Notes under the pieces: model-generated | What the model was told of the DNA's origin: nothing | What the model saw: only the letters and a program-made list of their open reading frames with translations | Databases searched by the model: none | In this document: positions 1 to 64,000 of the stretch, piece after piece | Layout of the letters: every line of letters begins with the position of its first letter | How positions within the stretch are numbered: position 1 is the stretch's first letter | From: Schmidtea polychroa | Lineage: Eukaryota | DNA: 64,000 nt | Assembly: GCA_044892525.1 (NCBI GenBank) | Contig: CM097885.1 | Span: 16,990,001-17,054,000, forward strand | Direction: 5' to 3' | Position numbers and translations under genes: made by a program

Positions 1-11
1 AACTTGAAATT

Positions 12-515
12 ATGAGAGTAAAAGAATTTAAATCAGAAACCTTACATTTACAAGATTTATTAAAGCATTATAAAAAAATTAAAAATAGATGGAATAAAGG
101 GAATACAGTTTTAAAAGTTATAGGTTATTCTTTAGGATTTGCATCTGCAATATTAACAGTTATTTTACCCATAACTTTACCAGTTTTAACACTTGCGCCA
201 GTAATACTTGGAAGTATTTCTGTAGCTGATGGTTTCTTAACTGAAATAGTTTCATTATCTTATACTTCTAAAAAGAAAAGTTTATATAGAGAAGTTTGTT
301 TATCAATAGAATTAGGAATCTCTAAATTATTTTTATTTCAATTAAAAGCTTTGGAAGATGGAATCCTGACAGACGAAGAAATAATGAAATCAAATCAAAT
401 AATACAAGATATAAAGAATGAGGTTATAAGATTAAAAAGGGAGGGCATGGTGGCTAATGTTATAAGTAATAAAAAAACATCTCGAGAAAAATGGTTAAAG
501 AATTCTTACTTATAA
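12..515 (+). CDS. Polinton accessory protein with a hydrophobic two-helix segment
   Basis: 167-aa ORF with hydrophobic stretch VIGYSLGFASAILTVILPITLPVLTLAPVILG between basic regions; convergent with the PolB genes. May start upstream of the window. Confidence 0.55.
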   Translation: MRVKEFKSETLHLQDLLKHYKKIKNRWNKGNTVLKVIGYSLGFASAILTVILPITLPVLTLAPVILGSISVADGFLTEIVSLSYTSKKKSLYREVCLSIELGISKLFLFQLKALEDGILTDEEIMKSNQIIQDIKNEVIRLKREGMVANVISNKKTSREKWLKNSYL

Positions 516-609
516 AATGGGTGTATTTTTAAAAAAGTAGATCAGGTTGCTATAGTTGCTTAAATTAATTGTCGACATTTTATTATTAAAAAATTAAATA
601 TCGTTGGTT

Positions 610-1164
610 TCAGTTATGGTTGAAAGCCAACCTATGAATCATTAATTTATGATCTTTAAATTCTTTATCACTTAGACCTTTCATATATTCAGGATCAGTA
701 TTAAAATATTTAAGTTCTAAACATATAGGATTAAAAACTTGAGAATATAAAGGTTTCTCGATTTCTCTCTCGGGATAAATAATTTCAACATTATAAATAT
801 CAAGATCAGTAATCTTTGTATCATATAACTTATTCAACTTTTCTAGATTTTTTATTATAGGGATTAAATTATTTCCAATAGGTAGAGTTGTCTTTAAATC
901 ACTTAGTATGAATCTCTTATCATCATAATTTGATAATGATACTTTTTGAGATTCTATCAAGTGAATATCATGGTTTTCACTTTTAAGTTGATGTATTTCA
1001 TCAATTTTATCTTTATGATTTGGATTCAATGTATCTATATAATCTTGATGAGAAAGATTCTTTGCAACCACTCTCTGTATTCCTTTACATCTGTTATCCT
1101 TTAAATTAGTAATATTTTTTATAATTTCAAAAATGTTATTTTCTTGATTTTTAGTTTCCATCAT
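610..1164 (-). CDS. Stand-alone duplicate of the PolB C-terminal region (184 aa)
   Basis: KGIQ...NYDDKRFILSDLKTTLPIGN...ELKYFNTDPEY is shared with the last ~165 aa of the 1189-5568 ORF. It has its own ATG just after the PolB stop. Confidence 0.8.
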   Translation of the reverse strand: MMETKNQENNIFEIIKNITNLKDNRCKGIQRVVAKNLSHQDYIDTLNPNHKDKIDEIHQLKSENHDIHLIESQKVSLSNYDDKRFILSDLKTTLPIGNNLIPIIKNLEKLNKLYDTKITDLDIYNVEIIYPEREIEKPLYSQVFNPICLELKYFNTDPEYMKGLSDKEFKDHKLMIHRLAFNHN

Positions 1165-1188
1165 TTTATAGTGTTAAAATTCTAATTC

Positions 1189-4100
1189 TTAGACCAGTCG
1201 TAATTGATTTATAATTATTTCTGCAGTAATGCTTTTTAACATTAATTTATGTGATTTAAAGTCTTCTGGTGTTAGTCCTTGGATATATTCAGGATCAGTA
1301 TTAAAATATTTAAGTTCTATAGGTTTTATATTTTGAACTTGATTATATAAAGGTTTAGGAATTAATATTTCAGGATATTGGATTTCTACTTTAGCAAGTT
1401 GAAGGTCTGTAATCTCTAGGTTATAAATTTCATTTATTTTATCAAGATTTTTTATTATAGGGATTAAATCATTTCCAATAGGTAATGTTGTCTTCAAGTC
1501 AGAAAGTATAAATCTTTTATCATCATAATTTGTTATAGCAATCTTGTTACACTCTTCAAGATATATATTATGTTTCTCTGATTTAAGATGATGGGTTTTA
1601 GCAATTTTATTTTTATAATTTATATTTAATGAATCTTTATACTCTTGATGTGTGAAGGTTTTTGACACTGATTTTTGAATTCCTTTACTTTTATTTTCTT
1701 TATAGCTTTTCGGGTTTTCAGGGAATGAAGGATATTCAAATGTGTGATCTATTTCAACAGATCCTTCTCCCTCCCCTATTATAAATTTTATTGTATGCTC
1801 TTTCATAATTGGTTTGTCTTTCATTTCAAGAGAATATTGTTTAGGTCTAATAAACACTCCTCCACTTATTGGAGTATTTGGTTTTTCATCTTTAAAAGTA
1901 AATAATTCTCCAGAGTTGTTTATTAATTTATTTAAGGTTTCGTTTTCACTTATTTCCTTTTTTAAATCTTTACTATGACCTTTTAAAAACATACTATCAG
2001 TGTCCATAGCATGCATGGATATTCGATCTCCAAAATGTGGTACTAGAACATCATAGTAGGCTTCATACATTTGAAGCTTTGAAAGTTCTAAAATTGAAAA
2101 CCCTATAAAGATTGGTTTATTATAAGTTTTTACAGAGTTTTTAATCTCTATGGCTATAAGGTTACTAGAGAATATCTCGGCATTTTTAAATGTGGGCTTT
2201 CCAATTATCCGGTTGTACCTATTAAGGTCTTTGGATGTATTGGTCAAAAGCTCTACACGTGTGTACTTGTCTATATTCTCCATGGTCTTTCCAAAGACCG
2301 CATTGTTCAGGAGTTTGTAAATCATATCAAGAAATGCATTTCCAGCTCTCTTTGCTGCATTTCTTTTCAAAATATTTCCCTCTATGAATTTTTTCATAAA
2401 AGGGGCTTGTCGAAATTTAATAATGGAATGTACTTTTTTTAAAACCATTCCATGGGAGAGATAAAACTGAAGGAGTCTATAATGACAAAGGTAATCAGTT
2501 TTATCGGTCTGATCGCATAAAAGTTTTATACAGGGCGATCTATCCTGAGCCATCTGCCAGTCTGAAAGTTCTTCAGTCGAGATCTTTCTTCTTACTGGAG
2601 CAAATGGAAAGAATCTTGTCCTGGATTTTATTTCATTGGGATATTCAAGATCGCATTCTATGACATATCCAAATTGAGAATCTTTTGGTGTTTTTAGAAT
2701 TTCTTGTATTAATTCCTCAGTGGGCTCTTCCCAGGTGAACTTGCCAATTGGAAGGTATTGAGTCATTACTCCCGCATATAAAGCTGTTGCATCTATATAC
2801 ATTATTTCAGAAGGATTAGAAAGACCTTCCATTATTTCCTTACGATCTTCTGGGTTTGTTATTTCTACATATAGAGCATCAGGATCTTTGAAAAATTTAG
2901 GATAAAGAGTTGTAAAATTATTAGCATTTATTTCTCTATTCCCTTGTACTGAAGAAATACCTCCTCTAATATTATGTTTATATACATTAAACATATCAAG
3001 CTCAACTAATAATTCAATAGTTTTATTTCTTACTGCTACATCTTCATCAGTCCATATGGTATATAATAATATATCCCAAGCTAGAGAGGGAGCGGTTATA
3101 TAATTATAAGGTTTTAATTCAAAAGCTTTTGAAAATGTCTCGAAGCAATCAGCTAAGATATAAACATCCAAGGAAAGATACATGTCAGTATATTCTCCAA
3201 GGTTTCTACAGTTGAATAGATTCCACATTTTAACTGCACGGGAATATTCCTGATCAGAAATCCCTGATTGTGTTAAAACAGAAAAGAAATCTTCTTGGGG
3301 TGGGAGTAATTCATTATATTTTTCAAAGGAGTCTATATAATCATATGGATAGATTCCTTTTGCTAGACAGGTATTATATTCCTCTAATGGAATATTGTTT
3401 TTTAATAACACATGTTCTTTTGTATATTTAAAATCCTCAGGGTTCATAGTTTTAGCAATCCCATCCAAAGACATCCCTAAGAAATTTAACGAGTCCAAAA
3501 ACTTAAAGCATCCATATTGAATGCTTTTATATTTTTCTTTTGTAAGTCCAATAACCTTGAAAGAGTTTTTAGCATTTGCGGCCAGATGCTTAATGAATAG
3601 GTGAATATCATAGCCAAAAAGATTGTGAAATATAAATGGTATGTGTGTTGGTTTTTTACAATTGAGATTACATTTTTTATGGGCTGCTCCTCTGTAATTA
3701 TTTTCTCTTTTAAAATGATCATGGTCTGCAACCTTTGGCTCCTCATCCTCAAACTCTTGTTTACACATCCAGCAGTGTGTTGCATTTTTATATTCTTCCT
3801 CTTGTTCTTCTGAAAAATTCATAGGAAAGTTGGATTTTAATATTATATATAATTCATGTTCTAGATTATTTAAAGTTTTAACAAAATGATCTAGAGTCTC
3901 TTTGTCAGAAGTTCCTCTAAATGAATATTCTCTAGATTCTACAAGTTCTGGATAATTACTTTTAAAAAACATTTTATAAGCAGAGGGTATTTGTTTTGTT
4001 AGTTTTACAGTATTAGTTTTTGTTCGTCTTAGTTTTACATTTATAGCTTCAAAATCACAATAAACCACTCCCAATGCTTCTAATAGATTGGAATAGTTTT

Positions 4101-5568
4101 TAAACCTCATATTAGCATTTTTCTTGTGTGGCATTTTTATTAAAGCAGGTTGATTCTTACAACAGAGTCTCTCATGTTTAATAGCAGCAAGTTTTGAACT
4201 TGAATGATATAAACATCTTTTACAACATATGCCTCCACGAATGAGTGTGTTTCCTTTCATAAAACTTTGAAAATTCTTTATTAAGATATAATGAAGTTTT
4301 TTATCTAACATAGTGCCTCCGGACGCAGTGCTTTCTGCTTCTGGTTCTAATGAAATGCCTTCTTCTGCTTCTCTCCTCGGGTGAACGCTTTGAACCTCTT
4401 CACCATATTCTTCTCCATCAAAGTCTTCATCTGGTTTACCTTCTTCTAATATTAAAAGATCTACTTCTCTCTTTTCATCTGAGATTTCCATGTTAGAAAT
4501 GTAAATAGGAATAATGTGTTTATAATTTTTATTTTTTCTAGTTTTTGTAATTTTGGTTGGAATGAATTGATAAATATTAATTTTAAGATTATTTAATTTT
4601 TCAAATGCTGGAACATCTTCAATTTTCATTGGGTGGGAAAAATCTTTTGGATAAATTAATTCAGATTCATATTCTTCATATTTTTGAACTCTCTGTGGGT
4701 TAGTTGCTTGAGGATGTAAGTGTGCAAGTATTGACCATTGAAAACATTTATTATCTTTATTCTGTACATTAATAACATGGTTGGAGGTGAATGGTGTGTG
4801 AATAAAAGATTTAGGATTTGGTGGTGCGCCTCTCCAGTATTCAATCTCTATATTTTGAAAAGAGTGGAATCTTAAATTAGATTCTCCTAGTTCTTGTTCC
4901 ACCTGTTCTTGTTTTTCTTCCAATTCTTTAGCTATATCATTAACAAGTTTATTTCCTGCTTTTGTAGAAAATAAATATTTATATGAGGTTTCAATTTTTA
5001 CATCTAGAGGCATTGCGATTGAATCATCTCCTCTCCAGTATTTTGCATTTCCTGTAAATTTAACTTTTATAACATTAAATCTTGATCTACCAAATTTTTT
5101 TATAGCATCATCCATTGATGATATTATTTTTTTTTTATTTTCTCTTATATATTGCATGATTGATCTGGGTCCTCGTTTTACTTCTGCAATTACATCGGTG
5201 TGATTGAAGTCATCCCAATTAAACTCTAGTTTTTCAGCTTTTTCAGTCATTGAGTTTGAATCAGAATCTTTTGCTTCAAGACCACAATCTTCTATGTGTC
5301 TTAAGTAAAAAGATTTTATCCTCATCGTTTTTCCACATGCTGAACATTCGAATATTTCTCTGTTTTTAGGAACTCCAATACAATTTTTAAAATGCTTCTT
5401 ATAACCTGAAAATAAATATCTATCCTTACATTTAGTACAGATTTTGGAATTAGTGTCATCTAGTGTGTTAGCTTTTATTAAATGGTCTTTTGATTTTTTA
5501 TGAGATGTTAAAGCAGTTTTATTTTTAAAATTTTTTTCACAAATTTCACAATTGAAAATAGCTTCCAT
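1189..5568 (-). CDS. Protein-primed family B DNA polymerase (Polinton type) with N-terminal C2H2 zinc fingers and an HNH/Endonuclease VII insertion
   Basis: Exo motifs YCDFE and FHNLFGYD; CWMC...DHDH...RGAAHKKCN; polymerase motifs YIDATALY, KLLNNAVFGK, MDTDS; C-terminal DDKR. Uninterrupted 1459 aa. Confidence 0.95.
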   Translation of the reverse strand: MEAIFNCEICEKNFKNKTALTSHKKSKDHLIKANTLDDTNSKICTKCKDRYLFSGYKKHFKNCIGVPKNREIFECSACGKTMRIKSFYLRHIEDCGLEAKDSDSNSMTEKAEKLEFNWDDFNHTDVIAEVKRGPRSIMQYIRENKKKIISSMDDAIKKFGRSRFNVIKVKFTGNAKYWRGDDSIAMPLDVKIETSYKYLFSTKAGNKLVNDIAKELEEKQEQVEQELGESNLRFHSFQNIEIEYWRGAPPNPKSFIHTPFTSNHVINVQNKDNKCFQWSILAHLHPQATNPQRVQKYEEYESELIYPKDFSHPMKIEDVPAFEKLNNLKINIYQFIPTKITKTRKNKNYKHIIPIYISNMEISDEKREVDLLILEEGKPDEDFDGEEYGEEVQSVHPRREAEEGISLEPEAESTASGGTMLDKKLHYILIKNFQSFMKGNTLIRGGICCKRCLYHSSSKLAAIKHERLCCKNQPALIKMPHKKNANMRFKNYSNLLEALGVVYCDFEAINVKLRRTKTNTVKLTKQIPSAYKMFFKSNYPELVESREYSFRGTSDKETLDHFVKTLNNLEHELYIILKSNFPMNFSEEQEEEYKNATHCWMCKQEFEDEEPKVADHDHFKRENNYRGAAHKKCNLNCKKPTHIPFIFHNLFGYDIHLFIKHLAANAKNSFKVIGLTKEKYKSIQYGCFKFLDSLNFLGMSLDGIAKTMNPEDFKYTKEHVLLKNNIPLEEYNTCLAKGIYPYDYIDSFEKYNELLPPQEDFFSVLTQSGISDQEYSRAVKMWNLFNCRNLGEYTDMYLSLDVYILADCFETFSKAFELKPYNYITAPSLAWDILLYTIWTDEDVAVRNKTIELLVELDMFNVYKHNIRGGISSVQGNREINANNFTTLYPKFFKDPDALYVEITNPEDRKEIMEGLSNPSEIMYIDATALYAGVMTQYLPIGKFTWEEPTEELIQEILKTPKDSQFGYVIECDLEYPNEIKSRTRFFPFAPVRRKISTEELSDWQMAQDRSPCIKLLCDQTDKTDYLCHYRLLQFYLSHGMVLKKVHSIIKFRQAPFMKKFIEGNILKRNAAKRAGNAFLDMIYKLLNNAVFGKTMENIDKYTRVELLTNTSKDLNRYNRIIGKPTFKNAEIFSSNLIAIEIKNSVKTYNKPIFIGFSILELSKLQMYEAYYDVLVPHFGDRISMHAMDTDSMFLKGHSKDLKKEISENETLNKLINNSGELFTFKDEKPNTPISGGVFIRPKQYSLEMKDKPIMKEHTIKFIIGEGEGSVEIDHTFEYPSFPENPKSYKENKSKGIQKSVSKTFTHQEYKDSLNINYKNKIAKTHHLKSEKHNIYLEECNKIAITNYDDKRFILSDLKTTLPIGNDLIPIIKNLDKINEIYNLEITDLQLAKVEIQYPEILIPKPLYNQVQNIKPIELKYFNTDPEYIQGLTPEDFKSHKLMLKSITAEIIINQLRLV

Positions 5569-5712
5569 TTTTAAAAGAATCTTTTGGTTGGATACGATGT
5601 TTTGGTTTTGATATTAATTTTTATTTTTTTTAAATCTAAAAGTGATCAGGCGACCTAGATCATTATGAATTAGGTAATCTGATATTCTTATAACATTAAA
5701 TCCTTAAGACCA

Positions 5713-5958
5713 AGTAGTGAGGAATCTATGCACCCCGTTACCTTTTCTCGGAATTACTAATCTATAAATACATCTATTCCGAACTTTTTTACTTTTAAGG
5801 GAAGAAATTAAGGGTTAATGGCAATAGGGGACAAAGTTTAAAAGTTAAAAAAAGTGAAGAATATGGGGTAAAAAAGCATATAAATGTGGAAAATATGGGT
5901 CAATAGCGCTGTTTTTTTTGAGGGTTGGGGTGCTGGGGTGCATAGATTCCTCACTACT
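5713..5958. repeat. 24-bp perfect inverted repeat pair at the end of element 1
   Basis: AGTAGTGAGGAATCTATGCACCCC at 5713-5736 and its reverse complement at 5935-5958. Confidence 0.9.
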
Positions 5959-6536
5959 ATTGGTTTAATCTTCAAACCTCAACAAAATACGATTTTCACC
6001 AAAAAACCTGTCTGTAAATAATAGGAACGTTTTTTTGCTTGCTTAGATAACTAAGGAAAATATCTTTTTTACCAAAATTATTGAAGGGGCTTATAATTTT
6101 CATTCATTTATAATTTTTTTAGAAGAGTGCTGTAATTTTTAGAACTTTGATATATGTAATAAAGGAAAATGTGAAACAGTGAAAATTAATTATTTTCTGT
6201 AATTCAAGTTATTTAATTGTCAAGTGAGTGTATACAATTAACTATTATAATCTATTATAACTATTAATCTAAAATTTCATTTTACTCATTTTTGATCTGA
6301 GAAAATTTCTTTTTATTTTATAGCCCAATATGTCTGAGAAGAGAAGAAAAACTTCTTTTAATGTAAACTACACGACTGAATTTCCATTTATAACGAAAGT
6401 GGCACATGATGACTCCAAAGCGTATTGCGCAATATGCTGTACAAAATTCTCAATTTCCTCTGGCGATCAACATGCTGATAGCAAACGCCATAAAGCATCT
6501 CTAGAAGCTGGATCATCTAGCAAGAAAGTCAGCGAC

Positions 6537-6700
6537 AGTAGATGGATTGGGCACCGCTGGCACAGTACCCCCCCCTCTCCTCCCCCCGTCGGTAAGATTT
6601 TCAAAAATATTCTAAGTCTAAAAGTACATTTTTTTCAAGGTCAAATTTAAACAAAGACATATGACTCATCAAGGTCATTGAAACAAAGACCATGACTCAT
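6537..6700 (+). repeat. Left TIR of Polinton 2
   Basis: Near-perfect reverse complement of ~20715-20880 with a few substitutions. Confidence 0.95.
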
Positions 6701-6926
6701 TCAAGGTCATTTTCAAGGTCATATGACTCATTCAAGGTCATTCCCGAGGTCATATGACTCATTCAAGGTCATTCTCAAGGTCATATGACTCATACTATGA
6801 CTCATCAAAATTTTCAAGGTCATTTTCAAGGCACCTGAGTCATCCTATGACTCATCAAGGTCATTTTCAAGGTCGCATGACTCATCCAAGGTCATATGAG
6901 TCATCGCGATGAGTCATCAAGGTCAT
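6635..6926. repeat. Subterminal tandem array of TGACTCA and TCAAGGTCA units
   Basis: About 11 TGACTCA/TGAGTCA and about 10 YCAAGGTCA motifs, counted by eye. Confidence 0.9.
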
Positions 6927-7182
6927 ATTATTATTTTTAAAAAATATTATTATTTTTTCAAAGTTCCCGTCAATGAAAATTAATAATCGATAGCTCATTT
7001 TAAAGCTCAATCCAAGGCCTTTCGAATGAGCCATATATCTTGTTATTAAGATTATTATTTCTAAAGATATTATTATTAATCTATATACACAGAGTCTATC
7101 CGACAAAATATTTTGTCCCCCTATGGGTAATGCTCACAAGGGTACTGGTCACGCTCAACAAATCAACAAAACATACATTTAT

Positions 7183-7683
7183 TTAAACAATAAAATAATG
7201 TAAAATTAACAAAGGCAAACTAAATATTGATGTACTACTATTCGCAGCAATATTGTTAGAAATTGGTAACGATGAATTGATTTTCAGATATTCTATTGAT
7301 CCTTTGATTGTTTGAATTTCTCTTAATAATAATTCAATCTTTTTTAACAAATAATCATGCTTCTTATCAATAATTTTCATATTCTTTTTATTTTCAACAA
7401 TAGAGTTATTGAAAACTTCAATATGATCAATCAATTTAATTTTTATATTTTGTATATATGCAAATGATAGTTCATAACTGTTTTCTAAATTCTCCAATCT
7501 TTGAGATATTCTTTTTCCTGGATGCTTTGACCATTTTGGTTTGTCGAGAATATATAAAATATCCATCAACTTGGCAGTATTCGGACAAACACATATTGAT
7601 TTATTAAAAGACTCTACTGTTATTGTTGTATTGTGTGAGCACACACTCGTTATAATAATTAGCAATATGAATATAGTTTTCAT
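7183..7683 (-). CDS. Putative secreted or GPI-anchored coiled-coil glycoprotein
   Basis: Signal peptide MKTIFILLIIITSVCS; N-glycosylation sequons NTT, NKS, NNS, NSS x2; heptad-rich middle; Ser/Ala spacer then hydrophobic C-terminus IFSLPLLILHYFIV. Confidence 0.7.
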   Translation of the reverse strand: MKTIFILLIIITSVCSHNTTITVESFNKSICVCPNTAKLMDILYILDKPKWSKHPGKRISQRLENLENSYELSFAYIQNIKIKLIDHIEVFNNSIVENKKNMKIIDKKHDYLLKKIELLLREIQTIKGSIEYLKINSSLPISNNIAANSSTSIFSLPLLILHYFIV

Positions 7684-7783
7684 GGTGTATCAAATCCTTT
7701 CTTTTACATTTATAGTCTATCAACCAATCAAAATCATACGGTATTAGTATAAATAAAACATCATATTTTAAATTATTGTAAAA

Positions 7784-8298
7784 ATGTCTCATTTTATGGA
7801 AAATCTTTTAAGAGAACTCGTCAACAAGAATATTATGGAAAGCCTCTGTTTCCTGGTCGATCGGACCGAAAAGATCATAGAAGGTAATCACATTGATTAT
7901 GATGATGTGATCAATTCCGATTGTCTCGAAACCAAAAAATTCTATTTTAATAGGATTTTTAACTACCTATGCGACGAGGAGATGAAGTGGACCCGAATAC
8001 TAGTAGGGTTCGCTTATATGAAGATAATAATTGAAAAAAGTCTATGGGACTCCGAGCACTATTATCAGTGGTCTCAAGAAGTAATACTTTTATAATCTAT
8101 ATTTTATTAATATTTATTTTCTAGATAATCAAGTCAAAGTTTCAACCATGGATTGAAGCCAATGGCGGATGGGGCGTACTCAATCAACTCGCCAGAAATG
8201 CAAAAGAAATAGACGATCAGAAAAGAAAATTTAAAAACTATATTAAACTTGCAACAGGTGTTGCTATTTTGTATGTTTTATGTCGGTTTTTTAAATAA
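7784..8298 (+). CDS. Two-exon Bcl-2 family homolog (7784-8080 + 8125-8298, 156 aa)
   Basis: BH1-like EMKWTRILVGFAY; 44-nt phase-0 intron GTAATA...TTCTAG; exon 2 gives BH2-like PWIEANGGWG and tail anchor IKLATGVAILYVLCRFFK, then an AATAAA signal. Confidence 0.85.
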
Positions 8299-8375
8299 AA
8301 ATTAATATAGTTATTTTGTTTGATTTTTAAATAAAATTTTAAATAAATTTACAAACACTAATTAACTAAAATTTA

Positions 8376-8678
8376 TTAATTAACACATTCGCAGTCGTCA
8401 TCTCCACATTTCATTATATTTTCAACGACATGATCAATACAATCATTCGTAATATTATCTTTAGATTCGTCTTTAGGTTCCTCTATAGGTTCATCTATAG
8501 GTTCATCTATAGGTTCATAGATTTCCTCATCAATTTCTTGAGTATTGGTTTCTTGAGTTTCTTCCTCATCATCAAATCCTGTATCTTGACTCTCAACTAT
8601 CCAGCCGATATTTAAGGCATTTGTAATAGATAATATGTCCTCAATTTTCACACCAGCTATTTCTGCTAACTTTTCCAA
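8376..8678 (-). CDS. Acidic Polinton protein with EPID/EPIE repeats (probably a last exon)
   Basis: 100-codon acidic frame without an ATG start; true 5' end not determined. Confidence 0.5.
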   Translation of the reverse strand: MEKLAEIAGVKIEDILSITNALNIGWIVESQDTGFDDEEETQETNTQEIDEEIYEPIDEPIDEPIEEPKDESKDNITNDCIDHVVENIMKCGDDDCECVN

Positions 8679-8887
8679 AAAAAAGTTGATTAAAAATTCT
8701 AAATAATAAATAATTCGGTAATTAATTAATCATGTTAACCTTTTTCTGCAGTCATTTTCATCACTTTAAAACTAAATTATAAGTTTGTTTATAGATTTTC
8801 TTTGTTAAATTTGCATGTCATTTGCATTTATGTTGCAATTAATAAAGAAAAAAACAAATCTGACTAATACATTTATCAAATATAACA

Positions 8888-9298
8888 TTAAAATATTTGT
8901 GAAAGTCTAGCAGACATAATTTTCCAAATAGGAGAATATACATCATTATTATCAACTTTATATCCCTGGATTGCAATTGTTATATACCAATTTTCATTTC
9001 CTTTGAAACTGATTTCATCAAAAGCATCATAAAATCTTGCATATCTATTGTTGAACCATGCATGTTGATTACACGATAGATTCGAATCTATCCGTTTAAA
9101 AACATCATCAATAGTTTTGACATCAATCATTGAAAGCGTGCCGGATAAGAATTGAAATTTAGTTGGAATTAGCTTGACTGGTGCAACCAATTTCATATTG
9201 ATTTCTTCTTTCAAAAAATACATTTTGTAGTTGTGAAACATTTGAACTGGTTGTACCATTTCTTTAGGTTTTTCGGTGCTTGAAATTTTCTTGGTCAT
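8888..9298 (-). CDS. Hypothetical Polinton protein (136 aa)
   Basis: ATG-initiated ORF of normal complexity, preceded on the minus strand by TATA- and CCAAT-type motifs at 9333-9367. Confidence 0.6.
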   Translation of the reverse strand: MTKKISSTEKPKEMVQPVQMFHNYKMYFLKEEINMKLVAPVKLIPTKFQFLSGTLSMIDVKTIDDVFKRIDSNLSCNQHAWFNNRYARFYDAFDEISFKGNENWYITIAIQGYKVDNNDVYSPIWKIMSARLSQIF

Positions 9299-9686
9299 CG
9301 TGAATAATGAATAAATTTAAATGTTACAGGGTTTTTATACCTTTGACTCATGCCTATCAACCAATCAGATTATAGCATGTCTTTGTTTAAATTGCATTCA
9401 AAATGCATTGATGTTGCATTGTCACATGTTTTGTTATATGTTCTATTTACAGATTTATTATTTATGTGTTTTATTATTAATGTTTAAATTATTACATGTT
9501 TTGTTATATATTCTATTTACAGATTTATTATTAATGTGTTTCATTATTATTAATGTTTTTTTTACTATTATTATTACTATTCATATTTCTATTATTACTA
9601 TTTCTATTATTATTATTACTATTATTATTATTACTATTATTTATTACTATTTCAAATATAAAAACACAACAGTTACAAAAATACAT

Positions 9687-10055
9687 TTATTCATATCCAA
9701 GATCTACAATCCGGGAGTAGTGAAACCTTCGCAGAGTTTTCACTAACTCCCATTCGACATATCGCCGATATCGATCGGCACAGCATGAGCATCCGATGAT
9801 GCACTGGTACTCCGGCTCCAATTGTTTGATGGTTCTGTTTATCTTTATATCCCACAAGAACTGGTGAAATACCTCCATTATTCTAATTTGAGTTGTGTAG
9901 AAAATGAGGTCCGGAATTATTTCTGCTTCTCGATCCTTGATAATTTCAATAATTTGAGGATAATAATATTTTATCCTATTGATCATAACTTCTAAATATT
10001 TTTCTAAAATAATAAATAGTAAATAATGTGAAAATAAAAAATTAAAATTTACCAT
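9687..10055 (-). CDS. Hypothetical Polinton protein with a Cys cluster (CIIGCSCC), probably spliced
   Basis: ORF with a T-rich, intron-like 5' part ending TTTTAG near 10004; coding-like 3' part. Confidence 0.45.
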   Translation of the reverse strand: MVNFNFLFSHYLLFIILEKYLEVMINRIKYYYPQIIEIIKDREAEIIPDLIFYTTQIRIMEVFHQFLWDIKINRTIKQLEPEYQCIIGCSCCADRYRRYVEWELVKTLRRFHYSRIVDLGYE

Positions 10056-10358
10056 AATCGTCGATATCTTTCATGAGGTTTGCAGCGCTTGGTAATTTGT
10101 ACATGGTGTTGAAAAAATGAATCCTAAACAAAAACCGTTTGTTTAAATCAATCAATAACCAATTAGAAATCACCAATGAAATTATCTCATTTCGAACATT
10201 GTCAACAAATTCTCTATACTCCAAATTTCTCAACCCCAGCATGACAACCTTTCCACTAGCAAACACAATGTCCCGATGATTTACGAGTAAAAACAGATAT
10301 TTTCAACCCAAAAGGTGCCATGGTTTATAAACAAAGTTGAAAACCTCTATGAATAATA

Positions 10359-10883
10359 ATGTTTCTAAAAGCAAGGGTGAAAAATATTAGGAAATTAAGA
10401 AAAGGTATTAGAAAGACTATTAAAGTTCCAAAGGTTCCACCAACAACTAGTTATACACCATCTAAAAAACTTGTAACTGAAAATTTTTCTGCAATGAATC
10501 TTATTTCGAAAAATCCTAAACCTAAACGTAAAACCCGTAAAACCAGTAAAAAAGTAGTTAAAAATCATCGCAGTTTTCCATTTTTTAATGCATTGTTAAA
10601 GGCCCCGAGTATGAAAAGAACGAATATATTGCAATCATTCCCAAATTTTGTTGTCGATGATTTACTCAATATTACACTTAAAGTAGTCAAAGGCAAAATT
10701 AAAATCAGTAAATCAAAAAAGCATTTATTGAGCAAACATAGGAAACCATTGTTATCTTTAGTAAATAATAAAAATCGTAAGAAAATGAGGAAAATTATAT
10801 ATAAACAACAAGGTGGATTTATTGGCGCATTGATACCTCTGGCATTATCATTATTAGGTGGAGTTGTAGGAAATCAATCATAA
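10359..10883 (+). CDS. Basic virion core protein with an adenovirus pX-like C-terminus
   Basis: Lys/Arg-rich 174 aa ending QQGGFIGALIPLALSLLGG, resembling the GG cleavage site plus hydrophobic tail of adenovirus protein X and Polinton equivalents. Confidence 0.75.
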   Translation: MFLKARVKNIRKLRKGIRKTIKVPKVPPTTSYTPSKKLVTENFSAMNLISKNPKPKRKTRKTSKKVVKNHRSFPFFNALLKAPSMKRTNILQSFPNFVVDDLLNITLKVVKGKIKISKSKKHLLSKHRKPLLSLVNNKNRKKMRKIIYKQQGGFIGALIPLALSLLGGVVGNQS

Positions 10884-10987
10884 ACAATGGGTGCTAATCC
10901 TCCATTGCCCGACATTAAATTTAATTTTAAATCTTCTTGTTGTAATGGAGAAGATTTGGACGAACCCAGAAGACGAAGCCGGTTTCG

Positions 10988-11237
10988 GTGGAGTGGAGAT
11001 TTCCAACAAGAGCGTATAAAACATTTGGTATTGACGATTTATGGCAAATGGATTTGATGGAGATGATACCTTATTCGAAAATTAACAATGGGAATAAATA
11101 TATTTTAACATGTATTAATGTATACAGCAGGTTTGCACGAGCAATACCAGTCAAGGCTAAATCTGCAGAAGAAATGTCCAAGGCAATTAATATTTTATTT
11201 AAAGATGGACATCCTAATAACTTGCAAACAGATTTGG

Positions 11238-11273
<36 letters not shown>

Positions 11274-11917
11274 TTATTATTATTTTAGGTAAAGAATTCT
11301 ACAATAGCAAAGTTAAGCAAATCCTCTATAAACTGAAAATAAATCACTACTCGGTACATTCTCAATACAAAGCTGCCCATGTTGAAAGATTTAATCGAAC
11401 ATTGAGAGATCGATTAAAGAAATTGTTCGTGCATCAAAGTAATAAAAAATGGGTAAATGCTTTACCGAAAATAATAACAAGTTATAATCATTCATCACAT
11501 CGAGGACTGAATGGATTGAGACCGGTTGATATTACATCAAAAACATCATTGACTTCTAAGAAATCTGTAAAAATTACAAAACCTAAATATAAAGTCGGTG
11601 ATCATGTTAGAATTAGTAAAATTAGTGCATCACCATTTATTAAAAATTTTGATACAAATTGGAGTGATGAAGTCTTTGTAATTTCAAAAATAAATACTAA
11701 ACAGAATCCTGTAATGTATGTCATCAAAGACAATGATAATAATATTGTACAGGGGAAATTTTATGAGCAGGAATTACAAGTCATTCCTCCCCCAAAAGTA
11801 TTTAGAATTCAAAAAATATTGAAAACTAAAAAGGTCGGTAAGGATAAACAATACTATATCAAATGGCACGGTTATCAAAACCCGTCATGGATATCGTCAA
11901 AAGACCTAGTAAAATGA
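10988..11917 (+). CDS. Retroviral-type (rve) integrase with C-terminal chromodomain; 51-nt intron at 11238-11288; N-terminus apparently truncated
   Basis: WQMDL, LQTDLG/KEF, VERFNRTLR (DDE triad); chromodomain-like IQKILKTK...YYIKWHGY...SWI. Confidence 0.93.
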
Positions 11918-13294
11918 ATTTTTATATTATTTTACCTAGCAATAGCTGTCCACTTATTCATCCAGATAATAAAGCCAGCAAATTCAGGGTCAATCTTCAA
12001 AATCCGATATATTTGGATAATAGCTGGGAAGTTGCTCTGTTGGATTTTACATTTGTATACCAAGCCTTTCCATTTTATAGTAAATCCGAATTATGTATAT
12101 TTGATAGACCGTCGCCCCAGGCTGTAATAGAATTTGGGGCGTTTGAGGAAGTTTTTCCAATGAATTCAATTACTGATAGTAGAAATGATATAGAGTTTTA
12201 TATTAATGGTTCGCAAACTGAATATTTAGATTTGAACGATACTTTATTGACTGTTCAGATCAAGGTTATAGATAAAGATAAAAAAGCTTTGGGTCATGCT
12301 GCTGATGCAATACCGAACAATTTCATGTTTCATACTCTTTTTAAAGATGCAGTGTTGGGATTTAATTATATCAAGATTGAAGGTGGTAATAATACATTCA
12401 TTCACAAGGCTTTGATAGAAACTATTTTAAATTACAATTCCGATACTAAAAATACATGTCTTTTATCCAATGGGATATGCTGCAACCGACGATGAAAGAA
12501 AAAAGTGGATTAAAGGCTCAAAAACATTCACCATGTGTTCATCGTTACAACTCGATTTTATGGATCAACCGAAATATTTGCTTCCAGGAGTTAATGTCCA
12601 CATTCGATTGAAAAGATCCGATTCTGCACTAACTCTTACTAGTGCTACAGGTGCACCAATATGTCAATTAGTTGATGCAAAATTATTGGTGAGAAGAGTA
12701 CGAGTAGACCCCTCAGTATTAGCAGGTCATCAATTGGGTCTTAATTCAAAACATGCAATTTATCCATTAAAAACAAAGGAAATTGTACAATTTGCTATTG
12801 CTAAAGGTGCTTCATCATTCTATAAAGAACAAATATTTGGTGACAGAAGAATGCCTAATTTTATTCTGATAACATTTCAAAGTGAAGCACAATATAATGG
12901 ATCATATACTGCGTCCAGCTCAATTTTCAAAAACTTTAATGTTACTTCATTGACTTTGTCGAAAAATACTGATTATAGAGAAACATATATTCAAGATTTC
13001 GAGAATGACAATTTCTGTGCGACATATATGCAGAGTATTGTTAGAAATCTGGGTTATTTAGATAAAAATTTGAATTGCGGAATAACTCTAGAAGATTTTA
13101 AAAGCAAATACCCATTTTTTACATTTGTTTTAGCCCCTGATTTTGATTTAAATCAAAGTCAATTACCTCAAAATGGAAATTTACGACTGGATATAAAGTT
13201 TGCAAAAGCTATTACTGAACCAGTACATGTTATAATATATGGAGTATTTGAAAATGAAGTTCAAATTACTGCAAATAGAACTGTGTTGGTATAA
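11914..13294 (+). pseudogene. Penton N-terminus fused to major capsid (hexon-like) gene, with one frameshift near 12465
   Basis: MNFYIILPSNS...WEVAL is a typical Polinton minor-capsid start. KSELCIF...IEFYI...YLDLNDT...QPKYLLPGV...GNLRLDIKF is typical Polinton major capsid. Confidence 0.85.
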
Positions 13295-13398
13295 ATGTAT
13301 ATTGAAACACAAAAAGTTGTCATGGAGTAAGTTGTTTTTTTATACTCTGGATTTATTTAAGTAGTTCTGTTCAGGTCAATAAAATCGGAAAACAGATA

Positions 13399-13700
13399 TT
13401 GGGAAATGAATTTGTTGGAGTTTTTCCTCTTGATAAAATTCCATATTTGAGCAATAATCAAGCAATAATCGTCAATACTCAATCGTCTCATCTCGGTGGA
13501 GAACATTGGATAGCTATATATATGAAACCTGGTAATATATTCGTGTTCGATCCTATGGGTTTTTATTACCCGGCTTTGTTGATATCAAAACTACAAACAA
13601 TGGGGAAACCTATTGTGTATAATAAAACTATGTTTTCAAAAACCCAAACATGCGGTCAACATTGTTTAGCTTGGTTATTGTACAAAAAATGTTTAATAAA
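13399..13700 (+). CDS. Adenain-like cysteine protease (possibly damaged)
   Basis: FVGVFPLD, IVNT...GEHWIAIY, FDPMG, TCGQHC catalytic motifs. The ORF-track tail is (ATT)n read-through; true ends uncertain. Confidence 0.85.
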
Positions 13701-13795
13701 TTTGATGTTTAATAAATGTATCCTTTCCTTTGTTGTTGTGTTATTATTAATATTATTATTATTAATATTATTATTATTATTATTAATATTATTAT

Positions 13796-13826
<31 letters not shown>

Positions 13827-15044
13827 ATTAATATTATTATTATTATTATTAATATTATTATTATTAATATTATTAATATTATTATTATTTTTAATTAATT
13901 TTATTATTATTCAAATAAATATTATTATTTGTAACATAAAGACTGCCTTTGCCTGAAGCATGCACAGTGCAAGTTAACAAAGGCATGACTAACAAAGGCA
14001 GTCACATGTAATTTTGAGTGATTTACATTACATACATGCATGCGTGTGATTGGTTGAGTGATTAAAATATTCAGTGTATATGTGTGTGTGTCTATATTCT
14101 CATTGGCTGGGACAGGAAAATATTCATTCTCTTTATAAACATTGACAAATCTAAAATTTGTCACAATTATTCTAAATTTTTCAAATTCCAATTTTAAAAA
14201 TCTAAATAGAAATAAAATGGCTAACAATAATATATTAAGAACACTATTAACGACAATGGGTAATTTATTTTATTTTATTATATTTTATTTTATTATTTTA
14301 GAACCATTCGATTGGTATCAAGTAACTCAAGACGACACAATTTTAAATGTTGATAATATCTTCAGTAATTTTATCCTTTTAATTTTTATTAAAATTAATT
14401 TTATATATTTTAGATTCAATTGTTATTAGTGATGACGACGATGATGTCGTTTTTATTGAACAAAATGTTAATGATGTTGGGCAAAACAAGGGTTTCAAAG
14501 AAAAAAGTAAATTTATTTTAGTATTTTATTTAAAAAAATTTTTTTTTTCAGCGTTTAATGTCGACATTGACGAAACGGAAAATGCAATCAATTGTGAGGA
14601 TGTTCAAAGTGATGATGAAGATATTATATTTATAGGCGAAACTACTGCCCCGGTTATTAATGTTGGGCAAAACCAGGTTTTCAATGAAAAAAGTAAATTT
14701 ATTTTAGTATTTTATTTTTAAACAATTTTTTTGGATTTAATGTTGACGAAACAGAAAATGCAATCAATTATGATGAGGATGTCCTCTCTGAAGAGGAATC
14801 GGATTCCGACATGGAATCTGAACAAAATGCTGTCGATGTTCAATAAAATGCCCTCAATTGTGAGGAGGATGTCCTCTCTGAAGAGGAATCGGATTCCGAC
14901 ATGGAATCTGAATGTAAGTCTTATTTATTTTTATATTTATTTTTATATATTTCTTTTAAATTTTATAAGAACTTTTTATAAGAACTTTTTTAAATATTTT
15001 TATATTAATTTCTTAAAAACTTTGTAATTAACTTATGATTATAC

Positions 15045-15480
15045 GAAGAAAATGATTTATGAGCAAAATGATTTATGACCAAAATGATTTATGACCAAAA
15101 TTATGATGAAAATGATTTATGAAGAAAATGACGAAAATTATGAATTTATGATTTATGAAGAAAATGACGAAAATTATGATTTATGACGAAAATTACGAAT
15201 TTATGATTTATAAAGAAAATTACGAATTTATGATTTATGATGAATTTATGATTTATGACAAATATAAGAATTTTTGAAGAAAATTACGAATTTATGATTT
15301 ATGAAGAAAATTACGAATTTATGATTTATGATGAATTTATGATTTATGACAAATATAAGAATTTATGATGAAAAAAAAAGATTTATGTTGAAAATAATGA
15401 AATTATGACGAAAATTATGAATTTATGATTATATGTTGAAAATTAATAGAAAATTATGATGAAAATTAGGAATTTATGAA
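15045..15480. repeat. Degenerate minisatellite (GAAAATTAYGAATTTATGATTTAT-type units)
   Basis: Visible tandem reiteration inside the putative large PolB intron. Confidence 0.85.
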
Positions 15481-15584
15481 GTAAATACTACGTTTCTGAA
15501 ATTAATATAAAAATATTTAAAAAGTGCTTATAAAACTATAGTTATAAAATAATTCTTGCAATGTGCATCTACAGTAGTTAAAAT

Positions 15585-15625
<41 letters not shown>

Positions 15626-15627
<2 letters not shown>

Positions 15628-15819
15628 TCTACAGTAAGCATGTAGCTACATAGTAGTCTACAGTAAGCATGTAGCTACATAGTAGTCTGCAGTGAGCATG
15701 CAGCTACTTCTTTTTAATATAATAATAGTATAAATAATAATCTGACCCTTCTACTATAGTCTACAGTGAGCATGTAGCTACATAGTAGTCTGCAGTGAGC
15801 ATGCAGCTACATCTCTTTA

Positions 15820-15899
<80 letters not shown>

Positions 15900-15978
15900 T
15901 AAATAATCTGACCCTTCTACTGTAGTCTACAGTGAGCATGTAGCTACATAGTAGTCTGCAGTGAGCATGCAGCTACTT
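15626..15978. repeat. ~30-bp palindrome-containing repeats (TCTRCAGTRAGCATGYAGCTAC) interspersed with (AAT)n
   Basis: About seven units; one further unit at ~20346-20369. Confidence 0.85.
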
Positions 15979-18900
15979 CTCTTTAATAATAATAATAATA
16001 ATAATCTTACTCGTCTAATATTTAACATATTCATATAATAATCTGACCCATATACTAAAATCTCTCTAATATTCTCTCGAATATATTAACCTATTTTCTA
16101 TAAGGATTTATCATCATTTGTTATATAGTTCATTTGAATTAAATAACAAATGATGATAAATCCTTATAGATGTAACAATTAATAACAATTAGAAAAAAGA
16201 ATAAAACTTTAATTTTATTATTTAACAGGTAGACTATACCCAAATTATTGTCAATCCTCAATTGGACATAACGATAAATGTCATCGCACCATGAAAAAGT
16301 ATTACAGAAAGACATTTAATTCAGTCAACTTTTTTATATGCCCCAAATGCGTGACTAGCGAAAAAATAAAATATAGGGAATTTTTTAATAAACATCATAG
16401 TCACTTAGGGCAATTTTCGATTTCAAAAAATGTTTTATTTAAAAAAATAAATAAAAAATTAAATAAAAAAAAAATTTAGAAAATAATTTACAAAAAAATT
16501 TGCAAAAAAATATTATTAAAAAGATGTTATTATAAAAGATTCAAATATTATAAAAGATTCAAATATTATTAAAGATTCAAATATTATTAAAAAAGATTCA
16601 AATATTATTAAAAAAGATTCGATTAAAAGACCTGCTGGTTTAATTAAAAATTTTATTCCGAATAAATTATCGCGACCTGAAGTGATAGTCATCAGCAAAG
16701 ATGAATGTGTAGCTTCAACGTCTTTCAACATATGTCAAATAGGCGGCTCTTTGTTTGAACCTATGGTAGAATCCGATTTGAACGGATCGCGAAAAACTTT
16801 AAAATTTGATATAAGAAATCAAAACTTAGTAAAAATAGCCCTAACATCAAAAATTGAAGATAGATTAATAGAGGAAATAGAAAAGATGGGCAATGTAAAA
16901 ATTCAATTTACAATTTTAATTAAATTTGAAAAAGATGGGGAGATCCGGGATAATTATTTTTCAAACAATGCGCAAGTTTTTTCAGCAAATTTTATAAACG
17001 AGGGGGTGAGCAAATTAAATGAAAAGATTGAGCAATTCACCTATTTAGGAAGCGGGTGGCGCGTAATGAATATTTTAGAGATAGATTTTATTTTAACGAA
17101 ATACGCACCCGTTAGTAGATTATCCGGACATAGCTATATAAAAACCCCATCTGCATTAAAATTGAAACATGCAATAATTAATGTTAAAAACAACGACCAT
17201 AAGTGTTTCTTATATAGCATTCTTGCACTTTTAAAAAGAGAAGAAATAGGTCGTAATCACCAAAGAGCCGCCAAATATATAGAATTTTTACCTCTATTAA
17301 ATTATGATGAAGACACAGATTGCCCGATGAGGCTATGTAACATTCCCAAATTTGAAAGGAAAAATCGTGATTTAAAACTAAGCATAAACGTTCTTTCGTA
17401 TAATCCAGCCAGTTCTGATTGTGATATTTCTCAGGATTATGTAGCTCACCACCCTCATCTTAATATCATACATCGCTCCAAGGTTATAGATGGTAGGCCG
17501 ATTTATTTATTACTTTTGAGTAATAAAGATAAATATCATTATACGGCAGTGACAGACTTGGACAAATTAATGAATTGTCATTTAAATGAAAATGTAAATG
17601 TTCAAATAAGGTGTAACTGGTGCCCACATTGTTTAAATGGCTTTAGATATAAGAATGCTTTCGATCAGCATGTTGCTCTATGCTGTAAAAATCAGACTGG
17701 CACAACCTTGTATACACTTCCTAAAAATAAGGATTTATTATTCACAGATTACGCAAAAACTTTTACACCTCCCTTCGTAATTTATGCCGATTTTGAATCG
17801 GTTTTACCTCAACATGAAACATATCATCAAATACATTTACCTATCTCAGCAGGTCTTTTATTAATTAATAATTATACAAACACAAAATTTTATTATTATT
17901 TTTTTGGACCTAATTGTATTTTGGATTTTTTGAGGAAAGTGGAGGAAATTGCTGTCACAATTGTCCTGCCATATTATGAACTTGAAGGTCATAAAGGTAT
18001 GTCTACTTTGTCTTTTGCTCAGGAGCGTGCCTTTCGATCTAGTACTATTTGTTATTTGTGTAAAAAAGCTATTATTAATCCTGTGAGAGATCATTGCCAT
18101 TTTACAGGTAGATATGTCGGAGCGGCATGTAGGAAATGTAATGTCTCTCGCAGGATTAATAAGTTGTTACCAGTAGTCTTTCATAATTTACGAGGCTATG
18201 ACCTCCACCATATTTTAAAACATGGTCTCAGTGATTTTCCCCTTTGGGAACTTAATATTATACCTACCTCTACATAAAAATTTATATCTTTAATTGCATA
18301 TATTAACAAATTGCCTGTTCGTTTTATTGACAGCATGCAATTTGTTAATTGTTCTTTAGCAAAAGCTGTGAAAACACTTACTACTTTTCCGTTAACTTCG
18401 TCTGTCTTTCAAGGGTCGATGATTCACTCTAAAGGTGTCTTTCCATATAATTTCGCTACTTCTTTGTATGTTCTTGAATCGACTTTAGAATTACCTCCTA
18501 TTTGGTCTGATATTACGGAAGATCAATATGCTGAGGCTCAACTAATTTGGAGTCAGCATAACTGTAATAATTTGTTAGATTATATGTTAATCTACCTAAA
18601 ATTGGACGTATACCTCCTCGCAGACTATTTTCAGCAATTCCGCGGTAAGGCAATTGCTTACAATGGTCTGGATCCTCTTAATTTCTACGGGATTCCCGGT
18701 ATGTCATGGGCCTCAGCGCTTATGACATTAACGGAACCCATAGAACTTTTGCAGGACATGGAAATGTATAATTTCTATGAGGGAGGTATCCGGGGTGGGT
18801 TAACATTTGTTAACAAACATTACACGGCTACTTCAGATGATACAGAATTATTGTACATTGATATAAATAATCTGTATGGTTGGGCTCTTAGCCAAAATCT

Positions 18901-20373
18901 TCCGTATGGTGATTTTTCTTGGGTGAATGTTAACTTGAATGATGTTTTACTTGAATGTATGAACACGGATATTGATAACCTTCCATATGGGTATACTATG
19001 GAGGTTGATATCGATATTCCGGAATGTGTGCATGACTTTTTGAATGATTTTCCGCTTGCGCCGGAAAAGTTGTGCCCGCCTAATTCAAAAGTTGAGAAGC
19101 TTATGCTTACGCATTGGCCAAAGAGGAACTATGTTCTTCACTGGAGGCTTCTCAAATTGTATATAGAATTAGGTGCGGTTGTTGTAAATATTCATAGATG
19201 TATAAAGTATAAACAAGGACCTATCTTTAAATCCTACATAGACACCAACACCACTTTACGATCTCAGTCTACTAGCGAGATATATAGGGACTTGTTTAAA
19301 TTGTATAATAACAGTCTGTACGGTAAATCCGTTGAAAATCTGAAAAAACGAATGAATTTGAGGTTGTGTAATTCATCCGAAAAGATGATAGTATACTCCT
19401 CAAAGCCGACTTTCAGAAAGTCTATAAGAATCGATAACGATCTGATTGCGGCACATTTGGAAAAAGATTCAATTTGTTTAGACAGACCTAGCTACATCGG
19501 TCAAACAGTACTAGATCTGTCTAAACTGCGGATGTACCAGCTCCAATATATTGATTTGGAGAAGTACAGACGTCAATATAAATGTATTATAAATATTATT
19601 GCCGGTGATACCGACAGTTTCTTTTTGGAAATAAAAAATTTAAAATTAACAACTCTATTACCTCAGATGATCTCTGATAATTTATTGGATACGTCAAATT
19701 ACGATCCAACACACCCCTTGTATAATAGGAACCTTGACTCTGTCATCGGGAAGTTTAAAGATGAGAGCAAGGGATTAGGTTATTCCGAATGGGTTTTCTT
19801 ACGCCCTAAATGTTATAGTCTTTTAGGTAGTAAGGAAACGGTAAAAGCGAAGGGGGTTAAATTACCAGGGACATCAATAAATCATGAAACATATCTAAAT
19901 TGCTTTCATTCAAATCAGGTGATTTCTGTACCGCAGACTAGAATAGGTACTAGAAATCACCAACTTTTTACTTTTAAAAATTCGAAAATTGCCCTAAGTA
20001 ATAATGATGATAAGCGCGCGTGGCTAGGCAAAAACATAAGTTACGCATTTGGGCACAATTTAGGAGTTGACGAATTAAGTGAATATGATGAGGAATTCAG
20101 TGCAGCTCCAAGTCCCAGTTTCGACGACAGCGAATGGGATGAAGATCAATAAGACAACTGAAAATTGTATAGAAACTTTTATTTACAAAAACTTGTATTT
20201 ATAACTTGTATTATAACATGTATTATAACTTGTATTTATATATATACATATTGAATAAAAATTTGTAATCAGATTTTTTTTTTAAATTATTTCAAGTATT
20301 TGTTGTTTTATTATAATTTTTTATATTTAATAGTGATTTTTATATAGTCTGCAGTGAGCATGCAGCTATATCA

Positions 20374-20592
<219 letters not shown>

Positions 20593-20714
20593 TACTTATT
20601 ATTATTGTTATAGATTTGATCATTTTGAAAGCTCTATTTTGATTGGTTATCTCAATTTTTATAAATGTAAAAACAAAAGTAATTTAGTTATTGAGAAATT
20701 TGATGAGTCATAGG

Positions 20715-20880
20715 ATGAGTCATGGTCTTTGTTTCAATGACCTTGATGAGTAATATGTCTTTGTTTAAATTTGACCTTGAAAAAAAATGTACCTTTAGAC
20801 TTAGAATATTTTTGAAAATCTTACCGACGGAGGGGTGGAGGGGGGGGGGTACTGTGCTAGCGGTGCCCAATCCATCTACT
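20715..20880 (-). repeat. Right TIR of Polinton 2
   Basis: Reverse complement of 6537-6700. Confidence 0.95.
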
Positions 20881-23800
20881 AGCGACTTTTTCAAGAAAAT
20901 TGAGGCAAATAAAGAGTTGAGTCTTGCAGCAAGAGTCAACGATTGGATTTCATACAGCGAAACACAACTTCTCTTTTCGTTCAAATGACTGTACTGGTTT
21001 AATAAGAAATTTTCATTGGGACGTACAAAGACAGCTGTACTTATCAAAAAAGTTATCGATTTATATTTTGACAATATTATGAGAGATGCTCTAAATAAAC
21101 GACCATTCACATCAATCATGACGGACACATCAAATCATAAAAATATCAAGATGCTTCCTATTGTAATCCGTTTCTTTGATCCTCTAAAAGGTGTAAATCA
21201 CTGGAAAGCCTCAAATGCATCAATTCCCAATGACAAGTCTTCAAGAATATGCAATATCCTCATCGAAACTATAAGGAAAAATGATTTAAGTCACAAAATT
21301 ATTTCTTATTCTGCTGACAATACAAATTTGAATTTCGGTGGCATTACCAGAAATGAAACAAATAATATATGGAGAAAGCTACAAGTGGAATTAAAGCGAA
21401 AATTAAATGGAAATGGTTGTTTTGCTCATTTTATTCATAATGCTTCAAACGCTGGATGTGCAATATTAAAAGTTCTGAGTCGTTTAAAAGTTTGCGACGA
21501 AATGGAACATGCATTTAAACCGTTGGGGAATTATGGAAACACTCGATTTTTGTAACTTTATCCAGCTGTTCGTCGATTAATCGAATTATCTGATCCGTTG
21601 AAGGAATACTTCCAAACTCTGCAAAAATGTCTACCAGCCATTCAGCGATTCTTCAATAATAAAGCAGGCAAATTTTGGATTTTATTCATTTCCAATCAAC
21701 TTAAGAATTTCAACGACTCAATTAAAATCAATGAAAGTTCAAATATAACAGCAGTTGAGATTGCTAATCAGTTGAATATTCTTAAGGACAAATTGGCAAA
21801 CCGCCAAAATTTTTGTTTTTTACCCAGAGAATCGCTTTTGGAATTTCAAAATCTTGATGAACGTACCAAAAATGAAGCAAAAATTAAGGTCGCTGAGTTC
21901 TATGAGGTTATATTAAATTACTTGAGTATATGAGAAAATGCACTGGACGCAACACAGACTTTTAGGTGGATGATAATGTATAATTCTCCAACATGGGATG
22001 ACATTGAAAAATCAATTGATTATGCTACGGAAAAGTTGGGAAAACATTTTAATGAATTAGTTAATAGAGATTTGATGTTTGATGAGTTGTGCCTATTGAA
22101 GATTTATGCTGAAAATAACTTATTGAGTTGGCTGGATTCCAAACTATCTCCTGAAAATATATGGGTAAAAATTTTCCATTTATTTTCGTAAAAATTCAAC
22201 GTGTTTGGTCAACATGGAAAAACTGGCTGAATTTGCATTCTGTCTTTCTGGTACGTCTACTGAAGTTGAAAGAATTTTTTCTCTTATGAACAATGTATGG
22301 GATGATGATAAAAGTCGTTTAAATCCAAGCACTGTAGATGATATCCTCTCTATTCAATACAATGGCAAAATGAATTGTATTGAGTTTCACGAGCGTATAA
22401 GAAATGATCATGACTTCTTAAATAATGTAATTTTAAGTGAAAAATACTTAAAAAAATAAAGACTTAATAAACCGTTGTTAACTTTTGAAGTTTAAAATAT
22501 ACTATTTCATTATAACTGTTGCATTTTATCAGTTTATGTAAATTTCCGTTTTTTTTTCAAAAATCCCCTGGCCACCCTAGATATACATTGGTTATGATTA
22601 TATATAATTTACAATATTTAATAATTTCTTTATTTTAAGTAGTAAATCCGTTACATTAATTACCAAGCCTGTAATATTATTATACCCTTAGGTACATCGA
22701 CATAGCTTTCTTCAGAATCGACAACATAAATTCCTGAAAGATATTCATAAAAGTTATCAAAATTATATTAACCAATCAAAATCGGCATCCGATCGAAAAC
22801 TAATATCTTATGTTGTGGTATTTTAAAATAATTTTATCAAAATTGATTGAAAAACTTTTTATTTTTATATTAACTTCTTATTTCAAAAATGTCTGAAATA
22901 GGTCTATTTTAAATTAATTGGAAAATATAGAAACAATAACTGATTTAATATATTGAATAATGAAATAAATGATACACAATTATTCAATTGAGAAAAATAA
23001 TGATATAGAATTTTCTGATGAGCCTCAAAGTCAGAAAAAGTTCTTTTTTATATTTTCAAAAGTTACATAAATATTACTTTTGTTAATTTATTTTTTTCTG
23101 TAAAAATTATAATTATCTATTTTAGGTTTAGTATGTTTATAATAATTAAGTAGAATCATATTCTGATTAATGTTCTCTTATTACAACTTCACTCTACAAC
23201 ATGATCATGTTTTGTGAAGTTGCTTATAACTTGCATGTTATTAAGAAGCAAGGTTTGCTGTAAGCGGTCCGAATATCAATACGTAATGCTTCTAACGGCA
23301 CTCAATGTGTTCAAAAATATAACAATGAAAATATAACTACATTATTTTAAAAAATAAATGTATTTATTATTTTATTTCATCATATATAAATGTAAAACTT
23401 GAAAATTGTATGAAATTTCTAAAAAGCAATATACAAATCAGAAAATATAGGACCCAAAACAGAGAACCACTTTGCATTAGATATAAATGTAATACAAATT
23501 TCGACAATATTCTTGATAATTAACAACTAATATTTTACTTTATTAGACATTGCTAAACTATAATTTTTATTCTATTATGTAGATTAATGATTCCTAATAA
23601 TTCCTATATATGAGACCACTATCAAAACATGGTTTCTTTGCGCGTACCCATATAAAAATAACAGTAATATATTTTTTTATTATTTAGTGATGAGTATTAA
23701 TAGAATACTTATGTTATCAATAAATAATTTCTATTTGCCTGGTTTGAATAAAACAGACAAAAATTCATAAAATTTATTTTGTAAATTTAAAATATTTTAA

Positions 23801-23889
23801 TGATTTTCTGTCATTTCAGATATTTCCGAACTGCAAGCACATAACACAATTCCTTTCAACAAAGAAATTAGCAAACATCTTATTATTAC

Positions 23890-23947
<58 letters not shown>

Positions 23948-25012
23948 TATTATTATTATTATTATAGCTTTTAGATGTGGAGAAAATTTAATTATTCAAA
24001 GCATAGAAAATAATAAACATTTAACATTTAAAAATTATAAGAAATATAAGTAAATTAAATTCCATAATATTATTAAATTCTATAGTGTAATAAATATCAA
24101 AACTAACACTTGACATTTTCGCAGAAAATGCGACAGTAAATCAATACTTTTGGAAGAATTTCCCTAGTCCATTAGTGTGGATTTTCCAATTTTGTATTTT
24201 AAAGACTGTATTAAGCCTATTAAGTCCGCATATTCACATAATTCAAGAGATTTGATGTAATTAAAGAAACAATATAAAAGTAAACAAAAAACTCAAAAAA
24301 ATTATTCGACTTTTGATTTTTCTTATAATGCATCAAAATAACTGAAATACTAAGACAATAAAGTGATATAATGAATAAATGTTTGATCATTAAAAGACCA
24401 CTCAAACAACTGTTTTACGATATATTTTGGCAGGGTCACTGTTATCATCAGATAAGAAAGAAAAACTATAGATGCAATAGATATTCAAACAAATTATTTG
24501 CCTAATTTAATTACCCACAAATAAAATATCATTTATATCATATGAAAAAAGTCTGTAGAAATATCGTGTGCCTTACAAATTTTTTGATCTAGTCTTACAA
24601 ACAACTGTATTGCGTATTTCGTCTATGACAAGCAGAACTTTGGTTTATATTGATTTTGTTATAAACCAACCTTTTGTTGGGCTGAGTCGAAAACTTAATT
24701 GTTCAAAAGTAGGAAAATAAGAAAGTAGGACGTTAAAGAAAATAAAAATAAAATAAGCAAAATTAAGAATAAAATAGAATAAGATATAAGGAAAAAACAA
24801 TAATTAGGAAATAAGGATTAAAACAATAAATAAAAATAAGAAAAATTAAAATAGAACAATAAATTGACGAATAAATGATGTAAAATTTAATAAATAATAA
24901 GGAAATTAAGGAAATAAATAGAAAATATATTAAAAATAAAGGAAATAAGGAAAAATAACCAAAAAACAGGAAAAAGTAAATTAAATTGAAAAAATAAGCG
25001 GTACTCAATTCT

Positions 25013-25075
25013 GATTGGTCCGCATAAATGAAAAATTATTATATAAGCAGGCACCAAAATCATAAAAATCAGTGT
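25013..25075 (+). promoter_or_regulatory. Pol II promoter of the LTR-like element: inverted CCAAT, TATA and Inr
   Basis: GATTGG, then TATATAA at 25040 and TCAGT at 25069. The same order recurs at 29229-29290 and 52771-52820. Confidence 0.75.
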
Positions 25076-25533
25076 TAATTCAAAAACTTCATAGGTAAGT
25101 AAATTTTAAATATCATGCAGTGTTAATTCAAAAACTTCATAGGTAACGATCCAGAGACAGCCGCGACTCAAAATCAATTCAACGTTACATTTGCAATAGA
25201 AATCGACACCCGAAGAGTTACAGAATCCGAAATCAGCAGACTATTTTGTTTGAAAACCGAACATTATATTTTCGACTCAGCCTAATTCAATAGTAAGGAG
25301 ATTTTCTTTATGGTATTTATTTTAGAAGTTAATCGTACTTATGCATATTTGATGAATAATTAAAATCTTAATTTAAAGCAGTTTTCCTTTTCATTTGATC
25401 CCCCGTAATGATTTTAATAAAGTAAATGATTTAAATGTCTAAAAGTATTTACTAGTAACAAATGAATCATTGAGTAATTTTTATGATTAGTTTTTATGAA
25501 TTATCATTTTTCTGTGTTTAACTTAATGAGGAA

Positions 25534-25671
25534 CGTGGAGTTGAGATACTCCATGTCATGGTGTGAGGTGCCTTCAGGAGCTCAGCCGGTGGACATGGAG
25601 TTTTTCAATCACGCAGCTAGATTGGGCCGAAATGTGAAGGCTTCTTCACGGGTCCAATCGCTGAAGGTGAC
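25534..25671 (+). ncRNA. Structured cis-RNA element A, copy A (homolog at 29756-29892)
   Basis: Two hairpins with compensatory changes between copies, plus loop GCCTTCAG complementary to downstream CTGAAGGT. Confidence 0.65.
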
Positions 25672-27044
25672 TTAAAAAATATAGAAGAATGGAAACGAAG
25701 GAGAGTAGTGACATCTAATTAAATGAGATAGTCGTAGTAGTAGTGATCCACAGTGACTGAGCGAGTCTAAAATCTTCACATCTGCGATAGTTCTGTAGCT
25801 CTCGTGTTTTGGCAGTCTATTATCATCATCAGCTTTAGATTCCAGACAGTGTAATTTCGCTAATAGGGCAAGTATCATCTATTAACCAATTACTTTGATT
25901 TCGAAATAGCCACTCCCACTCAATTTCAACAATGAATCCAATTTAATAGTACTTAGCCTGACAGTAAGACAGTAGAATATAAGATCATCGAAAATTGAAA
26001 TTGAAAAATAAGTCAATACACGTGAAACATCTTTTATTTAAGTACAAAGGGAAAACAAATTTTCGAAATACCTGTATATGAGCCAATGTGTAAAACATTT
26101 TCTTCATTTAACTCCCAAAACAGTCGCCATCAACCAAGTAAGATAAGTAAAGACACCCAGAATGGTTTAATGAAACTTCCTCGAATGCGATATATCCAAT
26201 AATAGCGACGAGAGAGAATTTACACTTGAATTTAGACTAGTCGAGTGTAATCTAACACCAGTAAACAAATCCAGAATGCTATTCGTATTAAAATTCAGTA
26301 GAGCCACTATATTCGCCTGCGCGCACACACAAGTATTATGAGTCCAGTAGCAAATCCATATGGGATATCCATCAGCGATAATACAGTAAGTTATCAATCA
26401 TACTTGCGTGAGAAAATTTCCATACGTCACCCCGTTAGGTTTTTCCTGTGATTTGAATCAGCAGTAGGTAAATTCGCATTGAGCAATTACCCTGAGAGAC
26501 TCCACCCAGCACGCAGCATTCAGTTTCCAACTATAAGATAAAATCATCAGCCAGAGAGAAATTCACGCGGATTACTGATAACCGAAAGCGTGCAGTTGTA
26601 TAATTTAAGTCCAAAGTTTGGAACTTCTAAATTTAATCTGTATAACTAACGATTAACTAAACCCGCGGAATCTACCGAATTTTCATATTAGATAATTATC
26701 TTTTGTAAAGTAGTTAGTAATTTGATTTTGAGCTCTTGAATGTGATTTAACATTTTTAGGTAAAATTTAACTATTACTCATTTCACTTAATAGGTAGAAC
26801 TTCCATTTTTTTTTGTATTACCTTCCTTTGACAAAGTTATATTGTCGGTTGATATCTTTTAGTAAATAATTAATCTAAAGGGAATAAAGATCGATCTTCT
26901 AGGGAAAAGATCCTCTTGTCAGCCGACCCGGTTCCCTTTCTTGTCAGAATATCTGGGACATTCAACGAATAATGTGTCGGAACAATGATCTTATAAAATT
27001 AGTTTATCTCGTTTAGATTTATCTCTTCTTTATAGCCATCAGAT

Positions 27045-27792
27045 ATGCTACCAAACGCCAGACCGGCACTCAAACCCTGTTTATCTTGCTCAGATAAGAA
27101 TGTAGTGATCAAAGACTTACAAGCCCAGATAGGCCGTTATAAGAGAAAAATAGATGAGTTGGAGGGCACCTGGTTTAGCCCCACTCAAATGAAGGAAATC
27201 CAGAAGAGATTATATCGAAGTGAACATTGCCGTGACGCTCTAATCTCCGAGAGCCGGTCACAAAGAAGCTTAATAAAGGAGCAGTCCGAGGCCCTGCACA
27301 AGGTGTACCTGCAGGCGGCCACCACTAGAAAAATCGTAACTATCCCTATTCGCGAAGCCGATGAGCTTTTTCCGGCGCACCATGATACTTCTGCCAAATG
27401 GCCGTCTTCTTCCAAGAAATCTTGCCGACAGTGTGTAGAAACGGAACTCACCAAAAGACCCAGATCTCATCATCACGGGAACGAGCAGAGCACAAAGTGA
27501 AAGCACACCTACTGATACTGTGCCACAGAGGGATCAATCAACGTCGAAACCGAAGCGTAAGCAGTTATCGCGGGCAGAGCGTAAGAGACGACAGCGCGAA
27601 CGAGCAAACATCCAGCAAAGCACCACAGTGATGGAACCCCCAACTCCCCGAAACGTCAACCCAGCGGTGGTAGATCTAACTACCGGGATCTCCGCACGGA
27701 TTATCTCGGCTGCTGGCGTAGTATGGGAGGAATATGCCTCCGAATTTTTCGACATCGACGAATTATTACGGGATACCGAGTGGGAAAAATGA
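27045..27792 (+). pseudogene. LTR-encoded unknown protein, copy A (frameshifted near 27450-27500)
   Basis: KPCLSCSDKN...GTWFSP...SEHCRD, then KPKRKQLSRAERKRRQRER...FDIDELLRDTEWEK in a second frame. Splice acceptor TTTATAG just before the ATG. Confidence 0.8.
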
Positions 27793-28056
27793 GTAACTCC
27801 AGCAGAAAGCTCAGTGACTATCACCTCTATTATTAGCATCATATGTGATTCTCTGTCATACCATCCATCTGTACATATGGATCTTCTGTTGTTTTGTGTT
27901 TTGAGAATGAAATACATTTATTCCTGTTCCATTTATTTATTTTCGTTAGTGAGGGTTAGGCATAAAATTATATACGGATTGTTTGAAGTTTGATGAGTGT
28001 CAGCCAATTTGCATTCGATCTACCGGTAATGAGAGATTTGGATAATACGAAACGAC

Positions 28057-28200
28057 GTAAGACCTTCTATCGGCCGTCTAGTGTGGGAAGTCGAGACCTC
28101 AGTAAGGAGTAGTTTTAAGGCAGAAGCTCACCTGCTTACTGGCGTCTCGCCGGCATAGTGCAGTACCAACGTGAAGCAGTTCACAGGCACTATGTTGGAA
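28057..28200 (+). ncRNA. Structured cis-RNA element B, copy A (homologs at 32401-32545, 48345-48490, 56387-56525)
   Basis: Strongly conserved non-coding block; stems covary across four copies. Confidence 0.65.
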
Positions 28201-28920
28201 TGCGAGTTATGCGGGGTCCTACTCAGTGTTGGAAAGAGGAGAGGATTTTTGGTAGAGTGGGCAATCAACCCTTAGACTAGCCACAAATGAAATAGCCAAC
28301 CGAGTAAGCCACCCCAGCACTTTTATATATGACAAAAATATATTCTTATGCGGCTGGGAAAAACATAAAATAATAAACTGAAAAAAATAATAATAGATCC
28401 GTATTTTGTACACAAAAGTTACATTAGACTATAAGAAAATTTAAATCGTGTGTTAGAAATAATTCAAGAGAAAATGTTGTCTTTAAAGGGCCAGGAGAGT
28501 TGAAGCACTTACTCTTGGAATAAAACACAGGACATATTTTTTTAAAGGTTCTTAAAAATGGTGTTTTAATTTTATGAAGTGAAACAATTTACATTGCATT
28601 TATTGAGAAATCAGTAGTCATTTTTTAATAAATACAATGTCAATTGAAAAGAAATCAGAGGTGAAAATCGAAAGAAGTTTTTACGAAACAATTTAGTTCA
28701 AGCAAATTTGAAAAGGTTGAAAATAGATTCTCACAACATTTGTCAAAATTGGTATTCGGTTGCATGACTAATGATGATAAATTCAAGTCGATAATCATAT
28801 TAAAAAACGATTCTGAAGGACAATTTTATAACAACAATTGTAGAAAAGACATATCCTAAAGGAATTTAGGTTTATTGTATTTTTAATATAATTTAATAGA
28901 AAAAAATGAATTTATGCTAC

Positions 28921-31900
28921 TGTTGGGCTGAGTCGAAAACATAGATTGGAGATTAGGACAAACAAGATGTTAAATAAAATAAAAATAAAGCAAACAAATT
29001 TAAAAATAAATTAGAATCAAAATACAAAAGAAACAATAATTAAAAAATAAGAGTTAAAACAAAGAATAAAAAATAAGAAAATTAAGATAAGAAAAATAAA
29101 ATAACGTAAAATTCAGTAAATAATGAGGAATTAAAGAAATAAACAAAAAATATAATAAAAATAAGAAGAAATAACCAAAAAACAGAAAAAGTAAATTAAA
29201 TTAGAAAAACTAAGCGGTACTCAATTCTGATTGGTCCGCACACATGAAAAATTAATATATAAGTAAGCACCAAAATCATTAAAATCATCGTTAATTCAAA
29301 AAATTCTATAGGTAAGCAAATTTCGAAAGTATCAACCACCGTTAATTCAAAAAATTCTATAGGTAAATCCAGAAACCGCAGCGACTCACAATCAACCGAA
29401 ATTAGCCAAAGCATAATTAGTAATAGGAATCAACATTCAAGGAACCATCAGGATTTGAAATCGAACAGACTATCTTCAAAGACGAACAATTCATTTTCGA
29501 GTTAGCCCTCAAACCGATAACGATAGTAAGGAGATCTTTTATTTTTGAAAAGTTAATAGTAATCATGGATATTTGTTAAATAATTAAAATTTTGGTTTAA
29601 TGCGATTTTTTCTTCATTTGATCCCTTGTAATAATTTTAACTAGGTTAATGATTTAAATGGCTAAATGTAATTACTAACAATAAATGAGTTATTTCAAAG
29701 TTTTTATGATTTGTTTTATGAGCTGATATCTTATGATTTTAATTCTTATGAGAAACGTGGTGTTGAGACATTTCATGTCATGGTGTGAGGGGCCTTCGGG
29801 AGCTCAGCCGGTGGACATGAAGCTTTTCAATCACGCAGTTGATTCGGGCCGTAATGTGGGGGCTTCCCCACGGGTCCGTCACTGAAGGTGACCTAAACTC
29901 AGTTAGAATAGCAGCATATAGGGTGCATAATAGATTCTAAATCAAAAGAAAAGTAAGATTTACGATTTCACAGTGATTGAGGGAGTTACCATCTTTGTAC
30001 CTACAATGACTCTACCACATTAAGCATCATTCTTCGAGAAATTCATGCTATCACCATCTGTAAATCGGAATCTCTAATGTTACATTAATAATTCGATTAA
30101 CACTCATCTCTAACGAAATTATCCAACGTTGAGCTCTCCTTTTATCCTTCGGAAAATGAACCGATTCGAATTTTCACCTTTACATCTTGATGATCATATG
30201 ATAGAATTCAATAACAACATTTACGTAAAAATGGAAAAAATAATACTATATGTATATCAATATTTTATTTAAGTACATTCATAAATTAATTTCCGACTAC
30301 CTGTGTAAACGTTCTCTATGTGATCCATTCCGAATGACCATAGCTGAAATGAAATTGATAGACATCTAGAGAGTTTAGAAATTCCATCGTTAAGTATATC
30401 CAGCTCTAGAGAAATTACGACTTGTACTAACAAATTCCAACATTGCAAGTTAGATGAGAACTGACAGACGATGAATACGGCACCTAAAATATTCTCTAAT
30501 ACCACATGTGAAGTCAAGTAGAAATTCCACCGAATAGCACACGTGCATGTATATATTGTAACTGCGATTAGCGATATCCATATGTGAGTATGCGCGAGAA
30601 ATAGCATAATCAATGAGCAACCATTCACAGTAGGGAATTTCACCATGTGTCACACCCGATAGAATTTTTCATCTTTGTGAATAGTAACGGGTGAGCGTAT
30701 TAGATAACAGCTACCATGAGGTGCGACACTCAGGTTGTTGATTCTCAGATTTTTGTTTTGGATAAAAATCGTTTGTGTCGTTATCGAGATAAATTGAATA
30801 ATCAATAGACGATTACCGAGGTATGAAAATCCTTAAAGTCCACTTATTAGAAAATTGTAAATTAAGTGTTATAAACGACAATAGAAATTTTAATTAATTA
30901 TGATAGATAATAATCGAAATTTTAAACCAAATGCTGTAAATAATAATTAAACTTAGACAGATTTACCCATATAACTCCTTAGGCATTCACGTATGAACAT
31001 CATCAAGTGGGAAAAGGGAAAGTTTGGGGGAAGTAACTAGCGCTGTATATTTTAATTTTTGATCTAAAACATGATTTAGCAATTTCAAGAGAGATTAAGG
31101 AGTTAATAAATTCACTATTGTGGAATTTTCATACTTAATTTGTATTCGTCAAGACAATGATATAGGCGATTAATTAATATTTTGTAAATAAGGTACAAAG
31201 TGATAGCGATCAACCGTCTGGGGGGCGGAATTTTCCTCATCTGCTTGTCCTGTTTTCTTCCCTTGCCGAATATCCGACAGTGAATAAACAACTGCATCCG
31301 ATCAACGATTTTGTAAATGTAGTATATTCTGGTTATCATAGTTTCTTCTTTACAGCTATCCAACATGCTACCGAATGCCAAACCTGTACTACGCCCTTGC
31401 TTCTCCTGTTCTGACAAAAATTCTATTATCAAGGATTTGCAGTCCCAGATCGGTCGATACAAAAGGAAAATCGACGAACTGGAAGGCATATGGTTCAGCC
31501 CAGTGCAAATGAAAGAGGTACAGAAGAAGTTGTACCGCAGTGAACATTGTCGTGACGCTCTAATCTCTGAGAGCCGTTCCCAACGGAGTCTAATAAAAGA
31601 GCAATCGGAAGCTCTGCACAAAGTGTACCTGCAGGCGACGACTACTCGAAAGATCGTCAGTATCCCCATCCATGAAGCGGACAACATCTTCCCAGTGCAT
31701 CACGATACCTCTTCCAAGTCATCGTCTCCCTTCAAGAAGTCCTGTCGAGAGTGTGTAGAGACCGAGCTCTCACCTAAGCACCCGGACATCATCTTCACCG
31801 GAACCAGTAAGGCGCCACCCACCATTGCATCTACATCTGCAGCAACCCAGAATAGTCAGACGGCATCGAAACCTAAGCGACGGCAACTATCGAGGGCCGA

Positions 31901-32665
31901 ACGCAAAAAAAACAGCGAGAACGAGCGACCGCCAAACAGCACGAACAATCGGCGGGCAACCCGATTAACGTCAACAATTCCCCTTCAGTGATCGATCTGA
32001 CAACCGGGATCCCAGGGCGAATCATCTCCGCTGCTGGCGTAACCTGGGAAGAAAATGCCTTAGAATTTTTCAATTTGGACGAATTGTTAGCCGACACCGA
32101 GTGGGAAAAATGAGAATCCACGGTGGAGTGCTCTCAGCGATCGCAAATTTTCGGACTACGTTATCAATGTTTTCTTTCTTTTTCCTTTTCTCATTGAAGT
32201 ACATTTGTGGCGTATAAATTATCTGTGTTTGGTGTCATAAAATTGAAATAAACCATTTTTCCGTTTTTATATATTTTCCTGTGCGAGGATGTTCGGTATA
32301 GACTGTTTGTGAATATAGGTGAAAGCTTTCAAGGTTCAATGAGCGTTAACCAATTGCATCTAATACAGAGATAGTGAGGGTATGAATAATATGAATAGGC
32401 GTAAGTCCTTCTATCGGCAGTCAAGAGAAGGAAGTCGAGGCCTCAGTAAGGAGTAGTCCTAAGGCAGGGGCTCACCTGCTTACTGGCGTCTCGCCGGCAT
32501 GGTACATTTCCAACGTGAAGCAATTCACGGGTACTATGTTGGAGTATAGGTTGTGCAGGGTTCTGCTCGGAGTTGACAAAGTGATAGCTAACATATATGA
32601 AATGAACAATCATCTCTTAGACGAAAAGTTAAAATAGTTGGAGTCAACCGAGTAGCGCCCCAGCA
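28921..32665 (+). mobile_element. Giant solo-LTR-like element, copy B (3745 bp)
   Basis: TGTTGGG...CCCAGCA termini; TSD CTAC at 28917-28920 and 32666-32669. Confidence 0.92.
31365..32113 (+). pseudogene. LTR-encoded unknown protein, copy B (frameshift in an A-run near 31910)
   Basis: Homologous to copies A, C and D. The conserved tail RIISAAGVTWEE...LDELLADTEWEK is in another frame, ending at 32113. Confidence 0.8.
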
Positions 32666-35094
32666 CTACCTATGATTTAAATATCAAAAATTTGAACATT
32701 CAAACTACAGAGGATTAATAATATTGAATAAATTATTTCTAACTGTATTTTATCTTACTACACAAAGTAAATAAGAGGGGGGTTGGATCCATGCGCTAGA
32801 CGATGGAACACGCGAATAGGTGGTGGGTGAGGTAACCAACATAGAGCACCCAATACAAGCGGCAGAACTCTTGGCGCTTTCGGTACCAGTCAGATAGTGA
32901 GCTAGGATGAGATTAAAAGTTTCAGCTGATGGCAAACTCTGGATCCTGTGTCGAAACTCGTTCCGAGTATATATGATACATTACCCATGTCTGCCACTGT
33001 GTCAGTGTGCGTTGGGCACTACTTTAGCCGATAATGCCTTATAATGAATAAATTGCATGTATTGAATTAAGACCCAATTGATGACTCGCTAAAACTGACA
33101 GGTCAAATCGAACTCCTCTCACCAATAATTTAGCAATAACTAATTGACATATTGGTGCACTGGTTGCACCAGTTATAGGTAATACAGAATCGAGATTTCT
33201 CTGTTTAATGTGTACATTAACTCCTCAAATATGATATAAATTATTTGGTTGGGTATCAAGATTTGTATAAAATACCAAAAGTTAGAACAGAATGGAAAAT
33301 AGTTCAGCAATTCAAAACAGTATTACCGAACGAAAGTCCCCATTAACAAACTTTACGGATTCGGATTACGGATTTTTCGCTTACATTACTTATTTTTTAC
33401 ATATGAATTATATATTTTAAGTTTTATTGCTCAATAAAATTGCATATGTATATGTATATCAGAACTTTACAATTTTTAACATTTTTCAGTTTTAAACTAA
33501 ATATAGGTTTTTATTGCATCTTATACGATTTAAAGATATTGCCTAAAAAATCAAAGGATCAGCCGTGTTCTTAGACCTTATTTGGTTGCGTGCAATTCAA
33601 GTGATGTGAAAACGAAAGGTTTACCGAAAAAGATGGAAAATAAGCTTTCTAATATGATCAACGTTTTGCAGGAAGGTTTACAAAATTAAAGTATTTCAAT
33701 TTGTGTTATAAATAGAACAAAATCAAAGTAGAAAATAATTCAATCGAGACTATTCAATTCGAAAATATTACTAGCCCTAAACAAAAATCATTAAGACGTG
33801 CGCAACTTTATCAGAATATAATACACAGCGGTAGGCCTAGACCACATACTAACCACATGGCAACAGCAGTTAAGGATGCAAATGCAAAACTATTTACTCA
33901 TCTAATATCTATATTTGAAATGCCTGATCTTAAAAAATGGCCATTAATATTAAGACGCTTTGGATCGATGGTGAAAGACAGCTGAATAATTTGACCAAAC
34001 ACAAATATTTAACGTTCCAATTAATGATTTTAGAATTTTTATTGATAAAAATAGAGCTACCAACTCGTGTTTATGTTTACTTACAAAATGTCCTAAATAA
34101 TTAAATACAGAAAATACCACAAGCAAAAAAATAAAACCAAACTCCTTTAAATAAATTATTAAATTTTTTTGTCTTTTTTTTATGGGTTAGTAAAGCAAAA
34201 CCGAATTTTTCCCATACAAAAATATGTTCCAAAAATGTATAGATATTCCGCTTTACCGAGTATTAAGTTTATCTCAACAAGTATAAAAAGAGACAATAAA
34301 TTCTTATTTTAGTGAAAACAGTACATCAATGAATTTGCTGTGATTTTATGTCTTAGATTTATACATTGCAGAAAAAATTGATAATTATAGCGACTTATGG
34401 GGATTTTTATTCCAATAAATTATTTCGTCAACATGGGAATTATGAATATTGAACCTCCACAATCAAGTAAAAGAACAAAAAGAATAATCAAAACTATTGG
34501 TGTTATGGAAGTTGAGCGTGGCTTCAGTGCAATGGGAAATTTATCGAAACTAGTCTTCATAAGAATTTAGGGGAAACCTGAAACTGCTTTTAATCTTCTA
34601 GCTTATATAAGAACATGTTTGAGGAAGCATAATGACATACAAATTAAAATACCATTCATATAAAACAGGGATGGCAAACAAGTCGATCGCGGAGCTATTT
34701 CTGATCGATCTCAAAGTATTTGAAAGTTATGCCATTTCAATAGTAAAAACATAACATTAAAAACTTCAAATTTTTACACATAAATTCATTATTTATAATC
34801 GGAAAATAAATGAAAATTTAACAGAATTCCCGCTAAATTTGAATCTCGTTAGCTTTTTTGTTTTTATCTATTTCTGTTTTTGCAGCATATTGAAACGAAG
34901 TGGAAAAATAAATAAAATAATTTTTACTGGCATTTAATTTAAATTTCAATCTAAGTAGGTTTTGTTGAAAAATATAACACATTTGAATTTGTTTGCTATT
35001 TCCATACAGTTTAAACTTCCACCGACAGTAAGTCGGTCATTAAGTGTTAATAAGTAATAAAATAAATTCTATAGTTATTTGGATCACGTATGTT

Positions 35095-35676
35095 TTTTGG
35101 GCTCAGCAAAAAATTGCAACAACATGTTAGATTGCATGTTAACTTACTTAAAGTTAAGCGTCTTCCTCCTCGCAGATTATTTCCAACAATTCCGTGAAAA
35201 GGCCATTGGATACAATGGCCTTGGGCCTCTTAATTTCATTAACATTCCGGTAAGTCATGGGACTGAGCGCTTATGACCCATAGAACTTTTGCTGGACATG
35301 GAAATTTTTAATTTCTATGAAGGAGGGATACGTGGAGAGTTAACATTTGTTAACAAACATTATGCTGCAAGTTCTGAAGACGTTAGAAAATGGACGAACA
35401 CTGAAGATTTTAAAACTTAAAAATTACATAATAGGGACAAATAAATATACATGTGGACAACATTCAATAATGTCTATGTGAATAATGAGATAAACATTAT
35501 TCTATTGTGATAATAACTTATTTGATTTGGATGTTATTAAGCTTTAATTATATGTTTTATTTTTATTGGTTTACTATAATATACATGAACTTTATATTTT
35601 ATAAATCTGTCGATAATAAATAAAAGATAGAAAACGATGATATTCATTTGTTATTATTGTTGTTTATTATTATTTA

Positions 35677-35755
<79 letters not shown>

Positions 35756-38110
35756 CATTATTATTTATTATTATTATTACTATAAATATTTTATATACAA
35801 ATCAAGATTATCAGCAAAACGTATTGAGAAATCACACTTAATTGTTTTTGGGTTAAAATATTTATGATGAGATAGTACAGATCGCCGTGAATTTATTAAC
35901 TTCAAGAAAAAACGATTTCAGACAATTCTATAATCGATAACCTATTAGAATAAAATGAAGGACATTTATGGGTTGACAGAATCAATCAAAAATCAACAGT
36001 TTGTTGCTTGCTATTTTGAAGTGCAAGATTATTTATTTTTCATTGCACTACGTGCAAGAGTTTGTTTTAGTCATTTATTGGATTTCTATTTCAATTTAAA
36101 CTGAAAGAAATCATTCAATTAAGCAAATAATATTAAGAACACATTATTATAATAAACACATTAATTATCAAAAGAAAAAAGAAATATAATAGAAATCATG
36201 TAAATATTGGGCTGAAAACTGAAATATTCACGTTTCTTCTTAACTCCTATTTCCTTTCGGTAGCACTTCAACAGGCAAGGCAGTGTAAATGAACCTGTAA
36301 AAGACTGAGAGGGGAGATTAAGGAACTATAAAAAAAATACTCACTCAAAATGAAGCAGAAGAATGGGAAGGAAACTCAAATAGAAAATAGGAACTAAAAC
36401 AACTCCGAAGAATCGCGGCACGCAGTCAGACATGGCAGACAAAAGCCATGTAATATGAAAGATATCCATCCATCAAGCTAGCCCTGAAAGACCAAGGTAG
36501 ATTAACCCAACAAGCAAGACAGGTAGCGGAACTCAACAGCAAAATCACGACAACGGCTACCAAGGGGTAATCAAGCAACGGAATATGATACTAGCTGGAA
36601 AAAGTAAAAAACTGAAGGACGAGCGGAAAGCGCATCGTACAGCAAACAGCAACAAAGCAGACAGGTTTGGACTTGTTTACGAGCCTATGACCGTACAGTA
36701 CTAAAATCCCAAATCCCAATGCATTTGTAAGCACTTAAATTATTTTAGTAATTATTAGAAATTCTCCGGGACAATATGTCCCTACAGTATTGAAATGATT
36801 AACAACAGGAAATTGCCCACGATAGCAATAATTAACAAATAACAATTCTTAAAAGTAAAGTCAACAAAAACTTTAGTATATAAGCAGACTGATTTCTCAG
36901 TCAAATCACCCTAAAATAAAAGCTTTCAAGAAGAATTGCAAATTCAGAAATTGAAATTACAATATAATTTAGACTCTAAATTTTAGAGCATACCCATTTA
37001 TACATCCGAGCTCAGGAAGCTGCAAGTATTCACATTTTACTGAACCAGTGTTTGTGTTCTTATTTATATAGGAACCATCAAGTTGAGATTTGAGAACCTC
37101 AACATATATAGACATAAATAATTTGTATGGATGGGTTTTTAGCCAAAAAAGGTTGTATAGGTGTATGACAATCTGGGTGACGTCTTGAATGAGTGTATGA
37201 CTGCGGATATTGAAATACTTCCATATGACTATACTATGGAAGTTGATATCAATATTCTTGATTGCTTGCATGATTTTTTGAATGATTTTCCTATTGCCCC
37301 GGAAAAGAAGTTCCCGCCTAATTCGAAAGTTGAGAAACGGGAGGCTTCTCGAGCTTTATATAGAATTAAGGGCAGTTATTAAAAATATACATAGAGCAAT
37401 TAAATTTTCACATGCGAGCTATATAGAGATTTGTACAAATTATTTAATAGTAAATCTGTAGAGAACCTTAAAAACGGATGAATTTGAGGCTATGCAATTC
37501 AGCTGAAAAGATGATTGTATATGCTTAAAAACCGACTTTCAGGAAATCACTCAGAATTGATGAGGACTTGATTGCGGCACATCTGAATAAGGACTCTATA
37601 TGTCTAAACAAACTTAGTTACATCGGTCAATCAGTACTAGATCTGTCTAAACTGAGGATGTACCAGCTACAGTATGTAGAATTAGTCAAGTACAGATCAG
37701 AATTTAAATGTCAAATAAATATTGTTGCCGGTGACACCGACTCCTTTTTTCTTGAGGTTAGGCACTGTAAGCTTGATACTCTTTTGTCGACAATGATAAG
37801 AATCGCCTTTTAGATACTAGTAACTATGATCCCTCTCATCCTTTATATTCCAGGCGACTTGACTCAGTTATAGGTAAGTTTAAGGATGAGAGTAAAGGGG
37901 TAGGATATAGTGAATGGGTTTTCTTGCGCCCTAAGTGTTAGTTTGTTAGGAGATAAGGCAACACTTAGGACTAAAGGAAATTCAGCTTGTTAATACCGAG
38001 ATAGGGCATCAGTATTATTTAGACAGCTATAACATCAGCGTAGCAAATACGGTGCCACAGGAAAGGATAGGTGCCCGCAATCACCAACTCTTTACTTTTA
38101 AAAATAGCAT
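35095..38110 (+). pseudogene. Decayed Polinton PolB related to that of element 2, split by a ~1.7-kb insertion (~35381-37090)
   Basis: LLADYFQQFR, FLNDFPIAPEK, YIGQSVLDLSKLRMYQL, AGDTDSFF, GKFKDESKG fragments with many stops and frameshifts. Confidence 0.88.
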
Positions 38111-40737
38111 TTGTTGGATGACAGAGGAAGAGTTATTGAAAATTTCGAGCTCAGTATTATAGAACAGGAGCTAATAAATATCGAGTAAACATATATACAG
38201 AATGCAGATGAAGAAAATGACAGAAGCAGGCAATTCAACTCAATACCAATGTCAAATCTATTTAATAAACAATTTAGTTTTATTAACTCGTGTTAACTTG
38301 GTATAATTTGTGATATTAATGAACAATTTATTTCATGGATATATTATCAATGTCCTTACCATTTTATTGTAAATAACTTATTGGTGGTTTTATAAATATT
38401 TTTTGTTATGTATTTGTTTTTGAATATATTTATCAGTGAACACTTAATTATAAATATATTTTAAAAAGGGGAGGTTTCTTTTAAAATAAAAATAACTTAA
38501 AATAATAAAACCATAGAATAAAAAACAGCTTGAGCTCAAGCAAATAACAACTTAAGGGAAGCGAATGACAGGTAGTTTTGAACAGTGCAAATAACAGATG
38601 GAAAGAAGTAAATAATAAATAATTTTTCTGTAATTTCCTTCCAACAATAATTGAAATAAATAAGGAAACATGTTTGTATTATAATACAAAAACATATTTA
38701 ACAATAATGCAGTAATTTAAAGCATAAATTTATTTGTGTAATAAAAACATTTCTTTTTATTTACATAAAAACATGACAATAATAATAACGGCAAAATGAT
38801 TGAATTTTAACATAATAAGAAATCAATTAAATAAATTAATACAACGATATAGTTAATGCATTAAATAAATAAAATTTTCATATGTAAACGCGCATGAAAA
38901 ATAGTATAAAATATCGACCTAAAATCAGTAGTGGTCGCCCAAAAATTTTTACCACTACAATAAACTAAAAAGGGAAAATCCTTATTAGTTTTTAAATTAG
39001 AACAGAACACAAAAGAAACGTTCAAACTTCACAAGCAACACAACACGCATATAACATATTGTAATGACAGTTATATTTTACATTTTCTAACAAGGGTTTA
39101 CAACGTTCAGTTATCTCGTTTGGCGTATGTCGCCTTTTAAAATGGTTAAGAAACCATTGGTGGGTTACAGGTAGTCAAACTTCTTACCTTTAGTCTTGCT
39201 TTTAAATCCTAATGTATTATTTAAAGCTTCGACTATGTTGTAGCCTAAAAGATTGGTCAAATGGTAAATTATATTACAAATAAATCGTAATTTATGTTAG
39301 AAATTAAATTACTTTTATAGATCAAATTGAAAATTTAATGGATTCACGCCATAAATTTATTTAAACTATATTTTATATTAAAATTCAAATTATACTTAAT
39401 TGGTAGAGAATTTAGACATTTAATGGTAGTTAAATAAAGGATTTATCAAAATCATATTTTATATTAGAAATCAAATTGTATTTAAGCGGTAGGACAGATT
39501 AGACATTTAATGATGATTACAGTATGAAGTTAATAAAATCACGCCATGGTAACCTTTGTGTTACTATACTAATAGTGTTTTTATTAAGAATTTTATTAAG
39601 AAAGAAGACATTTGGCGATGAAGATAGCCGCAAAAGAGCAGGAAAACACGGCTATGGAGGAAATGATCCTGCGACAATCTGGAAGGATCGTAGAGTTGGT
39701 CAACAAAGTAACGGAACTGGAAAGAAATAATAGTGGCTGTAATGTATAGTTATTTTTTTATATTTCAGCGTTCACAATTAGGAATTGTGAATATTATAAT
39801 ATAAATTGCCACCATCTGGGAAATCCAGATTTTCAAAAAAACTATATAGCGATAATTTACTATGGTAAATTATCGCTATAGAAAATTGAAAAAATAAAAA
39901 AAATCGATAGGAAATTAAATAACAGTGATTATTACAAAGAACGAAATTAACGAAGAAGATTAATTAAAAGAAGATAAAGTTAAATAAATCTATTCTTAAA
40001 TTTAATACTGTTTCAAAGAAATCGCTATCCTAAAGTCTGTGATTTTTACGGAGAACGAAATCAACGAAAGACATTAAAAGAGGATAAAGTTAACCAAGTC
40101 TATTCCTTAAACTTAATCCTAAAAGGATCGTAAAAGAATAACTAAACTAAATATTAAAAGAAGATTAACAAGAAATAATCGGTGGTAAAGTATTCAAAAG
40201 AAAATTTGAACGCCAAACTAACGCGTGGTAAATATTAAAGCGAAAATCAGAGTGAAGCTAAAGTTAGTGGAAATATTAAAAAGAAAACCATAAAGAAACA
40301 GACGACAACGAAACATCAAAAGAAAATTTGAGAGCCGAAAATTTTAATTCTGTGCAGTCCGATTTTCTGAAGTATTATTTATTTTTGTTAAATAAAGTTG
40401 TAATTTAATTTAATCGTTATTGTGTATTTATTATTATCTTACAAACAAACTCAGCACGCACCCCGATTGTCCCGCCACAAGTTTTAACGGAGACTCTTTC
40501 GGGTGCTTCAAATTTCTTGACAATAACAACAATTTCATTCCACACACAAATATAATAAGAACATTCTATTCCATTAATTTTGAAAAACAAAAATCAACAA
40601 TTAACTAAACGGTAATTATTATTATTTATTTATATAACTAGTCGGTGGGACGGTATCCTTTGGGTACCCCATCTCAACCCTAGTGTTAAAATTAAATTAA
40701 CTTCAAATTTTAATTATATAACTATTGTAGAAAAAAA

Positions 40738-42207
40738 ATGGAACAAATACAATTGGCAAGGTCGACCTACGACAGCTACATCAAAATGAAGAACAATCAT
40801 GCCGGACAAAAAGTATACCGGATCAATGACAATCTCCAAATCCCAAATTATTTAAGAATTGATGAGCGAAAAATGAAGATCCAAATGTTTACGATCATGA
40901 GGATGTCAAAATTGCGATTAGCAGAAGAAGTCGAGATGTCAAGGAAAGAAGAATATCACCTACATGTGATCAAGGGTACAATTGAAGTACTGACGAATGA
41001 CAACAAAGTGTGTTGGGAACTTAAAAAATTTACGTCGTGGAAGCTGCAGAGAGACTTCATGTGGAGAATGTTACGAGCAGCGAATGAAGAAACAACCATG
41101 GTAGTGGAAATCAGAATCGAAAATGAAGCAAACGAAGTTCCGCAGATGCAGCCAAGTGCGAGAGAAGATCCAATGTTAATGAAAATTTCGAAAGAAATGT
41201 TGAAAAGGAAAATGTCGTTTCTCAGAAAGGAAATGGAATTGGAAGAAATCCGCAACAGAATATTGTTTATTGATGCAGAATATGGCACGTCTGAACAAGG
41301 AAAAATGGTCCCTCTAGCACTAGCGATTATGAATTATTATGGGAAATTAATAAAGAATATATACTTGACTCCAAGGGGAAAAATTCGGCATTTTAATTCA
41401 AGGATCCACGGAATCACAGAAGTAGCTAGCAGGAATCAATGCGATCAATATGTGGTAACAAAGGACATCCAACAATTGACAGTTGGCAAGATACTAGTGG
41501 GCCATGATTTACATGCAGAATTGCAATATTTGGGAATATGGGTTGAGCAATTATATGGCATTCGTGATTTGGCAGCGGCACCAGTACTCCAGAACAGGTG
41601 AATAACCAGGAAAGGAGAATGGTTCAAATTACAAACCGTAGTGAGAGAAATATCTGGAGAAGAAACACAAATCGGTGTGCATTCGGCTCTAGAGGATGTG
41701 AAGAGCATTCGCAAGGTATATCAGCGAGTGGAAAATCAATGGATTGATGATATACCAATGCCCAAAAACCTACCATCAAAGAAATATTCGTTGGAGGAAT
41801 ATAAAAAACTTCGAGAGGTACCATCAGCATCAACTGCAATAGCGGAGAAAGTGACACAAATTCTGGTTGACGATGTAATGGAAGCAGAACAAATTGACTT
41901 GACAAGCGAGGAGAATGTGGAGATGGAGACTGAAGATCCATTAATTCCATTAAAGTGAGCCACCGAATCGTCTTTGGAAATTTCACAAGAATGTGTTTCA
42001 GTAATGATAAGTGTTTCGATGGTAAGAATTCGCCCAACACTTGAGTATGGTCCAATGCCCGAATGTCGACAAGCGAGTAAAAGGAAAAACATTTCAAATA
42101 TTGATGTTGGGGAGACTGTAACCATCGATGGGGTAATCTATGAACGGGAAGAAACAATAATACGGTATCGGCATGGAAACAAACAATTGGAAATAAAAAT
42201 GAACTAA
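40738..42207 (+). pseudogene. DEDDh 3'-5' exonuclease (REXO4/ISG20-like) reading frame with two in-frame TGA codons
   Basis: ILFIDAEYG, IHGIT, ILVGHDL, IRDLA, HSALEDV motifs. ORFs at 40738, 41641 and 41974 share one frame. AATAAA near 42234. Confidence 0.8.
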
Positions 42208-42805
42208 ATTAATATATATATAATATTTATAAAAATAAATAATGTTGAACTCGCGTTGTCTCATTTATTAATTGGTAGCTCATCAGTCAAATCCCAAATA
42301 ATTAAAGGGAAACATGTATAAATAATAAATAAAACTTTTAATAACAACATACACATTCCCAATTGTCGGAGTTTGGCTACCCTGGACAACAATTGGAAAT
42401 GTGTAGTTGTCAGTAGTCATTGATTTTTCCATTGAAACCGTTTATGAATAAATGGAACTATATTTTTATCTAAATCTATATTTGTTTATAAGTTTCCCTA
42501 TGAATCACGGTGTCTCTATATCTATATTTATTTATCTATAACTATTTATCTATACCTATGCATAAAATTTTGAGAATAATAAATATACATGATCCATTGT
42601 TATAAATTTAATATCACTGCCAAAATATTATGAATTATATATCGTATTTGAACCATAAATTGAATTCAAATAATTTAACAATTTTTCTATTTTATTATAA
42701 CAAATAACATGCAAAAAAAAACAAATAGATTAAAAAAGACAAATAATAATTATTTCATTTTTTTATTCACATCAACAATATACTAGTAATTCCTGATAAT
42801 ATTTC

Positions 42806-42837
<32 letters not shown>

Positions 42838-43063
42838 GTATTATCATTATTATTTAATTAAAAAAAAAATTCTACTTTATCCCCATGATGATTATAATAA
42901 TTACTTTCTCACATTAAATCATTTACCGTTGCAAATAGCATAAACATTTCATTAAAAAATGAAAATTAAAAAGTTGTTAATTAAAAAATTAATTAAATAG
43001 TAATTCAAATAAAATTTTCAACGCTAACATTATTCAATTAGCCAAAACAATAATTTCACTTAC

Positions 43064-43147
43064 TTTTTATAAGCCTTTTTCAAATCATCTTCTGACGCTT
43101 CTTTATCGACACCTAATATCTCATAAAAATCCTTCTTCAATTCAATA
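43064..43147 (-). pseudogene. DnaJ J-domain N-terminal exon (DNAJB12/14-like), probably a gene fragment
   Basis: Translates KKDFYEILGVDKEASEDDLKKAYK followed by a GTAAGT donor. The acceptor looks damaged and no HPD exon was found. Confidence 0.65.
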
Positions 43148-44182
43148 TAGAAAGTTAAATTTATCATCAAAACTTTAGTTTATTTTAAAAATGATTACAA
43201 ATTAGGTATAAGACGAATTTAGGTATATTTTCTTTAACATTGCTGAATTGATATCAATATAACCTAATTTAAATAAATAATTAAACCGTATTGAAATATT
43301 TCGACCTAAAATAAATTCTAATCACTTCAATATATCACAGCTAATAACCACATTAACAATGCAAGGTATTCGATAAATTTAAAAAAAAATTGTTTTCTTT
43401 AGAATTTAATTCAAAATGAAATGGATTTGTTTTCAACCCGTTTCTTCAAGTTTTCTGCATTTCTTTACAACTGAAATTCACAAAGTTCATTTGTATTATT
43501 GACCCTGTTTCTGAATCCTGAATTCGGAGTGTTGAAAAATAATTTTTCAACAGATAAAAAAGTTAATTATTTATGTTACTAACGGTTAATTTAAATTAAT
43601 CATAAATGAATCACATAAAATTATATGAATTAAATAATTACCCGATTTACAATCATTAGAAGTAACAGCAAAATTATCGAAATTAAATGAATTTATGCTT
43701 TATCAAAAATTAAATAGGAATAGCAAAATTTAAATTGATTACGTTTGAACTTGAAATCCCGTTGTTTCGTTGGGAGTTTGTGTGGAATTAAAAGATAATA
43801 AATTACTTTATATAAAAAAAATCTCTTACCCATTAGAGGGAAAGCAGCCAATCAGAAGCCATTTAATGCATTGGCTAGAATCTGAGAGGCAATTTCGGTT
43901 TCGCCGTCAATTTTCTTTCGTCCTAATAATATTAAATTATAGACTAAATCGAATTATCTAAGATAGTCGATTGGAAAGTCTTACTTGAATAACTGAGCGC
44001 TCGTTTTCATGGAATTTCTGAGAATTCCTTCTAAGCAAAATCCAATTAGGTCAGCTCAATTATTGAAACTTCTCTGAGAATCTTCATTTATGTGGATTGG
44101 AATATGATTGAGCGCTCGTTTCATGGAATTCCTTCTAAACAAAATTCAATTATTGAAATTTCTCTAATAAGTGAATTATTGC

Positions 44183-44250
<68 letters not shown>

Positions 44251-44319
44251 TATATTATTATTATTGTTAAAATCTCAAACTAAAAAATTAAATTAGGGAA
44301 AATAGATTCTCCCAATTGA

Positions 44320-44356
<37 letters not shown>

Positions 44357-44645
44357 ATTATTATTTTCCTCATTGATATTATTATTATTGTTATTATTAT
44401 TAGTATTGTGGTTAAGTAGTCTAATATTGCTGCAAATTTTCCATTAAATAATTTTTCATTACCTAATACAAAAATTTTAAATTTCCAGGAAATTTGCAAG
44501 CCATATTCGTGATAGAAAGGATGATATGAAATTTTTGGCGTACATCTATTTGATAAGATGTAATTGTTATTATTATTAATATTTATTATTATTGTGATTA
44601 TTATTATTATTATAATTATTATTTTCCTCATTGATATTATTATTA

Positions 44646-44677
<32 letters not shown>

Positions 44678-44768
44678 GTGATTATTATTATTGTTGTTAC
44701 AGTATGGTAAATTAGACTTATTATACACATGCAGATTCGAGGTCGAATCTAAATTAAAGGGGGAGATA

Positions 44769-45616
44769 TGTTGGGGTTCAACAAGAGAGGCACAAAAATG
44801 AGGTGAAAAATTGACAAAAACATCAAATTCACAAATAAAATTTAAAGTACAAAATATTAATTAAAAATCAAAAATTTTAGAAAAAATTAATATTTTCTGG
44901 GGGAAACTGGTATGGGCGGATGCTAAATAATGAGACGAGTTCAGCTATAATAAAATAAAATCAATGGGGGCCCCTAAAAGGAATAAATTACAAAAAACGA
45001 AAATTAATTAAAAATTAATTAACTAATGGAAAACCCGAGCTAATGGAGAACCCGAGCTAATGGGAAACCCGATACAATGGAAAACCCGAGCGAATTGATA
45101 AATCCAATTTTGGGAAGGCAATTAATTTAGTCGGGTAAAAAGTAATAAGCGCCGTCAAAGAAAATGAGCCAATTCCCTATAATTGAATTATACCTCCAAG
45201 AGGAAACCCGGGGGGAAATAATACCAAAAATAATTGGCAAAAATAAAGTCAATTACCAAACGAGTATAAAAGCAACTGGCAAGAAAACAAAATGCCAGTG
45301 GGTCGAAGAAAAGAAAATAGAAGTTTGACGAGAGCGAAAAAGGAAATATTAAAGTTAGTAGAAATCAAACCATTTAAAAATCGAACGTACCAGAAAGGGA
45401 CATCTCCCGTTGGAAGATCTACCCCTGCGTGAGATTTGTTGGCAAATTGAAAAGAGCAGACAAAACCTGATTGTATCAAGTGTGAGTAAACTAATACAAG
45501 TGTAAAAGTGTAACTGCATCAGTGTCAATAAAGATTTTGTGTTGGGTTATTTATTTATTTGGAAAAGAACACAAAGGAGTCAGACCGTAGTACCGACTTA
45601 CATTAAAAACCCAACA
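44769..45616 (+). mobile_element. Unrelated ~850-bp solo-LTR-like sequence
   Basis: TGTTGGGGTT...AACCCAACA termini, internal short tandem repeats, AATAAA near 45527. Flanks (GATA/AAAG) do not match. Confidence 0.6.
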
Positions 45617-48610
45617 AAAGTAACAGCCATATAGTGATTGAAGGAGTAGATGTATTAATCAAATGAAATGAAGAGTATTTGAGAGTTCACACAGTGATTG
45701 AGGGTGTCACACTATTAAATCGTCGGACCGTCTTTGCTAAGCTTGGAGTATCTCTATTATCTGGAAAAATCCAAACAATGGTTTATTGAATTCGTCTGAA
45801 AATTAGTGTCATCTTATAGGATATATTATCTGAGGGCATAATGATTGTGGCATAATTGCGAAAGGTACGATAGTCTATGCAAATGAGCAAATTCCAATCT
45901 TGGTATAGCATAGCGAGTAGTCGAATGTCAGCATTTTTTTTGAGTTGTTTTCCAGAGATCGTCGAGATATTCGGTAAAATCCCAGTCGATGTTGATGACG
46001 ATGATGAAATTCCATAATGAAAGCTGGCAACAGCATAGATCGGAAGTTTCCGTAACTAATCATACGGTGAGAATCATGCGACATATGGAATAACGAAATA
46101 TCTGTGAAACTAACATCAATTAGATAAAATCACAATATTCAGTTTCGATAATAGATCGACAGCATCAAAGTTCACGTTAGATAAGACAAAGGAGAATGCA
46201 TGCAGCACTAGTAAATCCACTCATGCACTAGGCAACTTTCGCCATGACTGTCACAAGCACACACACCGATTCATAACGAGCTAATCGACATACGAGTATA
46301 CCAGTAGCCAAGGCATAGCACTAATGATTTATTGGTAGATGAGTTCACACACACCACAAACATAGCGACCGTTATCGGCAAAGATCAAGCCGCTAAAAAT
46401 TCCTTCACTCACAATTTCATGTTATCTTGAGCAGGTAAAGCCCAACGTGAGTGAGAACAAACCTGATAGATTGGATCAGTGAACTTTAGATCCAAAACAC
46501 TAGTCGGATGATTTTTGGTTACTCCAATATTTAATGCCTTTAGTCGAGTCAAATTTTCATCTAACCCGTCTGGTTGATTGAATCGTTGTTTTTCGTTGCA
46601 TTAAATTAATAATAGTAATCGGCTAACTTATAATGTAATATTAAATTAATAGTTTAATGTAAATATATCTCGCTGATCTAACCATTTTACTAAACCAACT
46701 TTAACTTAATCTCAATCGTTTAATAATTCTATTTGGGTTTATCTCATTTACTTCATAATTTCGTTAAATGGGCGTTTTAAGTAACCATATAAATTTCAAA
46801 TCAATGATGATAAGCAATCCACCAAAATTTCGATTAGATGTTATAACGTTTTTTATTGCCAGAACATTATTGTCTTATTACTATTAGATTACTATTATTA
46901 ATATTATTACACATTATAAACCCTCAAACAACCAAGTATAAAAACTGTCAAGTGGGGAAAAGGGAGAAGAGTCTTGGGGGTAGCTAGCGCCGATATCGCG
47001 TAATTATCAATCTAAAAATGAAATCTAGTATTTGTAGTAAATTCTTAGAGTTAGTAAATGCACTCAATTGAAAGAATAAAAATCTCCCAGTTAATTCATT
47101 TGCATTCAAGTCACCTGTATTCAGCATTAGTTAAATTTTGTAAATCATGTATAGGGTAGAAACGAGTCGACATCTTAACAATTCCTTTACCATCTAATCT
47201 GTTCTTCTTTTTCTTTTGAATATCCAAGGTAGTAACTGAGTAGTGGCACCAAATGTATGACATTTCGAATATCATATCTTAATCTCACCTTTATAGCTAG
47301 CCAACATGATGCCAATTGCCAAGCCCGTTTTACGTCCCTGCTTCTCCTGCTCGGACAAAAATGCAATTATCAAGGACCTGCAGACCCAGATTGGGCGATA
47401 TAAAAGGAAAATAGATGAGTTGGAGGGCACATGGTTTAGCCCCACTCAAATGAAAGAAATACAGAAGAAGCTATACCGTAGCGAACACTGCCGGGACGCT
47501 CTAATCTCTTAGAGCCGCTCACAAAGGAACTTGATAAAAAAACAATCCGAAGCGCTACACAAAGTGTATCTGCAGGCGTCAACCACGCGAAAGATAGTCA
47601 GTATCCCCATCAATGAGGCCGACAATCTCTTTCCGGCACACCACGACACCTCTTCTAAGTCGTCGCCTCTTTCAAGAAGTCCTGCAGAGAGTGCGTAGAG
47701 ACCCAGCTCTCGCCCAAACAACCAGACATTATTTTCGTTGGAACGAGCAAAGCGCCACCTGCGATCGCTTCTACATCCACAGTACCTCCAACTAATCCAA
47801 CGACATCGAAGCCAAAGCGTCGGCAATTATCAAGAGCCGAACGTAAAAGGAAGCAGCGGGAACGAATAACCGCCAAACAGAATACACAACCGACGGAACT
47901 TCTAAGTGAAGTCAGCGCCCATTCGGTAGCAATAGGTCCGACATCAGGAATCTCAGGGCGAATTATCTCCGCCGCTGGAGTAACTTGGGAGGAAAACGCC
48001 TCCGAGTTTTTCGATTTAGATGAGTTACTAGCGGATATGGAGTGGGAGAAATAAGAATGCTCCCGTGAATTGACCCTATCGTCCGGAACATTGTCGAACC
48101 GAGTTTATCGTGTCTTTCTTTCCTTGTTTTTCTCTCATCCCGATATCTCTGTTGTATGTAAATCATCGGTGTTTTATATGTTTAATGTTACAATAAACAA
48201 TTTTATGTCTTTACATCATTTTCGTTTGTGAGGAATTCAGTATGACTGTAATAAATAGAGTTGAGTGTTCTCGAAATTCAAGGAGTATCAGTCAGTTTGC
48301 ACATAAACCAGAGGTAGTGGAGTGGATTGATAATTCGAATAGACGTAAGTCCTTCTATCGGCAGTCAAGAGATGGAAGTCGAGGCCTCAGTAAGGAGTAG
48401 TCCTAAGGTAAGGGCTCACCTGCTTACTGGCGCCTCGCCGGCATAGTACAGTTCCAACGTGGAGGAATTCACGGGTACTATGTTGGAGTATAGGTTATGT
48501 GTGGGCTCTGCTCGGGATTGACAAAGTAATGACGAGCATAATCGGAATGGGCATTCATCTCCTAGGCCAAAAGTTGAACTAATGGTGGTCAACCGAGTAG
48601 TGCCCCAGCA
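45617..48610 (+). mobile_element. Giant solo-LTR-like element, copy C (5'-truncated)
   Basis: Homology to copy B starts just after structure A; carries the ORF and structure B; ends CCCCAGCA. Confidence 0.85.
47306..48054 (+). pseudogene. LTR-encoded unknown protein, copy C (TAG at 47510, frameshift near 47665)
   Basis: RPCFSCSDKN...GTWFSP...; KPKRRQLSRAERKRKQRER...FDLDELLADMEWEK. Confidence 0.8.
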
Positions 48611-50289
48611 TTACAAAACGCATAAGACGAATAAAAATATCATATTATCTTAATAAATATTATCCAATAAGATATTATTTTATTTTTTGTAACAATGTAC
48701 CCAAGACGTATATATACGCTAGCGGATAACAATACTCGCCACTGAGGAGCGCATTTCGATTGACGAAATAAACCACTTAAGAGGTTAAATTCAAAATCTA
48801 TTGTTTCACTACTATTTCACTTTGAAAAAGATTTACATGACGATGTATTTTTTAAAGCCAGAGCATCAGAAGTAAATTTTTGGGAGTATTTTTGTCGAGA
48901 GAAGTATTCAAACAAAAAAATGTAATGAATATATCCGTTTGTTTTGGATCCACTTATTTATGTTGATCCGCCCTTTATTATTTAAACCATACAAAAACGA
49001 ACCATCGTTCCTGTCTTACAGACTTGTACAAAACAGATTCATTAAGACTCATTGTCAAATTACACTCATGTATTTGAGAAATTGGAACAGGTTATGATTA
49101 CACAAGTATCACATTAGAATAATAGTTTTTATTCTTTCTATTTCTTTTCCCTTTCTTATCATTAAAAATTTAATTGAGTTTATTTTGTTTTTAATTTTTT
49201 ATATTAATTTAATGGTTTTTTAATTAAAATTTATTACATTTGAAGTTTTTTCTGTAAATCAATTATTTTATTTTATAATGCCAAAGTCGATGGCAAATTA
49301 AAATAAGTTTGGCAACCCTGTTATAAAATATATATTAAACGATGAATTGTGCAAATTAGCTTAATAAAAATTTAATTTAATGTTTTTTATTGGTTCGTTC
49401 TTATATTAAATGACTTATGAAATCAAAGAAATAAAATTATTCAAAAGCTTCTGAAGCTATAACCTCCTTTGAAGTAACCTCTCACGGACAGAATTTCTAG
49501 TGCAGTAGTATATTGGAATTAGCTAGGAACCAAAAGTTACAAATTTGTAAAAACACCACTGCAGACAAAAAAAATCTATTTTTCTATAATAGACCTTATT
49601 TGATGTATTTATTCTGCCTATAATTGGTGAGCTTCGACAAAGCAGTATAAAATTACAATTCTTCGCGCGAGACATGAAATAAGTGTTATAATAATGAATA
49701 TATTAAAAATGATAAATTATAATAATTAAATACAATTTAATAAATAAATTATTTTTTCATCTAAAATATATTATTATAGTATTTCCTAAAGTGACAATTG
49801 ATAAACTTACTTTAAAAATTTACTATTGAGGCCGATTTTCATTAATCTGAAAATAATTTCATCTTCAGAGCTTAAATTCAGAAAACCATTTACTAAAAAT
49901 TCTCGCAATTCAAATTTGACTAATAAAATTAACAATTTAATCATTACCTAAAATTTAATTTTTGATGCAATATATGTAATGGCGGCATTAATGCCTTAAA
50001 TTATTTAAATTCTTACCTGTAGCAATAAATTTAGGTCATATAGTAAATATTAAAATGAAAAAAAATCCGTGTAGTAAAACAAATATGTAAATTAAATTTT
50101 TCTTTCTAAATTGAAACATCATTTAAAAATTAGTTATTTTAATATAAAATATGTATTATTTTGACTTTAAATTTTTCAATATCATACAATCCATTTAATA
50201 TAATAATTACATTTAGTATATTAAAATTAAATTTAGAAATAATATATATAAAAATTGACATTTTATTTTAAACATTTATATTAAAACTC

Positions 50290-51060
50290 TAATCTACTCC
50301 CTTACCATGAAAGACCCATCAAAAAGGGTACATCATTAGATAATTTATCTATCAACTTTAGACATCAAGTTCATTCACGTCTCTGACAAAGATAACGTAG
50401 TTGCTGCTATCGTTCCAGAAACATTTCAGCATAGATTTCAGCAACATTTCATAATAGACGGTATACATTACGATACAATGTATAAAAACACAAGTAGGTC
50501 TATTTTACACTCTTCTCTTCGGAAAGAAGCATTTCTCGAGATTGACAATCTATACCATACAGGAATCAATTTCACGTACCACCTTTTAAATCAAAAAGTA
50601 AACTGGTTCTCATTTATTACAGGCGTAAAACAGTGGGTACCTGAATGTGAAGTTTGTCAACAACAAAAAGTGAACAAACACATTAAACCACCAATCACTC
50701 CATTCGCAACAGATTCAAGATTCAACACACTTCACATAAACCTAGTAGGCAAATTCCCAACAGACGATGGATTCTTCTACATTCAGACAGTGATTGATCA
50801 GAAAGCACACTGGTTTGAGGCTGTTCCCGTCCTTGGAATCATCGCACACAGGCCCACACATGTTTTAGTATTCACCTGGTTTTTACATTACGGAATTCCA
50901 ACCTCAATAATCACAGACCAAGGTACTTAGTTTGGATCAGACCTTTTTGATAATCTTACCACCAGCTTTGGCATCAAACATATATGAATCAACTCATATA
51001 ACCCTCAAACAAATAGTTTTGTTGAGTGCGCATATCGGACTTTATGTTGCCAGCTTTAGT
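50290..51060 (+). pseudogene. Decayed Ty3/Gypsy pol fragment (RNase H end and integrase)
   Basis: CEVCQQQKV, FNTLHINLVG, YGIPTSIITDQGT, YNPQTNSFVE remnants. Confidence 0.8.
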
Positions 51061-51115
51061 CTTCAGAATGGCTCCAATACTTCTACATGATAACACTGGC
51101 CCACATATCTGAAAA

Positions 51116-51340
51116 GTGTCTATGCAAAAATTGAACGAGCTTGGAAACGAAACTTTGCTTCATCCACCATATTTACCAGACCTGGAGCCAACGGTTTTCT
51201 ATTTCTTCAAACATCTCAACAACTACCTACTTGACAAATGCGTCACAAAACAAGGTGATGATGAAATGGCCTTTAACAAGTTCGTCGACCCCAAACTCCT
51301 GATTTTTATGTTGTATGGAATAGACAAATGTCAAAAATGA
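51116..51340 (+). pseudogene. mariner transposase C-terminal fragment
   Basis: HPPYLPDLEPTVFYFF resembles the mariner HPPYSPDLAPSDYHLF motif. Confidence 0.75.
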
Positions 51341-52272
51341 AATGAAATGATTTATTTTCTTTTAAAGTCAAACAGTAAAAACTGATATTTCTTATTTACT
51401 GACTTAATATTTAAATTTCTTATGCCCAAATTTTTGCATTTTGCATATATATTATATACAATGTATTTTTCATTTCCATAATGAAACTAAACTTTTAAAT
51501 ATGGTTGAATTTTTTATACGGCCCAACTGCCTTCAAAAAATTTACCAAAAAACATCCACGAATTAGAATTACAAATGCATTATTGATGTAATAAACAAAA
51601 ATTACGTTGTTTAAATATTCACATTTTCCTTCAACTTGGTTTTTTCAATTGATCAAAAGAAAATTAAAATTATATTCAAAATCCGGAATCGAATTAATTT
51701 GTGGAATATCGTACCGCTTCAATCTCTTTATTCTTCGTATATTTCTGTGTGATTAGTGTTCAAAGTTTATCAATAAAAATATCAGTTCGCATTTGAAGTT
51801 TGAAAAAGAAAAATCAAAATATTGATTTGGAACCAATATCGATTATGGTCGTTTGTTTGCCTTTGTCCATATCAATCTCAGAAGTGAAACAAATACGAAA
51901 CGAAGGTTTTAATACAGATTTTAACGATTCAAATGATAGCCATTTAAACCTTAAAGATTATATTGTATTAGTTAATAAACTTATATCAAATACTTCAAAT
52001 ATTCTTATGCTTCTACAATGATGCTGTTGTGGTTTTCTCGAGTTGATGGATTTCTTTTGTTTCCAGACAAAGATCCACCTGGAATCCGTTGACAACCCTT
52101 TCCACTGAAAAAATATTAAGCAATAAATTGTTTAAGTTAGAGGTAGTTGTCAATATTAATTTTCGATCCCAATGCGACTCACGGGAGCTAAATTTGGTCT
52201 TGCATTTTATTTATCTGTCATTTTATCCCTACTGCCTTTAAAATTGGCTCATCATAGTCGGCTCATTACAAC

Positions 52273-55200
52273 TGTTGGGCTAAGTTTTGAAGTAGAGAAA
52301 AACTGGGTTAAATCGGGAAACGAGCCGCGAAAAATATAAACGAAATATAATAAAAATAAATCCCCATCAAACCTCAATAATAAATAAGGAAACAATAAAA
52401 TACCTATAAAAAGAAATAAGAATAAGTGATAAATAAATAAAGCCCTTAAGAATTAGAAATAGGACATAAGAGAAATGAGTTAAAGCACAATAAATAAAGT
52501 AAAAATAGAATAAGCAAAAAAGTAAGAGAAAATAAACGAGAAATTAAAGCAATAAATAAAAAATAAAAATATCTTTAAGTTTAATTAAAACAAAAATTGT
52601 ATTATGATAAAGTAGCAGTGAACCCGCAGAAAAAATAGGAGAAAAATAAGAAAAATAGGAAAATAAATAAAATAATAATAAGAAATAAGTTAAGTTATTA
52701 AAAGCTAATATATTATAATGAAAACATAAAATAATAATAAATATTAAAAATTACAACCTAACTAAGTCCTGATTGGACGAAAAATAGTATATAAGAAACG
52801 CTAAAAATCAGTAGAGTACCACTTTAACCAACAACTCTACAGGTAAAATTTGTAAAACTTATCACGACCACTTTAACCAACAACTCTACAGGTTTCAAGA
52901 TTTTATTCACAAACTACTACAGAGGACTAATCCAAAGAAGACTAATTTGAATTGAGGAAGAAACATACAGCGAACTATTTACAGCATTATACAGGAAAAC
53001 CTTAGCCGATTTAACCCAGTTATTTAATCTCAAGGTATGGTAGGATATTTTTAGGTTTGATTTTATGATAGATATGATGGAATTTAATAAATATTTATAA
53101 TTGATATTAAATTTTGTAAATAACAAGGAAAATTTGTTCAATAAATTTATTTAAAAACAGAACCTGCCTTTCTTCAAGGAGCCGACGACTGTACCTTCTG
53201 ATGATTTCAAGTATGATGCCAAATGGAGAGAGTAGCCCCGAGGAATATTATGATATGTAGCCAAGAGATGTTGCGGATATTGGATCAGGAGCAAGCGATA
53301 ATAGTGGATACGATGCCAATACTGTCAGGGAATATTGGGTTGGAAAATGAGAAAGCATCATACTTGGAACTCAGACGATATGGTCGCCGGTAATTTGATT
53401 CATTTACTTGATTATTATTTGTTCCATTTTTATTATTTATATCTGAAATTTGTTTTTAAATTGCTGAATGCGAAAGAGTCGACTGGTCCCTCGTGATCGT
53501 CCGAGAATGGCGGCAGAGATGATTGCCTTCTTGGGTGTGTTATGAGGGGTGTAGAGGCTCAGTAGGTTAGGATAACAGGCTGAAAGATGGAATTTCTTCA
53601 CCGAGCTCGCATCGTTCTTAGTAAGTTCCATAGCTTCAATAAGTCACATCGATACTTCTAATAATAGCGGAGGAGATTTAAGTTGAGAGCCGAAGACAGT
53701 TCGGAGTTGAGATTGACAATTTCATCAACGTATTAAGAATCCACATAGTTCGGCGAAATTTCTTCATAACGGTCAACCCGTCAGTCGGGATAGTGAACGA
53801 GAATGTTGTCGACGAAGCTTGGAGTGTAAATCCAGTAAATCTCGTAGAGTATTGTTTTCCTCGGTATACTAGTAGAATCTGAACCGTCGATATGTTAGCG
53901 ATGACACCCGTCGACGAATGTACTTTTAAGTTAAGTGATTAGCTTCGAATCGCTGATAAACATCGTCTTCCCTGAAAAGAATGTAAATAAGTAGGAGAGG
54001 TTATCAGATTACTCACGGAAAAATGACAGAAATCGCTGACAGATTTATCAATTGATCACTGACTGAATTGAGGAACCACGATAGGAGTTATCAGTGACTT
54101 GAGAAATGAATTGCCGGCAGATGATAACTGATCGAATTGAATGACCAACGAAACCAGATAATACCGATAATAAATTTCCACGAGGAATAATCTAATTGAC
54201 GCGTGGGTAGACCTTGTCTTGTACTGGCTGCGTAATGATCGAGGCAGATTAAAAATTCTAGCTTAGTTATTGCTCATCGGATTACTATGTACAATTCCAG
54301 GGTGATACTTGTGAACACTTAGTGATAATTCCAATATATTATGTAACTGTACACACCTACACACTCCATCGTGAATAGTCTCCCAGTAGGGTAGCAGAGT
54401 ACTCTTGGCATTGGAATTTGGCCGTGATGTCACAATTACATAGTAACCTACTCGTAATTCCCTGAGTTGGTAGGCTGGTGTGTATGAACAACAGAGCAGA
54501 TCGTCTCCACTGCGATTTAATACGACGTCGAATTTTCTCCACTATCACATAGAAATAGACACACATGAAAGCTCAAGGTGGAGATACTCCAACAATGCAT
54601 ACCGACTCAGTTAATAAATATAAGAAAATGCACACATCTACAGGTAGGCGTCACTAGGGCGACAGAAGTAGCGCGATTTTTAAAAGAATTTTTGGAATTT
54701 AAATTATAATATAATTAGCTAATAGTATATATTTAAAGTCCTTTATGTAAATTCGTAATCACAATGCATCATAAGGAGAGATAAATTTTTCCTGCGTTCT
54801 AGCAATACGGAGTAGGTACAAATTGATAAACTGAAATCCCCAACAATCGGATGCTATTCTTTTCCATTAATTACGAACGTAAATATGTTTGACTATAGCA
54901 GCCGGCTAAAATGCAACGAGTATGAGTTATCCGACCCGAGGGTAAAGATAGAGTTTTCATCGAACAAGTTAAAAGCGAGGATTCCCCGTTTTCTTCTCTC
55001 CCTCATCTTGAATCAATAAATCAATCGGAAGGTTGTTTCCTAAATGAGTGAATGAGGAGTGCTGAATTGTGTGAAAACAAGTTGTTTTATTGTATGCTGT
55101 GGCGTGGTATGATGAGTGAAATCTTTGAGTTTAGTGTCTCGATAGAATTTGGAACTAGATATATTTTAACCGTTAAAACGGATTACTAGAGAAAACTTAG

Positions 55201-56631
55201 CTGAGACATTAAAAACATGAAATTTATGAATCAAAACACTTCGTGAAAATTACAGAATTATAACTAATGAATTCTTGTACTGGATACCTTAATAATTATC
55301 GCAATTCGGTTTGAACCATGATTAATTTTCTAGATGACAACACCATCCAATAACGCCCAAGAACTTCGTCCGTGTTTCTCTTGCGCTGACAAGAACTCGG
55401 ACATCTCTCAACTTCATTTATATATAGGGGCCCTCAAGAAGAGGATAGATCTTTATGAAGGAACGTGGTTCTCCCCGCCACAGATGAAGGAGGAAAAAGC
55501 TAAGATCCTCAGGTTAGAACATTGTAGGGACAGCCTACTAGAAGAAAGCCGATGCCAAAGGCTCACAATAAAAGCACAATCAGAAGCCCTCCATAAGGTC
55601 TACACGGAGGCAGAAATAGCAAAGCGGGTACGCGAATATCCCGTATTGGATGGATCGAATGTCTTTCCTCTCCATCACCAGTCATCTACAACTCCCACCT
55701 CAGCTTGTCGAGGGCACGGTTCCCATCTACCGCCCATCCCAGCCCCAGTGCTGTCAGGATACTTACCTATGAAAGGCGGTCCATCTGACCCAATTCTGGC
55801 CCCGATCCTAGGGGCACCCACAGTATCTACTGCTGTTGGAGGAAATCCGCCATCACGCAAACGCAAACACCCAACTAGGGCCGAGAAGACTAAGAAACGA
55901 AGAAATGCAATGAAGGCACTCGAGGCTTCTTTGTTCGCAGCGCAGACGACAATAGCAGAGATATCCACCACTCATACGATTCCCTCGAAAGAAGTTTTCC
56001 GTATCATTCCAGCTAACGGCATCAAGTTTATCTCGGATTGTAGATTGCCGGTAGACATCGACGAGTTAATTGCCGACGGAGAAAACTTCAACTAAAACGG
56101 TTCGCGAGTGATCCTGAATGTATTTCGAGTCGTGAATTGACTGATAAACTTCGTTAATATTGTGCATCCTAACCGTCCATATGATATTGTATTAATAAGT
56201 GTGATGATGTTTGTTTATTTTCATTTCGGTATTAATATATTTTGTCTATTTAGTTCTGTTTTATAAAGATTTTCATATGTTTGGTTTTTTGAGAATAAAA
56301 TGGTTCAGTATTACGGAAGGAAAGCTAGTAGGCTAACGGTCGTTCCCTTGGACCAGGATCGAACCAAGACTGAAACATGAATAAGGGTAAGTCCTTCTAA
56401 GGCACCAGTGAACCTGAACCGCGAGCGGGCTATCAGTAGTCCTAAAATAGGGGCTCACCTGTTAGTCAGCTCCGACCCGTATGGGCACTACCAACGTGGA
56501 ACATCACCACGGGCTCATGCGTGGGAAGATGTAAATGATCATTTGGCGTATGCATGGGAGGTGTCTGAGCTAACCAATGCGGTCGGTATGATAATGATGG
56601 TGTGAGTTTTCTTCTCCCTCATATGCCAACA
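52273..56631 (+). mobile_element. Giant solo-LTR-like element, copy D (4359 bp, divergent subfamily)
   Basis: TGTTGG...CCAACA termini; TSD CAAC at 52269-52272 and 56632-56635; same internal layout as copies A and B. Confidence 0.92.
55334..56095 (+). CDS. LTR-encoded unknown protein, intact copy (253 aa)
   Basis: RPCFSCADKN, GTWFSP, EHCRD, QSEALHKVY, RKRKHPTRAEKTKKRR, RII.A.G, DIDELIAD. Acceptor TTTTCTAG abuts the ATG. Confidence 0.85.
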   Translation: MTTPSNNAQELRPCFSCADKNSDISQLHLYIGALKKRIDLYEGTWFSPPQMKEEKAKILRLEHCRDSLLEESRCQRLTIKAQSEALHKVYTEAEIAKRVREYPVLDGSNVFPLHHQSSTTPTSACRGHGSHLPPIPAPVLSGYLPMKGGPSDPILAPILGAPTVSTAVGGNPPSRKRKHPTRAEKTKKRRNAMKALEASLFAAQTTIAEISTTHTIPSKEVFRIIPANGIKFISDCRLPVDIDELIADGENFN

Positions 56632-57781
56632 CAACATATATTATATAATTCGCACACTTTCCAGCATTTCCTATTGTTGGCGATGCTCTGTTAAAATCAT
56701 CATCTCAAATCCTGTAATATCTGAATGTCACCTCACGATTCAAATCCGTCACGATTCAGTCAACAAAACAGAAATAAACAATAATATGAAAACAAACAAC
56801 ATTTTAATGTAATATTATCAGAAAAAAACAACACAAAATCATTTTAGATGGTATGATCTTTCAAAATACGAGTTATCCATATCTGCCCGGGGATAGAGTT
56901 ATTTCTCAGGCATCTATACTGTCCAAATTCCTCTACTATGCATCGTCAGATAGGTGACACAAGCCTCTGCCCGCACTGAAAATCCTGTCCTCAGGTATAT
57001 CTTGTTCCATCCGTTCGAGGCGAGCCAGCGCATCGTTACGTCTTGTATCGCTGTGGCTATGGTTATTCACGAAGGATTGAGAATTTGCGTTCTCTTCGGA
57101 AGAGCTTCACGTCGTCCATTACTTTGTTTACCTGCTCGGAGTTTTTTATGTGAATCTGAAATTGTTGCACAATAGTCTTAGTCACAGTTTACACACCAAT
57201 CTGTATTGTAGAAGTTTTTATTCCGTACAACCGGTCTAAAAGGTATGTCTCAGTAGAGGTGTTTGTACACAACCAAAATTGTAACACATTCAATTCTAAA
57301 ATTGCGTGAGTTTTTGGCTAGGAAATAGTAATTTACTCCCGTTTACACGGAAAAGAAATTTATGAAAATCTATGAATGACTCTTGCTTTGTCATAGAAAC
57401 TCCATTAAAGTTTTTTTTTCAATATCGCTCAGCATTCCTTCGACCTGCACCTTTAGAAGATAACTTTAGCATAAGAATTCCAATAGAAAACTAAGTTTAT
57501 TTATTTAAATATTTTTTCATTGTTCCTCTAATTGTAACTTTCAGTTAGATTCTACTTCGCTTTCCTTGCTTTTGTTTATTTCATTCTTCGATCAACTGAT
57601 ATTTGGTTATTAGTGCCGTTCTTATATAGGTTTATCTCTTTCAAATAATTCAATTAACCAACATCAAAACAATTTCATAAGAACAATTTTCCTAAAAACA
57701 AAATAATAAGATTGGCGACATTTCGACTTTATGTAAACAGACTTTTTGAGTATCGAATAATTAATAATAGTACTTGTAATA

Positions 57782-57817
<36 letters not shown>

Positions 57818-57821
57818 GCAA

Positions 57822-57929
<108 letters not shown>

Positions 57930-58459
57930 TAATAGTAATTGCTCTTTGAGCTTATATAATTTAATTTTTCTCATTGGTTCATTGCTATTTCCTTTTCTGT
58001 TCCCCTTTTAAGGAGAAAATTCCTTTAATTGTTCACTATTTAAAAAAGTTTTTTATTTTTTTAATTTTTTTGAAATAGCTTCTTCATATATATTCTAAGG
58101 TTTTAATTCTTAAGGTCGGATCACCAAATGATTCTTTAGTTTTTGAATTTCAAATACAAAGATTTGAATCATCACATTAAAAAAATCATAAGAAATTAAT
58201 TTATTAATTTGAAAATCTCATTATTTTATATAATTGGTTCCTTCGGCCTTTGGAAGTCCCTTAAAATGGAGATGAAGTCCATGCCTAATGGAAATTAGTT
58301 TGAGGCTGCGTGGTTAATATCAAAGGATATGAGATAAGTTTAATAACAAGTACAACAATTGTGACTAATTTTCATTACTTTGAAAATCAAAATAATGGTA
58401 AATAATAAACGAATATTTTTCAATAAGGAACTATATCTCTAAAATAAATTAATAAATAC

Positions 58460-61305
58460 CAGTGGCGTCGCTAGGCGGGTGCGGGAGGTGCGGACACCAT
58501 CTCAGATGGGTAACACCAAATAAAAAAGTTCAAATTTTACAGCGCAGACGTTGCTCGGTTCAGTCGTATTTCATGACGCTTGGTATGAAATGGGATGACG
58601 TAGATGTGCAGGTGTTTACATACTCATTTTTCTATCAAAACAGTAAATTTTGTGAAACTTGTAATTAAAACTTGTAAACTAACCTGTTTAAAGTAAATTA
58701 GAACAGAACGTAATTTTTATAACAGATGAACAGCGAAGAAAGGATTATACTCATAAAGTGAGTATTACTAGTAATTAATTACTGCTCTGATAATGACAAC
58801 ACGCACATATTCGTTGATCTTCTGTGAGGCCCCTCAATTGGTATCGGTACATAGCTGCTGTTGCTTTCCTACAAAAATCCATTTGCAATGCATGATGGGT
58901 GGATTTGGCTGCCCACTAATTATATATTTGTACTCCTAATTATTTACCAATTGTTGATTTAATATTTTGGTTATTATATGATTTGCTAGCGCAGAAGAAG
59001 AAAATAAAGGGCCTTCAAATAAATTGTGCATGTAAATAGTTATAATTCAACTATTTAAATATATAATATTATATTTTTATTGTTCAAGATAATTCGATCA
59101 TGCCACATAGAGTGGACAAATCTAAACGGCTTAGTGGCTGCCAGCAGCGAAAAGCTAAAATGAAAAGGTGTGACTCACTAAAACCACTGCCAGGATCCAT
59201 GATGCGATATGTTAAGAAACTAGATGATGGCAAGGGTTCATCAAAAGACGTTCCTCAGTCTACAATCGATAATGATTCCTCCGATGCTAGCAGTATGAAT
59301 TCTATAGAAGAGCAAGTAGTTGACGAGATTGACGAGATTGACGACGAAATACAAAAAATATACGTGTATGATTTGGAAGCGACAGAGAATGATGATAACG
59401 TTGATTCAAACCAAGATACTGCAAATTTGATGCTGAGTCAGGTTAATGAGAAAAATTGTAATATTTTATCTGATGCTTCTTTCTGGAATATACCAGTTCC
59501 TGATAACTTTCGGATTGAAATTATCAAAAGAGGGATTCCCTCGTTTCAGAACATGGACCGTTTAGTGTTGTGACAAGGCAAGATGAAGAGACTAAAGGAG
59601 ACGTGCGCAAGCTAAGCAAACAATAGTTCTACAAGATGATACCAAATTGGGAGAAAATACTGCGGTCATGGATGGTTTATTCACCCGTCAATGAGAAATT
59701 ATACTGCTTTTGCTGCAGACTGTTTGCTACTAATGTTACAGAAACAACATCCAAATTTATTACTGGGTTTGATAAGTGATGGAAACTGAGCCCGAAATGA
59801 GATAATCGTGAGACATCAGAAGAACATCTAGGTTGCCTTGAAAAATGGAAAACATTTGCAGCAGGACTTAGATAACACAAAATAATTGATGCTGAAAGTA
59901 TTTCTATTATGGTCAGGGAGAAGAAAAAGTGGAGGGATATCTTGCACAGATTGCACATTGTTTCTTTCTAAGCAAAATCTGGCATTTTGTGGCCGCAACG
60001 AAGATGAAGCTTCATTAAATAGAGATGGTTGGGATGCTTTCTAAACATGACCCAGTACTGAAAAAACACCTGATGAGACTAACGAGGATTACATATACAG
60101 TAAAAGCATCAGTATCTTACCTTTCACCAGAAACGCAAAATCAATTTATAAAAGTCCTGGCAAATCAAGTAATGGAGATTCTTGTCAAGGATATAAAAAC
60201 TACGAGGTATTTTGGAATTAAGTTCGACAGCACACTTGAAATATCACACACTGACCAGATGTCTGAGGTTATCAGATATGTGAAAATCCACAATGAGAAA
60301 GTTGAAATGAAGGAAGTGTTCTTTGGATTTTTCCCTTTAAGTGGGAAAAAATGCTGATGACCTTAGTTCTGACATTCTTACAAATCTAAAATGCGACGGA
60401 CTTGATATAATGATGTCCATGGAGGGGTTCAGGCCATTCTGAAAAGAAAGAATAAGAAAGCGATTTTTAATGGGTGCGTGGATCATTCAATGAACTTGTG
60501 TGGCCAACACTCTTTTGGCGAAAATGCTTCATGTGTTACATTTTTTGATACTATTGAGGGAATATTTTCATTCTGCTGCTTCCACTGATCGATGGGATGT
60601 TTTGATTGAACACTCTGGAATGTCGGTAGGTTATCAACAACACTTTGGAATGCTCATTATGCTGCTGTTAACCCAGTGAAAGATAAGTTTGATGAATGTA
60701 TAGCGGCGATGTGATCCTAGTGAAAATTTGGACACAAGGGATACATCACAAGATCTTTTAAATACTCTCGGTGATTTCATGTTCACCTTTACCTCTGGGC
60801 TGATCTACTTGAAAAAGTCAATCTTACTCAGCATTACCAGCAGACTAAAGGCTTAACTCTTGACAATGTTGTAACTAGGTTAGAGGCCTTATAATTGTTT
60901 CTGTTCGAGAAACGCAGTCACTTAGTTGAGCATGCAATAAAACTGGGACTTCTAAAATCAGACCAATATGGAATTTCGGTAGGAAGAAGATTAAGGTTCC
61001 AGAAGACAATGTCGGGGAACAACTGAGAGACGCTGGACTCTCTCTGCGAGAAGAAAACAGTAGGGAGATGCTGGAATGTATTGATCGTTTTCATTCTGAA
61101 CTCCAGATGAGATCAAAAGCGATCAAGGAAGAGTCTACTTTCGGCAAGTCAAGAAGAGTTACTGGTATACATTCCCAAATTAACCTCTTTCTATGACAAG
61201 TTATCTGAAGATGAGCTTTTAAAAGAAATACCGAGGTTTAGAAGGCACCTAAAAGCAGCTGATATTGATCTCCACAAAGACATGGACTAGTCCAGCTATG
61301 TCCAA
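58460..61305 (+). mobile_element. Decayed hAT (Tip100/ZMYM1-like) transposon, 3' part interrupted
   Basis: 5' end CAGTGGCGTCGCTAGG; KRLSGCQQRK start; LYCFCCRLF; SYLSPETQN...FDSTLEISHTDQMS fragments. Confidence 0.8.
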
Positions 61306-62640
61306 TAGGGTGGGTCGAATGTTAATAAATTTTGAGTTCAAGAAAGGAAACATGGTTAAAAAGTTGTATTTTGGTATAGAAAAATCGAATCAAACCATTT
61401 TACTTAGATTTATGGACATTTACTGCTCCCAACTTTTCTCCGAAAATGCAGTTCAACATAAGTGTGAAAACAATGTAATTTGGCTAGTGTCGGAATGTGT
61501 TTTGCGCCTTTGTCCATATTTAGATGTAGCTTTCTTAAGAGCTTATAAGTATATTATTTACTCTCTTGGGCTGAGATAGTATATTCTGTGTCCTCATCCC
61601 GCATTGAAATATATCCTGACAACGTCAGTGATTAGGAAGGGCCAAATTTGAATTATCCTTTTCAAAGACAAAAATCAACTTTCGAAATTATTTTTTATTA
61701 AAAACATCCAGCCAAAAGTTTAGAAATGTATTAGCGAGGGCATAAAAAGAAGTCACATGAAATCAGCTTTGCTTTGCACCTTGGGCAATTCCTTCCTTGA
61801 TTTTTTACACAGTAGTACCATACCATGTCTGGACTTGTGACCAAACACTTTGCAACTGGCAGAAGAAACATCTTTGATGGCTCTTTCAACGGCTTGAGAA
61901 TGACAGGGAAATTGTTCTAATGTAATTTTCATATTCATCTTCAATTCATGACCCAATATATGAGATAAAAGAGGGGGAGGCGTCAAATTACATTTTGTCC
62001 AGTCAATCATGTCAACATATGATGTAGCAGACGACTGAAGAAAGACAGTATTCTTGTCCATAGTGCGAATCACTTCGGAAGGGAGAAAATTTTGTCTTGC
62101 AGTTATGATTTTTTCTGTTGCAAACTTTCTGATTTCTTCATCATCATCACCAACAGCAGCTAGGAGTATATTTTCTGGATGTGAGAAGTAATTGTTGTTC
62201 TGAATGACAGGAAAGATGATTTCTTGGTCTGATGGATCCAAATCCTGCAGAAGTTGGAGCATATAAAAAATATTTCTTGCACCATCTTGGCATGACGAGT
62301 GAGTCTTTATATAAAACCATGACGGTCCATAGAAATTGACAATAAATTTCACTATTCGCATGAGAGGTTCAGATGGAGCAGTTTCGGACATATATAGTCG
62401 CAGAATTCTATTAGCTTTCGTTAGCCAGCGACTGTGATTCAAATTTCCTGGTTGTGCCATTTGTAGAAAAGGGACATCCTTGTTGTTGTGGTACCCTTTC
62501 TGGACTGCCAAGCATACTCTGAGGAAATACAATTGATCAGTGTTCAATTCTTTCTTGACATTTTCACTAATATCTACGACCTTTCCAGGAAGGGACATAA
62601 AGGCTACTACGGGCTTGTCTTTTGGATCAAAATCAAGAAC
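61306..62640 (-). mobile_element. hATm-like transposon 3' portion with transposase C-terminus (61753-62598)
   Basis: TAGGGTGGGTCG terminus at 61306; HSRWLTKANR, HPENILL and FPCHSQAVER motifs. Confidence 0.8.
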
Positions 62641-62649
62641 GCTTCCTAT

Positions 62650-63674
62650 TTCACCAACCTGCGGCCCATTCTATAATTTTGTGCGGCCCGTTTTGTATAA
62701 ATATTTATTGTAATGAAATATCAAATATAAATTTTTATTGTAGTAAAATATCACATGTGCGTTCAAAATTTTTTTTAATGTGTATTTTTTTATTTTTTTT
62801 CTAAAAAACGGTTACTTTTAAGATTTCTTTTTTAGTTTTAACTATCATGCATAAAATGGTTGCTATGATTACAAGTAAAAAATTGTTTAAAAAATCATTA
62901 TTATTTCATTTATAATCAAATATCATTGAGTAAATTATTTTTAATTTATTTTAATCTTAGTCTTTTATTAAGGACTTTCTATCCATTATGTCTGATAAGA
63001 ATAAAAAAAGAAAATTTGAAGATGAAAACAGACAATTTCAAATTGAATGGGAAAATTTATATTTTTACACGCAGGTGAAGGAAAACGCTATATGTTTAAT
63101 TTGTCGTCAATCTACCTCAATATTAAAATCATATAATTTGAGACGACATTTTGAACAAAAACATGATGATTATAAAAAATATACTAAAGACGAACGAAAA
63201 GTGAAATTAGATACACTTAAAGCAAATCTGAACGCAGAACGAAATATATTTCATAAACAAACAATTCAATCTAATGCCATCGTTAATGCCAGCATGCGAA
63301 TATCACACATTATTGGGAAAAAATGAAGCCCTTTTCAGATGGTCAATACATCAAAGAATGCCTTATTACTGCAGTTGAAGAAATTATTCCAGAAAAAGTT
63401 AAGATTTTTGGTCAAATCAGTCTATCACATCAAACTTTATCACGAAGAATTGATAACAATTCAACTGATATTTGTTCTACGCTGGACATGGTTTCTAAAG
63501 AGTTTGTTTATTTCTCACTGGCTTTGGATGAGACAACAGATATTAAAGACACTGCATAACTTGCTATTTTTATTCGAGGTGTTAATAGTGAAATGAGTGT
63601 AACTGAATAACTTCTGGAAGTTATGAGTTTGAAAGGCACAACTACCGGAAAAAATATACAAAAAGCTGTCGTAA
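62650..63674 (+). mobile_element. hAT Charlie/Buster (GTF2IRD2-like) transposon 5' portion, decayed
   Basis: CCAACCTGCGGCCC subterminal motif; KRKFEDENRQF, CLIC...YNLRRHF...KH, KPFSDG, SLALDETTD motifs with a frameshift and stops. Confidence 0.85.
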
Positions 63675-64000
63675 TGTTGGGCTGAAAACGAGAACTGAGA
63701 GTTTGTTTTAATCGATCGAAAATACCTAACACAAAAACCGCAAAGTTGAAAAAAATTTATGACCAAGGTTTAATTTAAAAATAAATAAAATAAACTACAT
63801 CACACATTAAGAATCAATAAACCCCGTATAATAGAATAAAGAGATAAATAAATTTAACAGAAAATTCAACACTTAAAAATTTAAATAGAAAAATAATAAA
63901 ATATAAAATGGAATTAGTCGAAAATTATTTAAACAATATAAAAATTAAATCGTCAAAAATAATAAAATTAATTAGCATTATGTAAATTGTAAAGTTTATA
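63675..64000 (+). mobile_element. Giant LTR-like element, copy E (5' end only; runs off the window)
   Basis: TGTTGGGCTGA start followed by the same A-rich U3-like tract; interrupts the Charlie transposase. Confidence 0.7.

Follow-up and report, generated by a model that had tools for sequence, protein, structure and literature searches.

Bcl2 and IAP homologs have been observed in adintoviruses, the animal Polintons studied by Starrett et al. 2021 (PMC8502044), and three Bcl2 labels appear in Supplementary Fig S2 of that work. As described there, the adintovirus Bcl2 gene resembles the one analyzed here in being accessory cargo of an element that encodes an integrase and a polymerase, and the accessible parts of the article's text and supplement text mention neither a flatworm element nor a donor gene, an intron or a test for selection. 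A preliminary description of our locus had placed Bcl-2 outside the standard Polinton gene set, but as cargo it is not new to Polintons given the homologs reported in the accessible parts of PMC8502044, and that claim was overstated. Planarian Burro LTR retrotransposons are also reported to carry a BCL2-like domain (PMC6431247). Burro is likewise a selfish element of the same animals with Bcl-2 cargo, and it has many copies in this genome, but its domain is reported as part of a polyprotein of ~3,000 aa and has no intron; where the Burro domain matched Polinton proteins, the scores were 20-31 bits. The preliminary description further took the Bcl-2 gene as support for a virus-like lifestyle, which goes too far, as the gene by itself shows no infectious cycle and the reported Burro domain sits in a retrotransposon. 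Viral Bcl-2 proteins (ASFV A179L, EBV BHRF1, KSHV Bcl-2, iridovirus and poxvirus vBcl-2, and adenovirus E1B-19K) share with the element proteins a compact fold, short loops and a tail anchor, but identities in structural alignments are 11-17%, and the capture by the element would have been an independent one, from a flatworm gene. By analogy, the element protein likely works as these viral proteins do. No planarian Polinton Bcl-2 was found in the literature searched, the coverage of which stopped short of subscription journals and Repbase. New here are the likely donor, host bcl2-1, the division of the element genes into spliced and intron-less clades, their copy number, the selection acting on them and their promoter class.

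Anatomy of the gene and its Polinton

The locus lies in a 64,000-nt stretch of the Schmidtea polychroa genome (contig CM097885.1, positions 16,990,001 to 17,054,000), which we refer to in full as the window. We confirmed that it holds a real two-exon gene of the Bcl-2 family within a Polinton. The features of this gene are as follows:

7724-7730, + strand: putative CCAAT box (CCAATCA), 60 nt before the ATG
7748-7755, + strand: putative TATA box (TATAAATA), 36 nt before the ATG
7784-8080, + strand: exon 1 (99 codons), predicted Bcl-2 fold helices 1-5 and part of 6
7985-8017, + strand: BH1-like KWTRILVGFAY, codons 68-78, in exon 1
8081-8124, + strand: putative GT-AG intron, 44 nt, AT-rich, phase-0, with an in-frame stop
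8125-8298, + strand: exon 2 (57 codons and TAA), with a BH2-like motif and membrane anchor
8149-8172, + strand: BH2-like WIEANGGW, in exon 2
8242-8292, + strand: predicted C-terminal membrane anchor, in exon 2, from hydropathy
8294-8299, + strand: AATAAA overlapping the stop codon, a candidate polyadenylation signal from sequence alone

The ORF list gives a 103-codon frame from the ATG at 7784 to 8095, and removal of the segment that begins GTAATA and ends TTCTAG leads to a TAA at 8296-8298 and a predicted spliced product of 156 residues. The short ORF, the 44-nt GT-AG segment, both motifs and the basic-flanked tail all lie where the preliminary description had put them. The BH2 motif is canonical, while the BH1 motif is a degenerate KWTR that aligns with NWGR/RWSR. 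The anchor (a 17-residue window with mean hydropathy 1.75, one residue from the C-terminus and with basic flanks) has similar hydrophobic counterparts in four other element families and in bcl2-1. Scored separately against the Pfam Bcl-2 family (PF00452, curated cut-off 31.4 bits), exon 1 matched positions 18-67 (E 0.01, 16.8 bits) and exon 2 positions 86-100 (E 0.24, 12.4 bits), both below the cut-off and in the right order. A close copy with its intron read through (L074) reached 31.0 bits against the same cut-off, and a subfamily copy (L046, 34.5 bits) and an intron-less relative (L053, 32.7 bits) exceeded it. The Atlas puts exon 1 beside Bcl-2 clusters, which is weak evidence, and a word-based protein search with exon 1 returned one unnamed 103-aa gene call as its sole match.

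The AlphaFold2 models are of the relatives L074 and L053, not of the window's joined product, and were built from Bcl-2-rich alignments, so they are not independent of sequence homology. L074, the exons of which are 90% and 95% identical to those in the window, was modeled from a 122-row alignment with the intron read through with X, giving a pLDDT of 83.7 and eight helices. Its best structural match was Bcl-xL (rmsd 2.4, 123 aligned) at Z 11.8, within the range flagged as weak for helical proteins (Z < ~13), and the first 24 rows were of the Bcl-2 family. For the intron-less L053 the pLDDT was 89.3, Bcl-xL matched at Z 16.1 (rmsd 2.1, 120 aligned), and the first 37 rows were all Bcl-2-fold proteins. 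Foldseek found no match at E<=0.001 in the PDB and viral libraries (best 0.0044), and its top rows were all Bcl-2 proteins, with Bcl-xL and viral Bcl-2 first. A Bcl-2 fold is what the models predict, in line with the homology first proposed from the letters.

The gene lies within the following element:

6537-20880: Polinton carrying the Bcl-2 gene, with inverted repeats and a 6-bp target duplication
6531-6536, no strand: left target-site duplication AGCGAC, same hexamer at 20881-20886
6537-6700, + strand: left terminal inverted repeat, begins AGTAG
7183-7683, - strand: divergent 166-aa ORF with a hydrophobic N-terminus, sharing the CCAAT box with the Bcl-2 gene
11048-11917, + strand: retroviral-type integrase with chromodomain (rve E 0.0036, Chromo E 0.0009, both below cut-off)
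11863-13294, + strand: remnants of the minor and major capsid-like genes, fused across a ~1.2 kb deletion
13375-13701, + strand: adenain-like cysteine protease frame (Peptidase_C5 28.0 bits, cut-off 21.3)
16763-20152, + strand: family B polymerase gene of the protein-primed type, broken by a stop codon
20715-20880, - strand: right terminal inverted repeat, begins AGTAG
20881-20886, no strand: right target-site duplication AGCGAC

The Polinton hallmarks found are inverted repeats (95.8% identical over 166 nt), a 6-bp duplication, a family B polymerase, an integrase, a protease, a packaging ATPase in a sister copy (Pox_A32 above cut-off) and, as a lead, capsid-like genes. One sister copy has a 6-bp target duplication of its own. 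The polymerase has no Pfam DNA_pol_B_2 match itself, and it aligns at 27% identity over ~1,100 aa (E 3e-88) with the Pfam-positive pPolB at 1189-5568. The capsid-like frames fall with DJR-like and NCLDV capsid clusters in the Atlas, which is a lead only, and a PDB sequence search with the capsid frame found nothing. The 166-aa ORF matched no Pfam family at cut-off and is 84-95% identical in sister copies. Three segments of a longer sister copy are missing from the window copy: one of ~1.0 kb at 10266, with most of the packaging ATPase, one of ~0.1 kb at 10996 and one of ~1.2 kb at 12080. The description of an intact gene inside the terminal repeats thus holds for the Bcl-2 gene, which is uninterrupted, but not for the element copy around it, which is defective through these deletions and the polymerase stop.

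Several other features of the element and its surroundings were observed. The integrase contains at 11238-11288 a GT-(ATT)n-TTTTAG segment between L-G and K-E-F codons that differs in length among copies, and in family D (L108) its place is taken by an AT-rich segment of unrelated sequence; the integrase segment is likely a second intron of the element. A small acidic gene with EPID repeats and a possible GT-AG intron near its start lies at 8385-8760 (- strand). The right inverted repeat of a sister copy is ~1.1 kb long (L100:5173-6293) and takes in most of the 7183-7683 ORF in inverted orientation. A 149-aa TBP-like gene (L084:915-1364, Pfam TBP E 1.9e-14) near the Bcl-2 gene recurs in L114, L117, L119-L123 and L125, across several Polinton families; it is not among the ORFs of the window copy, which has a deletion in that interval. 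To the left, 1189-5958 is a second, different Polinton fragment with an uninterrupted 1,459-aa pPolB (DNA_pol_B_2 E 1.6e-14), an end reading CACTACT at ~5958, and the same end occurs again, inverted, at ~5713. The C-terminus of its polymerase is duplicated at 610-1164 (73%), and a 170-aa frame at the window edge (3-515), with two hydrophobic stretches and no Pfam match, is probably part of this left-hand Polinton. At 6330-6536 and 20881-21600, one transposase-like frame, which we take from its motifs to be hAT-like and which the element interrupts, reads on across the target duplication.

The upstream region of the gene suggests its expression class. CCAAT occurs in seven of eight upstream regions of element Bcl-2 genes, with a background of 0.039 per 130 nt; two of these eight rows (L108 and L124) had mis-set starts, and L108 is the one lacking the box. 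It was absent before all seven genes compared that encode structural proteins, integrase or polymerase, and ATAAAC stands before most of these. We also observed that the ATAAAC box (10327-10332 in the window, and in the sister copy L099) stands before pVII-like, ATPase, and minor- and major-capsid-like genes, and in these two copies it was not found before the Bcl-2, integrase or polymerase genes. The Bcl-2 gene may accordingly be classed, from its promoter sequence, as a putative early gene transcribed by the host.

The putative intron and selection on both exons

Comparison among copies bears on whether the 44-nt segment is spliced. We fetched 59 loci with an exon-1 match, 57 of which had both exons, and GT...AG stood exactly at the projected joint in 51 of the 57; in five more the splice sites were shifted one base by a nearby indel, and the remaining copy was without the donor side. 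The 51 exact-site introns are 30-63 nt long and fall in all three frames, and every one contains an in-frame stop, so read-through would never give the full protein. Across the genome, exact matches to both exon flanks number at least 874, and GT and AG are kept in 869 of these 874 places, although these places were chosen by exact flanks and are young copies, the intact splice sites of which partly reflect youth. Together with the fetched loci, these places bear out the expectation that the gene would recur in other copies. In more distant families, 6 of 20 further loci pass a strict pattern for the same phase-0 site, with introns of 41, 43 and 44 nt and unrelated interiors, and the same site was seen by eye in L115; first exons of the distant loci are 33-54% identical to exon 1 of the window, the shared site persists in relatives with identities as low as 33-48%, and the in-frame copies among them were found by a search favoring 3n introns. 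The sister Polinton family C (L053 and its kin) has no intron at the junction and aligns across it, as do the host gene L042 and P0002. Opposite the in-frame intron of L074, which is 10 codons long, every homolog in the alignment shows a gap of 10 columns. An exact-match search of the genome for an intron-lacking copy of the window's own subfamily gave 0 matches. Nine GT-AG pairs in the locus give frames of >120 aa, and those other than 8081-8124 were rejected because this pair is the only one that keeps BH1 and the gapless fit to homologs.

Both exons are under purifying selection. Among five close copies, dN/dS was 0.08-0.19 in both exons, and among distant copies it was 0.11-0.32 in exon 2, with synonymous sites saturated in exon 1. 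The other two frames of exon 2, which are not independent of the first, have stops and ratios >1. In each of families B, C, D and E the Bcl-2 gene has Polinton genes as neighbors, while for family F (L115) the Polinton context rests on one 15-residue match.

These results weigh on two alternatives. Were the 44 nt not spliced, the 103-aa ORF would be the whole product, and the sequence downstream would be a fragment, either separate from it or dead. Database gene calls do list products of 103-108 aa (P0001 and P0003-P0007), but these calls are blind to introns, and while 44 nt is short for an intron, exon 2 of the window copy lacks a start codon yet evolves under purifying selection in frame, which makes splicing the best explanation. 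With GT and AG also kept at one phase-0 site although length and frame vary, and with the gapless fit to intron-less homologs, we regard an unspliced gene as extremely improbable, and 8081-8124 as likely a spliceosomal GT-AG intron. The gene might instead be a neutral passenger, or be kept for the benefit of the host through domestication, as could be imagined from the defects of the window copy and from the stops or frameshifts in many others. Against this stand dN/dS values well under 1 between lineages whose synonymous sites are saturated, the retention of the gene next to Polinton genes in four or more element families, and its hundreds of dispersed copies with no single syntenic, host-like one. 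The passenger form is largely refuted, and passenger and domesticated forms together strike us as very unlikely. Selection acted on replicating element lineages, which means that the gene serves the element and not this particular inserted copy.

Relationship to the host gene bcl2-1

The cellular gene most similar to the element genes is bcl2-1. Its host ortholog (L042/L101) is single-copy and 89% identical to ACW83059.1, which is listed as bcl2-1 in the supplement of PMC4993586, and RNAi of bcl2-1 is reported to lead to systemic cell death and lysis (PMC6970515 and PMC4993586, both citing earlier work). Together with a second host gene, 95% identical to a named entry, this ortholog points to a planarian host closely related to Schmidtea mediterranea. 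All 11 element sequences scored best against the bcl2-1 group (56-89 bits), compared with at most 38 bits for five other host Bcl-2 genes and Burro. The nearest named relative is the host gene, and not adenovirus E1B-19K or the herpes- and poxvirus vBcl-2 proteins named in the preliminary description. The element proteins are only 24-27% identical to bcl2-1 (ACW83059.1 / FJ807655.1 / UniRef C9WPR4), but share with it the spacing from W-S-x-E to P-W, the BH2 motif, the tail anchor and a non-canonical BH1; as this reads RWSR in bcl2-1, KWTR in the element gene is no sign of decay. The element protein is shorter (156 aa against 184 aa), with a short N-terminus and a short loop between helices 1 and 2, and the introns differ, as that of bcl2-1 follows GGW and is ~3 kb, while that of the element lies 16 codons earlier and is 44 nt.

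In a tree without long branches, the spliced families are united at 100/99 and the members of the intron-less family at 99/98. Both clades fall in a group supported at 99/99, which also holds bcl2-1 and four unnamed proteins (P0010, P0011, P0019 and P0036) that join it on long-branch removal. L044, Burro, L038 and P0018 were left out of this tree, and Bak-1 was not in it. A branch setting the element genes and the bcl2-1 group to one side had SH-aLRT 96 in a quick mixture tree and 52/90 in a careful tree. The phylogeny proposed earlier as a check does group the gene with a host Bcl-2 gene, namely bcl2-1, but the trees are only moderately resolved and the support falls when long branches are kept. 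An origin from L031, a host gene with the canonical NWGR, was rejected (p-AU 3e-6), and a shared origin with the Burro BCL2 domain was neither favored nor rejected (p-AU 0.059). The element gene was likely captured from the host bcl2-1 lineage, and there may have been one capture or two. The host intron after GGW is missing from all element versions, so the simplest reading would be that a processed copy was captured and that one clade later gained an intron.

Two further groups of Bcl-2 sequences were observed alongside. The P0010 and P0019 clusters are unnamed intron-less Bcl-2 proteins next to the bcl2-1/Polinton clade, found on ENA/Logan contigs of up to 13.7 kb, and they could represent paralogs in the host or else cargo that related elements carry elsewhere; no relative turned up in a scan of viral contigs with P0010. 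At 89.9-90.8 Mb of G000 C4, the canonical NWGR gene occurs as seven nearly identical copies in tandem (L031-L037).

Proposed function and its implications

We believe it probable that the predicted 156-residue product anchors in the mitochondrial outer membrane and restrains Bak/BH3-driven apoptosis while the element replicates. In this scheme, a gene of the bcl2-1 lineage would have been captured by a Polinton as an intron-less copy, and a new intron gained in the ancestor of one clade of element families. Host RNA polymerase II would transcribe the gene early from its CCAAT and TATA promoter, unlike the capsid and ATPase genes, and the host spliceosome would remove the 44-nt intron. The anchored protein would then hold back Bak/BH3-driven death, protecting the cell from the death that replication and integration of linear DNA would trigger. 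The pro-survival role is suggested by kinship to bcl2-1 only.

Other roles are compatible with a Bcl-2 fold. The fold does not fix function, as it occurs in several poxvirus proteins that are not known to block apoptosis; entries of the A52, A46, B14 and K7 type were among the structural matches of L053. Some herpes- and poxvirus Bcl-2-fold proteins dampen autophagy or innate stress signaling, and the element protein might similarly act outside the apoptosis switch, on autophagy (through a Beclin-type BH3) or on innate stress signaling. The BH1 glycine of NWGR is needed for BH3 binding in vertebrate Bcl-2, and the threonine at this position in the window protein, the divergent helix 2, the low identity to bcl2-1 and the occurrence of the fold in such viral proteins all lend this some weight. 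We nevertheless consider it unlikely, though not negligibly so, since the BH2 tryptophans, GGW and the membrane tail are kept as in bcl2-1, the top structural rows are pro-survival proteins of the Bcl-xL type, and the donor would be a survival gene with the same BH1 oddity. The protein could also promote death, or act as a decoy against host bcl2-1, aiding particle release or late culling of cells; Bak, Bax and Bok share the fold, and the element family has capsid-like, protease and ATPase genes. The BH3 signature of pro-apoptotic effectors (Bak/Bax) in helix 2 is L-x-x-x-(G/A/S)-D, but helix 2 of the element proteins reads FLVDR/FLVNR as against LAGIAD in Bak-1, and no signature of a small residue and Asp is conserved across families. 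With a promoter class unlike that of the capsid genes, and a grouping with bcl2-1 instead of Bak-1 (which was itself outside the tree), a pro-death role appears improbable. When the two exon products were modeled in complex with the BH3 region of Bak-1, the score was 0.21, under the mark of 0.34, in a run for which controls were not folded, and it speaks neither for nor against binding.

The gene would represent a traceable capture of a host death regulator by a virus-like transposon, with a donor that is identifiable and experimentally essential, and the element clades with and without the intron bracket the history of the capture. Because the selection indicates that the element needs its Bcl-2 protein, Polinton replication itself is implied to provoke host cell death. 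A practical consequence is that counts of Bcl-2 genes in such genomes are swamped by element-borne copies. Planarian Polintons are reported to be silenced by piRNAs and de-silenced during differentiation (PMC8532177), so that these ideas are testable in a model animal. A broader idea, which we hold as unlikely, is that planarian Polintons captured the one survival gene essential to the animal, equipped it with a new intron and an early promoter, and carried it to many hundreds of loci, forming together with Burro a piRNA-gated anti-death reservoir that comes on when stem-cell progeny differentiate or lose PIWI. If this is true, selfish elements would shape which cells survive in a regenerating animal.

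Follow-up and report, generated by a model that had tools for sequence, protein, structure and literature searches.

The three complete TG...CA units in the 64-kb window of Schmidtea polychroa DNA analysed here are almost certainly solo LTRs of recently active, env-bearing Gypsy elements of the giant Burro type, and, as far as DNA can tell, each long LTR contains, 3' of its own promoter, a real protein gene whose short leader is spliced to an acceptor at the ATG. The lengths that the first-pass annotation had given for these units, and their 4-bp target site duplications (TSDs; CTTT, CTAC, CAAC), were confirmed (Table 1). Of the two partial copies that it listed, only one was found within 24675-56631, namely unit U3, its 5' part being replaced by an unrelated LTR of ~850 bp; the only other partial LTR, the start of a short-type one at 63675-64000, lies beyond that range. 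The unit names U1, U2, U3 and U5 denote copies in the window and are distinct from the U3, U5 and R regions of an LTR. Units U1, U2 and U3 share 68-77% DNA identity and are ~59% identical to unit U5 over the ORF start, i.e. they are homologous. The 5' tract of units U1, U2 and U5 is A-rich, and all three have CCAAT and TATA boxes, GT donors, an AG acceptor that precedes the ATG by 0-9 nt, the ORF, RNA module B and a poly(A)-type signal. The common layout proposed earlier held in all these parts and failed for RNA structure A, which is absent from unit U5. Likewise, an ORF had been assigned to all complete units; among the copies in the window it is intact only in unit U5.

Table 1. Positions of the LTR units and their features in the 64-kb window
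Feature	Position	Strand	Remarks
Unit U1: solo LTR, type 1, TSD CTTT, 3,645 bp	24675..28319	+	TG...CA ends
Unit U1 CCAAT box and TATA box	25011..25047	+	
Unit U1 exon 1 (25 nt from TATA+30, predicted start site) and 48-nt intron 1	25070..25142	+	intron 1 ends in exact exon 1 copy
Unit U1 long GT-AG intron (predicted)	25293..27035	+	splicing by homology to unit U5
Unit U1 intronic AATAAA	25416-25421	+	
Unit U1 RNA structure A	25532..25667	+	within long intron
Unit U1 LTR ORF	27045..27792	+	frameshifted
Unit U1 RNA module B	28050..28200 (approximate bounds)	+	starts with donor-like GTAAG at 28057
Unit U2: solo LTR, type 1, TSD CTAC, 3,745 bp	28921..32665	+	TG...CA ends
Unit U2 long intron (predicted)	29526..31355	+	
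Unit U2 intronic AATAAA	29680-29685	+	
Unit U2 structure A	29754-29888	+	within long intron
Unit U2 LTR ORF	31365..32113	+	frameshifted
Unit U2 AATAAA	32247-32252	+	upstream of module B
Unit U2 RNA module B	32395..32545 (approximate bounds)	+	
Unit U3: 5'-truncated type-1 LTR	45617..48610	+	without promoter and structure A
Unit U3 broken ORF	47309-48054	+	stop and frameshift
Unit U3 module B	from about 48340	+	
Unit U5: solo LTR, type 2, TSD CAAC, 4,359 bp	52273..56631	+	TG...CA ends
Unit U5 CCAAT and TATA boxes	52769..52795	+	
Unit U5 exon 1	52818-52842	+	
Unit U5 intron 1	52843-52891	+	ends in exact exon 1 copy
Unit U5 exon 2, non-coding leader	52892..53034	+	fused straight to ATG in intron-less genomic element
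Unit U5 long intron, 2,299 nt, GT-AG	53035..55333	+	precisely missing from both LTRs of one element
Unit U5 intronic AATAAA	53140..53145	+	aligns across type-2 LTRs; putative R end
Type-2 long-range stem, then second conserved GT donor	53176..53390 (approximate bounds)	+	
Type-2 RNA structure A'	53476..53562	+	not homologous to A
Unit U5 LTR ORF, 253 aa	55334..56095	+	intact
Unit U5 post-ORF AATAAA	56294..56299	+	putative poly(A) signal of LTR-gene mRNA
Unit U5 RNA module B	56384..56540 (approximate bounds)	+	

Related full-length elements are found elsewhere in the genome, where copies do flank gag-pol and related LTRs bound ~30-kb elements, as the assignment to giant Burro-type Gypsy elements had anticipated. 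About 30 same-strand LTR pairs at 20-34 kb spacing were counted by eye among 150 scored genome matches, and the spacing, mostly 26-27.5 kb, together with a ~4-kb LTR yields the element size; the LTR of one full-length element is 96.2% identical to unit U5. Checked elements have paired direct LTRs with TG...CA ends, TSDs ATAC, CTAA and CTTA and a pair identity of 99.7-99.9%, two of them combining TSDs and 99.9% identical LTRs with the Burro domain set. Full-length elements contain PR-RT-RH-IN in this order and an env-like fusion protein (Monjiviricetes_fusion, E 5.6e-73) between gag and PR; their cargo comprises MATH (E 1e-25), ankyrin (E 5e-18) and RING domains and a weak Bcl-2 match (E 0.025), with no BIR match in the element ORFs scanned. 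The primer binding site (PBS), complementary to the 3' end of an arrayed tRNA-Pro(TGG), has 691 exact matches vs 0 for the reversed control. At four distinct 3' LTR junctions no polypurine tract was found, its position being occupied by a conserved GC hairpin with compensatory changes.

Burro/GYPSM1 are giant Gypsy-like LTR retrotransposons of planarians, and the passages describing Burro in PMC6431247 agree with our elements in the size of ~30 kb, gag with CCHC knuckles, a Bcl-2-like motif, the env-like protein between gag and PR, PR-RT-RH-IN, ankyrins and MATH/TRAF. Unlike in that description, TRAF/MATH and RING are on separate ORFs here and three further ORFs precede the 3' LTR; moreover, the text of those passages, figure aside, mentions neither a gene nor an intron or structured RNA within the LTR.

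That the LTR gene is spliced, as the first-pass annotation had it, is borne out by one genomic element (TSD CTTA), both LTRs of which have lost the 2.3-kb GT-AG intron exactly; as this loss suggests, the gene is probably expressed from a fully spliced mRNA. The intron-less RNA, devoid of A', was nevertheless packaged and integrated once. A YAG lies at most 6 nt from the ATG in 15 of 15 internal ORF starts (5 ORF types, 3 elements) vs 18% background, and at most 12 nt away in 23 of 24 LTR ORFs vs 26% background, where it must be considered that the genome copies are related and that neither such counts nor covariation represent independent events. The splice layout of the element supports the earlier idea of a complex-retrovirus-like organisation: the single leader would also be spliced to acceptors preceding five internal accessory ORFs, and the full-length RNA would have to retain the intron and read through both poly(A) signals of the LTR. 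The 25-nt exon 1 is duplicated and both copies are kept identical within LTRs, suggesting that intron 1 is rebuilt at strand transfer.

An AATAAA is found within 200 nt 3' of the major donor in 20 of the 23 LTRs that were scored out of 26 (it is absent from the other three), although composition predicts 0.18-0.45 sites per LTR, and this recurrence suggests that the gene is located in a U5 region of ~3 kb. We consider it likely that transcription starts ~0.4-0.55 kb into the LTR, that the intronic AATAAA marks the R end and that the remaining ~3 kb form a giant U5 region which carries the gene along with A/A', B and another poly(A) signal. A less probable arrangement, anatomical in nature and compatible with any function, is a real gene within a 3.5-kb R region, in which case the signal behind the ORF would end the genomic RNA and the intronic AATAAA would go unused. 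Most type-1 LTRs do have a poly(A)-type signal after the ORF (in most type-2 LTRs variants take the place of the post-ORF AATAAA), and the intron-less element fits both layouts. Against this arrangement, the three short-LTR subtypes inspected over their whole length have an AATAAA after the donor but lack one ahead of B, and in type-2 LTRs the post-donor signal aligns in 8 of 8 usable sequences amid unalignable flanks (a ninth, mis-anchored row was left out).

The 253-aa protein of unit U5 consists of a CxxC motif, a coiled coil, a linker, a basic helix and an acidic-hydrophobic tail. The motifs KRRQLSRAERKRKQRER and FDLDELLAD that had been highlighted earlier are present in unit U3, which is broken; basic stretch and tail of the intact unit U5 protein differ. 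In the N-terminal part pN is 0.08 vs a pS of 0.71-0.83, and in the basic region dN/dS is 0.07-0.10; judged from these comparisons, in which synonymous sites are saturated, the LTR gene is under strong purifying selection. This largely refutes the very improbable view that the ORF is a passenger, i.e. captured or neutral sequence without function for the element. An abundant ORF-less LTR class (19 of 40 PBS-anchored 5' LTRs) might speak for a passenger, but pol is absent from this class in all four complete elements examined, which therefore needs helpers. These short-LTR relatives, which keep LTRs, PBS and 3' junction, presumably resemble LARD-type non-autonomous LTR elements; in contrast to those, they have also shed the LTR gene, yet retain the neighbouring RNA modules.

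Comparison of the protein with known families, which might have revealed an unrelated origin, returned none: no Pfam family reaches threshold and a PDB sequence search gave no match. Pfam REV matches 0 of 25 family members and, below threshold (E 0.0013) and over the Arg run only, 1 of 16 distant homologues, 10 of which have an Asn followed by an Arg run. A Rev-like fold is not supported. Rev folds as a helical hairpin, whereas the N-terminus of the LTR protein models as a long parallel coiled-coil dimer (homodimer score 0.61 vs 0.31 for the best control, contact agreement at least 93%, pLDDT at least 83), a mark that 17 of 29 solved pairs attained in a eukaryotic benchmark, as against 0 of 30 single chains. 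Most invariant residues are in the coiled coil and few in the basic helix; the basic stretch, found in 24 of 24 representative proteins, also has a plain bipartite NLS pattern and may be an NLS.

We tentatively propose that the LTR product acts on the element's own RNA, a reading we place slightly before transcriptional transactivation. The LTR mRNA, fully spliced and shortest of all, would serve as the 'early' message; its product, a nuclear coiled-coil dimer, would bind structured leader RNA via the basic helix, the universal module B being its most probable target in preference to A, and would, once bound, favour the read-through, intron-retaining genomic RNA, with poly(A) use or splicing blocked or export aided. 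The LTR protein may thereby function like Rev/Rex without belonging to that family.

Slightly less likely is a transcriptional transactivator similar to foamy-virus Tas, Tax or Tat. Here the dimer and its basic helix would bind promoter DNA or nascent leader RNA, the acidic-aromatic C-terminal helix would recruit coactivators, and A and B would be packaging or priming signals for Gag and RT. The tail has a net charge of -4 to -10 in 23 of 24 proteins and is acidic-aromatic in both LTR types, as are stretches in distant homologues, and its composition appears to fit an activation domain at least as well as an NES. The strict NES pattern occurs in 2 of 24 tails (0.32 for shuffled tails), a scarcity that does not support a Rev-type NES and that we count for transactivation; the relaxed pattern, present in 23 of 24, is uninformative as the shuffled rate is 0.75. 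The predicted parallel dimer also suits a transactivator, as does the donor upstream of the poly(A) signal, known from foamy viruses (PMC3694450), which use Tas (PMC12789967). However, the protein matches no DNA-binding family, its nearest Atlas clusters, including bZIP at 0.77, stay under the lead threshold of 0.9, and the non-autonomous relatives keep A and B, their promoter region being only ~60% identical to that of autonomous LTRs.

Rather unlikely is a host-modulating accessory factor without target in the element RNA, e.g. an anti-silencing, anti-apoptotic or ubiquitin/NF-kB-pathway adaptor binding a host protein via the conserved surface of the coiled coil and the LxxLL/LD-like tail. 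Other cargo of the element is of this kind (RING, Bcl-2-like, TRAF/MATH, ankyrin), the coiled-coil residues R60, L68, E71, R73, R76 and Q82 are shared without change by distant families, and the tail resembles the LD consensus LDXLLXXL given in the part of 10.1101/278903 cited here, by which LD-like motifs can also double as NES. Furthermore, an IAP of Burro1 is reported, second-hand, to protect stem cells (cited passages of PMC13465017). Such a factor leaves the LTR location and the selected basic helix unexplained, and no Pfam family at threshold points to it.

The structured RNAs described in the first-pass annotation are corroborated by covariation. In module B 93% of cells are paired and 25 of 41 pairs show two-sided changes, in structure A 96% and 12 of 52; such values were attained in 0 of 300 shuffles, and in slid controls pairing was 35-49%. 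Structure A, present in units U1 and U2, is not common to both LTR types, although the protein is, and two unrelated structured domains are found at its position in unit U5. This distribution, together with the integration of an RNA without the entire intron, does not support the earlier idea that the protein binds a structure in its own intron. The short-LTR relatives have B, mostly A, and no ORF. A, A' and B all covary and fall outside the predicted spliced mRNA; packaging signals have the same topology, and A and B might be no more than signals for packaging or priming that Gag binds. An Rfam search of 24000-57500, ribozymes included, gave two chance-level matches, neither over A or B.

Comparison with retroviruses, as covered by the cited portions of PMC12789967 and PMC3694450, shows partial likeness to several systems. 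The element shares a basic motif with lentiviral Rev/RRE and deltaretroviral Rex/RexRE (PMC12789967), and would also have in common with them a small regulatory protein from fully spliced mRNA, oligomerisation, structured RNA limited to unspliced RNA, and multiple splicing; it differs in lacking family-level homology and, in most tails, a strict NES pattern, in the predicted long parallel coiled coil and in having the gene within the LTR. The major donor upstream of the LTR poly(A) signal recalls foamy viruses, in which use of the poly(A) signal depends on U1 binding and RNA structure (PMC3694450). A gene at the LTR, putatively regulatory here, is shared with foamy virus Tas, to which the LTR protein has no sequence match; Tas uses an internal promoter near env (PMC12789967), whereas the present gene lies behind the promoter of the LTR. 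HIV nef, MMTV sag and rem exon 2 also lie inside LTRs, but in the U3 region upstream of the start site (PMC12789967). Our gene is downstream (U5 region or R), which would make a complete transcription unit of every LTR, solo LTRs included.

It is doubtful, though conceivable, that an invertebrate Gypsy lineage independently evolved a Rev/Rex-like early-late switch as a whole, i.e. a gene in a 3-kb U5 region expressed from every LTR including solo LTRs, whose dimeric Arg-motif protein binds a conserved RNA fold of the U5 region and licenses genomic RNA that reads through and keeps the intron, plus a leader intron of 45-50 nt which the genomic RNA loses from its 5' end by splicing and which is restored in every cycle as strong-stop DNA lands on the second exon 1 copy. 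Our literature search found no Rev-like system on record for a Gypsy element and no published account of a Burro LTR gene, the latter search excluding the two primary Burro reports (Grohme 2018, Lee 2026).

If a selected, spliced gene does follow the start site, many solo LTRs would be self-contained transcription units and could supply the regulator in trans. Burro elements are piRNA targets, and one of them is reported to support planarian stem cells (PMC13465017, in the portion cited). The duplicated exon 1, in turn, may allow an intron to persist through reverse transcription. This duplication, the recurrent intronic AATAAA and the donor-like GTAAG that invariantly opens module B are features beyond those of the first-pass annotation.

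The three complete units of the window, U1, U2 and U5, and the partial unit U3 are long terminal repeats (LTRs). The first-pass annotation, which had proposed a giant LTR family with Rev/RRE-like regulation, had looked to paired copies around gag-pol, and such pairs were found. When the 781-Mb genome (four very large contigs) was searched with residues 1-109 of the U5 protein, 6,339 candidates came up at first look, and the 150 of them that were scored contain about 30 same-strand pairs that are 20-34 kb, mostly 26-27.5 kb, apart. One type-2 pair examined (type 2 is the type of U5, type 1 that of U1-U3) has the target-site duplication (TSD) ATAC and LTRs that are 99.906% identical; its interior holds a primer-binding site (PBS), an ORF with a RING domain, a gag gene with CCHC knuckles, a weak Bcl-2 motif, a fusion protein of Monjiviricetes type, PR-RT-RH-IN, ankyrins, a RING-TRAF/MATH ORF and more unannotated ORFs. 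The internal set is the same in a type-1 pair (TSD CTAA, LTRs 99.875% identical). As this architecture agrees with that of Burro, as far as the available text of PMC6431247 describes it, the elements are, judged by their gene content, Burro-type members, which points to a planarian host. The gene inside the LTR is apparently new: the literature searched, including the available parts of PMC8532177, PMC11410931, PMC13465017 and PMC13238120, does not describe a gene in a Burro LTR. Grohme 2018 and Lee 2026, which lie outside that search, may describe LTR transcripts or ORFs, i.e. a prior description is possible.

The PBS motif occurs 691 times in the genome without mismatch and its reversed control not at all; the motif is complementary to arrayed tRNA-Pro(TGG) and is set apart from the LTR by a T-rich spacer of several bases. 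Copies of tRNA-Pro form a large array, repeating every 475 bp, from G000:C1:130901009 (whole-contig numbering) onward, and the pattern has 2,164 matches genome-wide. At the 3' LTR junctions of the loci L070/L071, L105, L187 and L190 a polypurine tract is absent and its place is taken by a conserved GC-rich hairpin with compensatory changes; the 5-mer TGATT stands both after the 5' LTR and before the 3' LTR. Short tandem repeat arrays, possibly candidate Gag-binding or packaging repeats, occur in the leader of the full-length element L068, between the RING ORF and gag, and also in short LTRs between the structured RNA modules A and B.

Within the window, the earlier count of three complete units with 4-bp TSDs holds, and that of two partial copies does not, as only one, U3, lies between the start of U1 and the end of U5. 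The ORF is intact in U5 only, and type-1 and type-2 proteins share 35-39% identity; the protein motifs quoted earlier as family features turned out to come from the broken U3 and not from the intact U5 ORF. Positions 1-34635, including U1 and U2, are a 100.000% copy of G000:C1:16953769-16988403, 36,232 bp upstream, the result either of a tandem duplication in the very recent past or of an artefact of the assembly. Pairing of U2, as a 3' LTR, with its identical copy 36 kb upstream was ruled out, since the entire stretch is duplicated there. An unrelated LTR of ~850 bp, which has the same terminal 7-mers as Burro LTRs, a canonical purine tract in front and no TSD, adjoins and truncates U3, and the window ends in the start of a short-type LTR of an abundant non-autonomous family.

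Features of the window and their positions
Feature	Position	Description	Basis
U1	24675-28319	complete TG...CA unit, 4-bp TSD	self-comparison and reading
U2	28921-32665	complete TG...CA unit, 4-bp TSD	self-comparison and reading
U3	45617-48610	5'-truncated unit	self-comparison and reading
U5	52273-56631	complete TG...CA unit, 4-bp TSD	self-comparison and reading
U5 ORF	55334-56095	253 aa
Unrelated LTR	44756-45616	~850 bp
Short-type LTR	63675-64000	start only
Polinton/Maverick-like genes	600-14000; 16520-20152
Exonuclease-like ORF	40714-41958	RNase_T, E 0.045
Decayed Gypsy integrase fragment and several transposase-like fragments	50340-50930; 20989-21933; 59067-63326		transposase-like fragments by eye

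The LTR gene is real and under selection. Across 24 non-redundant ORFs, drawn from 60 near-full-length ones with truncated ORFs removed first, the N-terminal 100 residues have a pN of 0.08 vs. a pS of 0.71-0.83, and dN/dS is 0.07-0.10 in the basic region, 0.08 in the type-1 tail and 0.16-0.26 in the type-1 linkers. Moreover, the long intron is spliced, as the first-pass annotation had predicted. In one genomic element (TSD CTTA, LTRs 99.75% identical) exon 2 is fused to the ATG in both LTRs by exact loss of the GT-AG intron 53035-55333; this shows, at the DNA level, that the intron is removed by splicing from a transcript extending as far as the PBS. The U5-type exon 2-ATG junction has two matches in the genome, both in this element, and a genome search with two other junction patterns gave no further intron-loss copies. 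In contigs from four RNA runs, the 15 joints listed of 100 include no GT-AG joint, which weighs neither way.

A YAG lies at most 12 nt from the ATG in 23 of the 24 LTR ORFs (background 26%), and at most 6 nt from it in 15/15 starts of internal accessory ORFs (background 18%). These internal starts represent five types of ORF from three elements, and the first or the second ATG was accepted. The YAGs near the ATGs of LTR and internal ORFs are probably alternative acceptors to which one leader is spliced, as in complex retroviruses.

In 20 of the 21 long LTRs the ~25 nt in front of the first GT donor recur where the 44-51-nt intron 1 ends. In 18 of these 20 LTRs the exact repeat starts 28-33 nt downstream of the TATA, and in 18 of the 20 its two copies agree at all of 24 nt, the 12 distinct versions having a mean identity of 50% among themselves. 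In U5 the predicted start site is 52818 (TATA+30), and the predicted splice junctions are 52842/52892 and 53034/55334. The simplest model for this duplicated exon 1, as read from the sequences, would be that intron 1 is rebuilt at strand transfer. Exon 1, beginning at the putative start site, would be the start of R, and intron 1 would be removed from the 5' end of the genomic RNA; strong-stop DNA would then anneal to the second exon-1 copy in the unspliced 3' R, restoring intron 1 and homogenising the copies in every cycle. Identical copies might also arise by slippage or conversion between the repeats, and the two LTRs of the intron-less element differ in the exon-1 repeat, a difference for which a deletion after insertion would account as well. 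The literature search found no reports of spliced R regions in retrotransposons.

An AATAAA follows the major donor by 51-167 nt in 20 of 23 LTRs examined (the first 23 of 26). It aligns across type-2 LTRs, the surrounding sequence being otherwise unalignable, and no other such signal follows the promoter in four of the five listed short LTRs; the fifth has a pair of neighbouring ones. In U5 the signal lies at 53140-53145. Because the signal is recurrent, alignable in type 2 and the only one in most short LTRs, R probably ends at this intronic AATAAA, which would place the gene in a U5 region of ~3 kb. This order of donor before poly(A) parallels that of foamy viruses (available part of PMC3694450), and the retroviral LTR ORFs named in the available part of PMC12789967 lie in the U3 region.

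The RNA folds of the LTRs covary. Module A, in the intron of U1 and U2, has a structure conservation index of 0.88 over 11 sequences and z-scores of -2.1 to -7.2. Module B, which follows the ORF, has little support from folding energy (z +1.2 to -4.0) but strong support from covariation: over 24 sequences 93% of its cells pair and 25/41 pairs show two-sided changes, counts that are inflated by kinship, with none of 300 shuffles as high and slid controls paired at 35-49%. A is replaced in type 2 by a hairpin of another kind, A', together with a long-range stem and a second conserved donor; stem and A' covary in eight sequences, with a kinship-inflated pair count that 6-7 of 300 shuffles reached. 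B starts with an invariant, donor-like GTAAG and contains an invariant stretch that is complementary to a 5' splice site and resembles the 5' end of U1 snRNA. Rfam gave no match on A or B. Judged by eye, no full core of hammerhead, HDV-like, twister or pistol type fitted, and the all-pairs covariation screen, among the rows listed, was too noisy for defining pseudoknots.

Among 40 PBS-anchored 5' LTRs, 20 have ORF homology, 19 form a short-ended class lacking it (1.55-1.8 kb in those whose start was located) and one is ambiguous. The four complete short-LTR elements read are ~13-15 kb long, with a gag remnant in three and pol in none. Short-LTR elements retain B, and most subtypes also A; such retention in ORF-less relatives is the behaviour expected of cis-acting signals, whose reader may be Gag, RT or the LTR protein. 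One short-LTR subtype carries an unrelated GC-rich segment instead of A, and the family also occurs in a head-to-tail array with a 13.55-kb period (G000:C1:77268872-77323112).

The AlphaFold2 model of the U5 protein (pTM 0.30) has helices at residues 17-42, 48-100 and 182-213 and disordered linkers. Residues 8-116 were modelled as a parallel homodimer with a score of 0.61 (best control 0.31), with 93% or more of the contacts shared between runs and a pLDDT of at least 83; on eukaryotes, the mark for this score was reached by 17/29 solved pairs and 0/30 single chains. The modelling supports such a parallel homodimer, and the residues that are invariant out to distant homologues lie mostly in the coiled coil. 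Pfam returned no family at threshold for the U5 protein and 25 members, nor any support for a UBAN-like or canonical bZIP reading. A PDB sequence search had 0 hits, Foldseek with the low-confidence model no match at E <=0.001 (generic helices only) and the ESM Atlas no assignment (best score 0.85, leads only); none of the 581 candidates from a word-index protein search was significant. Profile searching across 1.84 billion proteins yielded 16 homologues, mostly chimeric gene models; the ten looked up are all singletons without a name. These public models (P0001-P0016) join the LTR domain to host domains unrelated to it, which would be expected if intronic solo LTRs gave an acceptor to gene predictors or real transcripts. 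With two distant homologues as queries, the S. polychroa genome yielded copies of no more than 30-47% identity, and six loci sampled from these searches are further type-2-like subfamilies.

An Asn followed by an Arg run, present in 10/16 homologues, recalls the Arg-rich motif of Rev, and one of the 16 has a sub-threshold REV hit. As an NES, the tail failed with strict patterns, which match 2/24 tails at a shuffled rate of 0.32; relaxed patterns match 23/24 and are uninformative, given a shuffled rate of 0.75. The tail is an amphipathic, acidic helix of LxxLL/LD-like type; motifs of this class overlap with those of NESs and coactivators (available part of 10.1101/278903). By homology and predicted fold the protein does not belong to the Rev family, but it may act in a similar way.

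The function of the LTR protein is conjectural. Under the inferred layout, the genomic RNA would have to retain the leader intron of 1.7-2.3 kb, read through two poly(A) signals and leave six or more acceptors unused, and no message would be earlier or shorter than that of the LTR gene. Because of these demands and this layout we tentatively favour an RNA-level switch as its role, a conjecture that may well fail, over a transactivator, which seems rather unlikely, and a host-directed factor, which seems less likely still. If an RNA target exists, B would be a better candidate than A, since B is universal and A is type-specific and was dispensable in one packaging event. The literature searched contains no account of a Rev-like system in Gypsy elements; the available part of PMC13524379 mentions neither Burro nor planarians, and that of PMC7264820 covers internal extra ORFs.

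Outside the LTR units, the window contains Polinton/Maverick-like genes, which encode a protein-primed PolB, an rve integrase with chromodomain and an adenovirus-type protease. A second PolB-like frame has one interrupting stop and no Pfam PolB match, and was identified by eye and DNA similarity. The exonuclease-like ORF is in frame past a single stop, and a decayed Gypsy integrase fragment and several transposase-like fragments complete the set.

Follow-up and report, generated by a model that had tools for sequence, protein, structure and literature searches.

A putative LTR leader intron that ends in a copy of exon 1: possible intron restoration during reverse transcription in Burro-like retroelements of Schmidtea polychroa

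Reverse transcription of spliced RNA normally erases introns, hence the view that unspliced RNA is what retroviruses and retrotransposons replicate from. The question of how introns are retained in the few retroelements that bear them is raised again by a stretch of 64,000 nucleotides of Schmidtea polychroa DNA (GCA_044892525.1 CM097885.1:16990001-17054000; this whole stretch is referred to as the window). Three units of the window, A, B and D, each carry a direct repeat downstream of a TATA box. The first repeat copy (R1) looks like a short first exon and the second (R2) forms the end of what would be a very small intron. A sequence-only reading of this DNA had explained the match between R1 and R2 by reverse transcription of a spliced RNA 5' end, in which R2 would be re-templated from exon 1 at strand transfer and the intron restored. 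What kind of sequence carries these repeats, and is this how the two copies are kept alike?

The window contains 54 exact direct repeats of at least 20 nt with a period of 40-60 nt, 51 of which are of low complexity; the remaining three are those of A, B and D (Table 1), and no such non-low-complexity repeat arose in 20 first-order Markov simulations of the window. The repeat coordinates of the sequence-only reading, together with the one mismatch in B, are exact, and its further description of the three regions held as well. In each of the three, the first unit, which had been placed some 30 nt past the TATA box, begins exactly 30 nt downstream of the first T of TATATAAG, with an inverted CCAAT box (CTGATTGG) upstream; it ends at the proposed AG/GTAA donor, as GTAAG or GTAAA directly follows R1; and R2, which ends in AG, closes an interval that had been given as 48-51 nt and has that length in all three. 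The single mismatch between R1 and R2 of LTR B lies at the third base (CATCG vs CACCG), and the repeat sequence (R) of LTR D is unrelated to that of A and B, yet identical within D.

In LTR A, R2 matches R1 at every base and would provide the AG acceptor, and the start of the predicted exon 2 extends the identity with the R1 flank by 4 nt. A G stands directly 5' of R2 in both A and D, and in LTR D a second donor, GTATGG, is found at 53035. Transcription of LTR A is predicted to start at R1 from two features, the TATA spacing and an Inr-like TCA. The predicted exon 2 of LTR A holds, at 25269-25282, TTTTCGACTCAGCC, which is the reverse complement of the LTR 5' end. An Rfam scan of positions 23000-58000 gave no match at the gathering score, and no ribozyme or snRNA-like match.

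Table 1. Features of the window, with positions counted from its first nucleotide; transcript features are predictions
Feature	Position	Strand	Details
Solo LTR A	24675..28319	+	starts TGTTGGGCTGAG, ends CCCCAGCA; TSD CTTT at 24671-24674 and 28320-28323
Core promoter, LTR A	25011..25047	+	inverted CCAAT box CTGATTGG at 25011-25018; TATATAAG at 25040-25047
R1, predicted exon 1, LTR A	25070..25094	+	25 nt; ends AG, followed by GTAAGT donor at 25095
Predicted mini-intron, LTR A	25095..25142	+	48 nt; spacer x 25095-25117 plus R2 25118-25142
Predicted exon 2, LTR A	25143..25292	+	begins GTAACGATCC; second donor GTAAGG at 25293
Repeat A	25070-25094 / 25118-25142	+	0 mismatches; exact run 29 nt (25070-25098 = 25118-25146); period 48
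Solo LTR B	28921..32665	+	TSD CTAC at 28917-28920 and 32666-32669
R1, spacer and R2, LTR B	29286..29362	+	R1 29286-29311, R2 29337-29362; TATATAAG at 29256
Repeat B	29286-29311 / 29337-29362	+	1 mismatch; exact run 27 nt; period 51
LTR C, 5'-truncated	47275..48610	+	3' part only, with end CCCCAGCA; promoter and repeat region missing
Solo LTR D, distant sister family	52273..56631	+	starts TGTTGGGCTAAG, ends GCCAACA; TSD CAAC at 52269-52272 and 56632-56635
R1, spacer and R2, LTR D	52818..52891	+	R1 52818-52842, R2 52867-52891; TATATAAG at 52788
Repeat D	52818-52842 / 52867-52891	+	0 mismatches; exact run 27 nt; period 49

The three units had been taken for complete copies of an element. Instead, each of them is a solo LTR with its own target-site duplication (TSD), while the proposed setting, an LTR retroelement, is borne out by TSDs, junctions with a primer-binding site (PBS)-like sequence, paired LTRs and pol domains. 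The 421 bases around the repeat of A have more than 1000 candidate matches in the 781-Mb genome of the species. Homology between copies starts sharply at TGTTGGGCTGAG (window position 24675) and stops about 3.7 kb further on at CCCCAGCA. LTRs A, B and D are 3.6-4.4 kb long with TG...CA ends, which form a short terminal inverted repeat (TGTTGGG...CCCCAGCA for the family of A, B and C; TGTTGG...CCAACA in D). The motif at the start boundary is common to 29 of 30 loci, and 4-bp TSDs flank eight of ten dispersed copies in addition to A, B and D. The inverted CCAAT and TATA promoter of LTR A is conserved in copies of the family, and LTR B has about 76% identity with LTR A over the first kilobase. 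At all 14 loci looked at, a further copy of the unit within about 8 kb was absent; the unit therefore contains no internal LTRs of its own.

The PBS-like junction was recovered from the candidate LTR pair of contig C2. A TGG-initiated, PBS-like sequence, TGGGGGCTCAGCCGGGA, lies 7 nt past the LTR end and occurs at 286 genomic sites (control, 0), and 183 sites show a conserved motif, which is not purine-rich, 8 nt ahead of the first base of the LTR. The two kinds of site pair on one strand at a distance of about 21-22 kb. Among the matches listed for one subfamily, termed alpha (100 of 326), there are 24 same-strand LTR pairs, 23 of them spaced by 25.7-26.5 kb and one by 38.2 kb; adding the length of one LTR to this spacing of about 26 kb gives an element of about 30 kb. 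In the one element sampled, a 9.8-kb internal stretch is a single open frame, in which the Pfam families follow in the order viral fusion glycoprotein, RVP, RVT_1, RNase H, integrase and ankyrin repeats. The proposed layout of the element is an LTR, a primer-binding site of the tRNA type, a coding part of about 22 kb for a giant polyprotein, and a second LTR. Other classes considered for the unit, namely a tandem gene family, a Ginger-like DNA transposon, and a DIRS or Penelope-like layout, were rejected in view of the pol domains, the pairing of LTRs, the internal motif and the junctions with the PBS-like sequence. Another candidate LTR pair, on contig C336, was discarded, its 3' flank being common to both members, which makes it a 27.3-kb duplication. 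A genome-wide RVT_1 search returned other reverse transcriptase families and was of no help with this element.

These features recall Burro, a group of giant Gypsy-like LTR retroelements of planarians that are described as about 30 kb long and of high copy number (PMC6431247; PMC8532177). Their giant polyprotein is described as carrying PR-RT-RH-IN, ankyrin repeats and, ahead of PR in the same frame, an env-like fusion glycoprotein (PMC6431247), and the family is reported to be abundant and active in the animal (PMC8532177). The total length of about 30 kb, the internal region of about 22 kb, the domain order and the high copy number of the present elements resemble these published descriptions. 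The solo LTRs of the window thus appear to belong to Burro-like Gypsy retroelements of about 30 kb. The accessible passages on Burro contain no mention of an LTR promoter, a leader intron or a repeat of exon 1 (PMC6431247; PMC8532177), and the word stem 'splic' is absent from the second paper (PMC8532177).

With the carriers placed, the relation between R1 and R2 can be followed through many of them. Copies were taken from 30 loci, one LTR each from contigs C336 and C2, copy D of the window, and 20 3' LTRs that were sampled via the upstream motif and thus blind to the repeat. Fifty two-repeat records, reduced by identical duplicates and by the mis-registered L013 and L026, left 43 unique copies; L028 is truncated, and L071, which has one unit only, stands outside the two-repeat set. 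The unit is 24-27 nt long, R1 starting 30 nt after TATATAAG and ending in AG|GTAAG, and it recurs as R2 45-53 nt downstream, where it abuts exon 2. Among the 43 copies there are 34 different R sequences. Nevertheless, the edit distance between R1 and R2 of the same copy is 0 in 38 of the 43, 1 in four and 2 in one, as against a mean of 7.96 of about 25 nt between copies, and none of 100,000 permutations of the pairing reached the observed sum. The contrast that the sequence-only reading had drawn from three copies, a repeat that differs between copies and matches within them, therefore extends genome-wide. Independent divergence of the two units across genomic copies, which would have spoken against re-templating, is not seen; substitutions and indels co-vary, and variable positions always appear in both units. 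Run-length variants of five, six or seven A's (A5/A6/A7) are present in both, and so is a one-base indel, AATCAAACC vs AATCAACC, that separates near-identical copies.

In a canonical U3-R-U5 LTR, a promoter located in U3 drives transcription from the U3/R border, and strong-stop cDNA that has reached the 5' end of the RNA is transferred to the R that is repeated at the 3' end. Both LTRs of such an element are identical at integration, and non-templated bases at the end of the strong-stop cDNA mark the junction. The present elements are like the canonical ones in their U3 promoter and in their identical LTRs (10 of 10 pairs), and unlike them in that each LTR contains the first 24-27 nt of R twice, the second copy closing a GT...AG interval of 45-53 nt. 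The cDNA would accordingly land not at the start of R, as in the canonical cycle, but on the internal copy of R together with exon 2, and an intron situated in R would be rebuilt instead of lost.

The proposed replication cycle runs as follows. Transcription would start at R1, about 30 nt past the TATA box, making R1 a first exon of 24-27 nt, and this exon would be followed by an intron of 45-53 nt, the last 24-27 nt of which (R2) copy exon 1. In the template RNA, the cap-proximal intron would be spliced out at the 5' end and left unspliced in the 3' LTR. Minus-strand strong-stop cDNA made on the spliced leader would read exon 2 and then exon 1, and at first-strand transfer it could pair contiguously with R2 and exon 2 of the unspliced 3' R region, provided that this region extends beyond R2 to include exon 2, as is assumed. 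Extension of the transferred cDNA through the spacer, R1 and U3 would yield a new LTR that has regained its intron and whose R2 is a fresh copy of exon 1. The identity of R1 and R2 within copies, while lineages drift, would follow because R2 is newly copied from exon 1 in each cycle. That R2 is rewritten in this way, and the intron thereby kept, is the best explanation of the data and is probably correct, with a transcription start and a splicing event that are themselves predicted from the DNA.

One alternative is an old tandem duplication of about 48 bp over the transcription start, the units of which would stay alike under selection, for instance because they serve as a pair of identical binding sites for a factor, as alternative first exons or as a recursive splice site, or else through gene conversion at the DNA level, with no special part for reverse transcription. 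This alternative draws on the weak resemblance of spacer x to the spacer between TATA box and transcription start and on the donor bases inside the identity, which suggest a duplication that included the donor, and on the GT that follows R2 in at least eight lineages, from which a donor could be regenerated after splicing. Selection would, however, make R the most conserved part, and R diverges between copies about as much as the TATA-TSS spacer (0.29 vs 0.31 per nt), by changes that include indels in both units. Since R changes as fast as that spacer, plain conservation fails to explain the identity of R1 and R2. Conversion between 25-nt repeats would need to have acted separately in hundreds of dispersed copies. 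Selection and conversion also fail on the sharp stop of identity at the predicted transcription start, on the variable junction 5' of R2, and on junction variants that differ between elements and are common to both LTRs of each element, all of which are described below. Taken together, these points make the alternative very improbable.

The borders of the identity agree with the re-templating of R2 on one side and only in part on the other. The sequence-only reading had confined the identity to the stretch from the predicted transcription start to the AG/GT donor. Its upstream limit stands: the first identical base, 29-31 nt past the TATA box, is the A of an Inr-like TCA or TTA or lies 1-3 nt from it, although in one subfamily, represented by L075, weak similarity begins about 9 nt upstream of the presumed start. 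Its downstream limit does not hold throughout. R1 ends in AG|GT(A/G)(A/G) and R2 in (C/T)AG in all 43 parsed copies, AG|GT after R1 having been required for parsing, and in many lineages the identity of the flanks reaches 1-6 nt beyond the exon into GT(AA). Re-templating from exon 1 is the best fit to several independent signatures in the sequence, and this extension, which the simple form of the model does not predict, needs an extra assumption. It could stem from an old duplication that included the donor, from a second donor 4 nt downstream, or from selection for a regenerated donor; the second donor accounts for the GTAA extension of some lineages, not for extensions of 2, 3 or 6 nt. At the other border, LTR B and L029 have the same mismatch between R1 and R2 at the third base, which suggests that the first bases are not always re-templated or that transcription starts slightly downstream in this lineage.

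The few bases directly 5' of R2 are the most variable block of the stretch from promoter to exon 2 in four of four subfamilies, and contain extra G or T and partial starts of R. In alpha LTRs that are otherwise near-identical, the junction reads ACTGTT-ACTGTT, ACTGTT-TTT-ACTGTT, ACTGTT-GTT-ACTGTT or ACTGTT-GTTT-ACTGTT, and forms such as ACT-ACTGTT or ACTGT-G-ACTGTT are found in other subfamilies. Where identity begins precisely at the A, which is the case in 14 copies, R2 is preceded by G in 10 and by C in four, within a region that is poor in G; these counts, like those of the exon-2 variants below, do not represent independent events, because the copies share common ancestors. If A and C were added to the 3' end of a cDNA, they would appear as T and G on the plus strand, and the C added opposite a cap is the classical case. 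Under re-templating of R2, non-templated bases at the cDNA 3' end, opposite the cap, would make this junction error-prone.

The two LTRs of an element allow the timing of these changes to be read. Pieces of the 5' and 3' LTRs, compared over 111-125 nt, are identical in 10 of 10 elements, and this identity spans the junction variant, an element with a single R, and LTRs with and without a 31-nt block after R2. Both LTRs are also in the same state in 24 of 24 alpha pairs among the matches listed (100 of 326). The distance between R1 and R2 is 45 nt in one pair, 46 in three, 48 in four, 49 in seven and 50 in seven, and two pairs have a single R, again among the matches listed. Since both LTRs of each element agree, the junction variants arise between elements and not after insertion.

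Among the matches listed (100 of 326), 47 of 52 alpha LTR sites have two units, five have one and none has three. Of the five one-unit sites among these matches, L071 and L082 are confirmed by sequence, and the other three are pattern matches with at most one mismatch. A separate anchored pattern found four single-R sites vs 16 with two units, one further match being spurious and the controls giving 0; exact long patterns for single-R copies had been too strict (0 vs 3 matches), and shorter anchors worked. LTRs with three units were likewise absent from the 43 other parsed copies. With re-templating, single-R, intron-less LTRs would be formed by transfer onto R1 or if both copies of the intron were spliced.

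These counts bear on a third possibility, a symmetric misaligned strand transfer between R1 and R2, by which, as in unequal crossing-over, the repeat number would grow and shrink and the units would be homogenised. The existence of single-R LTRs and the variation of spacer length between elements agree with it. It predicts, on the other hand, three-unit LTRs, which number 0 of 52 alpha sites against five single-R sites (matches listed) and 0 of the 43 other copies; a lineage reduced to a single R cannot regain its second unit by this route; and the GT/AG borders, as well as exon-2 truncations that end in AG, are left unexplained. Of the explanations considered, this one is given the least credence.

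The exon-2 truncations are of two kinds. Four alpha LTRs, the single-R one included, have 31 nt (ACAT...TTTCAAG) followed by GATC... after R2 or R, and in seven alpha LTRs exactly these 31 nt are missing and GATC... directly follows R2 (copies related by descent, as noted). In another subfamily, exactly 8 nt (ACCCAGAG/ATCCAGAG), which come directly after R2 in L027 and L009, are missing from L014 and L018. Each of the two gaps opens precisely at the junction of R2 with exon 2 and closes with AG. They fit the trace expected if a splice site further downstream were used as the 3' splice site and the cDNA of the spliced RNA were written back into the LTR, and the proposed cycle would account for them by such use of a downstream acceptor.

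It is here that a fourth explanation, copy-choice without splicing, parts from the proposed cycle. Reverse transcriptase on an unspliced 5' leader would switch from R2 to R1, and the resulting cDNA of exon 2 and R would land on R2 and exon 2 of the 3' LTR. Over successive cycles, R2 would be converted towards R1 by switches that fall within the repeat, and the GT and AG at the edges would be incidental or serve other transcripts. Several of the observations are accommodated in this way, namely the homogenised tract from the RNA 5' end onwards, the hot spot just before R2, the equality of the LTRs of each element, single-R products without triple-R ones, and even the identity that runs into GTAA, since the repeat would simply be longer than the exon. 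Copy-choice gives no reason, however, for a consensus donor (GTAAG, GTAAA, GTAGG or GTGAG) after R1 in 43 of 43 copies (parsed on AG|GT) whose R sequences are unrelated between families, and neither of the exon-2 truncations, which start at R2 and end in AG, is explained by it. Moreover, it would convert mainly the 5' part of R2 and not its 3' end, and the mismatches observed lie in the 5' half. Copy-choice is therefore regarded as unlikely, and the rewriting of R2 from a spliced exon 1 is preferred.

The structure itself probably originated by a short tandem duplication or by an illegitimate transfer of spliced cDNA, as there is a weak resemblance between spacer x and the TATA-TSS spacer and donor bases are often part of the identity. 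If R2 has since been rewritten from exon 1, a decoy of the capped first exon at the 3' end of the intron would act at once as splice acceptor and as landing pad for strong-stop cDNA, and the result would be a heritable, self-repairing intron in LTR retroelements. This general reading is about as likely as not to be correct.

Several known systems share parts of this arrangement. As Arkhipova and colleagues reportedly described in 2003, Penelope-like elements keep a spliceosomal-type intron through RNA-mediated copying, and the Ogre elements of plants are also intron-containing retroelements. To our knowledge, no intron-restoring device has been described for either, and retention has been attributed to unspliced RNA; the present elements differ from them in that their intron ends in a copy of exon 1, by which it could be restored in a concrete way. 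Short direct repeats close to the RNA 5' end guide template switches both in retroviral vectors and in hepadnaviruses. In the vectors, direct repeats are deleted by template switching of the reverse transcriptase, and the single-R LTRs found here resemble such products in the precise loss of one repeat together with the spacer. In hepadnaviruses, the repeats DR1 and DR2 are kept by selection for primer translocation, without being rewritten. Unlike both the vector repeats, which are lost, and DR1/DR2, the second repeat here co-varies with the first as if it were recopied. Full-text searches turned up no account of an LTR intron that ends in a copy of exon 1. What would be new, then, is LTR reverse transcription with an added intron-restoring step.

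A leader intron rebuilt at strand transfer would add a new step to the LTR replication cycle. If the proposal is true, a spliced, mRNA-like molecule could be the replication template, with the intron rebuilt in every new copy, and the element could enjoy a promoter-proximal intron without losing it. Its gain from the intron might lie, for example, in the expression or export of a spliced leader, or in the look of a host mRNA that it would present to surveillance. Each insertion would moreover be a fossil record of the 5' end and the splice junction of its template RNA, and the use of transcription starts and splice sites could be read in DNA. Because insertions record the 5' end and the junction, the hypothesis of intron rebuilding is directly testable with ordinary 5'-end and long-read RNA data.

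A few further observations concern individual LTRs. A 1.8-kb internal deletion in L036 was considered as an intron loss and rejected, as its borders are not splice-like. For the LTR-borne ORF, there was no Pfam family, no homologue among proteins of near length and no informative neighbour in the Atlas; in LTR D, this ORF is intact, with 253 codons at 55334-56095. Finally, in one contig of run X6, which is guessed to be an RNA run, U3-R is joined directly to exon 2. This contig could be a transcript or the DNA of a genomic single-R copy, a spliced read-through of a 3' LTR, or the product of k-mer collapse.

The LTRs of these Burro-like Gypsy retroelements carry a gene-like unit of their own, which lies inside the LTR, 3' of the exon that follows the repeated first exon (exon 2). 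Its reading frame is found in all three solo LTRs A, B and D, in different states of preservation (see the table), and in D it encodes a protein with a CxxC motif and an N-terminal half that is coiled-coil-like. The LTR-borne proteins of the B family and of the D family, a distant sister, are 41% identical (187 aa), while the LTR DNA of the same two families can scarcely be aligned. No Pfam family was found for this ORF and no homologue among proteins of near length, and its Atlas neighbours were uninformative.

Open reading frames in the window
Feature	Position	Strand	Remarks
LTR-borne ORF, D copy	55334-56095		intact, 253 codons
LTR-borne ORF, B copy	31323-31991		
LTR-borne ORF, A copy	27036-27500		broken
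Polymerase ORF	1192-5613	-	1,474 codons; protein-primed type-B DNA polymerase domain
Plus-strand ORFs	7772-8092, 10946-11914, 13306-13953	+	domains: integrase core + chromodomain; adenovirus-type cysteine protease; weak Bcl-2 match
ORF fragment	50340-50930	+	between LTRs C and D; integrase zinc-binding H2C2 domain
Open frame	40714-41601	+	295 codons; weak RNase T/DEDDh exonuclease match (E 0.045, under family cut-off)

The two-repeat design, in which a copy of the inferred exon 1 ends the inferred mini-intron, is also present in a more distant LTR family, represented by the second LTR of locus L026, on the opposite strand. There, the repeat is 33 nt long, includes the whole donor and has two mismatches (AGGTAAGT vs AGATAAGT).

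Near the 3' end of exon 2 of LTR A, TTTTCGACTCAGCC (25269-25282) is the reverse complement of the first LTR bases, GGCTGAGTCGAAAA (24678-24693), and the motif is kept in LTR B with two changes. Through this complementarity, base pairing could form within one RNA molecule between the 5' leader and the beginning of U3 in its 3' LTR. TTTTCGACTCAGCC is also similar to CTCAGCC, the core of the primer-binding-site-like sequence (PBS) that follows the LTR.

On contig G000:C1 (~207846594-207848457, minus strand), one shortened LTR with a single repeat unit has the conserved internal 3' motif before it and the PBS after it. This arrangement is internal-LTR-internal, as in tandem elements with a common LTR.

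LTRs A and B both lie within a duplicated stretch, 6233-34635, which matches a stretch 36,232 bp upstream over 28,403 bp at 100% identity (30 kb upstream of the window compared, L045-L047); the match may continue to the left of 6233. Either this stretch was duplicated very recently, in tandem or segmentally, or it is a duplicate of the assembly. Contig C336 holds a comparable duplicate of 27.3 kb, with the 3' flank in common.

As for the remaining ORFs, the set in the left part of the window, from the polymerase to the Bcl-2-like match, resembles a Maverick/Polinton-like element, the leftovers of another giant retroelement, or both. The H2C2 fragment is a remnant of another LTR element, and the exonuclease-like open frame could be a host-gene exon.

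Follow-up and report, generated by a model that had tools for sequence, protein, structure and literature searches.

A compact two-armed RNA structure is encoded in the long terminal repeats (LTRs) of a giant retrotransposon, and comparison among its copies gives good support for a functional RNA whose fold is preserved by selection. The host is a Burro/GYPSM1-type, env-bearing Ty3/Gypsy element, and its LTRs also encode an arginine-rich protein that is under selection. Our preferred reading, held tentatively and with slightly more doubt than belief, is that the RNA works as the binding site of this protein, as the response element (RRE) does for Rev in HIV. More tentative again is the broader proposal that Burro elements evolved, independently of vertebrate complex retroviruses, a Rev/RRE-type switch contained entirely in the LTR, with one donor, a near and a far acceptor, and a family-specific two-armed RNA and arginine-rich regulator that diverge together. 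The puzzle addressed is how giant LTR elements bring a 30-kb, partly unspliced RNA past the poly(A) site of the 5′ LTR and export it from the nucleus; if the binding is real, an invertebrate Ty3/Gypsy element would possess an RNA switch under protein control. Our literature search, which drew on parts of PMC6431247, PMC4588558, PMC8532177, and PMC5035971, returned no description of such an RNA or switch in invertebrate Ty3/Gypsy elements; the original Burro account (Grohme 2018) fell outside its scope and may cover LTR features.

Model R1 has only two strong matches in the 64-kb window (the whole stretch of DNA analyzed, to which positions refer), copy A at 173.8 bits and copy B (29756..29889, + strand) at 166.9 bits. 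Arm 1 of copy A (25534..25613, +) is a long stem whose length is constant and whose middle varies in sequence, with a conserved internal loop and an apex that is UUCG in most copies, while arm 2 (25614..25663, +) abuts it without a linker and consists of an internal loop and a terminal GUGRRG-GYUU hairpin. The original prediction, made from these two copies, had described a stem, a hairpin, an apical loop, and a tail, and each is present where it was placed: the stem at 25549-25557/25592-25600 in copy A and 29771-29779/29814-29822 in copy B, the hairpin at 25634-25649 and about 29856-29871, the loop at 25570..25577 (+) and 29792-29799, and the purine-rich 3′ tail at 25661..25668 (+) and 29882-29889, the first 3 nt of the tail also closing arm 2. 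Copy A forms a pair of neighboring long hairpins (z = -5.64, 0/200 shuffles as good) and copy B folds at z = -2.18 (5/200 shuffles as good), with weaker folding on the minus strands of both. GC content is 53% over copy A vs. 22.5% upstream and 37.5% downstream. The GC-richer island reported previously is real, but it is part of a high-copy LTR rather than confined to two copies, and the double compensatory change noted for copy B's small hairpin is present but rare (G-C at that pair in 2/69 distinct copies, G.U in 34). In the A1 and A2 alignments arm-1 and arm-2 types combine in mixed fashion, which suggests recombination at the arm junction.

Genome-wide collection of copies and a larger alignment, both proposed with the original prediction, uphold the covariation. 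Three patterns made mutually exclusive by their tails matched 470, 156, and 122 times in the 781-Mb genome, which has four large contigs, with 0 matches for each reversed control, so that the genome contains at least 748 copies of the RNA. Among 69 distinct copies, 12/47 pairs have changed on both sides and 98.3% of cells remain paired; 170 cells are changed on both sides vs. 62.6 in shuffles, and controls in which the pairing was slid are 36–49% paired. The lower helix of arm 1 contributes 9/21 pairs changed on both sides, with 98.4% of its cells paired. An independent set of 60 stretches (2.9 kb fetched) was chosen by the LTR-encoded gene, which avoids selection by the RNA itself. Forty-eight of these contain the RNA on the same strand, and where the ORF is intact the RNA lies mostly 1.5–2.2 kb upstream of it; the remaining 12 have no RNA match inside the 2.9 kb, and many carry other repeats there. 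The 41 distinct copies in this set, in an alignment fitted to the model, again have 11/47 pairs changed on both sides, including 8/21 in the lower helix of arm 1.

Conservation and phylogeny point in the same direction. Identity among the 48 LTRs is 0.87–0.88 over the RNA vs. 0.55–0.61 in the adjacent flanks, at a divergence where the neighboring LTR gene has saturated synonymous sites. On a tree of 159 distinct copies, pairing is kept in 97/123 changes on inner branches vs. 125/224 changes at the tips, and one subfamily with a bulge that shifts the register explains part of the failures. Covariation in two sets, the conserved island, and a distant family (E, below) with the same fold bear out the earlier claim of a functional RNA structure. 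That claim had come with no recognized family, and indeed no Rfam family matches at gathering or E-value thresholds; Pol III, Sm-site, box C/D, or H/ACA motifs are absent or sporadic in 143 copies. A metagenome pattern scan gave 119 stretches, of which 80 were fetched; none matched R1, and we take these pattern matches to be chance hits. A likeness of the CTCAGCCGG segment to a primer-binding site was also considered and dropped, since several active subfamilies change the segment yet keep the stem.

These data bear on two readings that we consider very improbable. One is a small-RNA precursor or a stabilizer of the excised intron: arm 1 is an 80-nt hairpin, and a miRNA family matches weakly (E = 2.2, 16 bits vs. 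a cut-off of 80), but variability is highest in the middle of the stem, the expected site of a mature small RNA, and it is the loops and junction that are conserved. The other, a new class of self-cleaving ribozyme, had been offered in the original prediction. The compact two-arm shape, the constant arm length, and a possible tertiary contact would suit a ribozyme. The missing Rfam match, the hammerhead core order in 0/143 copies, and the replacement of loop sequences in family E all argue against one, as does the prospect that a cut near the 5′ end would sever the capped genome.

The proposed pseudoknot between apical loop and tail fares less evenly; a short contact of 3–4 bp seems possible, though we doubt it a little more than we credit it. 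Loop and tail of copy A are perfectly complementary over 8 bp, but this relies on a rare A found in 2/69 distinct copies, the apex being cUUCGg in most of them. The tail, described as invariant, instead reads GAAGAT in 156 copies and GAGGG in 122. None of the eight crossing loop-tail pairs covaries among the first 69 copies, and on the 159-copy tree pairing is kept in 8/19 inner-branch changes. In favor of the contact is the pair 25573-25665, which passes from U-A through U.G to C-G within one subfamily and once more in another lineage. Across all lineages of the 159 distinct copies it is U-A in 124, U.G in 16, and C-G in 11; mismatched C.A has three origins in small lineages (6 copies). Against the contact, 156 genomic copies have a disrupted outer pair 25571-25667, the loop C being the same in each of the 100 listed, which include many paired LTRs, and the family E loop is unable to pair with its own tail, although the strand beside that loop could. 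A C at the loop position concerned is also compatible with a YNMG tetraloop. About 30 bp separate the apex from the tail, and a contact within one molecule would therefore require a U-turn; docking of this kind would be in keeping with the unvarying length of the variable stem.

Both copies reside in solo LTRs. LTR A (24675..28319, +) is 3645 bp long, runs from TG to CA, is flanked by the target duplication CTTT, and has boundaries common to dispersed copies, with which similarity begins sharply at 24675; paired LTRs of full-length elements match it. LTR B (28921..32665, +; TG to CA, 3745 bp) belongs to another subfamily and has the target duplication CTAC, so that both show 4-bp duplications. 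LTR pairs 98.3–99.9% alike and 22–28 kb apart were found in 5/5 genomic regions examined. A primer-site-like sequence follows directly after the LTR and is presumably complementary to tRNA-Pro. Pfam searches of one element identified Gag zinc knuckles (CCHC), protease, reverse transcriptase, RNase H, integrase, ankyrin repeats, and a RING/MATH gene, with a Monjiviricetes-type, env-like fusion glycoprotein positioned between gag and pol.

This architecture is that of the Burro/GYPSM1 elements of planarians, giant gypsy-like LTR elements described in the parts of PMC6431247 used here, and the element type suggests that the host is a planarian. Shared features are a length of about 30 kb, a CCHC Gag, a mononegavirus-type fusion glycoprotein between gag and pol, the order PR-RT-RH-IN, and ankyrin and TRAF/MATH cargo. 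Those parts of the account include neither an LTR-encoded gene nor an RNA structure in the LTR, whereas both are present here. A third Burro LTR in the window (45620-48614) is 5′-truncated and has no copy of the RNA; immediately upstream of it is another repeat, with TGTTGGG as its first bases at about 44769. A segment 36 kb upstream (G000:C1:16977793-16980953, L002) is identical over 3161 nt to window positions 24025-27185, and copy B is duplicated likewise, reflecting either a recent segmental duplication or an assembly artifact.

The position of the RNA within the LTR can be read from transcription and splicing signals. A reverse CCAAT box and a TATA box (25013..25047, +) mark the promoter by their sequence, with the same spacing in the other copies compared. 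Sequence signals predict an exon 1 of about 25 nt and a donor AG/GTAAGT at 25095 (25070..25100, +), and a donor lies 53–58 nt past the TATA box in 93/132 LTRs with a located promoter. Likewise in 93/132, an exact repeat of the 25 nt preceding the donor lies about 48 nt downstream and has AG at its end; in LTR A this exact second copy of exon 1 (25118..25142, +) provides a putative proximal acceptor. The 5′ edge of the repeat is mostly at TATA+30/31. The duplication suggests a start site about 30 nt after the TATA box and a short intron removed from the 5′ end of the reverse-transcribed RNA. The repeats at 25070-25142 and 29290-29362 are alike within an LTR but differ from one LTR to another (22-mers only 55% alike), a pattern that would fit rewriting with every round of reverse transcription. 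In several LTRs exon 1 is present once and the donor is missing.

The RNA element begins about 400–520 nt after the TATA box, about 460 nt past the predicted start. Farther downstream, a polypyrimidine tract and AG (27020..27035, +) form a putative distal acceptor, found in the same layout before the start codon in intact ORFs; the LTR-encoded gene follows at 27045..27792 (+), and a poly(A)-signal position at 27911..27916 (+) reads AATACA in LTR A, AATAAA in copy B (32247), and AATAAA in 46/48 LTRs. Given this layout of donor, acceptor, gene, and poly(A) signal, splicing of a short LTR mRNA would remove the RNA as part of an intron, and genomic RNA would keep it. The earlier description of the structure as intronic fits its place between predicted donor and acceptor, but genome-length RNA has to include the element. 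Every reverse-transcribed LTR with the RNA has kept the intervening sequence, and a search of the genome with one narrow pattern gave 0 LTRs lacking the long intron. Contigs from presumed RNA runs that cover element and ORF show no splice joint or RNA end; they also cover the upstream repeat region and say nothing on expression.

Other parts of the LTR are also conserved. A second GC-rich block at the 3′ end (28032..28319, +; 81–92% identity among 48 LTRs) recurs at 32376-32665 and 48320-48614, lies just before the primer site, and has no Rfam match. Sequences at 25270-25283 and 29495-29508, about 200 nt past the start, are reverse complements of the first bases of the LTR, with a core found in most of the 48 LTRs, and could allow the two ends of the genomic RNA to pair. 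A short conserved motif at 25751-25761 and 29971-29981 lies about 80–110 nt 3′ of the RNA in diverged surroundings.

The LTR-encoded protein is the candidate partner. When intact it has about 247–249 residues; the gene is frameshift-broken in LTR A and likewise in LTR B (31365-32114), and is intact in 41/48 LTRs. Median dN/dS is 0.11 among 684 distant pairs of 820, with synonymous sites saturated (median pS 0.73), which argues for selection on the protein. Its alignment shows two CxxC motifs, long helices, an arginine-rich stretch, and an acidic-hydrophobic end. The basic stretch, with 10–11 K/R in 19 residues, is nearly invariant and is predicted as a helix (177-192), although the structure model as a whole has low confidence (mean pLDDT 57.8, pTM 0.22). 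No Pfam family, including REV (PF00424), matches at E <= 0.05; PDB sequences give no match, ESM Atlas matches are all under 0.9, and a word-based protein search gave 746 candidates with 0 at E <= 0.001. Ten distant relatives, mostly fused gene models, were found among 1.84 billion proteins (E 1e-8 to 3e-4). What they have in common is the N-terminal part, and in several of them arginine runs follow, at the same place as the basic stretch. One of the ten matches Pfam REV at E = 0.0013, below the cut-off, and any arginine run would give a similar match. A classical leucine-rich (CRM1) export motif is absent in 11/14 LTR proteins, and in the other three it is not at a shared place.

The RNA is located between promoter and donor on one side and acceptor on the other, and the gene that follows is under selection and encodes a conserved basic stretch; this leads us to favor a Rev/RRE-like role. 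Transcription would start about 30 nt after the TATA box in the LTR, and one donor could be joined to either of two acceptors. The near acceptor would remove about 48 nt and leave the RNA in place, giving genomic RNA; the far acceptor would remove the RNA, giving the regulator's mRNA, which would end at the LTR poly(A) site. The putative regulator would then bind the RNA on the genomic transcript and steer output from the short spliced mRNA toward unspliced genome-length RNA, through export, through intron retention or splicing, or through read-through of the 5′ LTR poly(A) site, in the layout of a feedback switch. With hundreds of natural variants of a compact RNA, a distant structural homolog, and a candidate partner protein, the proposal is testable with isolated RNA and peptide. 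Points against a Rev-like protein are the lack of a Pfam REV match, of a solved relative, and, in 11/14, of the classical export motif. We therefore do not class the system as a member of Rev/RRE, having found neither Rev homology nor an export motif at a shared place. The basic stretch could be merely a nuclear localization signal.

Three further readings draw on the same features. The CxxC motifs and acidic end suit a transcription activator equally well, and the RNA might be TAR-like, with the protein, which has a basic stretch besides, binding it on the nascent transcript and boosting transcription. Elements of the TAR type are located at the very 5′ end of the transcript, whereas this RNA begins hundreds of nucleotides past the TATA box (the 400–520 nt given above), and we judge this reading decidedly unlikely. 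A host-factor element, that is, an export signal like CTE or MTE or a control of splicing or poly(A) that needs no element-encoded protein, is not much more credible. Tertiary contacts are common in such elements, according to the parts of PMC4588558 used here, and the purine-rich internal loops are conserved, but such an element would explain neither why the transcription unit also encodes a conserved basic protein nor why loops and basic stretch have diverged in parallel in family E.

Location after the first donor suits a packaging signal equally well, and a packaging or dimerization signal is the alternative that we take most seriously, while still considering it unlikely. The RNA would be read by the Gag nucleocapsid or by a second genome copy, with loop and tail pairing between two RNA molecules. 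Splicing would leave it out of the LTR mRNA, the Gag protein contains CCHC knuckles, pairing across the length of arm 1 is demanding within one molecule, and the narrow single-pattern search for LTRs without the long intron was empty. However, the RNA is upstream of the primer-binding site, which the second conserved block adjoins instead, the apical loop is not self-complementary, and family E has no loop/tail complementarity. The setting, an LTR that belongs to an env-bearing retroelement and a place between predicted donor and acceptor, suits the original export or packaging reading as a predicted function.

The closest functional parallels to the Rev/RRE-like role come from retroviruses. 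General features of psi and dimer initiation signals serve as the comparison for packaging. As in the parts of PMC5035971 used here, the RNA is in the 5′ leader downstream of the first donor; it differs in being upstream of the primer-binding site and in having no palindromic loop. With Rev/RRE and Rex/RxRE (PMC4588558 and PMC5035971, in part) the RNA shares its character as a structured element on unspliced RNA, here predicted from splice signals, and a small regulator with a basic stretch, whose mRNA would be a spliced transcript of the same retroelement. In those excerpts the HTLV element, too, lies within the LTR. The differences, relative to the same excerpts, are that the LTR protein has neither sequence homology to Rev nor a classical export motif, and that the RNA is small, near the 5′ end, and hosted by a Ty3/Gypsy element rather than a vertebrate retrovirus. 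Export elements in the portion of the PMC4588558 review used here are mostly about 400–500 nt, vs. about 135 nt for this RNA. The MusD transport element and the MLV PTE, from that portion, are likewise cis-acting retroelement RNAs with multiple stems and proposed tertiary contacts, but they use host factors, measure 400–1400 nt, lie elsewhere in the genome, and have no sequence match to the RNA.

Family E emerged from a search with the distant relatives of the protein, and its RNA is a diverged homolog of the two-armed RNA at the same place in the LTR. It scores only 26–29 bits with model R1, is 52% identical to copy A (77/149 columns), and lies 340–480 nt past the TATA box in LTRs with a located promoter. 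The two-arm shape is the same, with 95.7% of cells paired and the terminal hairpin of arm 2 kept, while the internal loops differ; covariation within family E alone is weak (2/46 pairs). Families at 35–45% protein identity in the same genome keep a basic stretch of different sequence, that of family E having diverged, and 4 of the 40 stretches fetched around such families matched R1. Family F has another basic stretch and, at the corresponding place, two other conserved hairpins, one with a long variable loop, in six LTRs (L381, L383, L393, L398, L399, and L407), about 900–1250 nt into the LTR. At L376, L378, and L402, two LTR-gene homologs of different families occur within 6 kb, probably as nested insertions. 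Elsewhere in the window, a protein-primed type B DNA polymerase (1189-5613, −) and an integrase with a chromodomain (10946-11917, +) are typical of a Polinton/Maverick element.

Follow-up and report, generated by a model that had tools for sequence, protein, structure and literature searches.

A covarying RNA structure within the long terminal repeats of Burro-like giant Gypsy elements in Schmidtea polychroa: a candidate signal for RNA packaging

The window, i.e. the whole 64,000-nucleotide stretch of Schmidtea polychroa DNA analysed here, contains four copies (A to D) of a long terminal repeat (LTR), each bearing a conserved RNA fold hereafter referred to as structure B (Table 1). The four window copies of the fold thus lie in solo LTRs (A, B and D) or in a partial one (C). 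From 5' to 3', the LTR presents a TATA box with an early donor, a second fold referred to as structure A, a gene encoded by the LTR itself and then structure B. The TATA box region of LTR A is the predicted start of R, and the functions of the TATA box and of the early donor are likewise putative.

Table 1. Features of the window, in window coordinates
Feature	Position	Strand	Remarks
Protein-primed DNA polymerase B with zinc finger	1189-5613	-	Polinton/adintovirus-like
rve integrase with chromodomain	10946-11917		Polinton/adintovirus-like
Second polymerase-like remnant	16520-20152		Polinton/adintovirus-like
Solo LTR copy A	24675..28319	+	3,645 bp; TG...CA ends; 4-bp target duplication; ends and flanks read directly
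TATA box and early splice-donor-like site, LTR A	25040..25100	+	LTR positions 366 and 421
Structure A, LTR A	25533..25662	+	Separate two-hairpin fold; folding z -5.43
LTR-encoded gene, copy A	27045..27792	+	Broken; frame ends at 27500; acceptor-like AG immediately 5'
Poly(A)-signal-like hexamer, LTR A	27911..27916	+	AATACA variant; U-rich surroundings; 146 nt 5' of donor; putative function
Structure B domain I, LTR A	28054..28078	+	3-bp covarying helix around donor-like GUAAG and CCUUCUA
Structure B domain II, LTR A	28092..28149	+	Long hairpin with near-invariant core
Structure B domain III, LTR A	28154..28194	+	Stem, bulge and terminal hairpin
Solo LTR copy B	28921..32665	+	3,745 bp; TG...CA ends; 4-bp target duplication
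Structure B, LTR B	32398-32538	+	Same LTR: AATAAA at 32247 and a broken LTR gene
LTR copy C, 3' part	47275..48610	+	5' part not recognisable
Structure B, LTR C	48342-48482	+
Solo LTR copy D	52273..56631	+	4,359 bp; TG...CA ends; 4-bp target duplication
LTR gene, copy D	55334-56095	+	253 aa
Structure B, LTR D	56384-56520	+

Other components of the window include Polinton/adintovirus-like genes at positions 610-20152 and further open frames at 40714-41601, 50340-50930 and 61753-62670 (a weak exonuclease-like match, an integrase zinc-binding remnant and an unassigned 305-aa frame, respectively). LTR copies A and B are repeated in duplicate 36.2 kb upstream with 100% identity and the duplicates add no evidence. 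The duplicated block covers at least 18.4 kb (window positions 16233-34635 and the stretch 36.2 kb upstream) at 100% identity, and represents either a very recent tandem duplication or an assembly artefact.

Judged by size and gene content, the carriers of structure B are Burro-like giant Gypsy elements of about 30 kb with an env-like gene and a tRNA-Pro primer-binding site. Same-strand pairs of D-type LTRs lie 22-34 kb apart, and elements read whole measure 30.6 kb with LTRs of 4,241 bp and 29.8 kb with LTRs of 3,859 bp. A Pfam scan of 12 frames of one element, the D-type element of 30.6 kb, identified RING, Gag, Bcl-2-like, viral fusion glycoprotein, protease, reverse transcriptase, RNase H, integrase, ankyrin and RING-MATH domains; the Bcl-2-like match is weak (E 0.025) and the main frame is broken by stops. 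Planarian Burro/GYPSM1 elements are gypsy-like, about 30 kb long and present in thousands of copies (PMC6431247). The elements studied here resemble them in size and copy number, and in a domain order of Gag, Bcl-2-like, env-like fusion protein between gag and pol, protease, reverse transcriptase, RNase H and integrase, ankyrin, RING and MATH (PMC6431247). The published account, in the parts consulted, covers the proteins (PMC6431247), and the RNA structure of the LTR, the LTR gene, the primer site and the Gag-only derivative are features seen here.

In all lineages, a short spacer separates the upstream LTR from an 18-nt site that complements the 18 nt at the 3' end of a genome-encoded tRNA-Pro(TGG). 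Such junctions of LTR and primer site number 630 genome-wide against none in a reversed control, and they identify the forward strand of the window as the sense strand. The spacer measures 7 nt in all the lineages seen, the usual distance between an LTR end and a primer site being 1-3 nt, and the tRNA-Pro(TGG) genes form a tandem array with a 475-bp period at G000:C1:130.9 Mb, with 2,190 pattern matches genome-wide. In three elements from different lineages, the 45 nt upstream of the 3' LTR lack a polypurine tract and contain instead a short inverted repeat, which is conserved, and a GC-rich sequence with partial complementarity to the primer site; plus-strand priming of these elements may be unusual. 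Near-identical D-type LTRs precede two leaders that are only about 70% alike, suggesting LTR exchange between sub-families.

The core pattern of structure B has 4,361 matches in the genome against 2 for the control pattern. To assess its presence without bias, 90 of the 630 junctions were taken in genome order and selected by the primer site alone. The donor motif occurs with at most two mismatches in 84 of these 90 LTRs (exactly in 83), 231-265 nt 5' of the LTR end, and the exact 9-nt core in 81, the motif or the region being lost in six. About 50 of the 90 belong, by assignment from the LTR end, to a short-LTR type termed E. The one E element read whole has LTRs of 1,658 bp, no LTR gene and only a 760-aa Gag-like frame, and the LTR gene is absent within 1.5 kb in all seven E-type loci among the 30 loci examined. 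Structure B thus survives the loss of the LTR gene, pol and env, a behaviour expected of a signal needed in cis. The donor-like motif is present in both LTRs of three elements read whole. The E type, an abundant derivative with Gag only, measures about 15.4 kb (G000:C1:5987501-6007500, minus strand); with its 1.66-kb LTRs and a block of tandem repeats, it resembles the TR-GAG elements of plants (PMC4350172). Its LTR also holds a 130-nt segment common to the D-type LTRs in reverse orientation.

All the stems of structure B proposed in an earlier note, which was made from the window sequence alone, were found at their listed places, with the arms of the outer stem at 28092/28144 (A), 32436/32488 (B) and 48380/48432 (C), those of the inner stem at 28111/28123 (A) with 3' arms at 32467 (B) and 56450 (D), and those of the second domain at 28154/28187 (A), 32498/32531 (B), 48442/48475 (C) and 56479/56513 (D). 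The donor-like motif described as preceding the fold is present in all four window copies (starting at 28057, 32401, 48345 and 56387) and lies inside a third covarying domain, domain I, so that structure B of copy A starts at 28054, 3 nt before its donor. The helix of domain I is weak by folding energy yet covaries, and is paired in 86% of cases. Domain II consists of a long stem, a G.G mismatch, two pairs, a U opposite CAC, a 6-bp inner stem and a variable loop, and domain III of an 8-bp stem, an 8-nt bulge ending in CCAA and a 5-bp hairpin. A search of the window with the model of this second hairpin domain recovered exactly the four copies (45.9-53.3 bits), the next match scoring 11.7 bits. 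The outermost stem is clear in the A/B/C lineage but does not reach significance across lineages (best pair E 0.85), and the CCAAC segment, earlier taken as invariant, is nearly but not fully so, being conserved in 43-46 of 46 copies per position. The terminal loops are variable and the internal loops and bulges nearly fixed, which suggests a ligand that reads unpaired bases. The CCAAC bulge of domain III is also similar to the end of the LTR, and might pair with the start of U3.

For the analysis of covariation, 165 distinct copies were reduced to 46 representatives with less than 92% identity (median identity 60%), leaving out 11 loci with deletions, insertions or no donor part. Since 23 of the 46 copies were fetched by the two core blocks, the invariance of these blocks is partly built in and was judged from the 90 primer-site loci instead. 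In the sequence-only alignment of the 46 copies, 94.8% of 1,263 stem cells are paired against 34-43% in slid registers, and 20 of 28 pairs are changed on both sides, values reached in none of 500 shuffles; domain III alone is 94.2% paired, with 10 of its 13 pairs changed on both sides. Significance was assessed with a tree-aware null, in which the observed number of changes was placed on the tree with fixed-anchor columns in 150 simulations, an approximation of R-scape. Of the 8,128 column pairs, six are significant at E<0.05, and every one is a pair of the structure B model: the long stem of domain II supplies two and its inner stem one, domain III supplies another two, and the sixth links the donor base -1 to a partner about 20 nt downstream (E 0.007). 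The three pairs of domain II and the two of domain III are significant at E<0.01. In some lineages CUUCUA can be paired with the linker that follows domain I, an arrangement that yielded no significant pair under the tree-aware null.

The strand of the fold is apparent from the helix cells, because G-U cells far outnumber A-C cells (132 against 16, or 86 against 16 without the invariant column), as expected for sense RNA. The folding z-scores of the four window copies are -2.98, -4.33, -4.95 and -2.08 on the sense strand and -0.97, -1.34, -2.68 and +0.85 on the opposite strand. The motif is also more conserved than its flanks, both between A and B (0.87 against 0.54-0.64) and between A and D (0.59 against 0.38-0.48). 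A hidden coding frame was rejected as the cause of the conservation, the best frame being open in only 13 of 46 copies and the spacings shifting by non-multiples of three. The earlier note had named a coding explanation and insignificant covariation as the findings that would overturn its claim; no kept frame was found and the covariation is significant, and both objections consequently fail. Its claim of an RNA structure covarying across four copies is borne out by the 46 diverged copies and the sense-strand folding, and structure B is confirmed as an RNA-level fold on the sense strand, under selection.

Under another reading, the conservation of the blocks reflects sites in the DNA or a splice donor on the antisense strand, and the stems are incidental; in its favour, the most invariant 9 nt read as a consensus donor on the minus strand and hold an E-box. 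This reading is nevertheless very unlikely in view of the significant covariation in four helices, the asymmetry of G-U and A-C cells in favour of the sense strand, and the equally conserved partner block that pairs with the 9-nt core in the sense fold. Ribozymes occur in other retroelements, and a compact fold with near-invariant unpaired bases might represent a self-cleaving ribozyme. That possibility is slighter still, as no Rfam match was obtained over structure B in the window and 10 diverged loci (E up to 5), no pseudoknot covaries among the 8,128 pairs, and cleavage at this place would sever the primer site from R.

The earlier note had further proposed that structures A and B share a sub-motif, AAYGUG...CACGGG, and the pentamer GCUCA, and hence a common ligand. 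The sub-motif is literally present, occurring in 20 of 20 distinct structure A copies of the A/B lineage, but the domain III model scores at most 9.3 bits on structure A (E 3.7-4.9), i.e. at chance level. The suggestion of a common ligand is not supported, in view of this score and of the absence of the sub-motif from the matching region of D-type LTRs and of the E LTR read whole. The kinship of the two structures was rejected on the same best score, and GCUCA occurs in the primer site as well. In structure A, a run of 10 nt (25581-25590 and 29803-29812) matches the primer-binding site exactly, with 12-13 of 18 positions matching overall. A second tRNA-Pro site in structure A of the A/B/F-type LTRs, weaker in D, is possible, and two primer sites have been described for Drosophila gypsy (PMC1635307).

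The position of structure B within the transcript was examined from the surrounding motifs. One of the hexamers AATAAA, ATTAAA, AATACA and AATATA lies 120-190 nt 5' of the structure B donor in 27 of 29 long LTRs without the E-type repeat, against 0-6 in the other intervals compared, a count made after removal of duplicates with 5 of 60 loci unmatched and with the AATACA and AATATA variants chosen after looking; AATAAA alone occurs at -190..-121 in 13 of the 29, and none of 14 other intervals has it in more than 3. In E-type LTRs, a hexamer is found at that distance in 1 of 18, and the candidate lies instead 540-690 nt upstream. The primer site lies about 250 nt downstream, and structure B ends more than 100 nt before it. 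Because structure B is 3' of every candidate poly(A) signal, it is inferred to occupy U5, the R/U5 border being drawn from motifs alone; the earlier assignment to U5 is thereby supported by the upstream hexamer and the downstream primer site.

The proximity of hexamer and donor raises the question of whether structure B is mainly a switch between polyadenylation and splicing. Occupation of the domain I donor by U1 would then keep the poly(A) signal some 150 nt before it silent in the 5' LTR, with the fold controlling the access of U1. The HIV-1 poly(A) signal is followed by a donor at 195 nt, and foamy viruses, which carry a donor within an RNA structure in both LTRs, control U1 access through RNA structure (PMC3694450); the spacing seen here, about 150 nt and within 132-170 nt in 27 of the 29 long LTRs, is like the former and the structured donor in both LTRs like the latter. 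The hexamer count and the paired and covarying donor base -1 are in line with such a role. The placement differs from both, the HIV-1 donor being outside the LTR and the foamy donor upstream of the signal, whereas here the donor is downstream of the signal and inside both LTRs (PMC3694450). With a donor in both LTRs, the asymmetry between 5' and 3' is missing and the 3' LTR would need a further switch. Moreover, the E-type LTRs retain structure B without a hexamer at that distance, base -1 is C in 27 of the 46 copies, which is poor for U1, domains II and III are left unexplained and two of the four hexamers were picked after looking. We consider this reading rather doubtful as the main role. 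Among the matches listed for contigs of presumed RNA runs against the D-type LTR and leader, no GT-AG joint from the structure B donor was found; one contig, from a presumed RNA run that is possibly DNA, crosses the donor site without a joint, and another presumed-RNA contig ends in poly(A) some 320 nt into the leader, which may reflect mispriming; none of these observations was counted as evidence.

The gene inside the LTR offers a candidate ligand. In its open relatives the encoded protein has about 250 aa, with a cluster of basic residues and an acidic tail, and an acceptor-like AG lies just 5' of the ATG; most of the 150 D-type copies listed have an open frame of 253 aa, and the K/R-rich cluster is kept in 18 of 18 diverged open frames. 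No homologs were found among 579 candidates of similar length, Pfam gave no useful match, and Atlas matches were under 0.9. Structure B could accordingly be a response element of the Rex/Rev type, to which the basic LTR protein would bind, blocking the adjoining donor and exporting the unspliced RNA. Rex-2 of HTLV-2 acts at an R/U5 element, RxRE-2, which is intact only on unspliced RNA (PMC3434621, PMC3504254). Structure B would be like RxRE-2 and the U5 cis-acting repressive sequence of HTLV in its R/U5 place, its confinement to unspliced RNA and its adjoining donor (PMC3434621, PMC3504254), all of which are here predicted from motifs, and the elements share with HTLV a small basic protein encoded by the element and, with HTLV-1, a tRNA-Pro primer (PMC11251516). 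Many internal genes have acceptor-like AG sites, so that the unspliced RNA would need protection; in all 11 of 11 loci that carry the RING gene, the first internal one, such an AG stands 2 nt 5' of its ATG. Rex-2 reportedly requires an intact splice donor and a specific structure (Black et al. 1991).

Several features weigh against this interpretation. No leucine-rich export signal is clear by eye in the LTR protein, and its acidic tail could equally be an activation domain; the protein lacks a family or homolog, and it is only 36-40% identical between lineages in which the loops of structure B are nearly the same. Structure A, which differs by lineage, represents an alternative target. Unlike the HTLV system, the protein gene is inside the LTR, homology to RxRE-2 is absent, and the host and the element class are far apart. 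A role as an export element of this kind appears unlikely on balance, and is still the main rival to the packaging role considered below, the anatomy of structure B fitting both equally well.

An aid to the start of reverse transcription, by pairing with the tRNA-Pro primer or by holding reverse transcriptase near the primer site, appears about as doubtful as a poly(A)/splicing switch. The fixed distance to the primer site, the retention of structure B in the Gag-only type and the GCUCA in common with the primer site are compatible with it, and extra tRNA contacts are known for HIV-1 and Ty elements. However, the duplex energies of four conserved segments with the tRNA are no better than those with shuffled tRNA (11-61% of 300 shuffles are as good), the bases before GCUCA follow their stem partner and not the tRNA, and structure B ends well short of the primer site.

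The best single explanation, although held tentatively and at somewhat less than even confidence, is that Gag recognises structure B on the unspliced genomic RNA and thereby selects that RNA for packaging. Transcription would start near the LTR TATA box and the RNA would end at the poly(A) signal 5' of structure B, so that structure B would be present only once, at the 5' end of the read-through RNA. If the early donor or the structure B donor were spliced to the AG sites that precede the internal genes, structure B would be lost along with the primer site, and the structure would thus mark only RNA that is neither cut at the LTR signal nor spliced. The near-invariant unpaired bases (the U/CAC loop, the G.G mismatch and the CCAA bulge) may be read by a protein supplied in trans, and the donor of domain I would bind U1 when its short helix is open, and may also weaken the poly(A) signal that precedes it in the 5' LTR. 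As the mark is kept even by a Gag-only derivative, selection for packaging would be its simplest use. The earlier note had suggested a packaging or dimerisation signal or a protein-binding site: packaging or protein binding is plausible, given the near-invariant bases in loops and bulges and the retention of the fold in LTRs without the LTR gene, but dimerisation through a palindromic loop is not supported, 6-nt palindromes being found in 1, 0 and 5 of the 46 copies in the three loops. The packaging, export, polyadenylation and priming roles of structure B are not mutually exclusive.

In retroviruses, Gag recognises packaging signals that are structured elements at the 5' end and are linked to the unspliced state of the RNA (PMC5035971, PMC8096270). 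Structure B is like the psi of RSV and MMTV in being a structured 5' element with conserved loops beside a splice donor and the primer site (PMC5035971, PMC8096270) and in its predicted restriction to unspliced RNA, which for structure B is read from motifs. The known psi cores lie mostly downstream of the primer site, as in RSV with psi at nt 126-395 and the primer site at 102-119 (PMC5035971), whereas structure B lies upstream of it, inside the LTR and 231-265 nt before the LTR end, and has neither a palindromic dimerisation loop nor sequence likeness to psi.

No Rfam family matches structure B, and four stretches in metagenomes carry its core, none with domains I and III, a number close to chance by a rough estimate. 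No earlier description was found in the literature searched, which did not extend to subscription papers and Repbase reports, and the extended data of Grohme et al. 2018, the primary Burro description, may cover the anatomy of the LTR. Structured leader signals are expected in LTR retroelements; what is unusual is that structure B lies inside a very long LTR upstream of the primer site, incorporates a donor into its fold and is linked to an LTR gene. A more far-reaching scenario, which we regard as improbable, would be that of a giant invertebrate Gypsy element with a Rex/RxRE-like switch wholly inside its LTR and independent of the deltaretroviruses. The basic LTR protein would bind the invariant loops of structure B, a structure-gated U1 site would decide between polyadenylation, splicing and export or packaging, and Gag-only derivatives would exploit the system in trans.

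Burro-like elements are a major repeat class of this genome and their cis signals have been little described. Structure B provides a compact and well-supported RNA model with thousands of natural variants, for which the Gag-only type represents a natural deletion control; it thereby opens a complex invertebrate retroelement to tests of how packaging, export and polyadenylation are controlled. As a plain leader signal, structure B would be of an expected kind, though unusually placed; if the LTR protein is its ligand, regulation in the style of Rev and Rex would have arisen outside the vertebrate retroviruses.

Follow-up and report, generated by a model that had tools for sequence, protein, structure and literature searches.

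Protein genes are known in the U3 region of a few retroviruses, and retroviral regulators are typically expressed from a separate short spliced message. Among retrotransposons, the closest described relatives of the locus analysed here are the planarian Burro/GYPSM1 elements, gypsy-like LTR elements of more than 30 kb with env between gag and PR, RT-RH-IN and accessory ORFs (PMC6431247, accessible part). We analysed a 64-kb stretch of DNA from Schmidtea polychroa (64,000 nucleotides; the window), which holds an intact gene inside the LTR of such an element.

This element shares with Burro/GYPSM1 a length above 30 kb, LTRs, env between gag and PR, RT-RH-IN, and ankyrin, MATH/TRAF and RING ORFs; the BIR-RING ORF described there is found here in a third family. 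The available text of PMC6431247 gives polyprotein domains and internal accessory ORFs but no spliced LTR gene, which its Fig. 2A might nevertheless draw.

In complex retroviruses, small basic proteins made from spliced messages bind structured RNA (PMC12789967, accessible part). Like Rev, Rex, Rec and Rem, the LTR gene encodes a small basic protein on a predicted fully spliced message, with structured RNA in a region that unspliced RNA keeps. It differs from them in that no sequence or fold homology and no evident export signal were found, and the RNA binding of the LTR protein is predicted. The hosts of Rev, Rex, Rec and Rem are Retroviridae, where, according to the same source, the genes lie in the internal region or at the 3' end; here the host is a Ty3/gypsy element and the gene lies inside the LTR, downstream of the putative cap. 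MMTV sag and HIV nef also have coding sequence within the terminal repeat, but they are located in U3 and read from the 3' LTR (PMC12789967, accessible part).

Gene D and its relatives in the window

Four homologous ORFs were found in the window. ORF D runs unbroken from ATG to stop over 253 amino acids (55334–56095, + strand), while A, B and C are each disrupted at a different site. An earlier note on this DNA had placed the gene within 'LTR-like elements'; each copy instead belongs to one solo LTR of a 30-kb Burro-type element, and the ORF lies inside the LTR itself, as a spliced gene.

52273–56631, + strand: solo LTR D of a Burro-type giant Ty3/gypsy element, with TG...CA ends and a 4-bp target-site duplication (TSD)
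55334–56095, + strand: LTR gene D, with a predicted helical hairpin (about residues 15–100), Pro-rich linker, Arg/Lys-rich helix (173–192) and acidic hydrophobic tail
24675–28319, + strand: solo LTR A of a sister family, with its own 4-bp TSD; gene 27045–27792, frameshifted
25293–27035, + strand: intron 2 of LTR A, with a twin hairpin at 25536–25666
28921–32665, + strand: solo LTR B of the sister family, with its own 4-bp TSD; gene 31365–32113, frameshifted; intron 2 at 29526–31355
45617–48611, + strand: LTR C, 5'-truncated, start approximate, adjoining an unrelated LTR; gene 47306–48054, with one stop and one frameshift

The frameshifts lie at about 27450 in A and about 31905 in B; copy C has a premature stop at about 47510 and a frameshift between about 47650 and 47670. 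Within the window, each broken copy is thus broken at its own place, as the earlier note had claimed, and the lesion of B recurs in an identical duplicate 36 kb upstream (L035), which looks like a block duplication. Decay after insertion, also proposed there, is borne out by a wider sample, in which 11 of the first 30 motif-bearing copies, about a third, were open end to end when read by eye. Both codon strings quoted for GRYKRKIDEL were recovered, in A and B, and all five of the motifs listed for D (PCxSCxDKN, GxWFSP, EHCRD, QSEALHKVY and FPxHH) are present in D as well as A/B/C.

LTRs A and B are duplicated together 36,232 bp upstream (G000:C1), with identical protein matches, apparently as one block. 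Elsewhere in the window, Polinton/Maverick-type genes occupy 610–20152 and include a protein-primed DNA polymerase B at 1189–5613 (minus strand), a second one at 16520–20152, an integrase with a chromo domain, an adenovirus-type protease and probable capsid ORFs. An unrelated 0.85-kb LTR (44769–45616), preceded by a purine-rich tract, abuts the truncated 5' end of copy C. An ORF pair at 40714–41958, assigned to none of the elements, has a weak RNase_T exonuclease match (E 0.045), and fragments at 59067–63326 and 20989–21933 resemble hAT-type DNA transposons (a weak DUF4371 match and a Spin-doc zinc finger).

The host element and its families

Searching the 781-Mb genome at the protein level, with 150 of 6,481 first-look candidates scored, revealed many copies; these frequently formed pairs on one strand with about 26.4 kb between them. 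One such pair corresponds to the two 4,241-bp LTRs (99.9% identical, TG...CA) of a 30.6-kb element with a 4-bp TSD; the gene ORF stands at the same place in both, and LTR D is about 95% identical to each. The ORFs of this D-type element encode RING, gag, viral fusion protein, PR-RT-RH-IN, ankyrin and TRAF (MATH) domains, and a Pfam analysis of its 13 ORFs placed gag, PR, RT, RH and IN in gypsy order. Gag carries zinc knuckles, and a Monjiviricetes_fusion match (E 5.6e-73) precedes PR, so that env lies between gag and pol. None of the 13 ORFs has a BIR domain, which is present in the third family. The D element fits the description of the Burro type in the accessible part of PMC6431247.

The primer site that follows the 5' LTR is complementary to the host tRNA-Pro(TGG). 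At two further loci (L167, L168), this primer site, a RING ORF and gag lie downstream of A/B/C-type LTRs, which identifies A/B/C as a sister family. Contigs from runs X1 and X3 (one study, one contig each) join across the empty site of D, suggesting that this insertion is recent and polymorphic. The genes for the primer tRNA of these elements form a large tandem array with a 475-bp period from 130.90 Mb of G000:C1 (L207), and a tRNA-Pro(TGG) pattern has 2,190 matches genome-wide.

A degenerate pattern for the shared core motif matched at least 2,574 genomic sites, against 0 for the control. Exact primer-site junctions number 636 genome-wide. The first 30 of these comprise 7 of D type, 5 of A/B/C type and 18 of a fourth family, and 9 of the 12 D-type and A/B/C-type genes at them are open. 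Every copy of the gene examined in context sits in an LTR.

In the BIR-bearing third family (probably Burro1) the LTR is 5.8 kb long and contains two ORFs, both of them preceded by a splice acceptor and followed by a poly(A)-like signal. The second ORF is homologous to D (a small local profile search gave E 2e-8 and 1e-6); the GTWFSP turn and the basic helix are retained in it, but CxxC, His-Cys and the acidic tail are lacking. Judging from donor and acceptor positions, the start codon of this homologue would be split by a long intron (L099 4566, 8611; L100 8732). The first ORF, of about 120 amino acids (L099 7930–8295; L100 8090–8452), ends in an AT-hook-like motif (E 0.17–0.5, below the Pfam cut-off) and has a pN/pS of 0.30, indicating purifying selection. 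It had no database homologue, and neither the D element nor the tested A/B/C LTRs contained a counterpart.

The fourth family is abundant and about 15 kb long, with 1.65-kb LTRs (L162/L174/L175), and carries only gag. It is probably non-autonomous, and the stretches tested contained no RT and no match to the LTR-gene protein profile. It keeps the promoter, donor, intron stem, 3' block and primer site. Absence of the gene with retention of the cis elements is the pattern expected of a trans-acting product and cis RNA elements; pol is absent there as well. The gag in L073 is that of the short-LTR family, not that of A/B/C. An LTR of the short-LTR family starts at window position 63675, and the family forms a tandem array with 13.5-kb spacing at C1:77.27–77.32 Mb.

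Predicted transcription unit and conserved RNA structures

The features of LTR D that bear on its expression are as follows.

52273–52817, + strand: A-rich U3 (about 0.5 kb), with an inverted CCAAT box at 52769 and a TATA box at 52788
52818–52842, + strand: predicted exon 1, 25 nt; putative cap at about 52818; exact repeat at the 3' end of intron 1
52843–52891, + strand: predicted intron 1, 49 nt, GT-AG; missing in 5 of 22 LTRs
52892–53034, + strand: predicted non-coding exon 2, 143 nt; fused to the ATG in L003 and L004
53035–55333, + strand: intron 2, GT-AG, 2.3 kb in D; acceptor abuts the ATG; precisely missing from both LTRs of one element
53470–53570, + strand: long RNA stem in intron 2, candidate response element (z -2.6)
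56294–56299, + strand: AATAAA, putative poly(A) signal of the short message, about 200 nt past the stop
56385–56560, + strand: conserved structured 3' block made up of two bulged hairpins; lies past the poly(A) signal, at the 3' end of the LTR

The CCAAT/TATA arrangement also occurs in 22 of 30 stretches examined. Judged from the DNA, transcription would start about 30 nt after the TATA box. The cap would then lie about 2.5 kb upstream of the ORF, which argues against U3 and would place the gene in R or U5, and 3.8 kb would separate the cap from the primer site. Because the gene, its introns and its poly(A) signal are all downstream of the putative cap, one LTR would constitute a complete cassette.

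Splicing is evident in DNA from one integrated element with a 4-bp TSD, in which exon 2 is fused directly to the ATG in both LTRs. The precise absence of the 2.2-kb intron 2 from both LTRs shows that its splicing is real. Exact exon 2–ATG junctions number two genome-wide, both from this single element; its intron 1 is missing from the 3' LTR only. Searching the other two families for intron-less copies by their junction patterns gave 0 matches and 1 chance match, with no true case. Loss of intron 1 could reflect splicing or deletion between direct repeats. In 17 of the 22 LTRs with a detected promoter (30 stretches examined), the 3' end of intron 1 carries a repeat of exon 1; 15 of these 17 repeats are perfect, with 14 distinct unit strings that start 26–33 nt past the TATA box. 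The units (52818–52891 in D, likewise in A, B and other LTRs) are lineage-specific yet self-identical, which suggests renewal at each reverse transcription. The simplest cause would be strong-stop DNA from an intron-1-spliced 5' end jumping onto an unspliced 3' LTR.

The putative poly(A) signal is well kept. Among 29 young D copies, 26 have AATAAA between +193 and +202 past the stop, and AATAAA or ATTAAA lies 141–167 nt before the 3' block at 27 of 29 A/B/C-type loci (those with both anchors, out of 40 examined, some of them duplicates). In foamy virus, too, an LTR splice donor and poly(A) site need different use at the two ends, and poly(A) addition in the 5' LTR is suppressed by U1 snRNP (PMC3694450, accessible part). 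Foamy virus differs in having no protein gene in R/U5, and the donor-like GTAAG that follows the poly(A) signal here is not conserved in the third family.

In runs X1 and X3, contigs extend over U3 and the introns as DNA would. Those of X5 (guessed to be RNA) touch only U3 of D, and those of X7 (guessed to be RNA) make no contact with D. X6 (guessed to be RNA) has contigs that cover both ORFs of the third family's LTR at about 85–90% identity; no GT-AG joint is listed among them, and contig depth cannot map ends.

The D intron stem is kept in a distant D-type LTR whose intron aligns in two short stretches only; among three sequences, 1 of its 36 pairs is doubly changed. Intron 2 of A/B/C-type LTRs contains a twin hairpin that hardly varies, with double changes in 8 of its 49 pairs among five LTRs, and identity in the rest of intron 2 falls to 46–57% between A and B. 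Long stems of their own occupy a comparable position in D and in the short-LTR family (z -2.6 and -7.0). The stems differ in sequence from family to family, and in sliding-window folding they are not outstanding everywhere (B z -1.0, D z -2.6). The 3' block adjoins the primer site and has double changes in 14 of 23 consensus pairs (10 sequences, four families). Both the intron stem and the 3' block lie outside the predicted short message and inside the genomic RNA.

Rfam gave no match anywhere in the window, and a ribozyme reading of the 3' block was dropped. By eye, the loop region of this block's first hairpin (56452–56459) looks like a portion of the primer site and shows partial complementarity to the LTR 5' end.

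Selection, protein fold and proposed role

The earlier note's proposal of purifying selection, with differences mostly at synonymous sites, holds: pN/pS among A/B/C is 0.072–0.079 with synonymous sites near saturation, and dN/dS, run on the unrepaired frames, is far below 1 for B–C. Pairwise pS/pN values are 0.92/0.073 for A–B, 0.76/0.056 for A–C and 0.70/0.050 for B–C, over the first 104–105 in-frame codons from the conserved Pro-Cys, unrepaired and excluding the stop codon of C. Corrected dN/dS is 0.026 for B–C (bootstrap 0.010–0.064, from the 773 of 1000 replicates that stayed unsaturated) and undefined for the saturated pairs A–B and A–C.

Constraint varies along the protein. In open copies (5 of D type, 8 of A/B/C type), mean pN/pS is 0.10 and 0.075 for the hairpin, 0.12 and 0.18 for the basic helix, and 0.39 and 0.41 for the linker, respectively, so that the hairpin and basic helix are most constrained and the linkers least; the acidic tail has a pN/pS of 0.11 in A/B/C-type copies. 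Three of these eight A/B/C-type and four of the five D-type copies were chosen by a non-coding pattern, the remainder through the protein search or from the window. Among young D copies, the ratio of non-synonymous to synonymous changes is 28:22 for private and 13:24 for shared changes, only a weak excess among the private ones, which counts against the reading proposed below. Purifying selection between element lineages is supported. We are highly confident of the gene anatomy and its selection taken together.

AlphaFold predicts, for the monomer, two long helices meeting at the GTWFSP turn (mean pLDDT 82.6 over 110 residues). For the whole protein (mean pLDDT 54.8) it adds a disordered linker, a basic helix and a short acidic helix to the hairpin. 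The basic helix has 10 K/R within residues 173–192 and is kept in three families. The acidic tail (6 D/E in 22 residues, with a hydrophobic xxLL-type pattern) is conserved in D and A/B/C. A by-eye check of the three-family alignment against the consensus gave no clear conserved leucine-rich export signal. Zinc binding by conserved Cys/His, as earlier proposed, does not hold in that form: CxxC and His-Cys are kept in D and A/B/C but absent from both sampled third-family homologues, so zinc does not define the family, and a zinc site specific to D and A/B/C is possible.

Database searches returned no match to an ordinary host gene. Pfam gave no match for D (E 0.1) or a distant D copy (E 1), only weak coiled-coil similarity. 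No match was found among 5.8 billion proteins (searched at near lengths with D, the three-family alignment and the AT-hook-like ORF), and 0 among 1.84 billion representative proteins. PDB sequences gave 2 weak coiled-coil matches and nothing better, and viral and metagenome contigs no homologue. In the ESM Atlas all scores were below 0.9; the nearest named cluster, delta antigen at 0.78, is a lead at most, and nothing was found for the AT-hook-like ORF. Fold searches gave no E below 0.001, generic helical hairpins at Z below 10 and no DNA-binding fold; the absence of a specific fold match does not show that the fold is new. Between-lineage purifying selection, decay after insertion and the absence of a host-gene match make it most likely that the protein is needed for element propagation, in keeping with the earlier note's view of a need during element replication.

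We propose the following scheme. Transcription would begin at the LTR promoter, about 30 nt after the TATA box, and full splicing with use of the LTR-internal poly(A) site would yield a short early mRNA for the LTR protein. As nearly all copies keep intron 2, the packaged genome must retain this intron and read through the LTR poly(A) site. The helical hairpin is predicted to oligomerise, and the Arg/Lys helix to serve as nuclear signal and as binder of the intron 2 stem, which would be a selective target since only unspliced RNA carries it. Acting in the nucleus, the protein would let intron-retaining full-length transcripts accumulate and leave, as Rev and Rex do. To this overall reading, a spliced and selected LTR gene whose product lets full-length RNA accumulate and exit the nucleus, we assign a probability of about 0.42. 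That the product is a trans-acting nuclear regulator of the element is probable. An RNA-level switch, Rev-like by analogy and not by homology, has a chance that we put somewhat short of even.

Several observations weigh against a Rev-like product. No homology to Rev, Rex, Rec or any Pfam family was found, and no clear leucine-rich export signal was seen by eye. The acidic tail of D and A/B/C, which the third family lacks, is closer in appearance to an activation motif. The family-divergent stems could serve packaging, dimerisation or splicing through Gag or host factors; intron 2 loss is known from one element, and the cap and poly(A) sites are read from DNA. In a rival reading the protein would activate transcription from the LTR promoter or counter its silencing, in the manner of Tat, Tas and Tax or of transposon anti-silencing proteins; here the hairpin would dimerise, the basic helix would provide nuclear entry or DNA contact and the xxLL-type acidic tail would recruit coactivators. 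An early spliced gene would suit such a factor equally well, U3 is A-rich, the BIR family's LTR has a second selected ORF with an AT-hook-like end, and BURRO1 is repressed by SMEDWI-2 (PMC8532177, accessible part). However, the third-family homologue has no acidic tail, no DNA-binding fold was matched, and conserved RNA stems restricted to unspliced RNA would be left unexplained; we regard an activator as unlikely, if deserving of serious weight.

Burro elements also carry host-acting genes (PMC6431247, accessible part), and a role for B-IAP is cited in PMC13465017 (accessible part). A host-directed accessory factor for survival, cell cycle or stress, comparable to the IAP, TRAF and RING genes, could be expressed from every solo LTR by virtue of its site, which would agree with the number of motif matches relative to primer-site junctions (at least 2,574 versus 636) and with the third of sampled copies still open. 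Yet most copies decay after insertion, and the other accessory genes have recognisable host homologues where the LTR gene has none, making this role quite unlikely. The basic helix and coiled coil, the 3.8 kb from putative cap to primer site and the structured block beside that site might instead suit a structural or chaperone component of the particle, packaging the 30-kb RNA or aiding an unusually long strong-stop transfer. We consider this improbable, given that Gag already has zinc knuckles, that the basic stretch resembles a nuclear signal and that a separate short spliced message is typical of regulators. Least credible is a passively carried host exon whose low pN/pS was inherited from its gene of origin: nothing specific favours it apart from the general capacity that these elements have for taking up host genes, while synonymous sites are saturated between element lineages with the protein kept, no host or database homologue was found in the searches, and all copies examined in context lie within an LTR.

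In the accessible running text of the Burro literature we found no description of an LTR-internal ORF or intron, and a prior mention is quite possible; the accessible parts of PMC8532177, PMC13465017, PMC13238120, PMC11410931 and PMC13524379 make no mention of an LTR-internal gene. Burro elements are already known; from what we found, the LTR-internal spliced gene appears undescribed. To our knowledge, a complete spliced and polyadenylated gene past the cap inside an LTR is a layout that has not been described for Ty3/gypsy elements. Such a layout implies that a retrotransposon regulates both the retention of an intron and read-through past a poly(A) site, the problem that Rev-type proteins solve in Retroviridae. 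We suggest tentatively, and with less conviction than for the regulatory role itself, that Burro elements independently evolved a Rev/RRE-type early-to-late switch, with the regulator wholly in R/U5 and solo LTRs regulating in trans. The function can be tested directly, given how well RNAi works in planarians, and a related element has been reported to support stem cells. Solo LTRs, usually seen as non-coding scars, here form a family of more than 2,500 potential gene copies in a planarian regeneration model; if the proposal is true, thousands of them would be free-standing expression cassettes that regulate intact and non-autonomous elements in trans.
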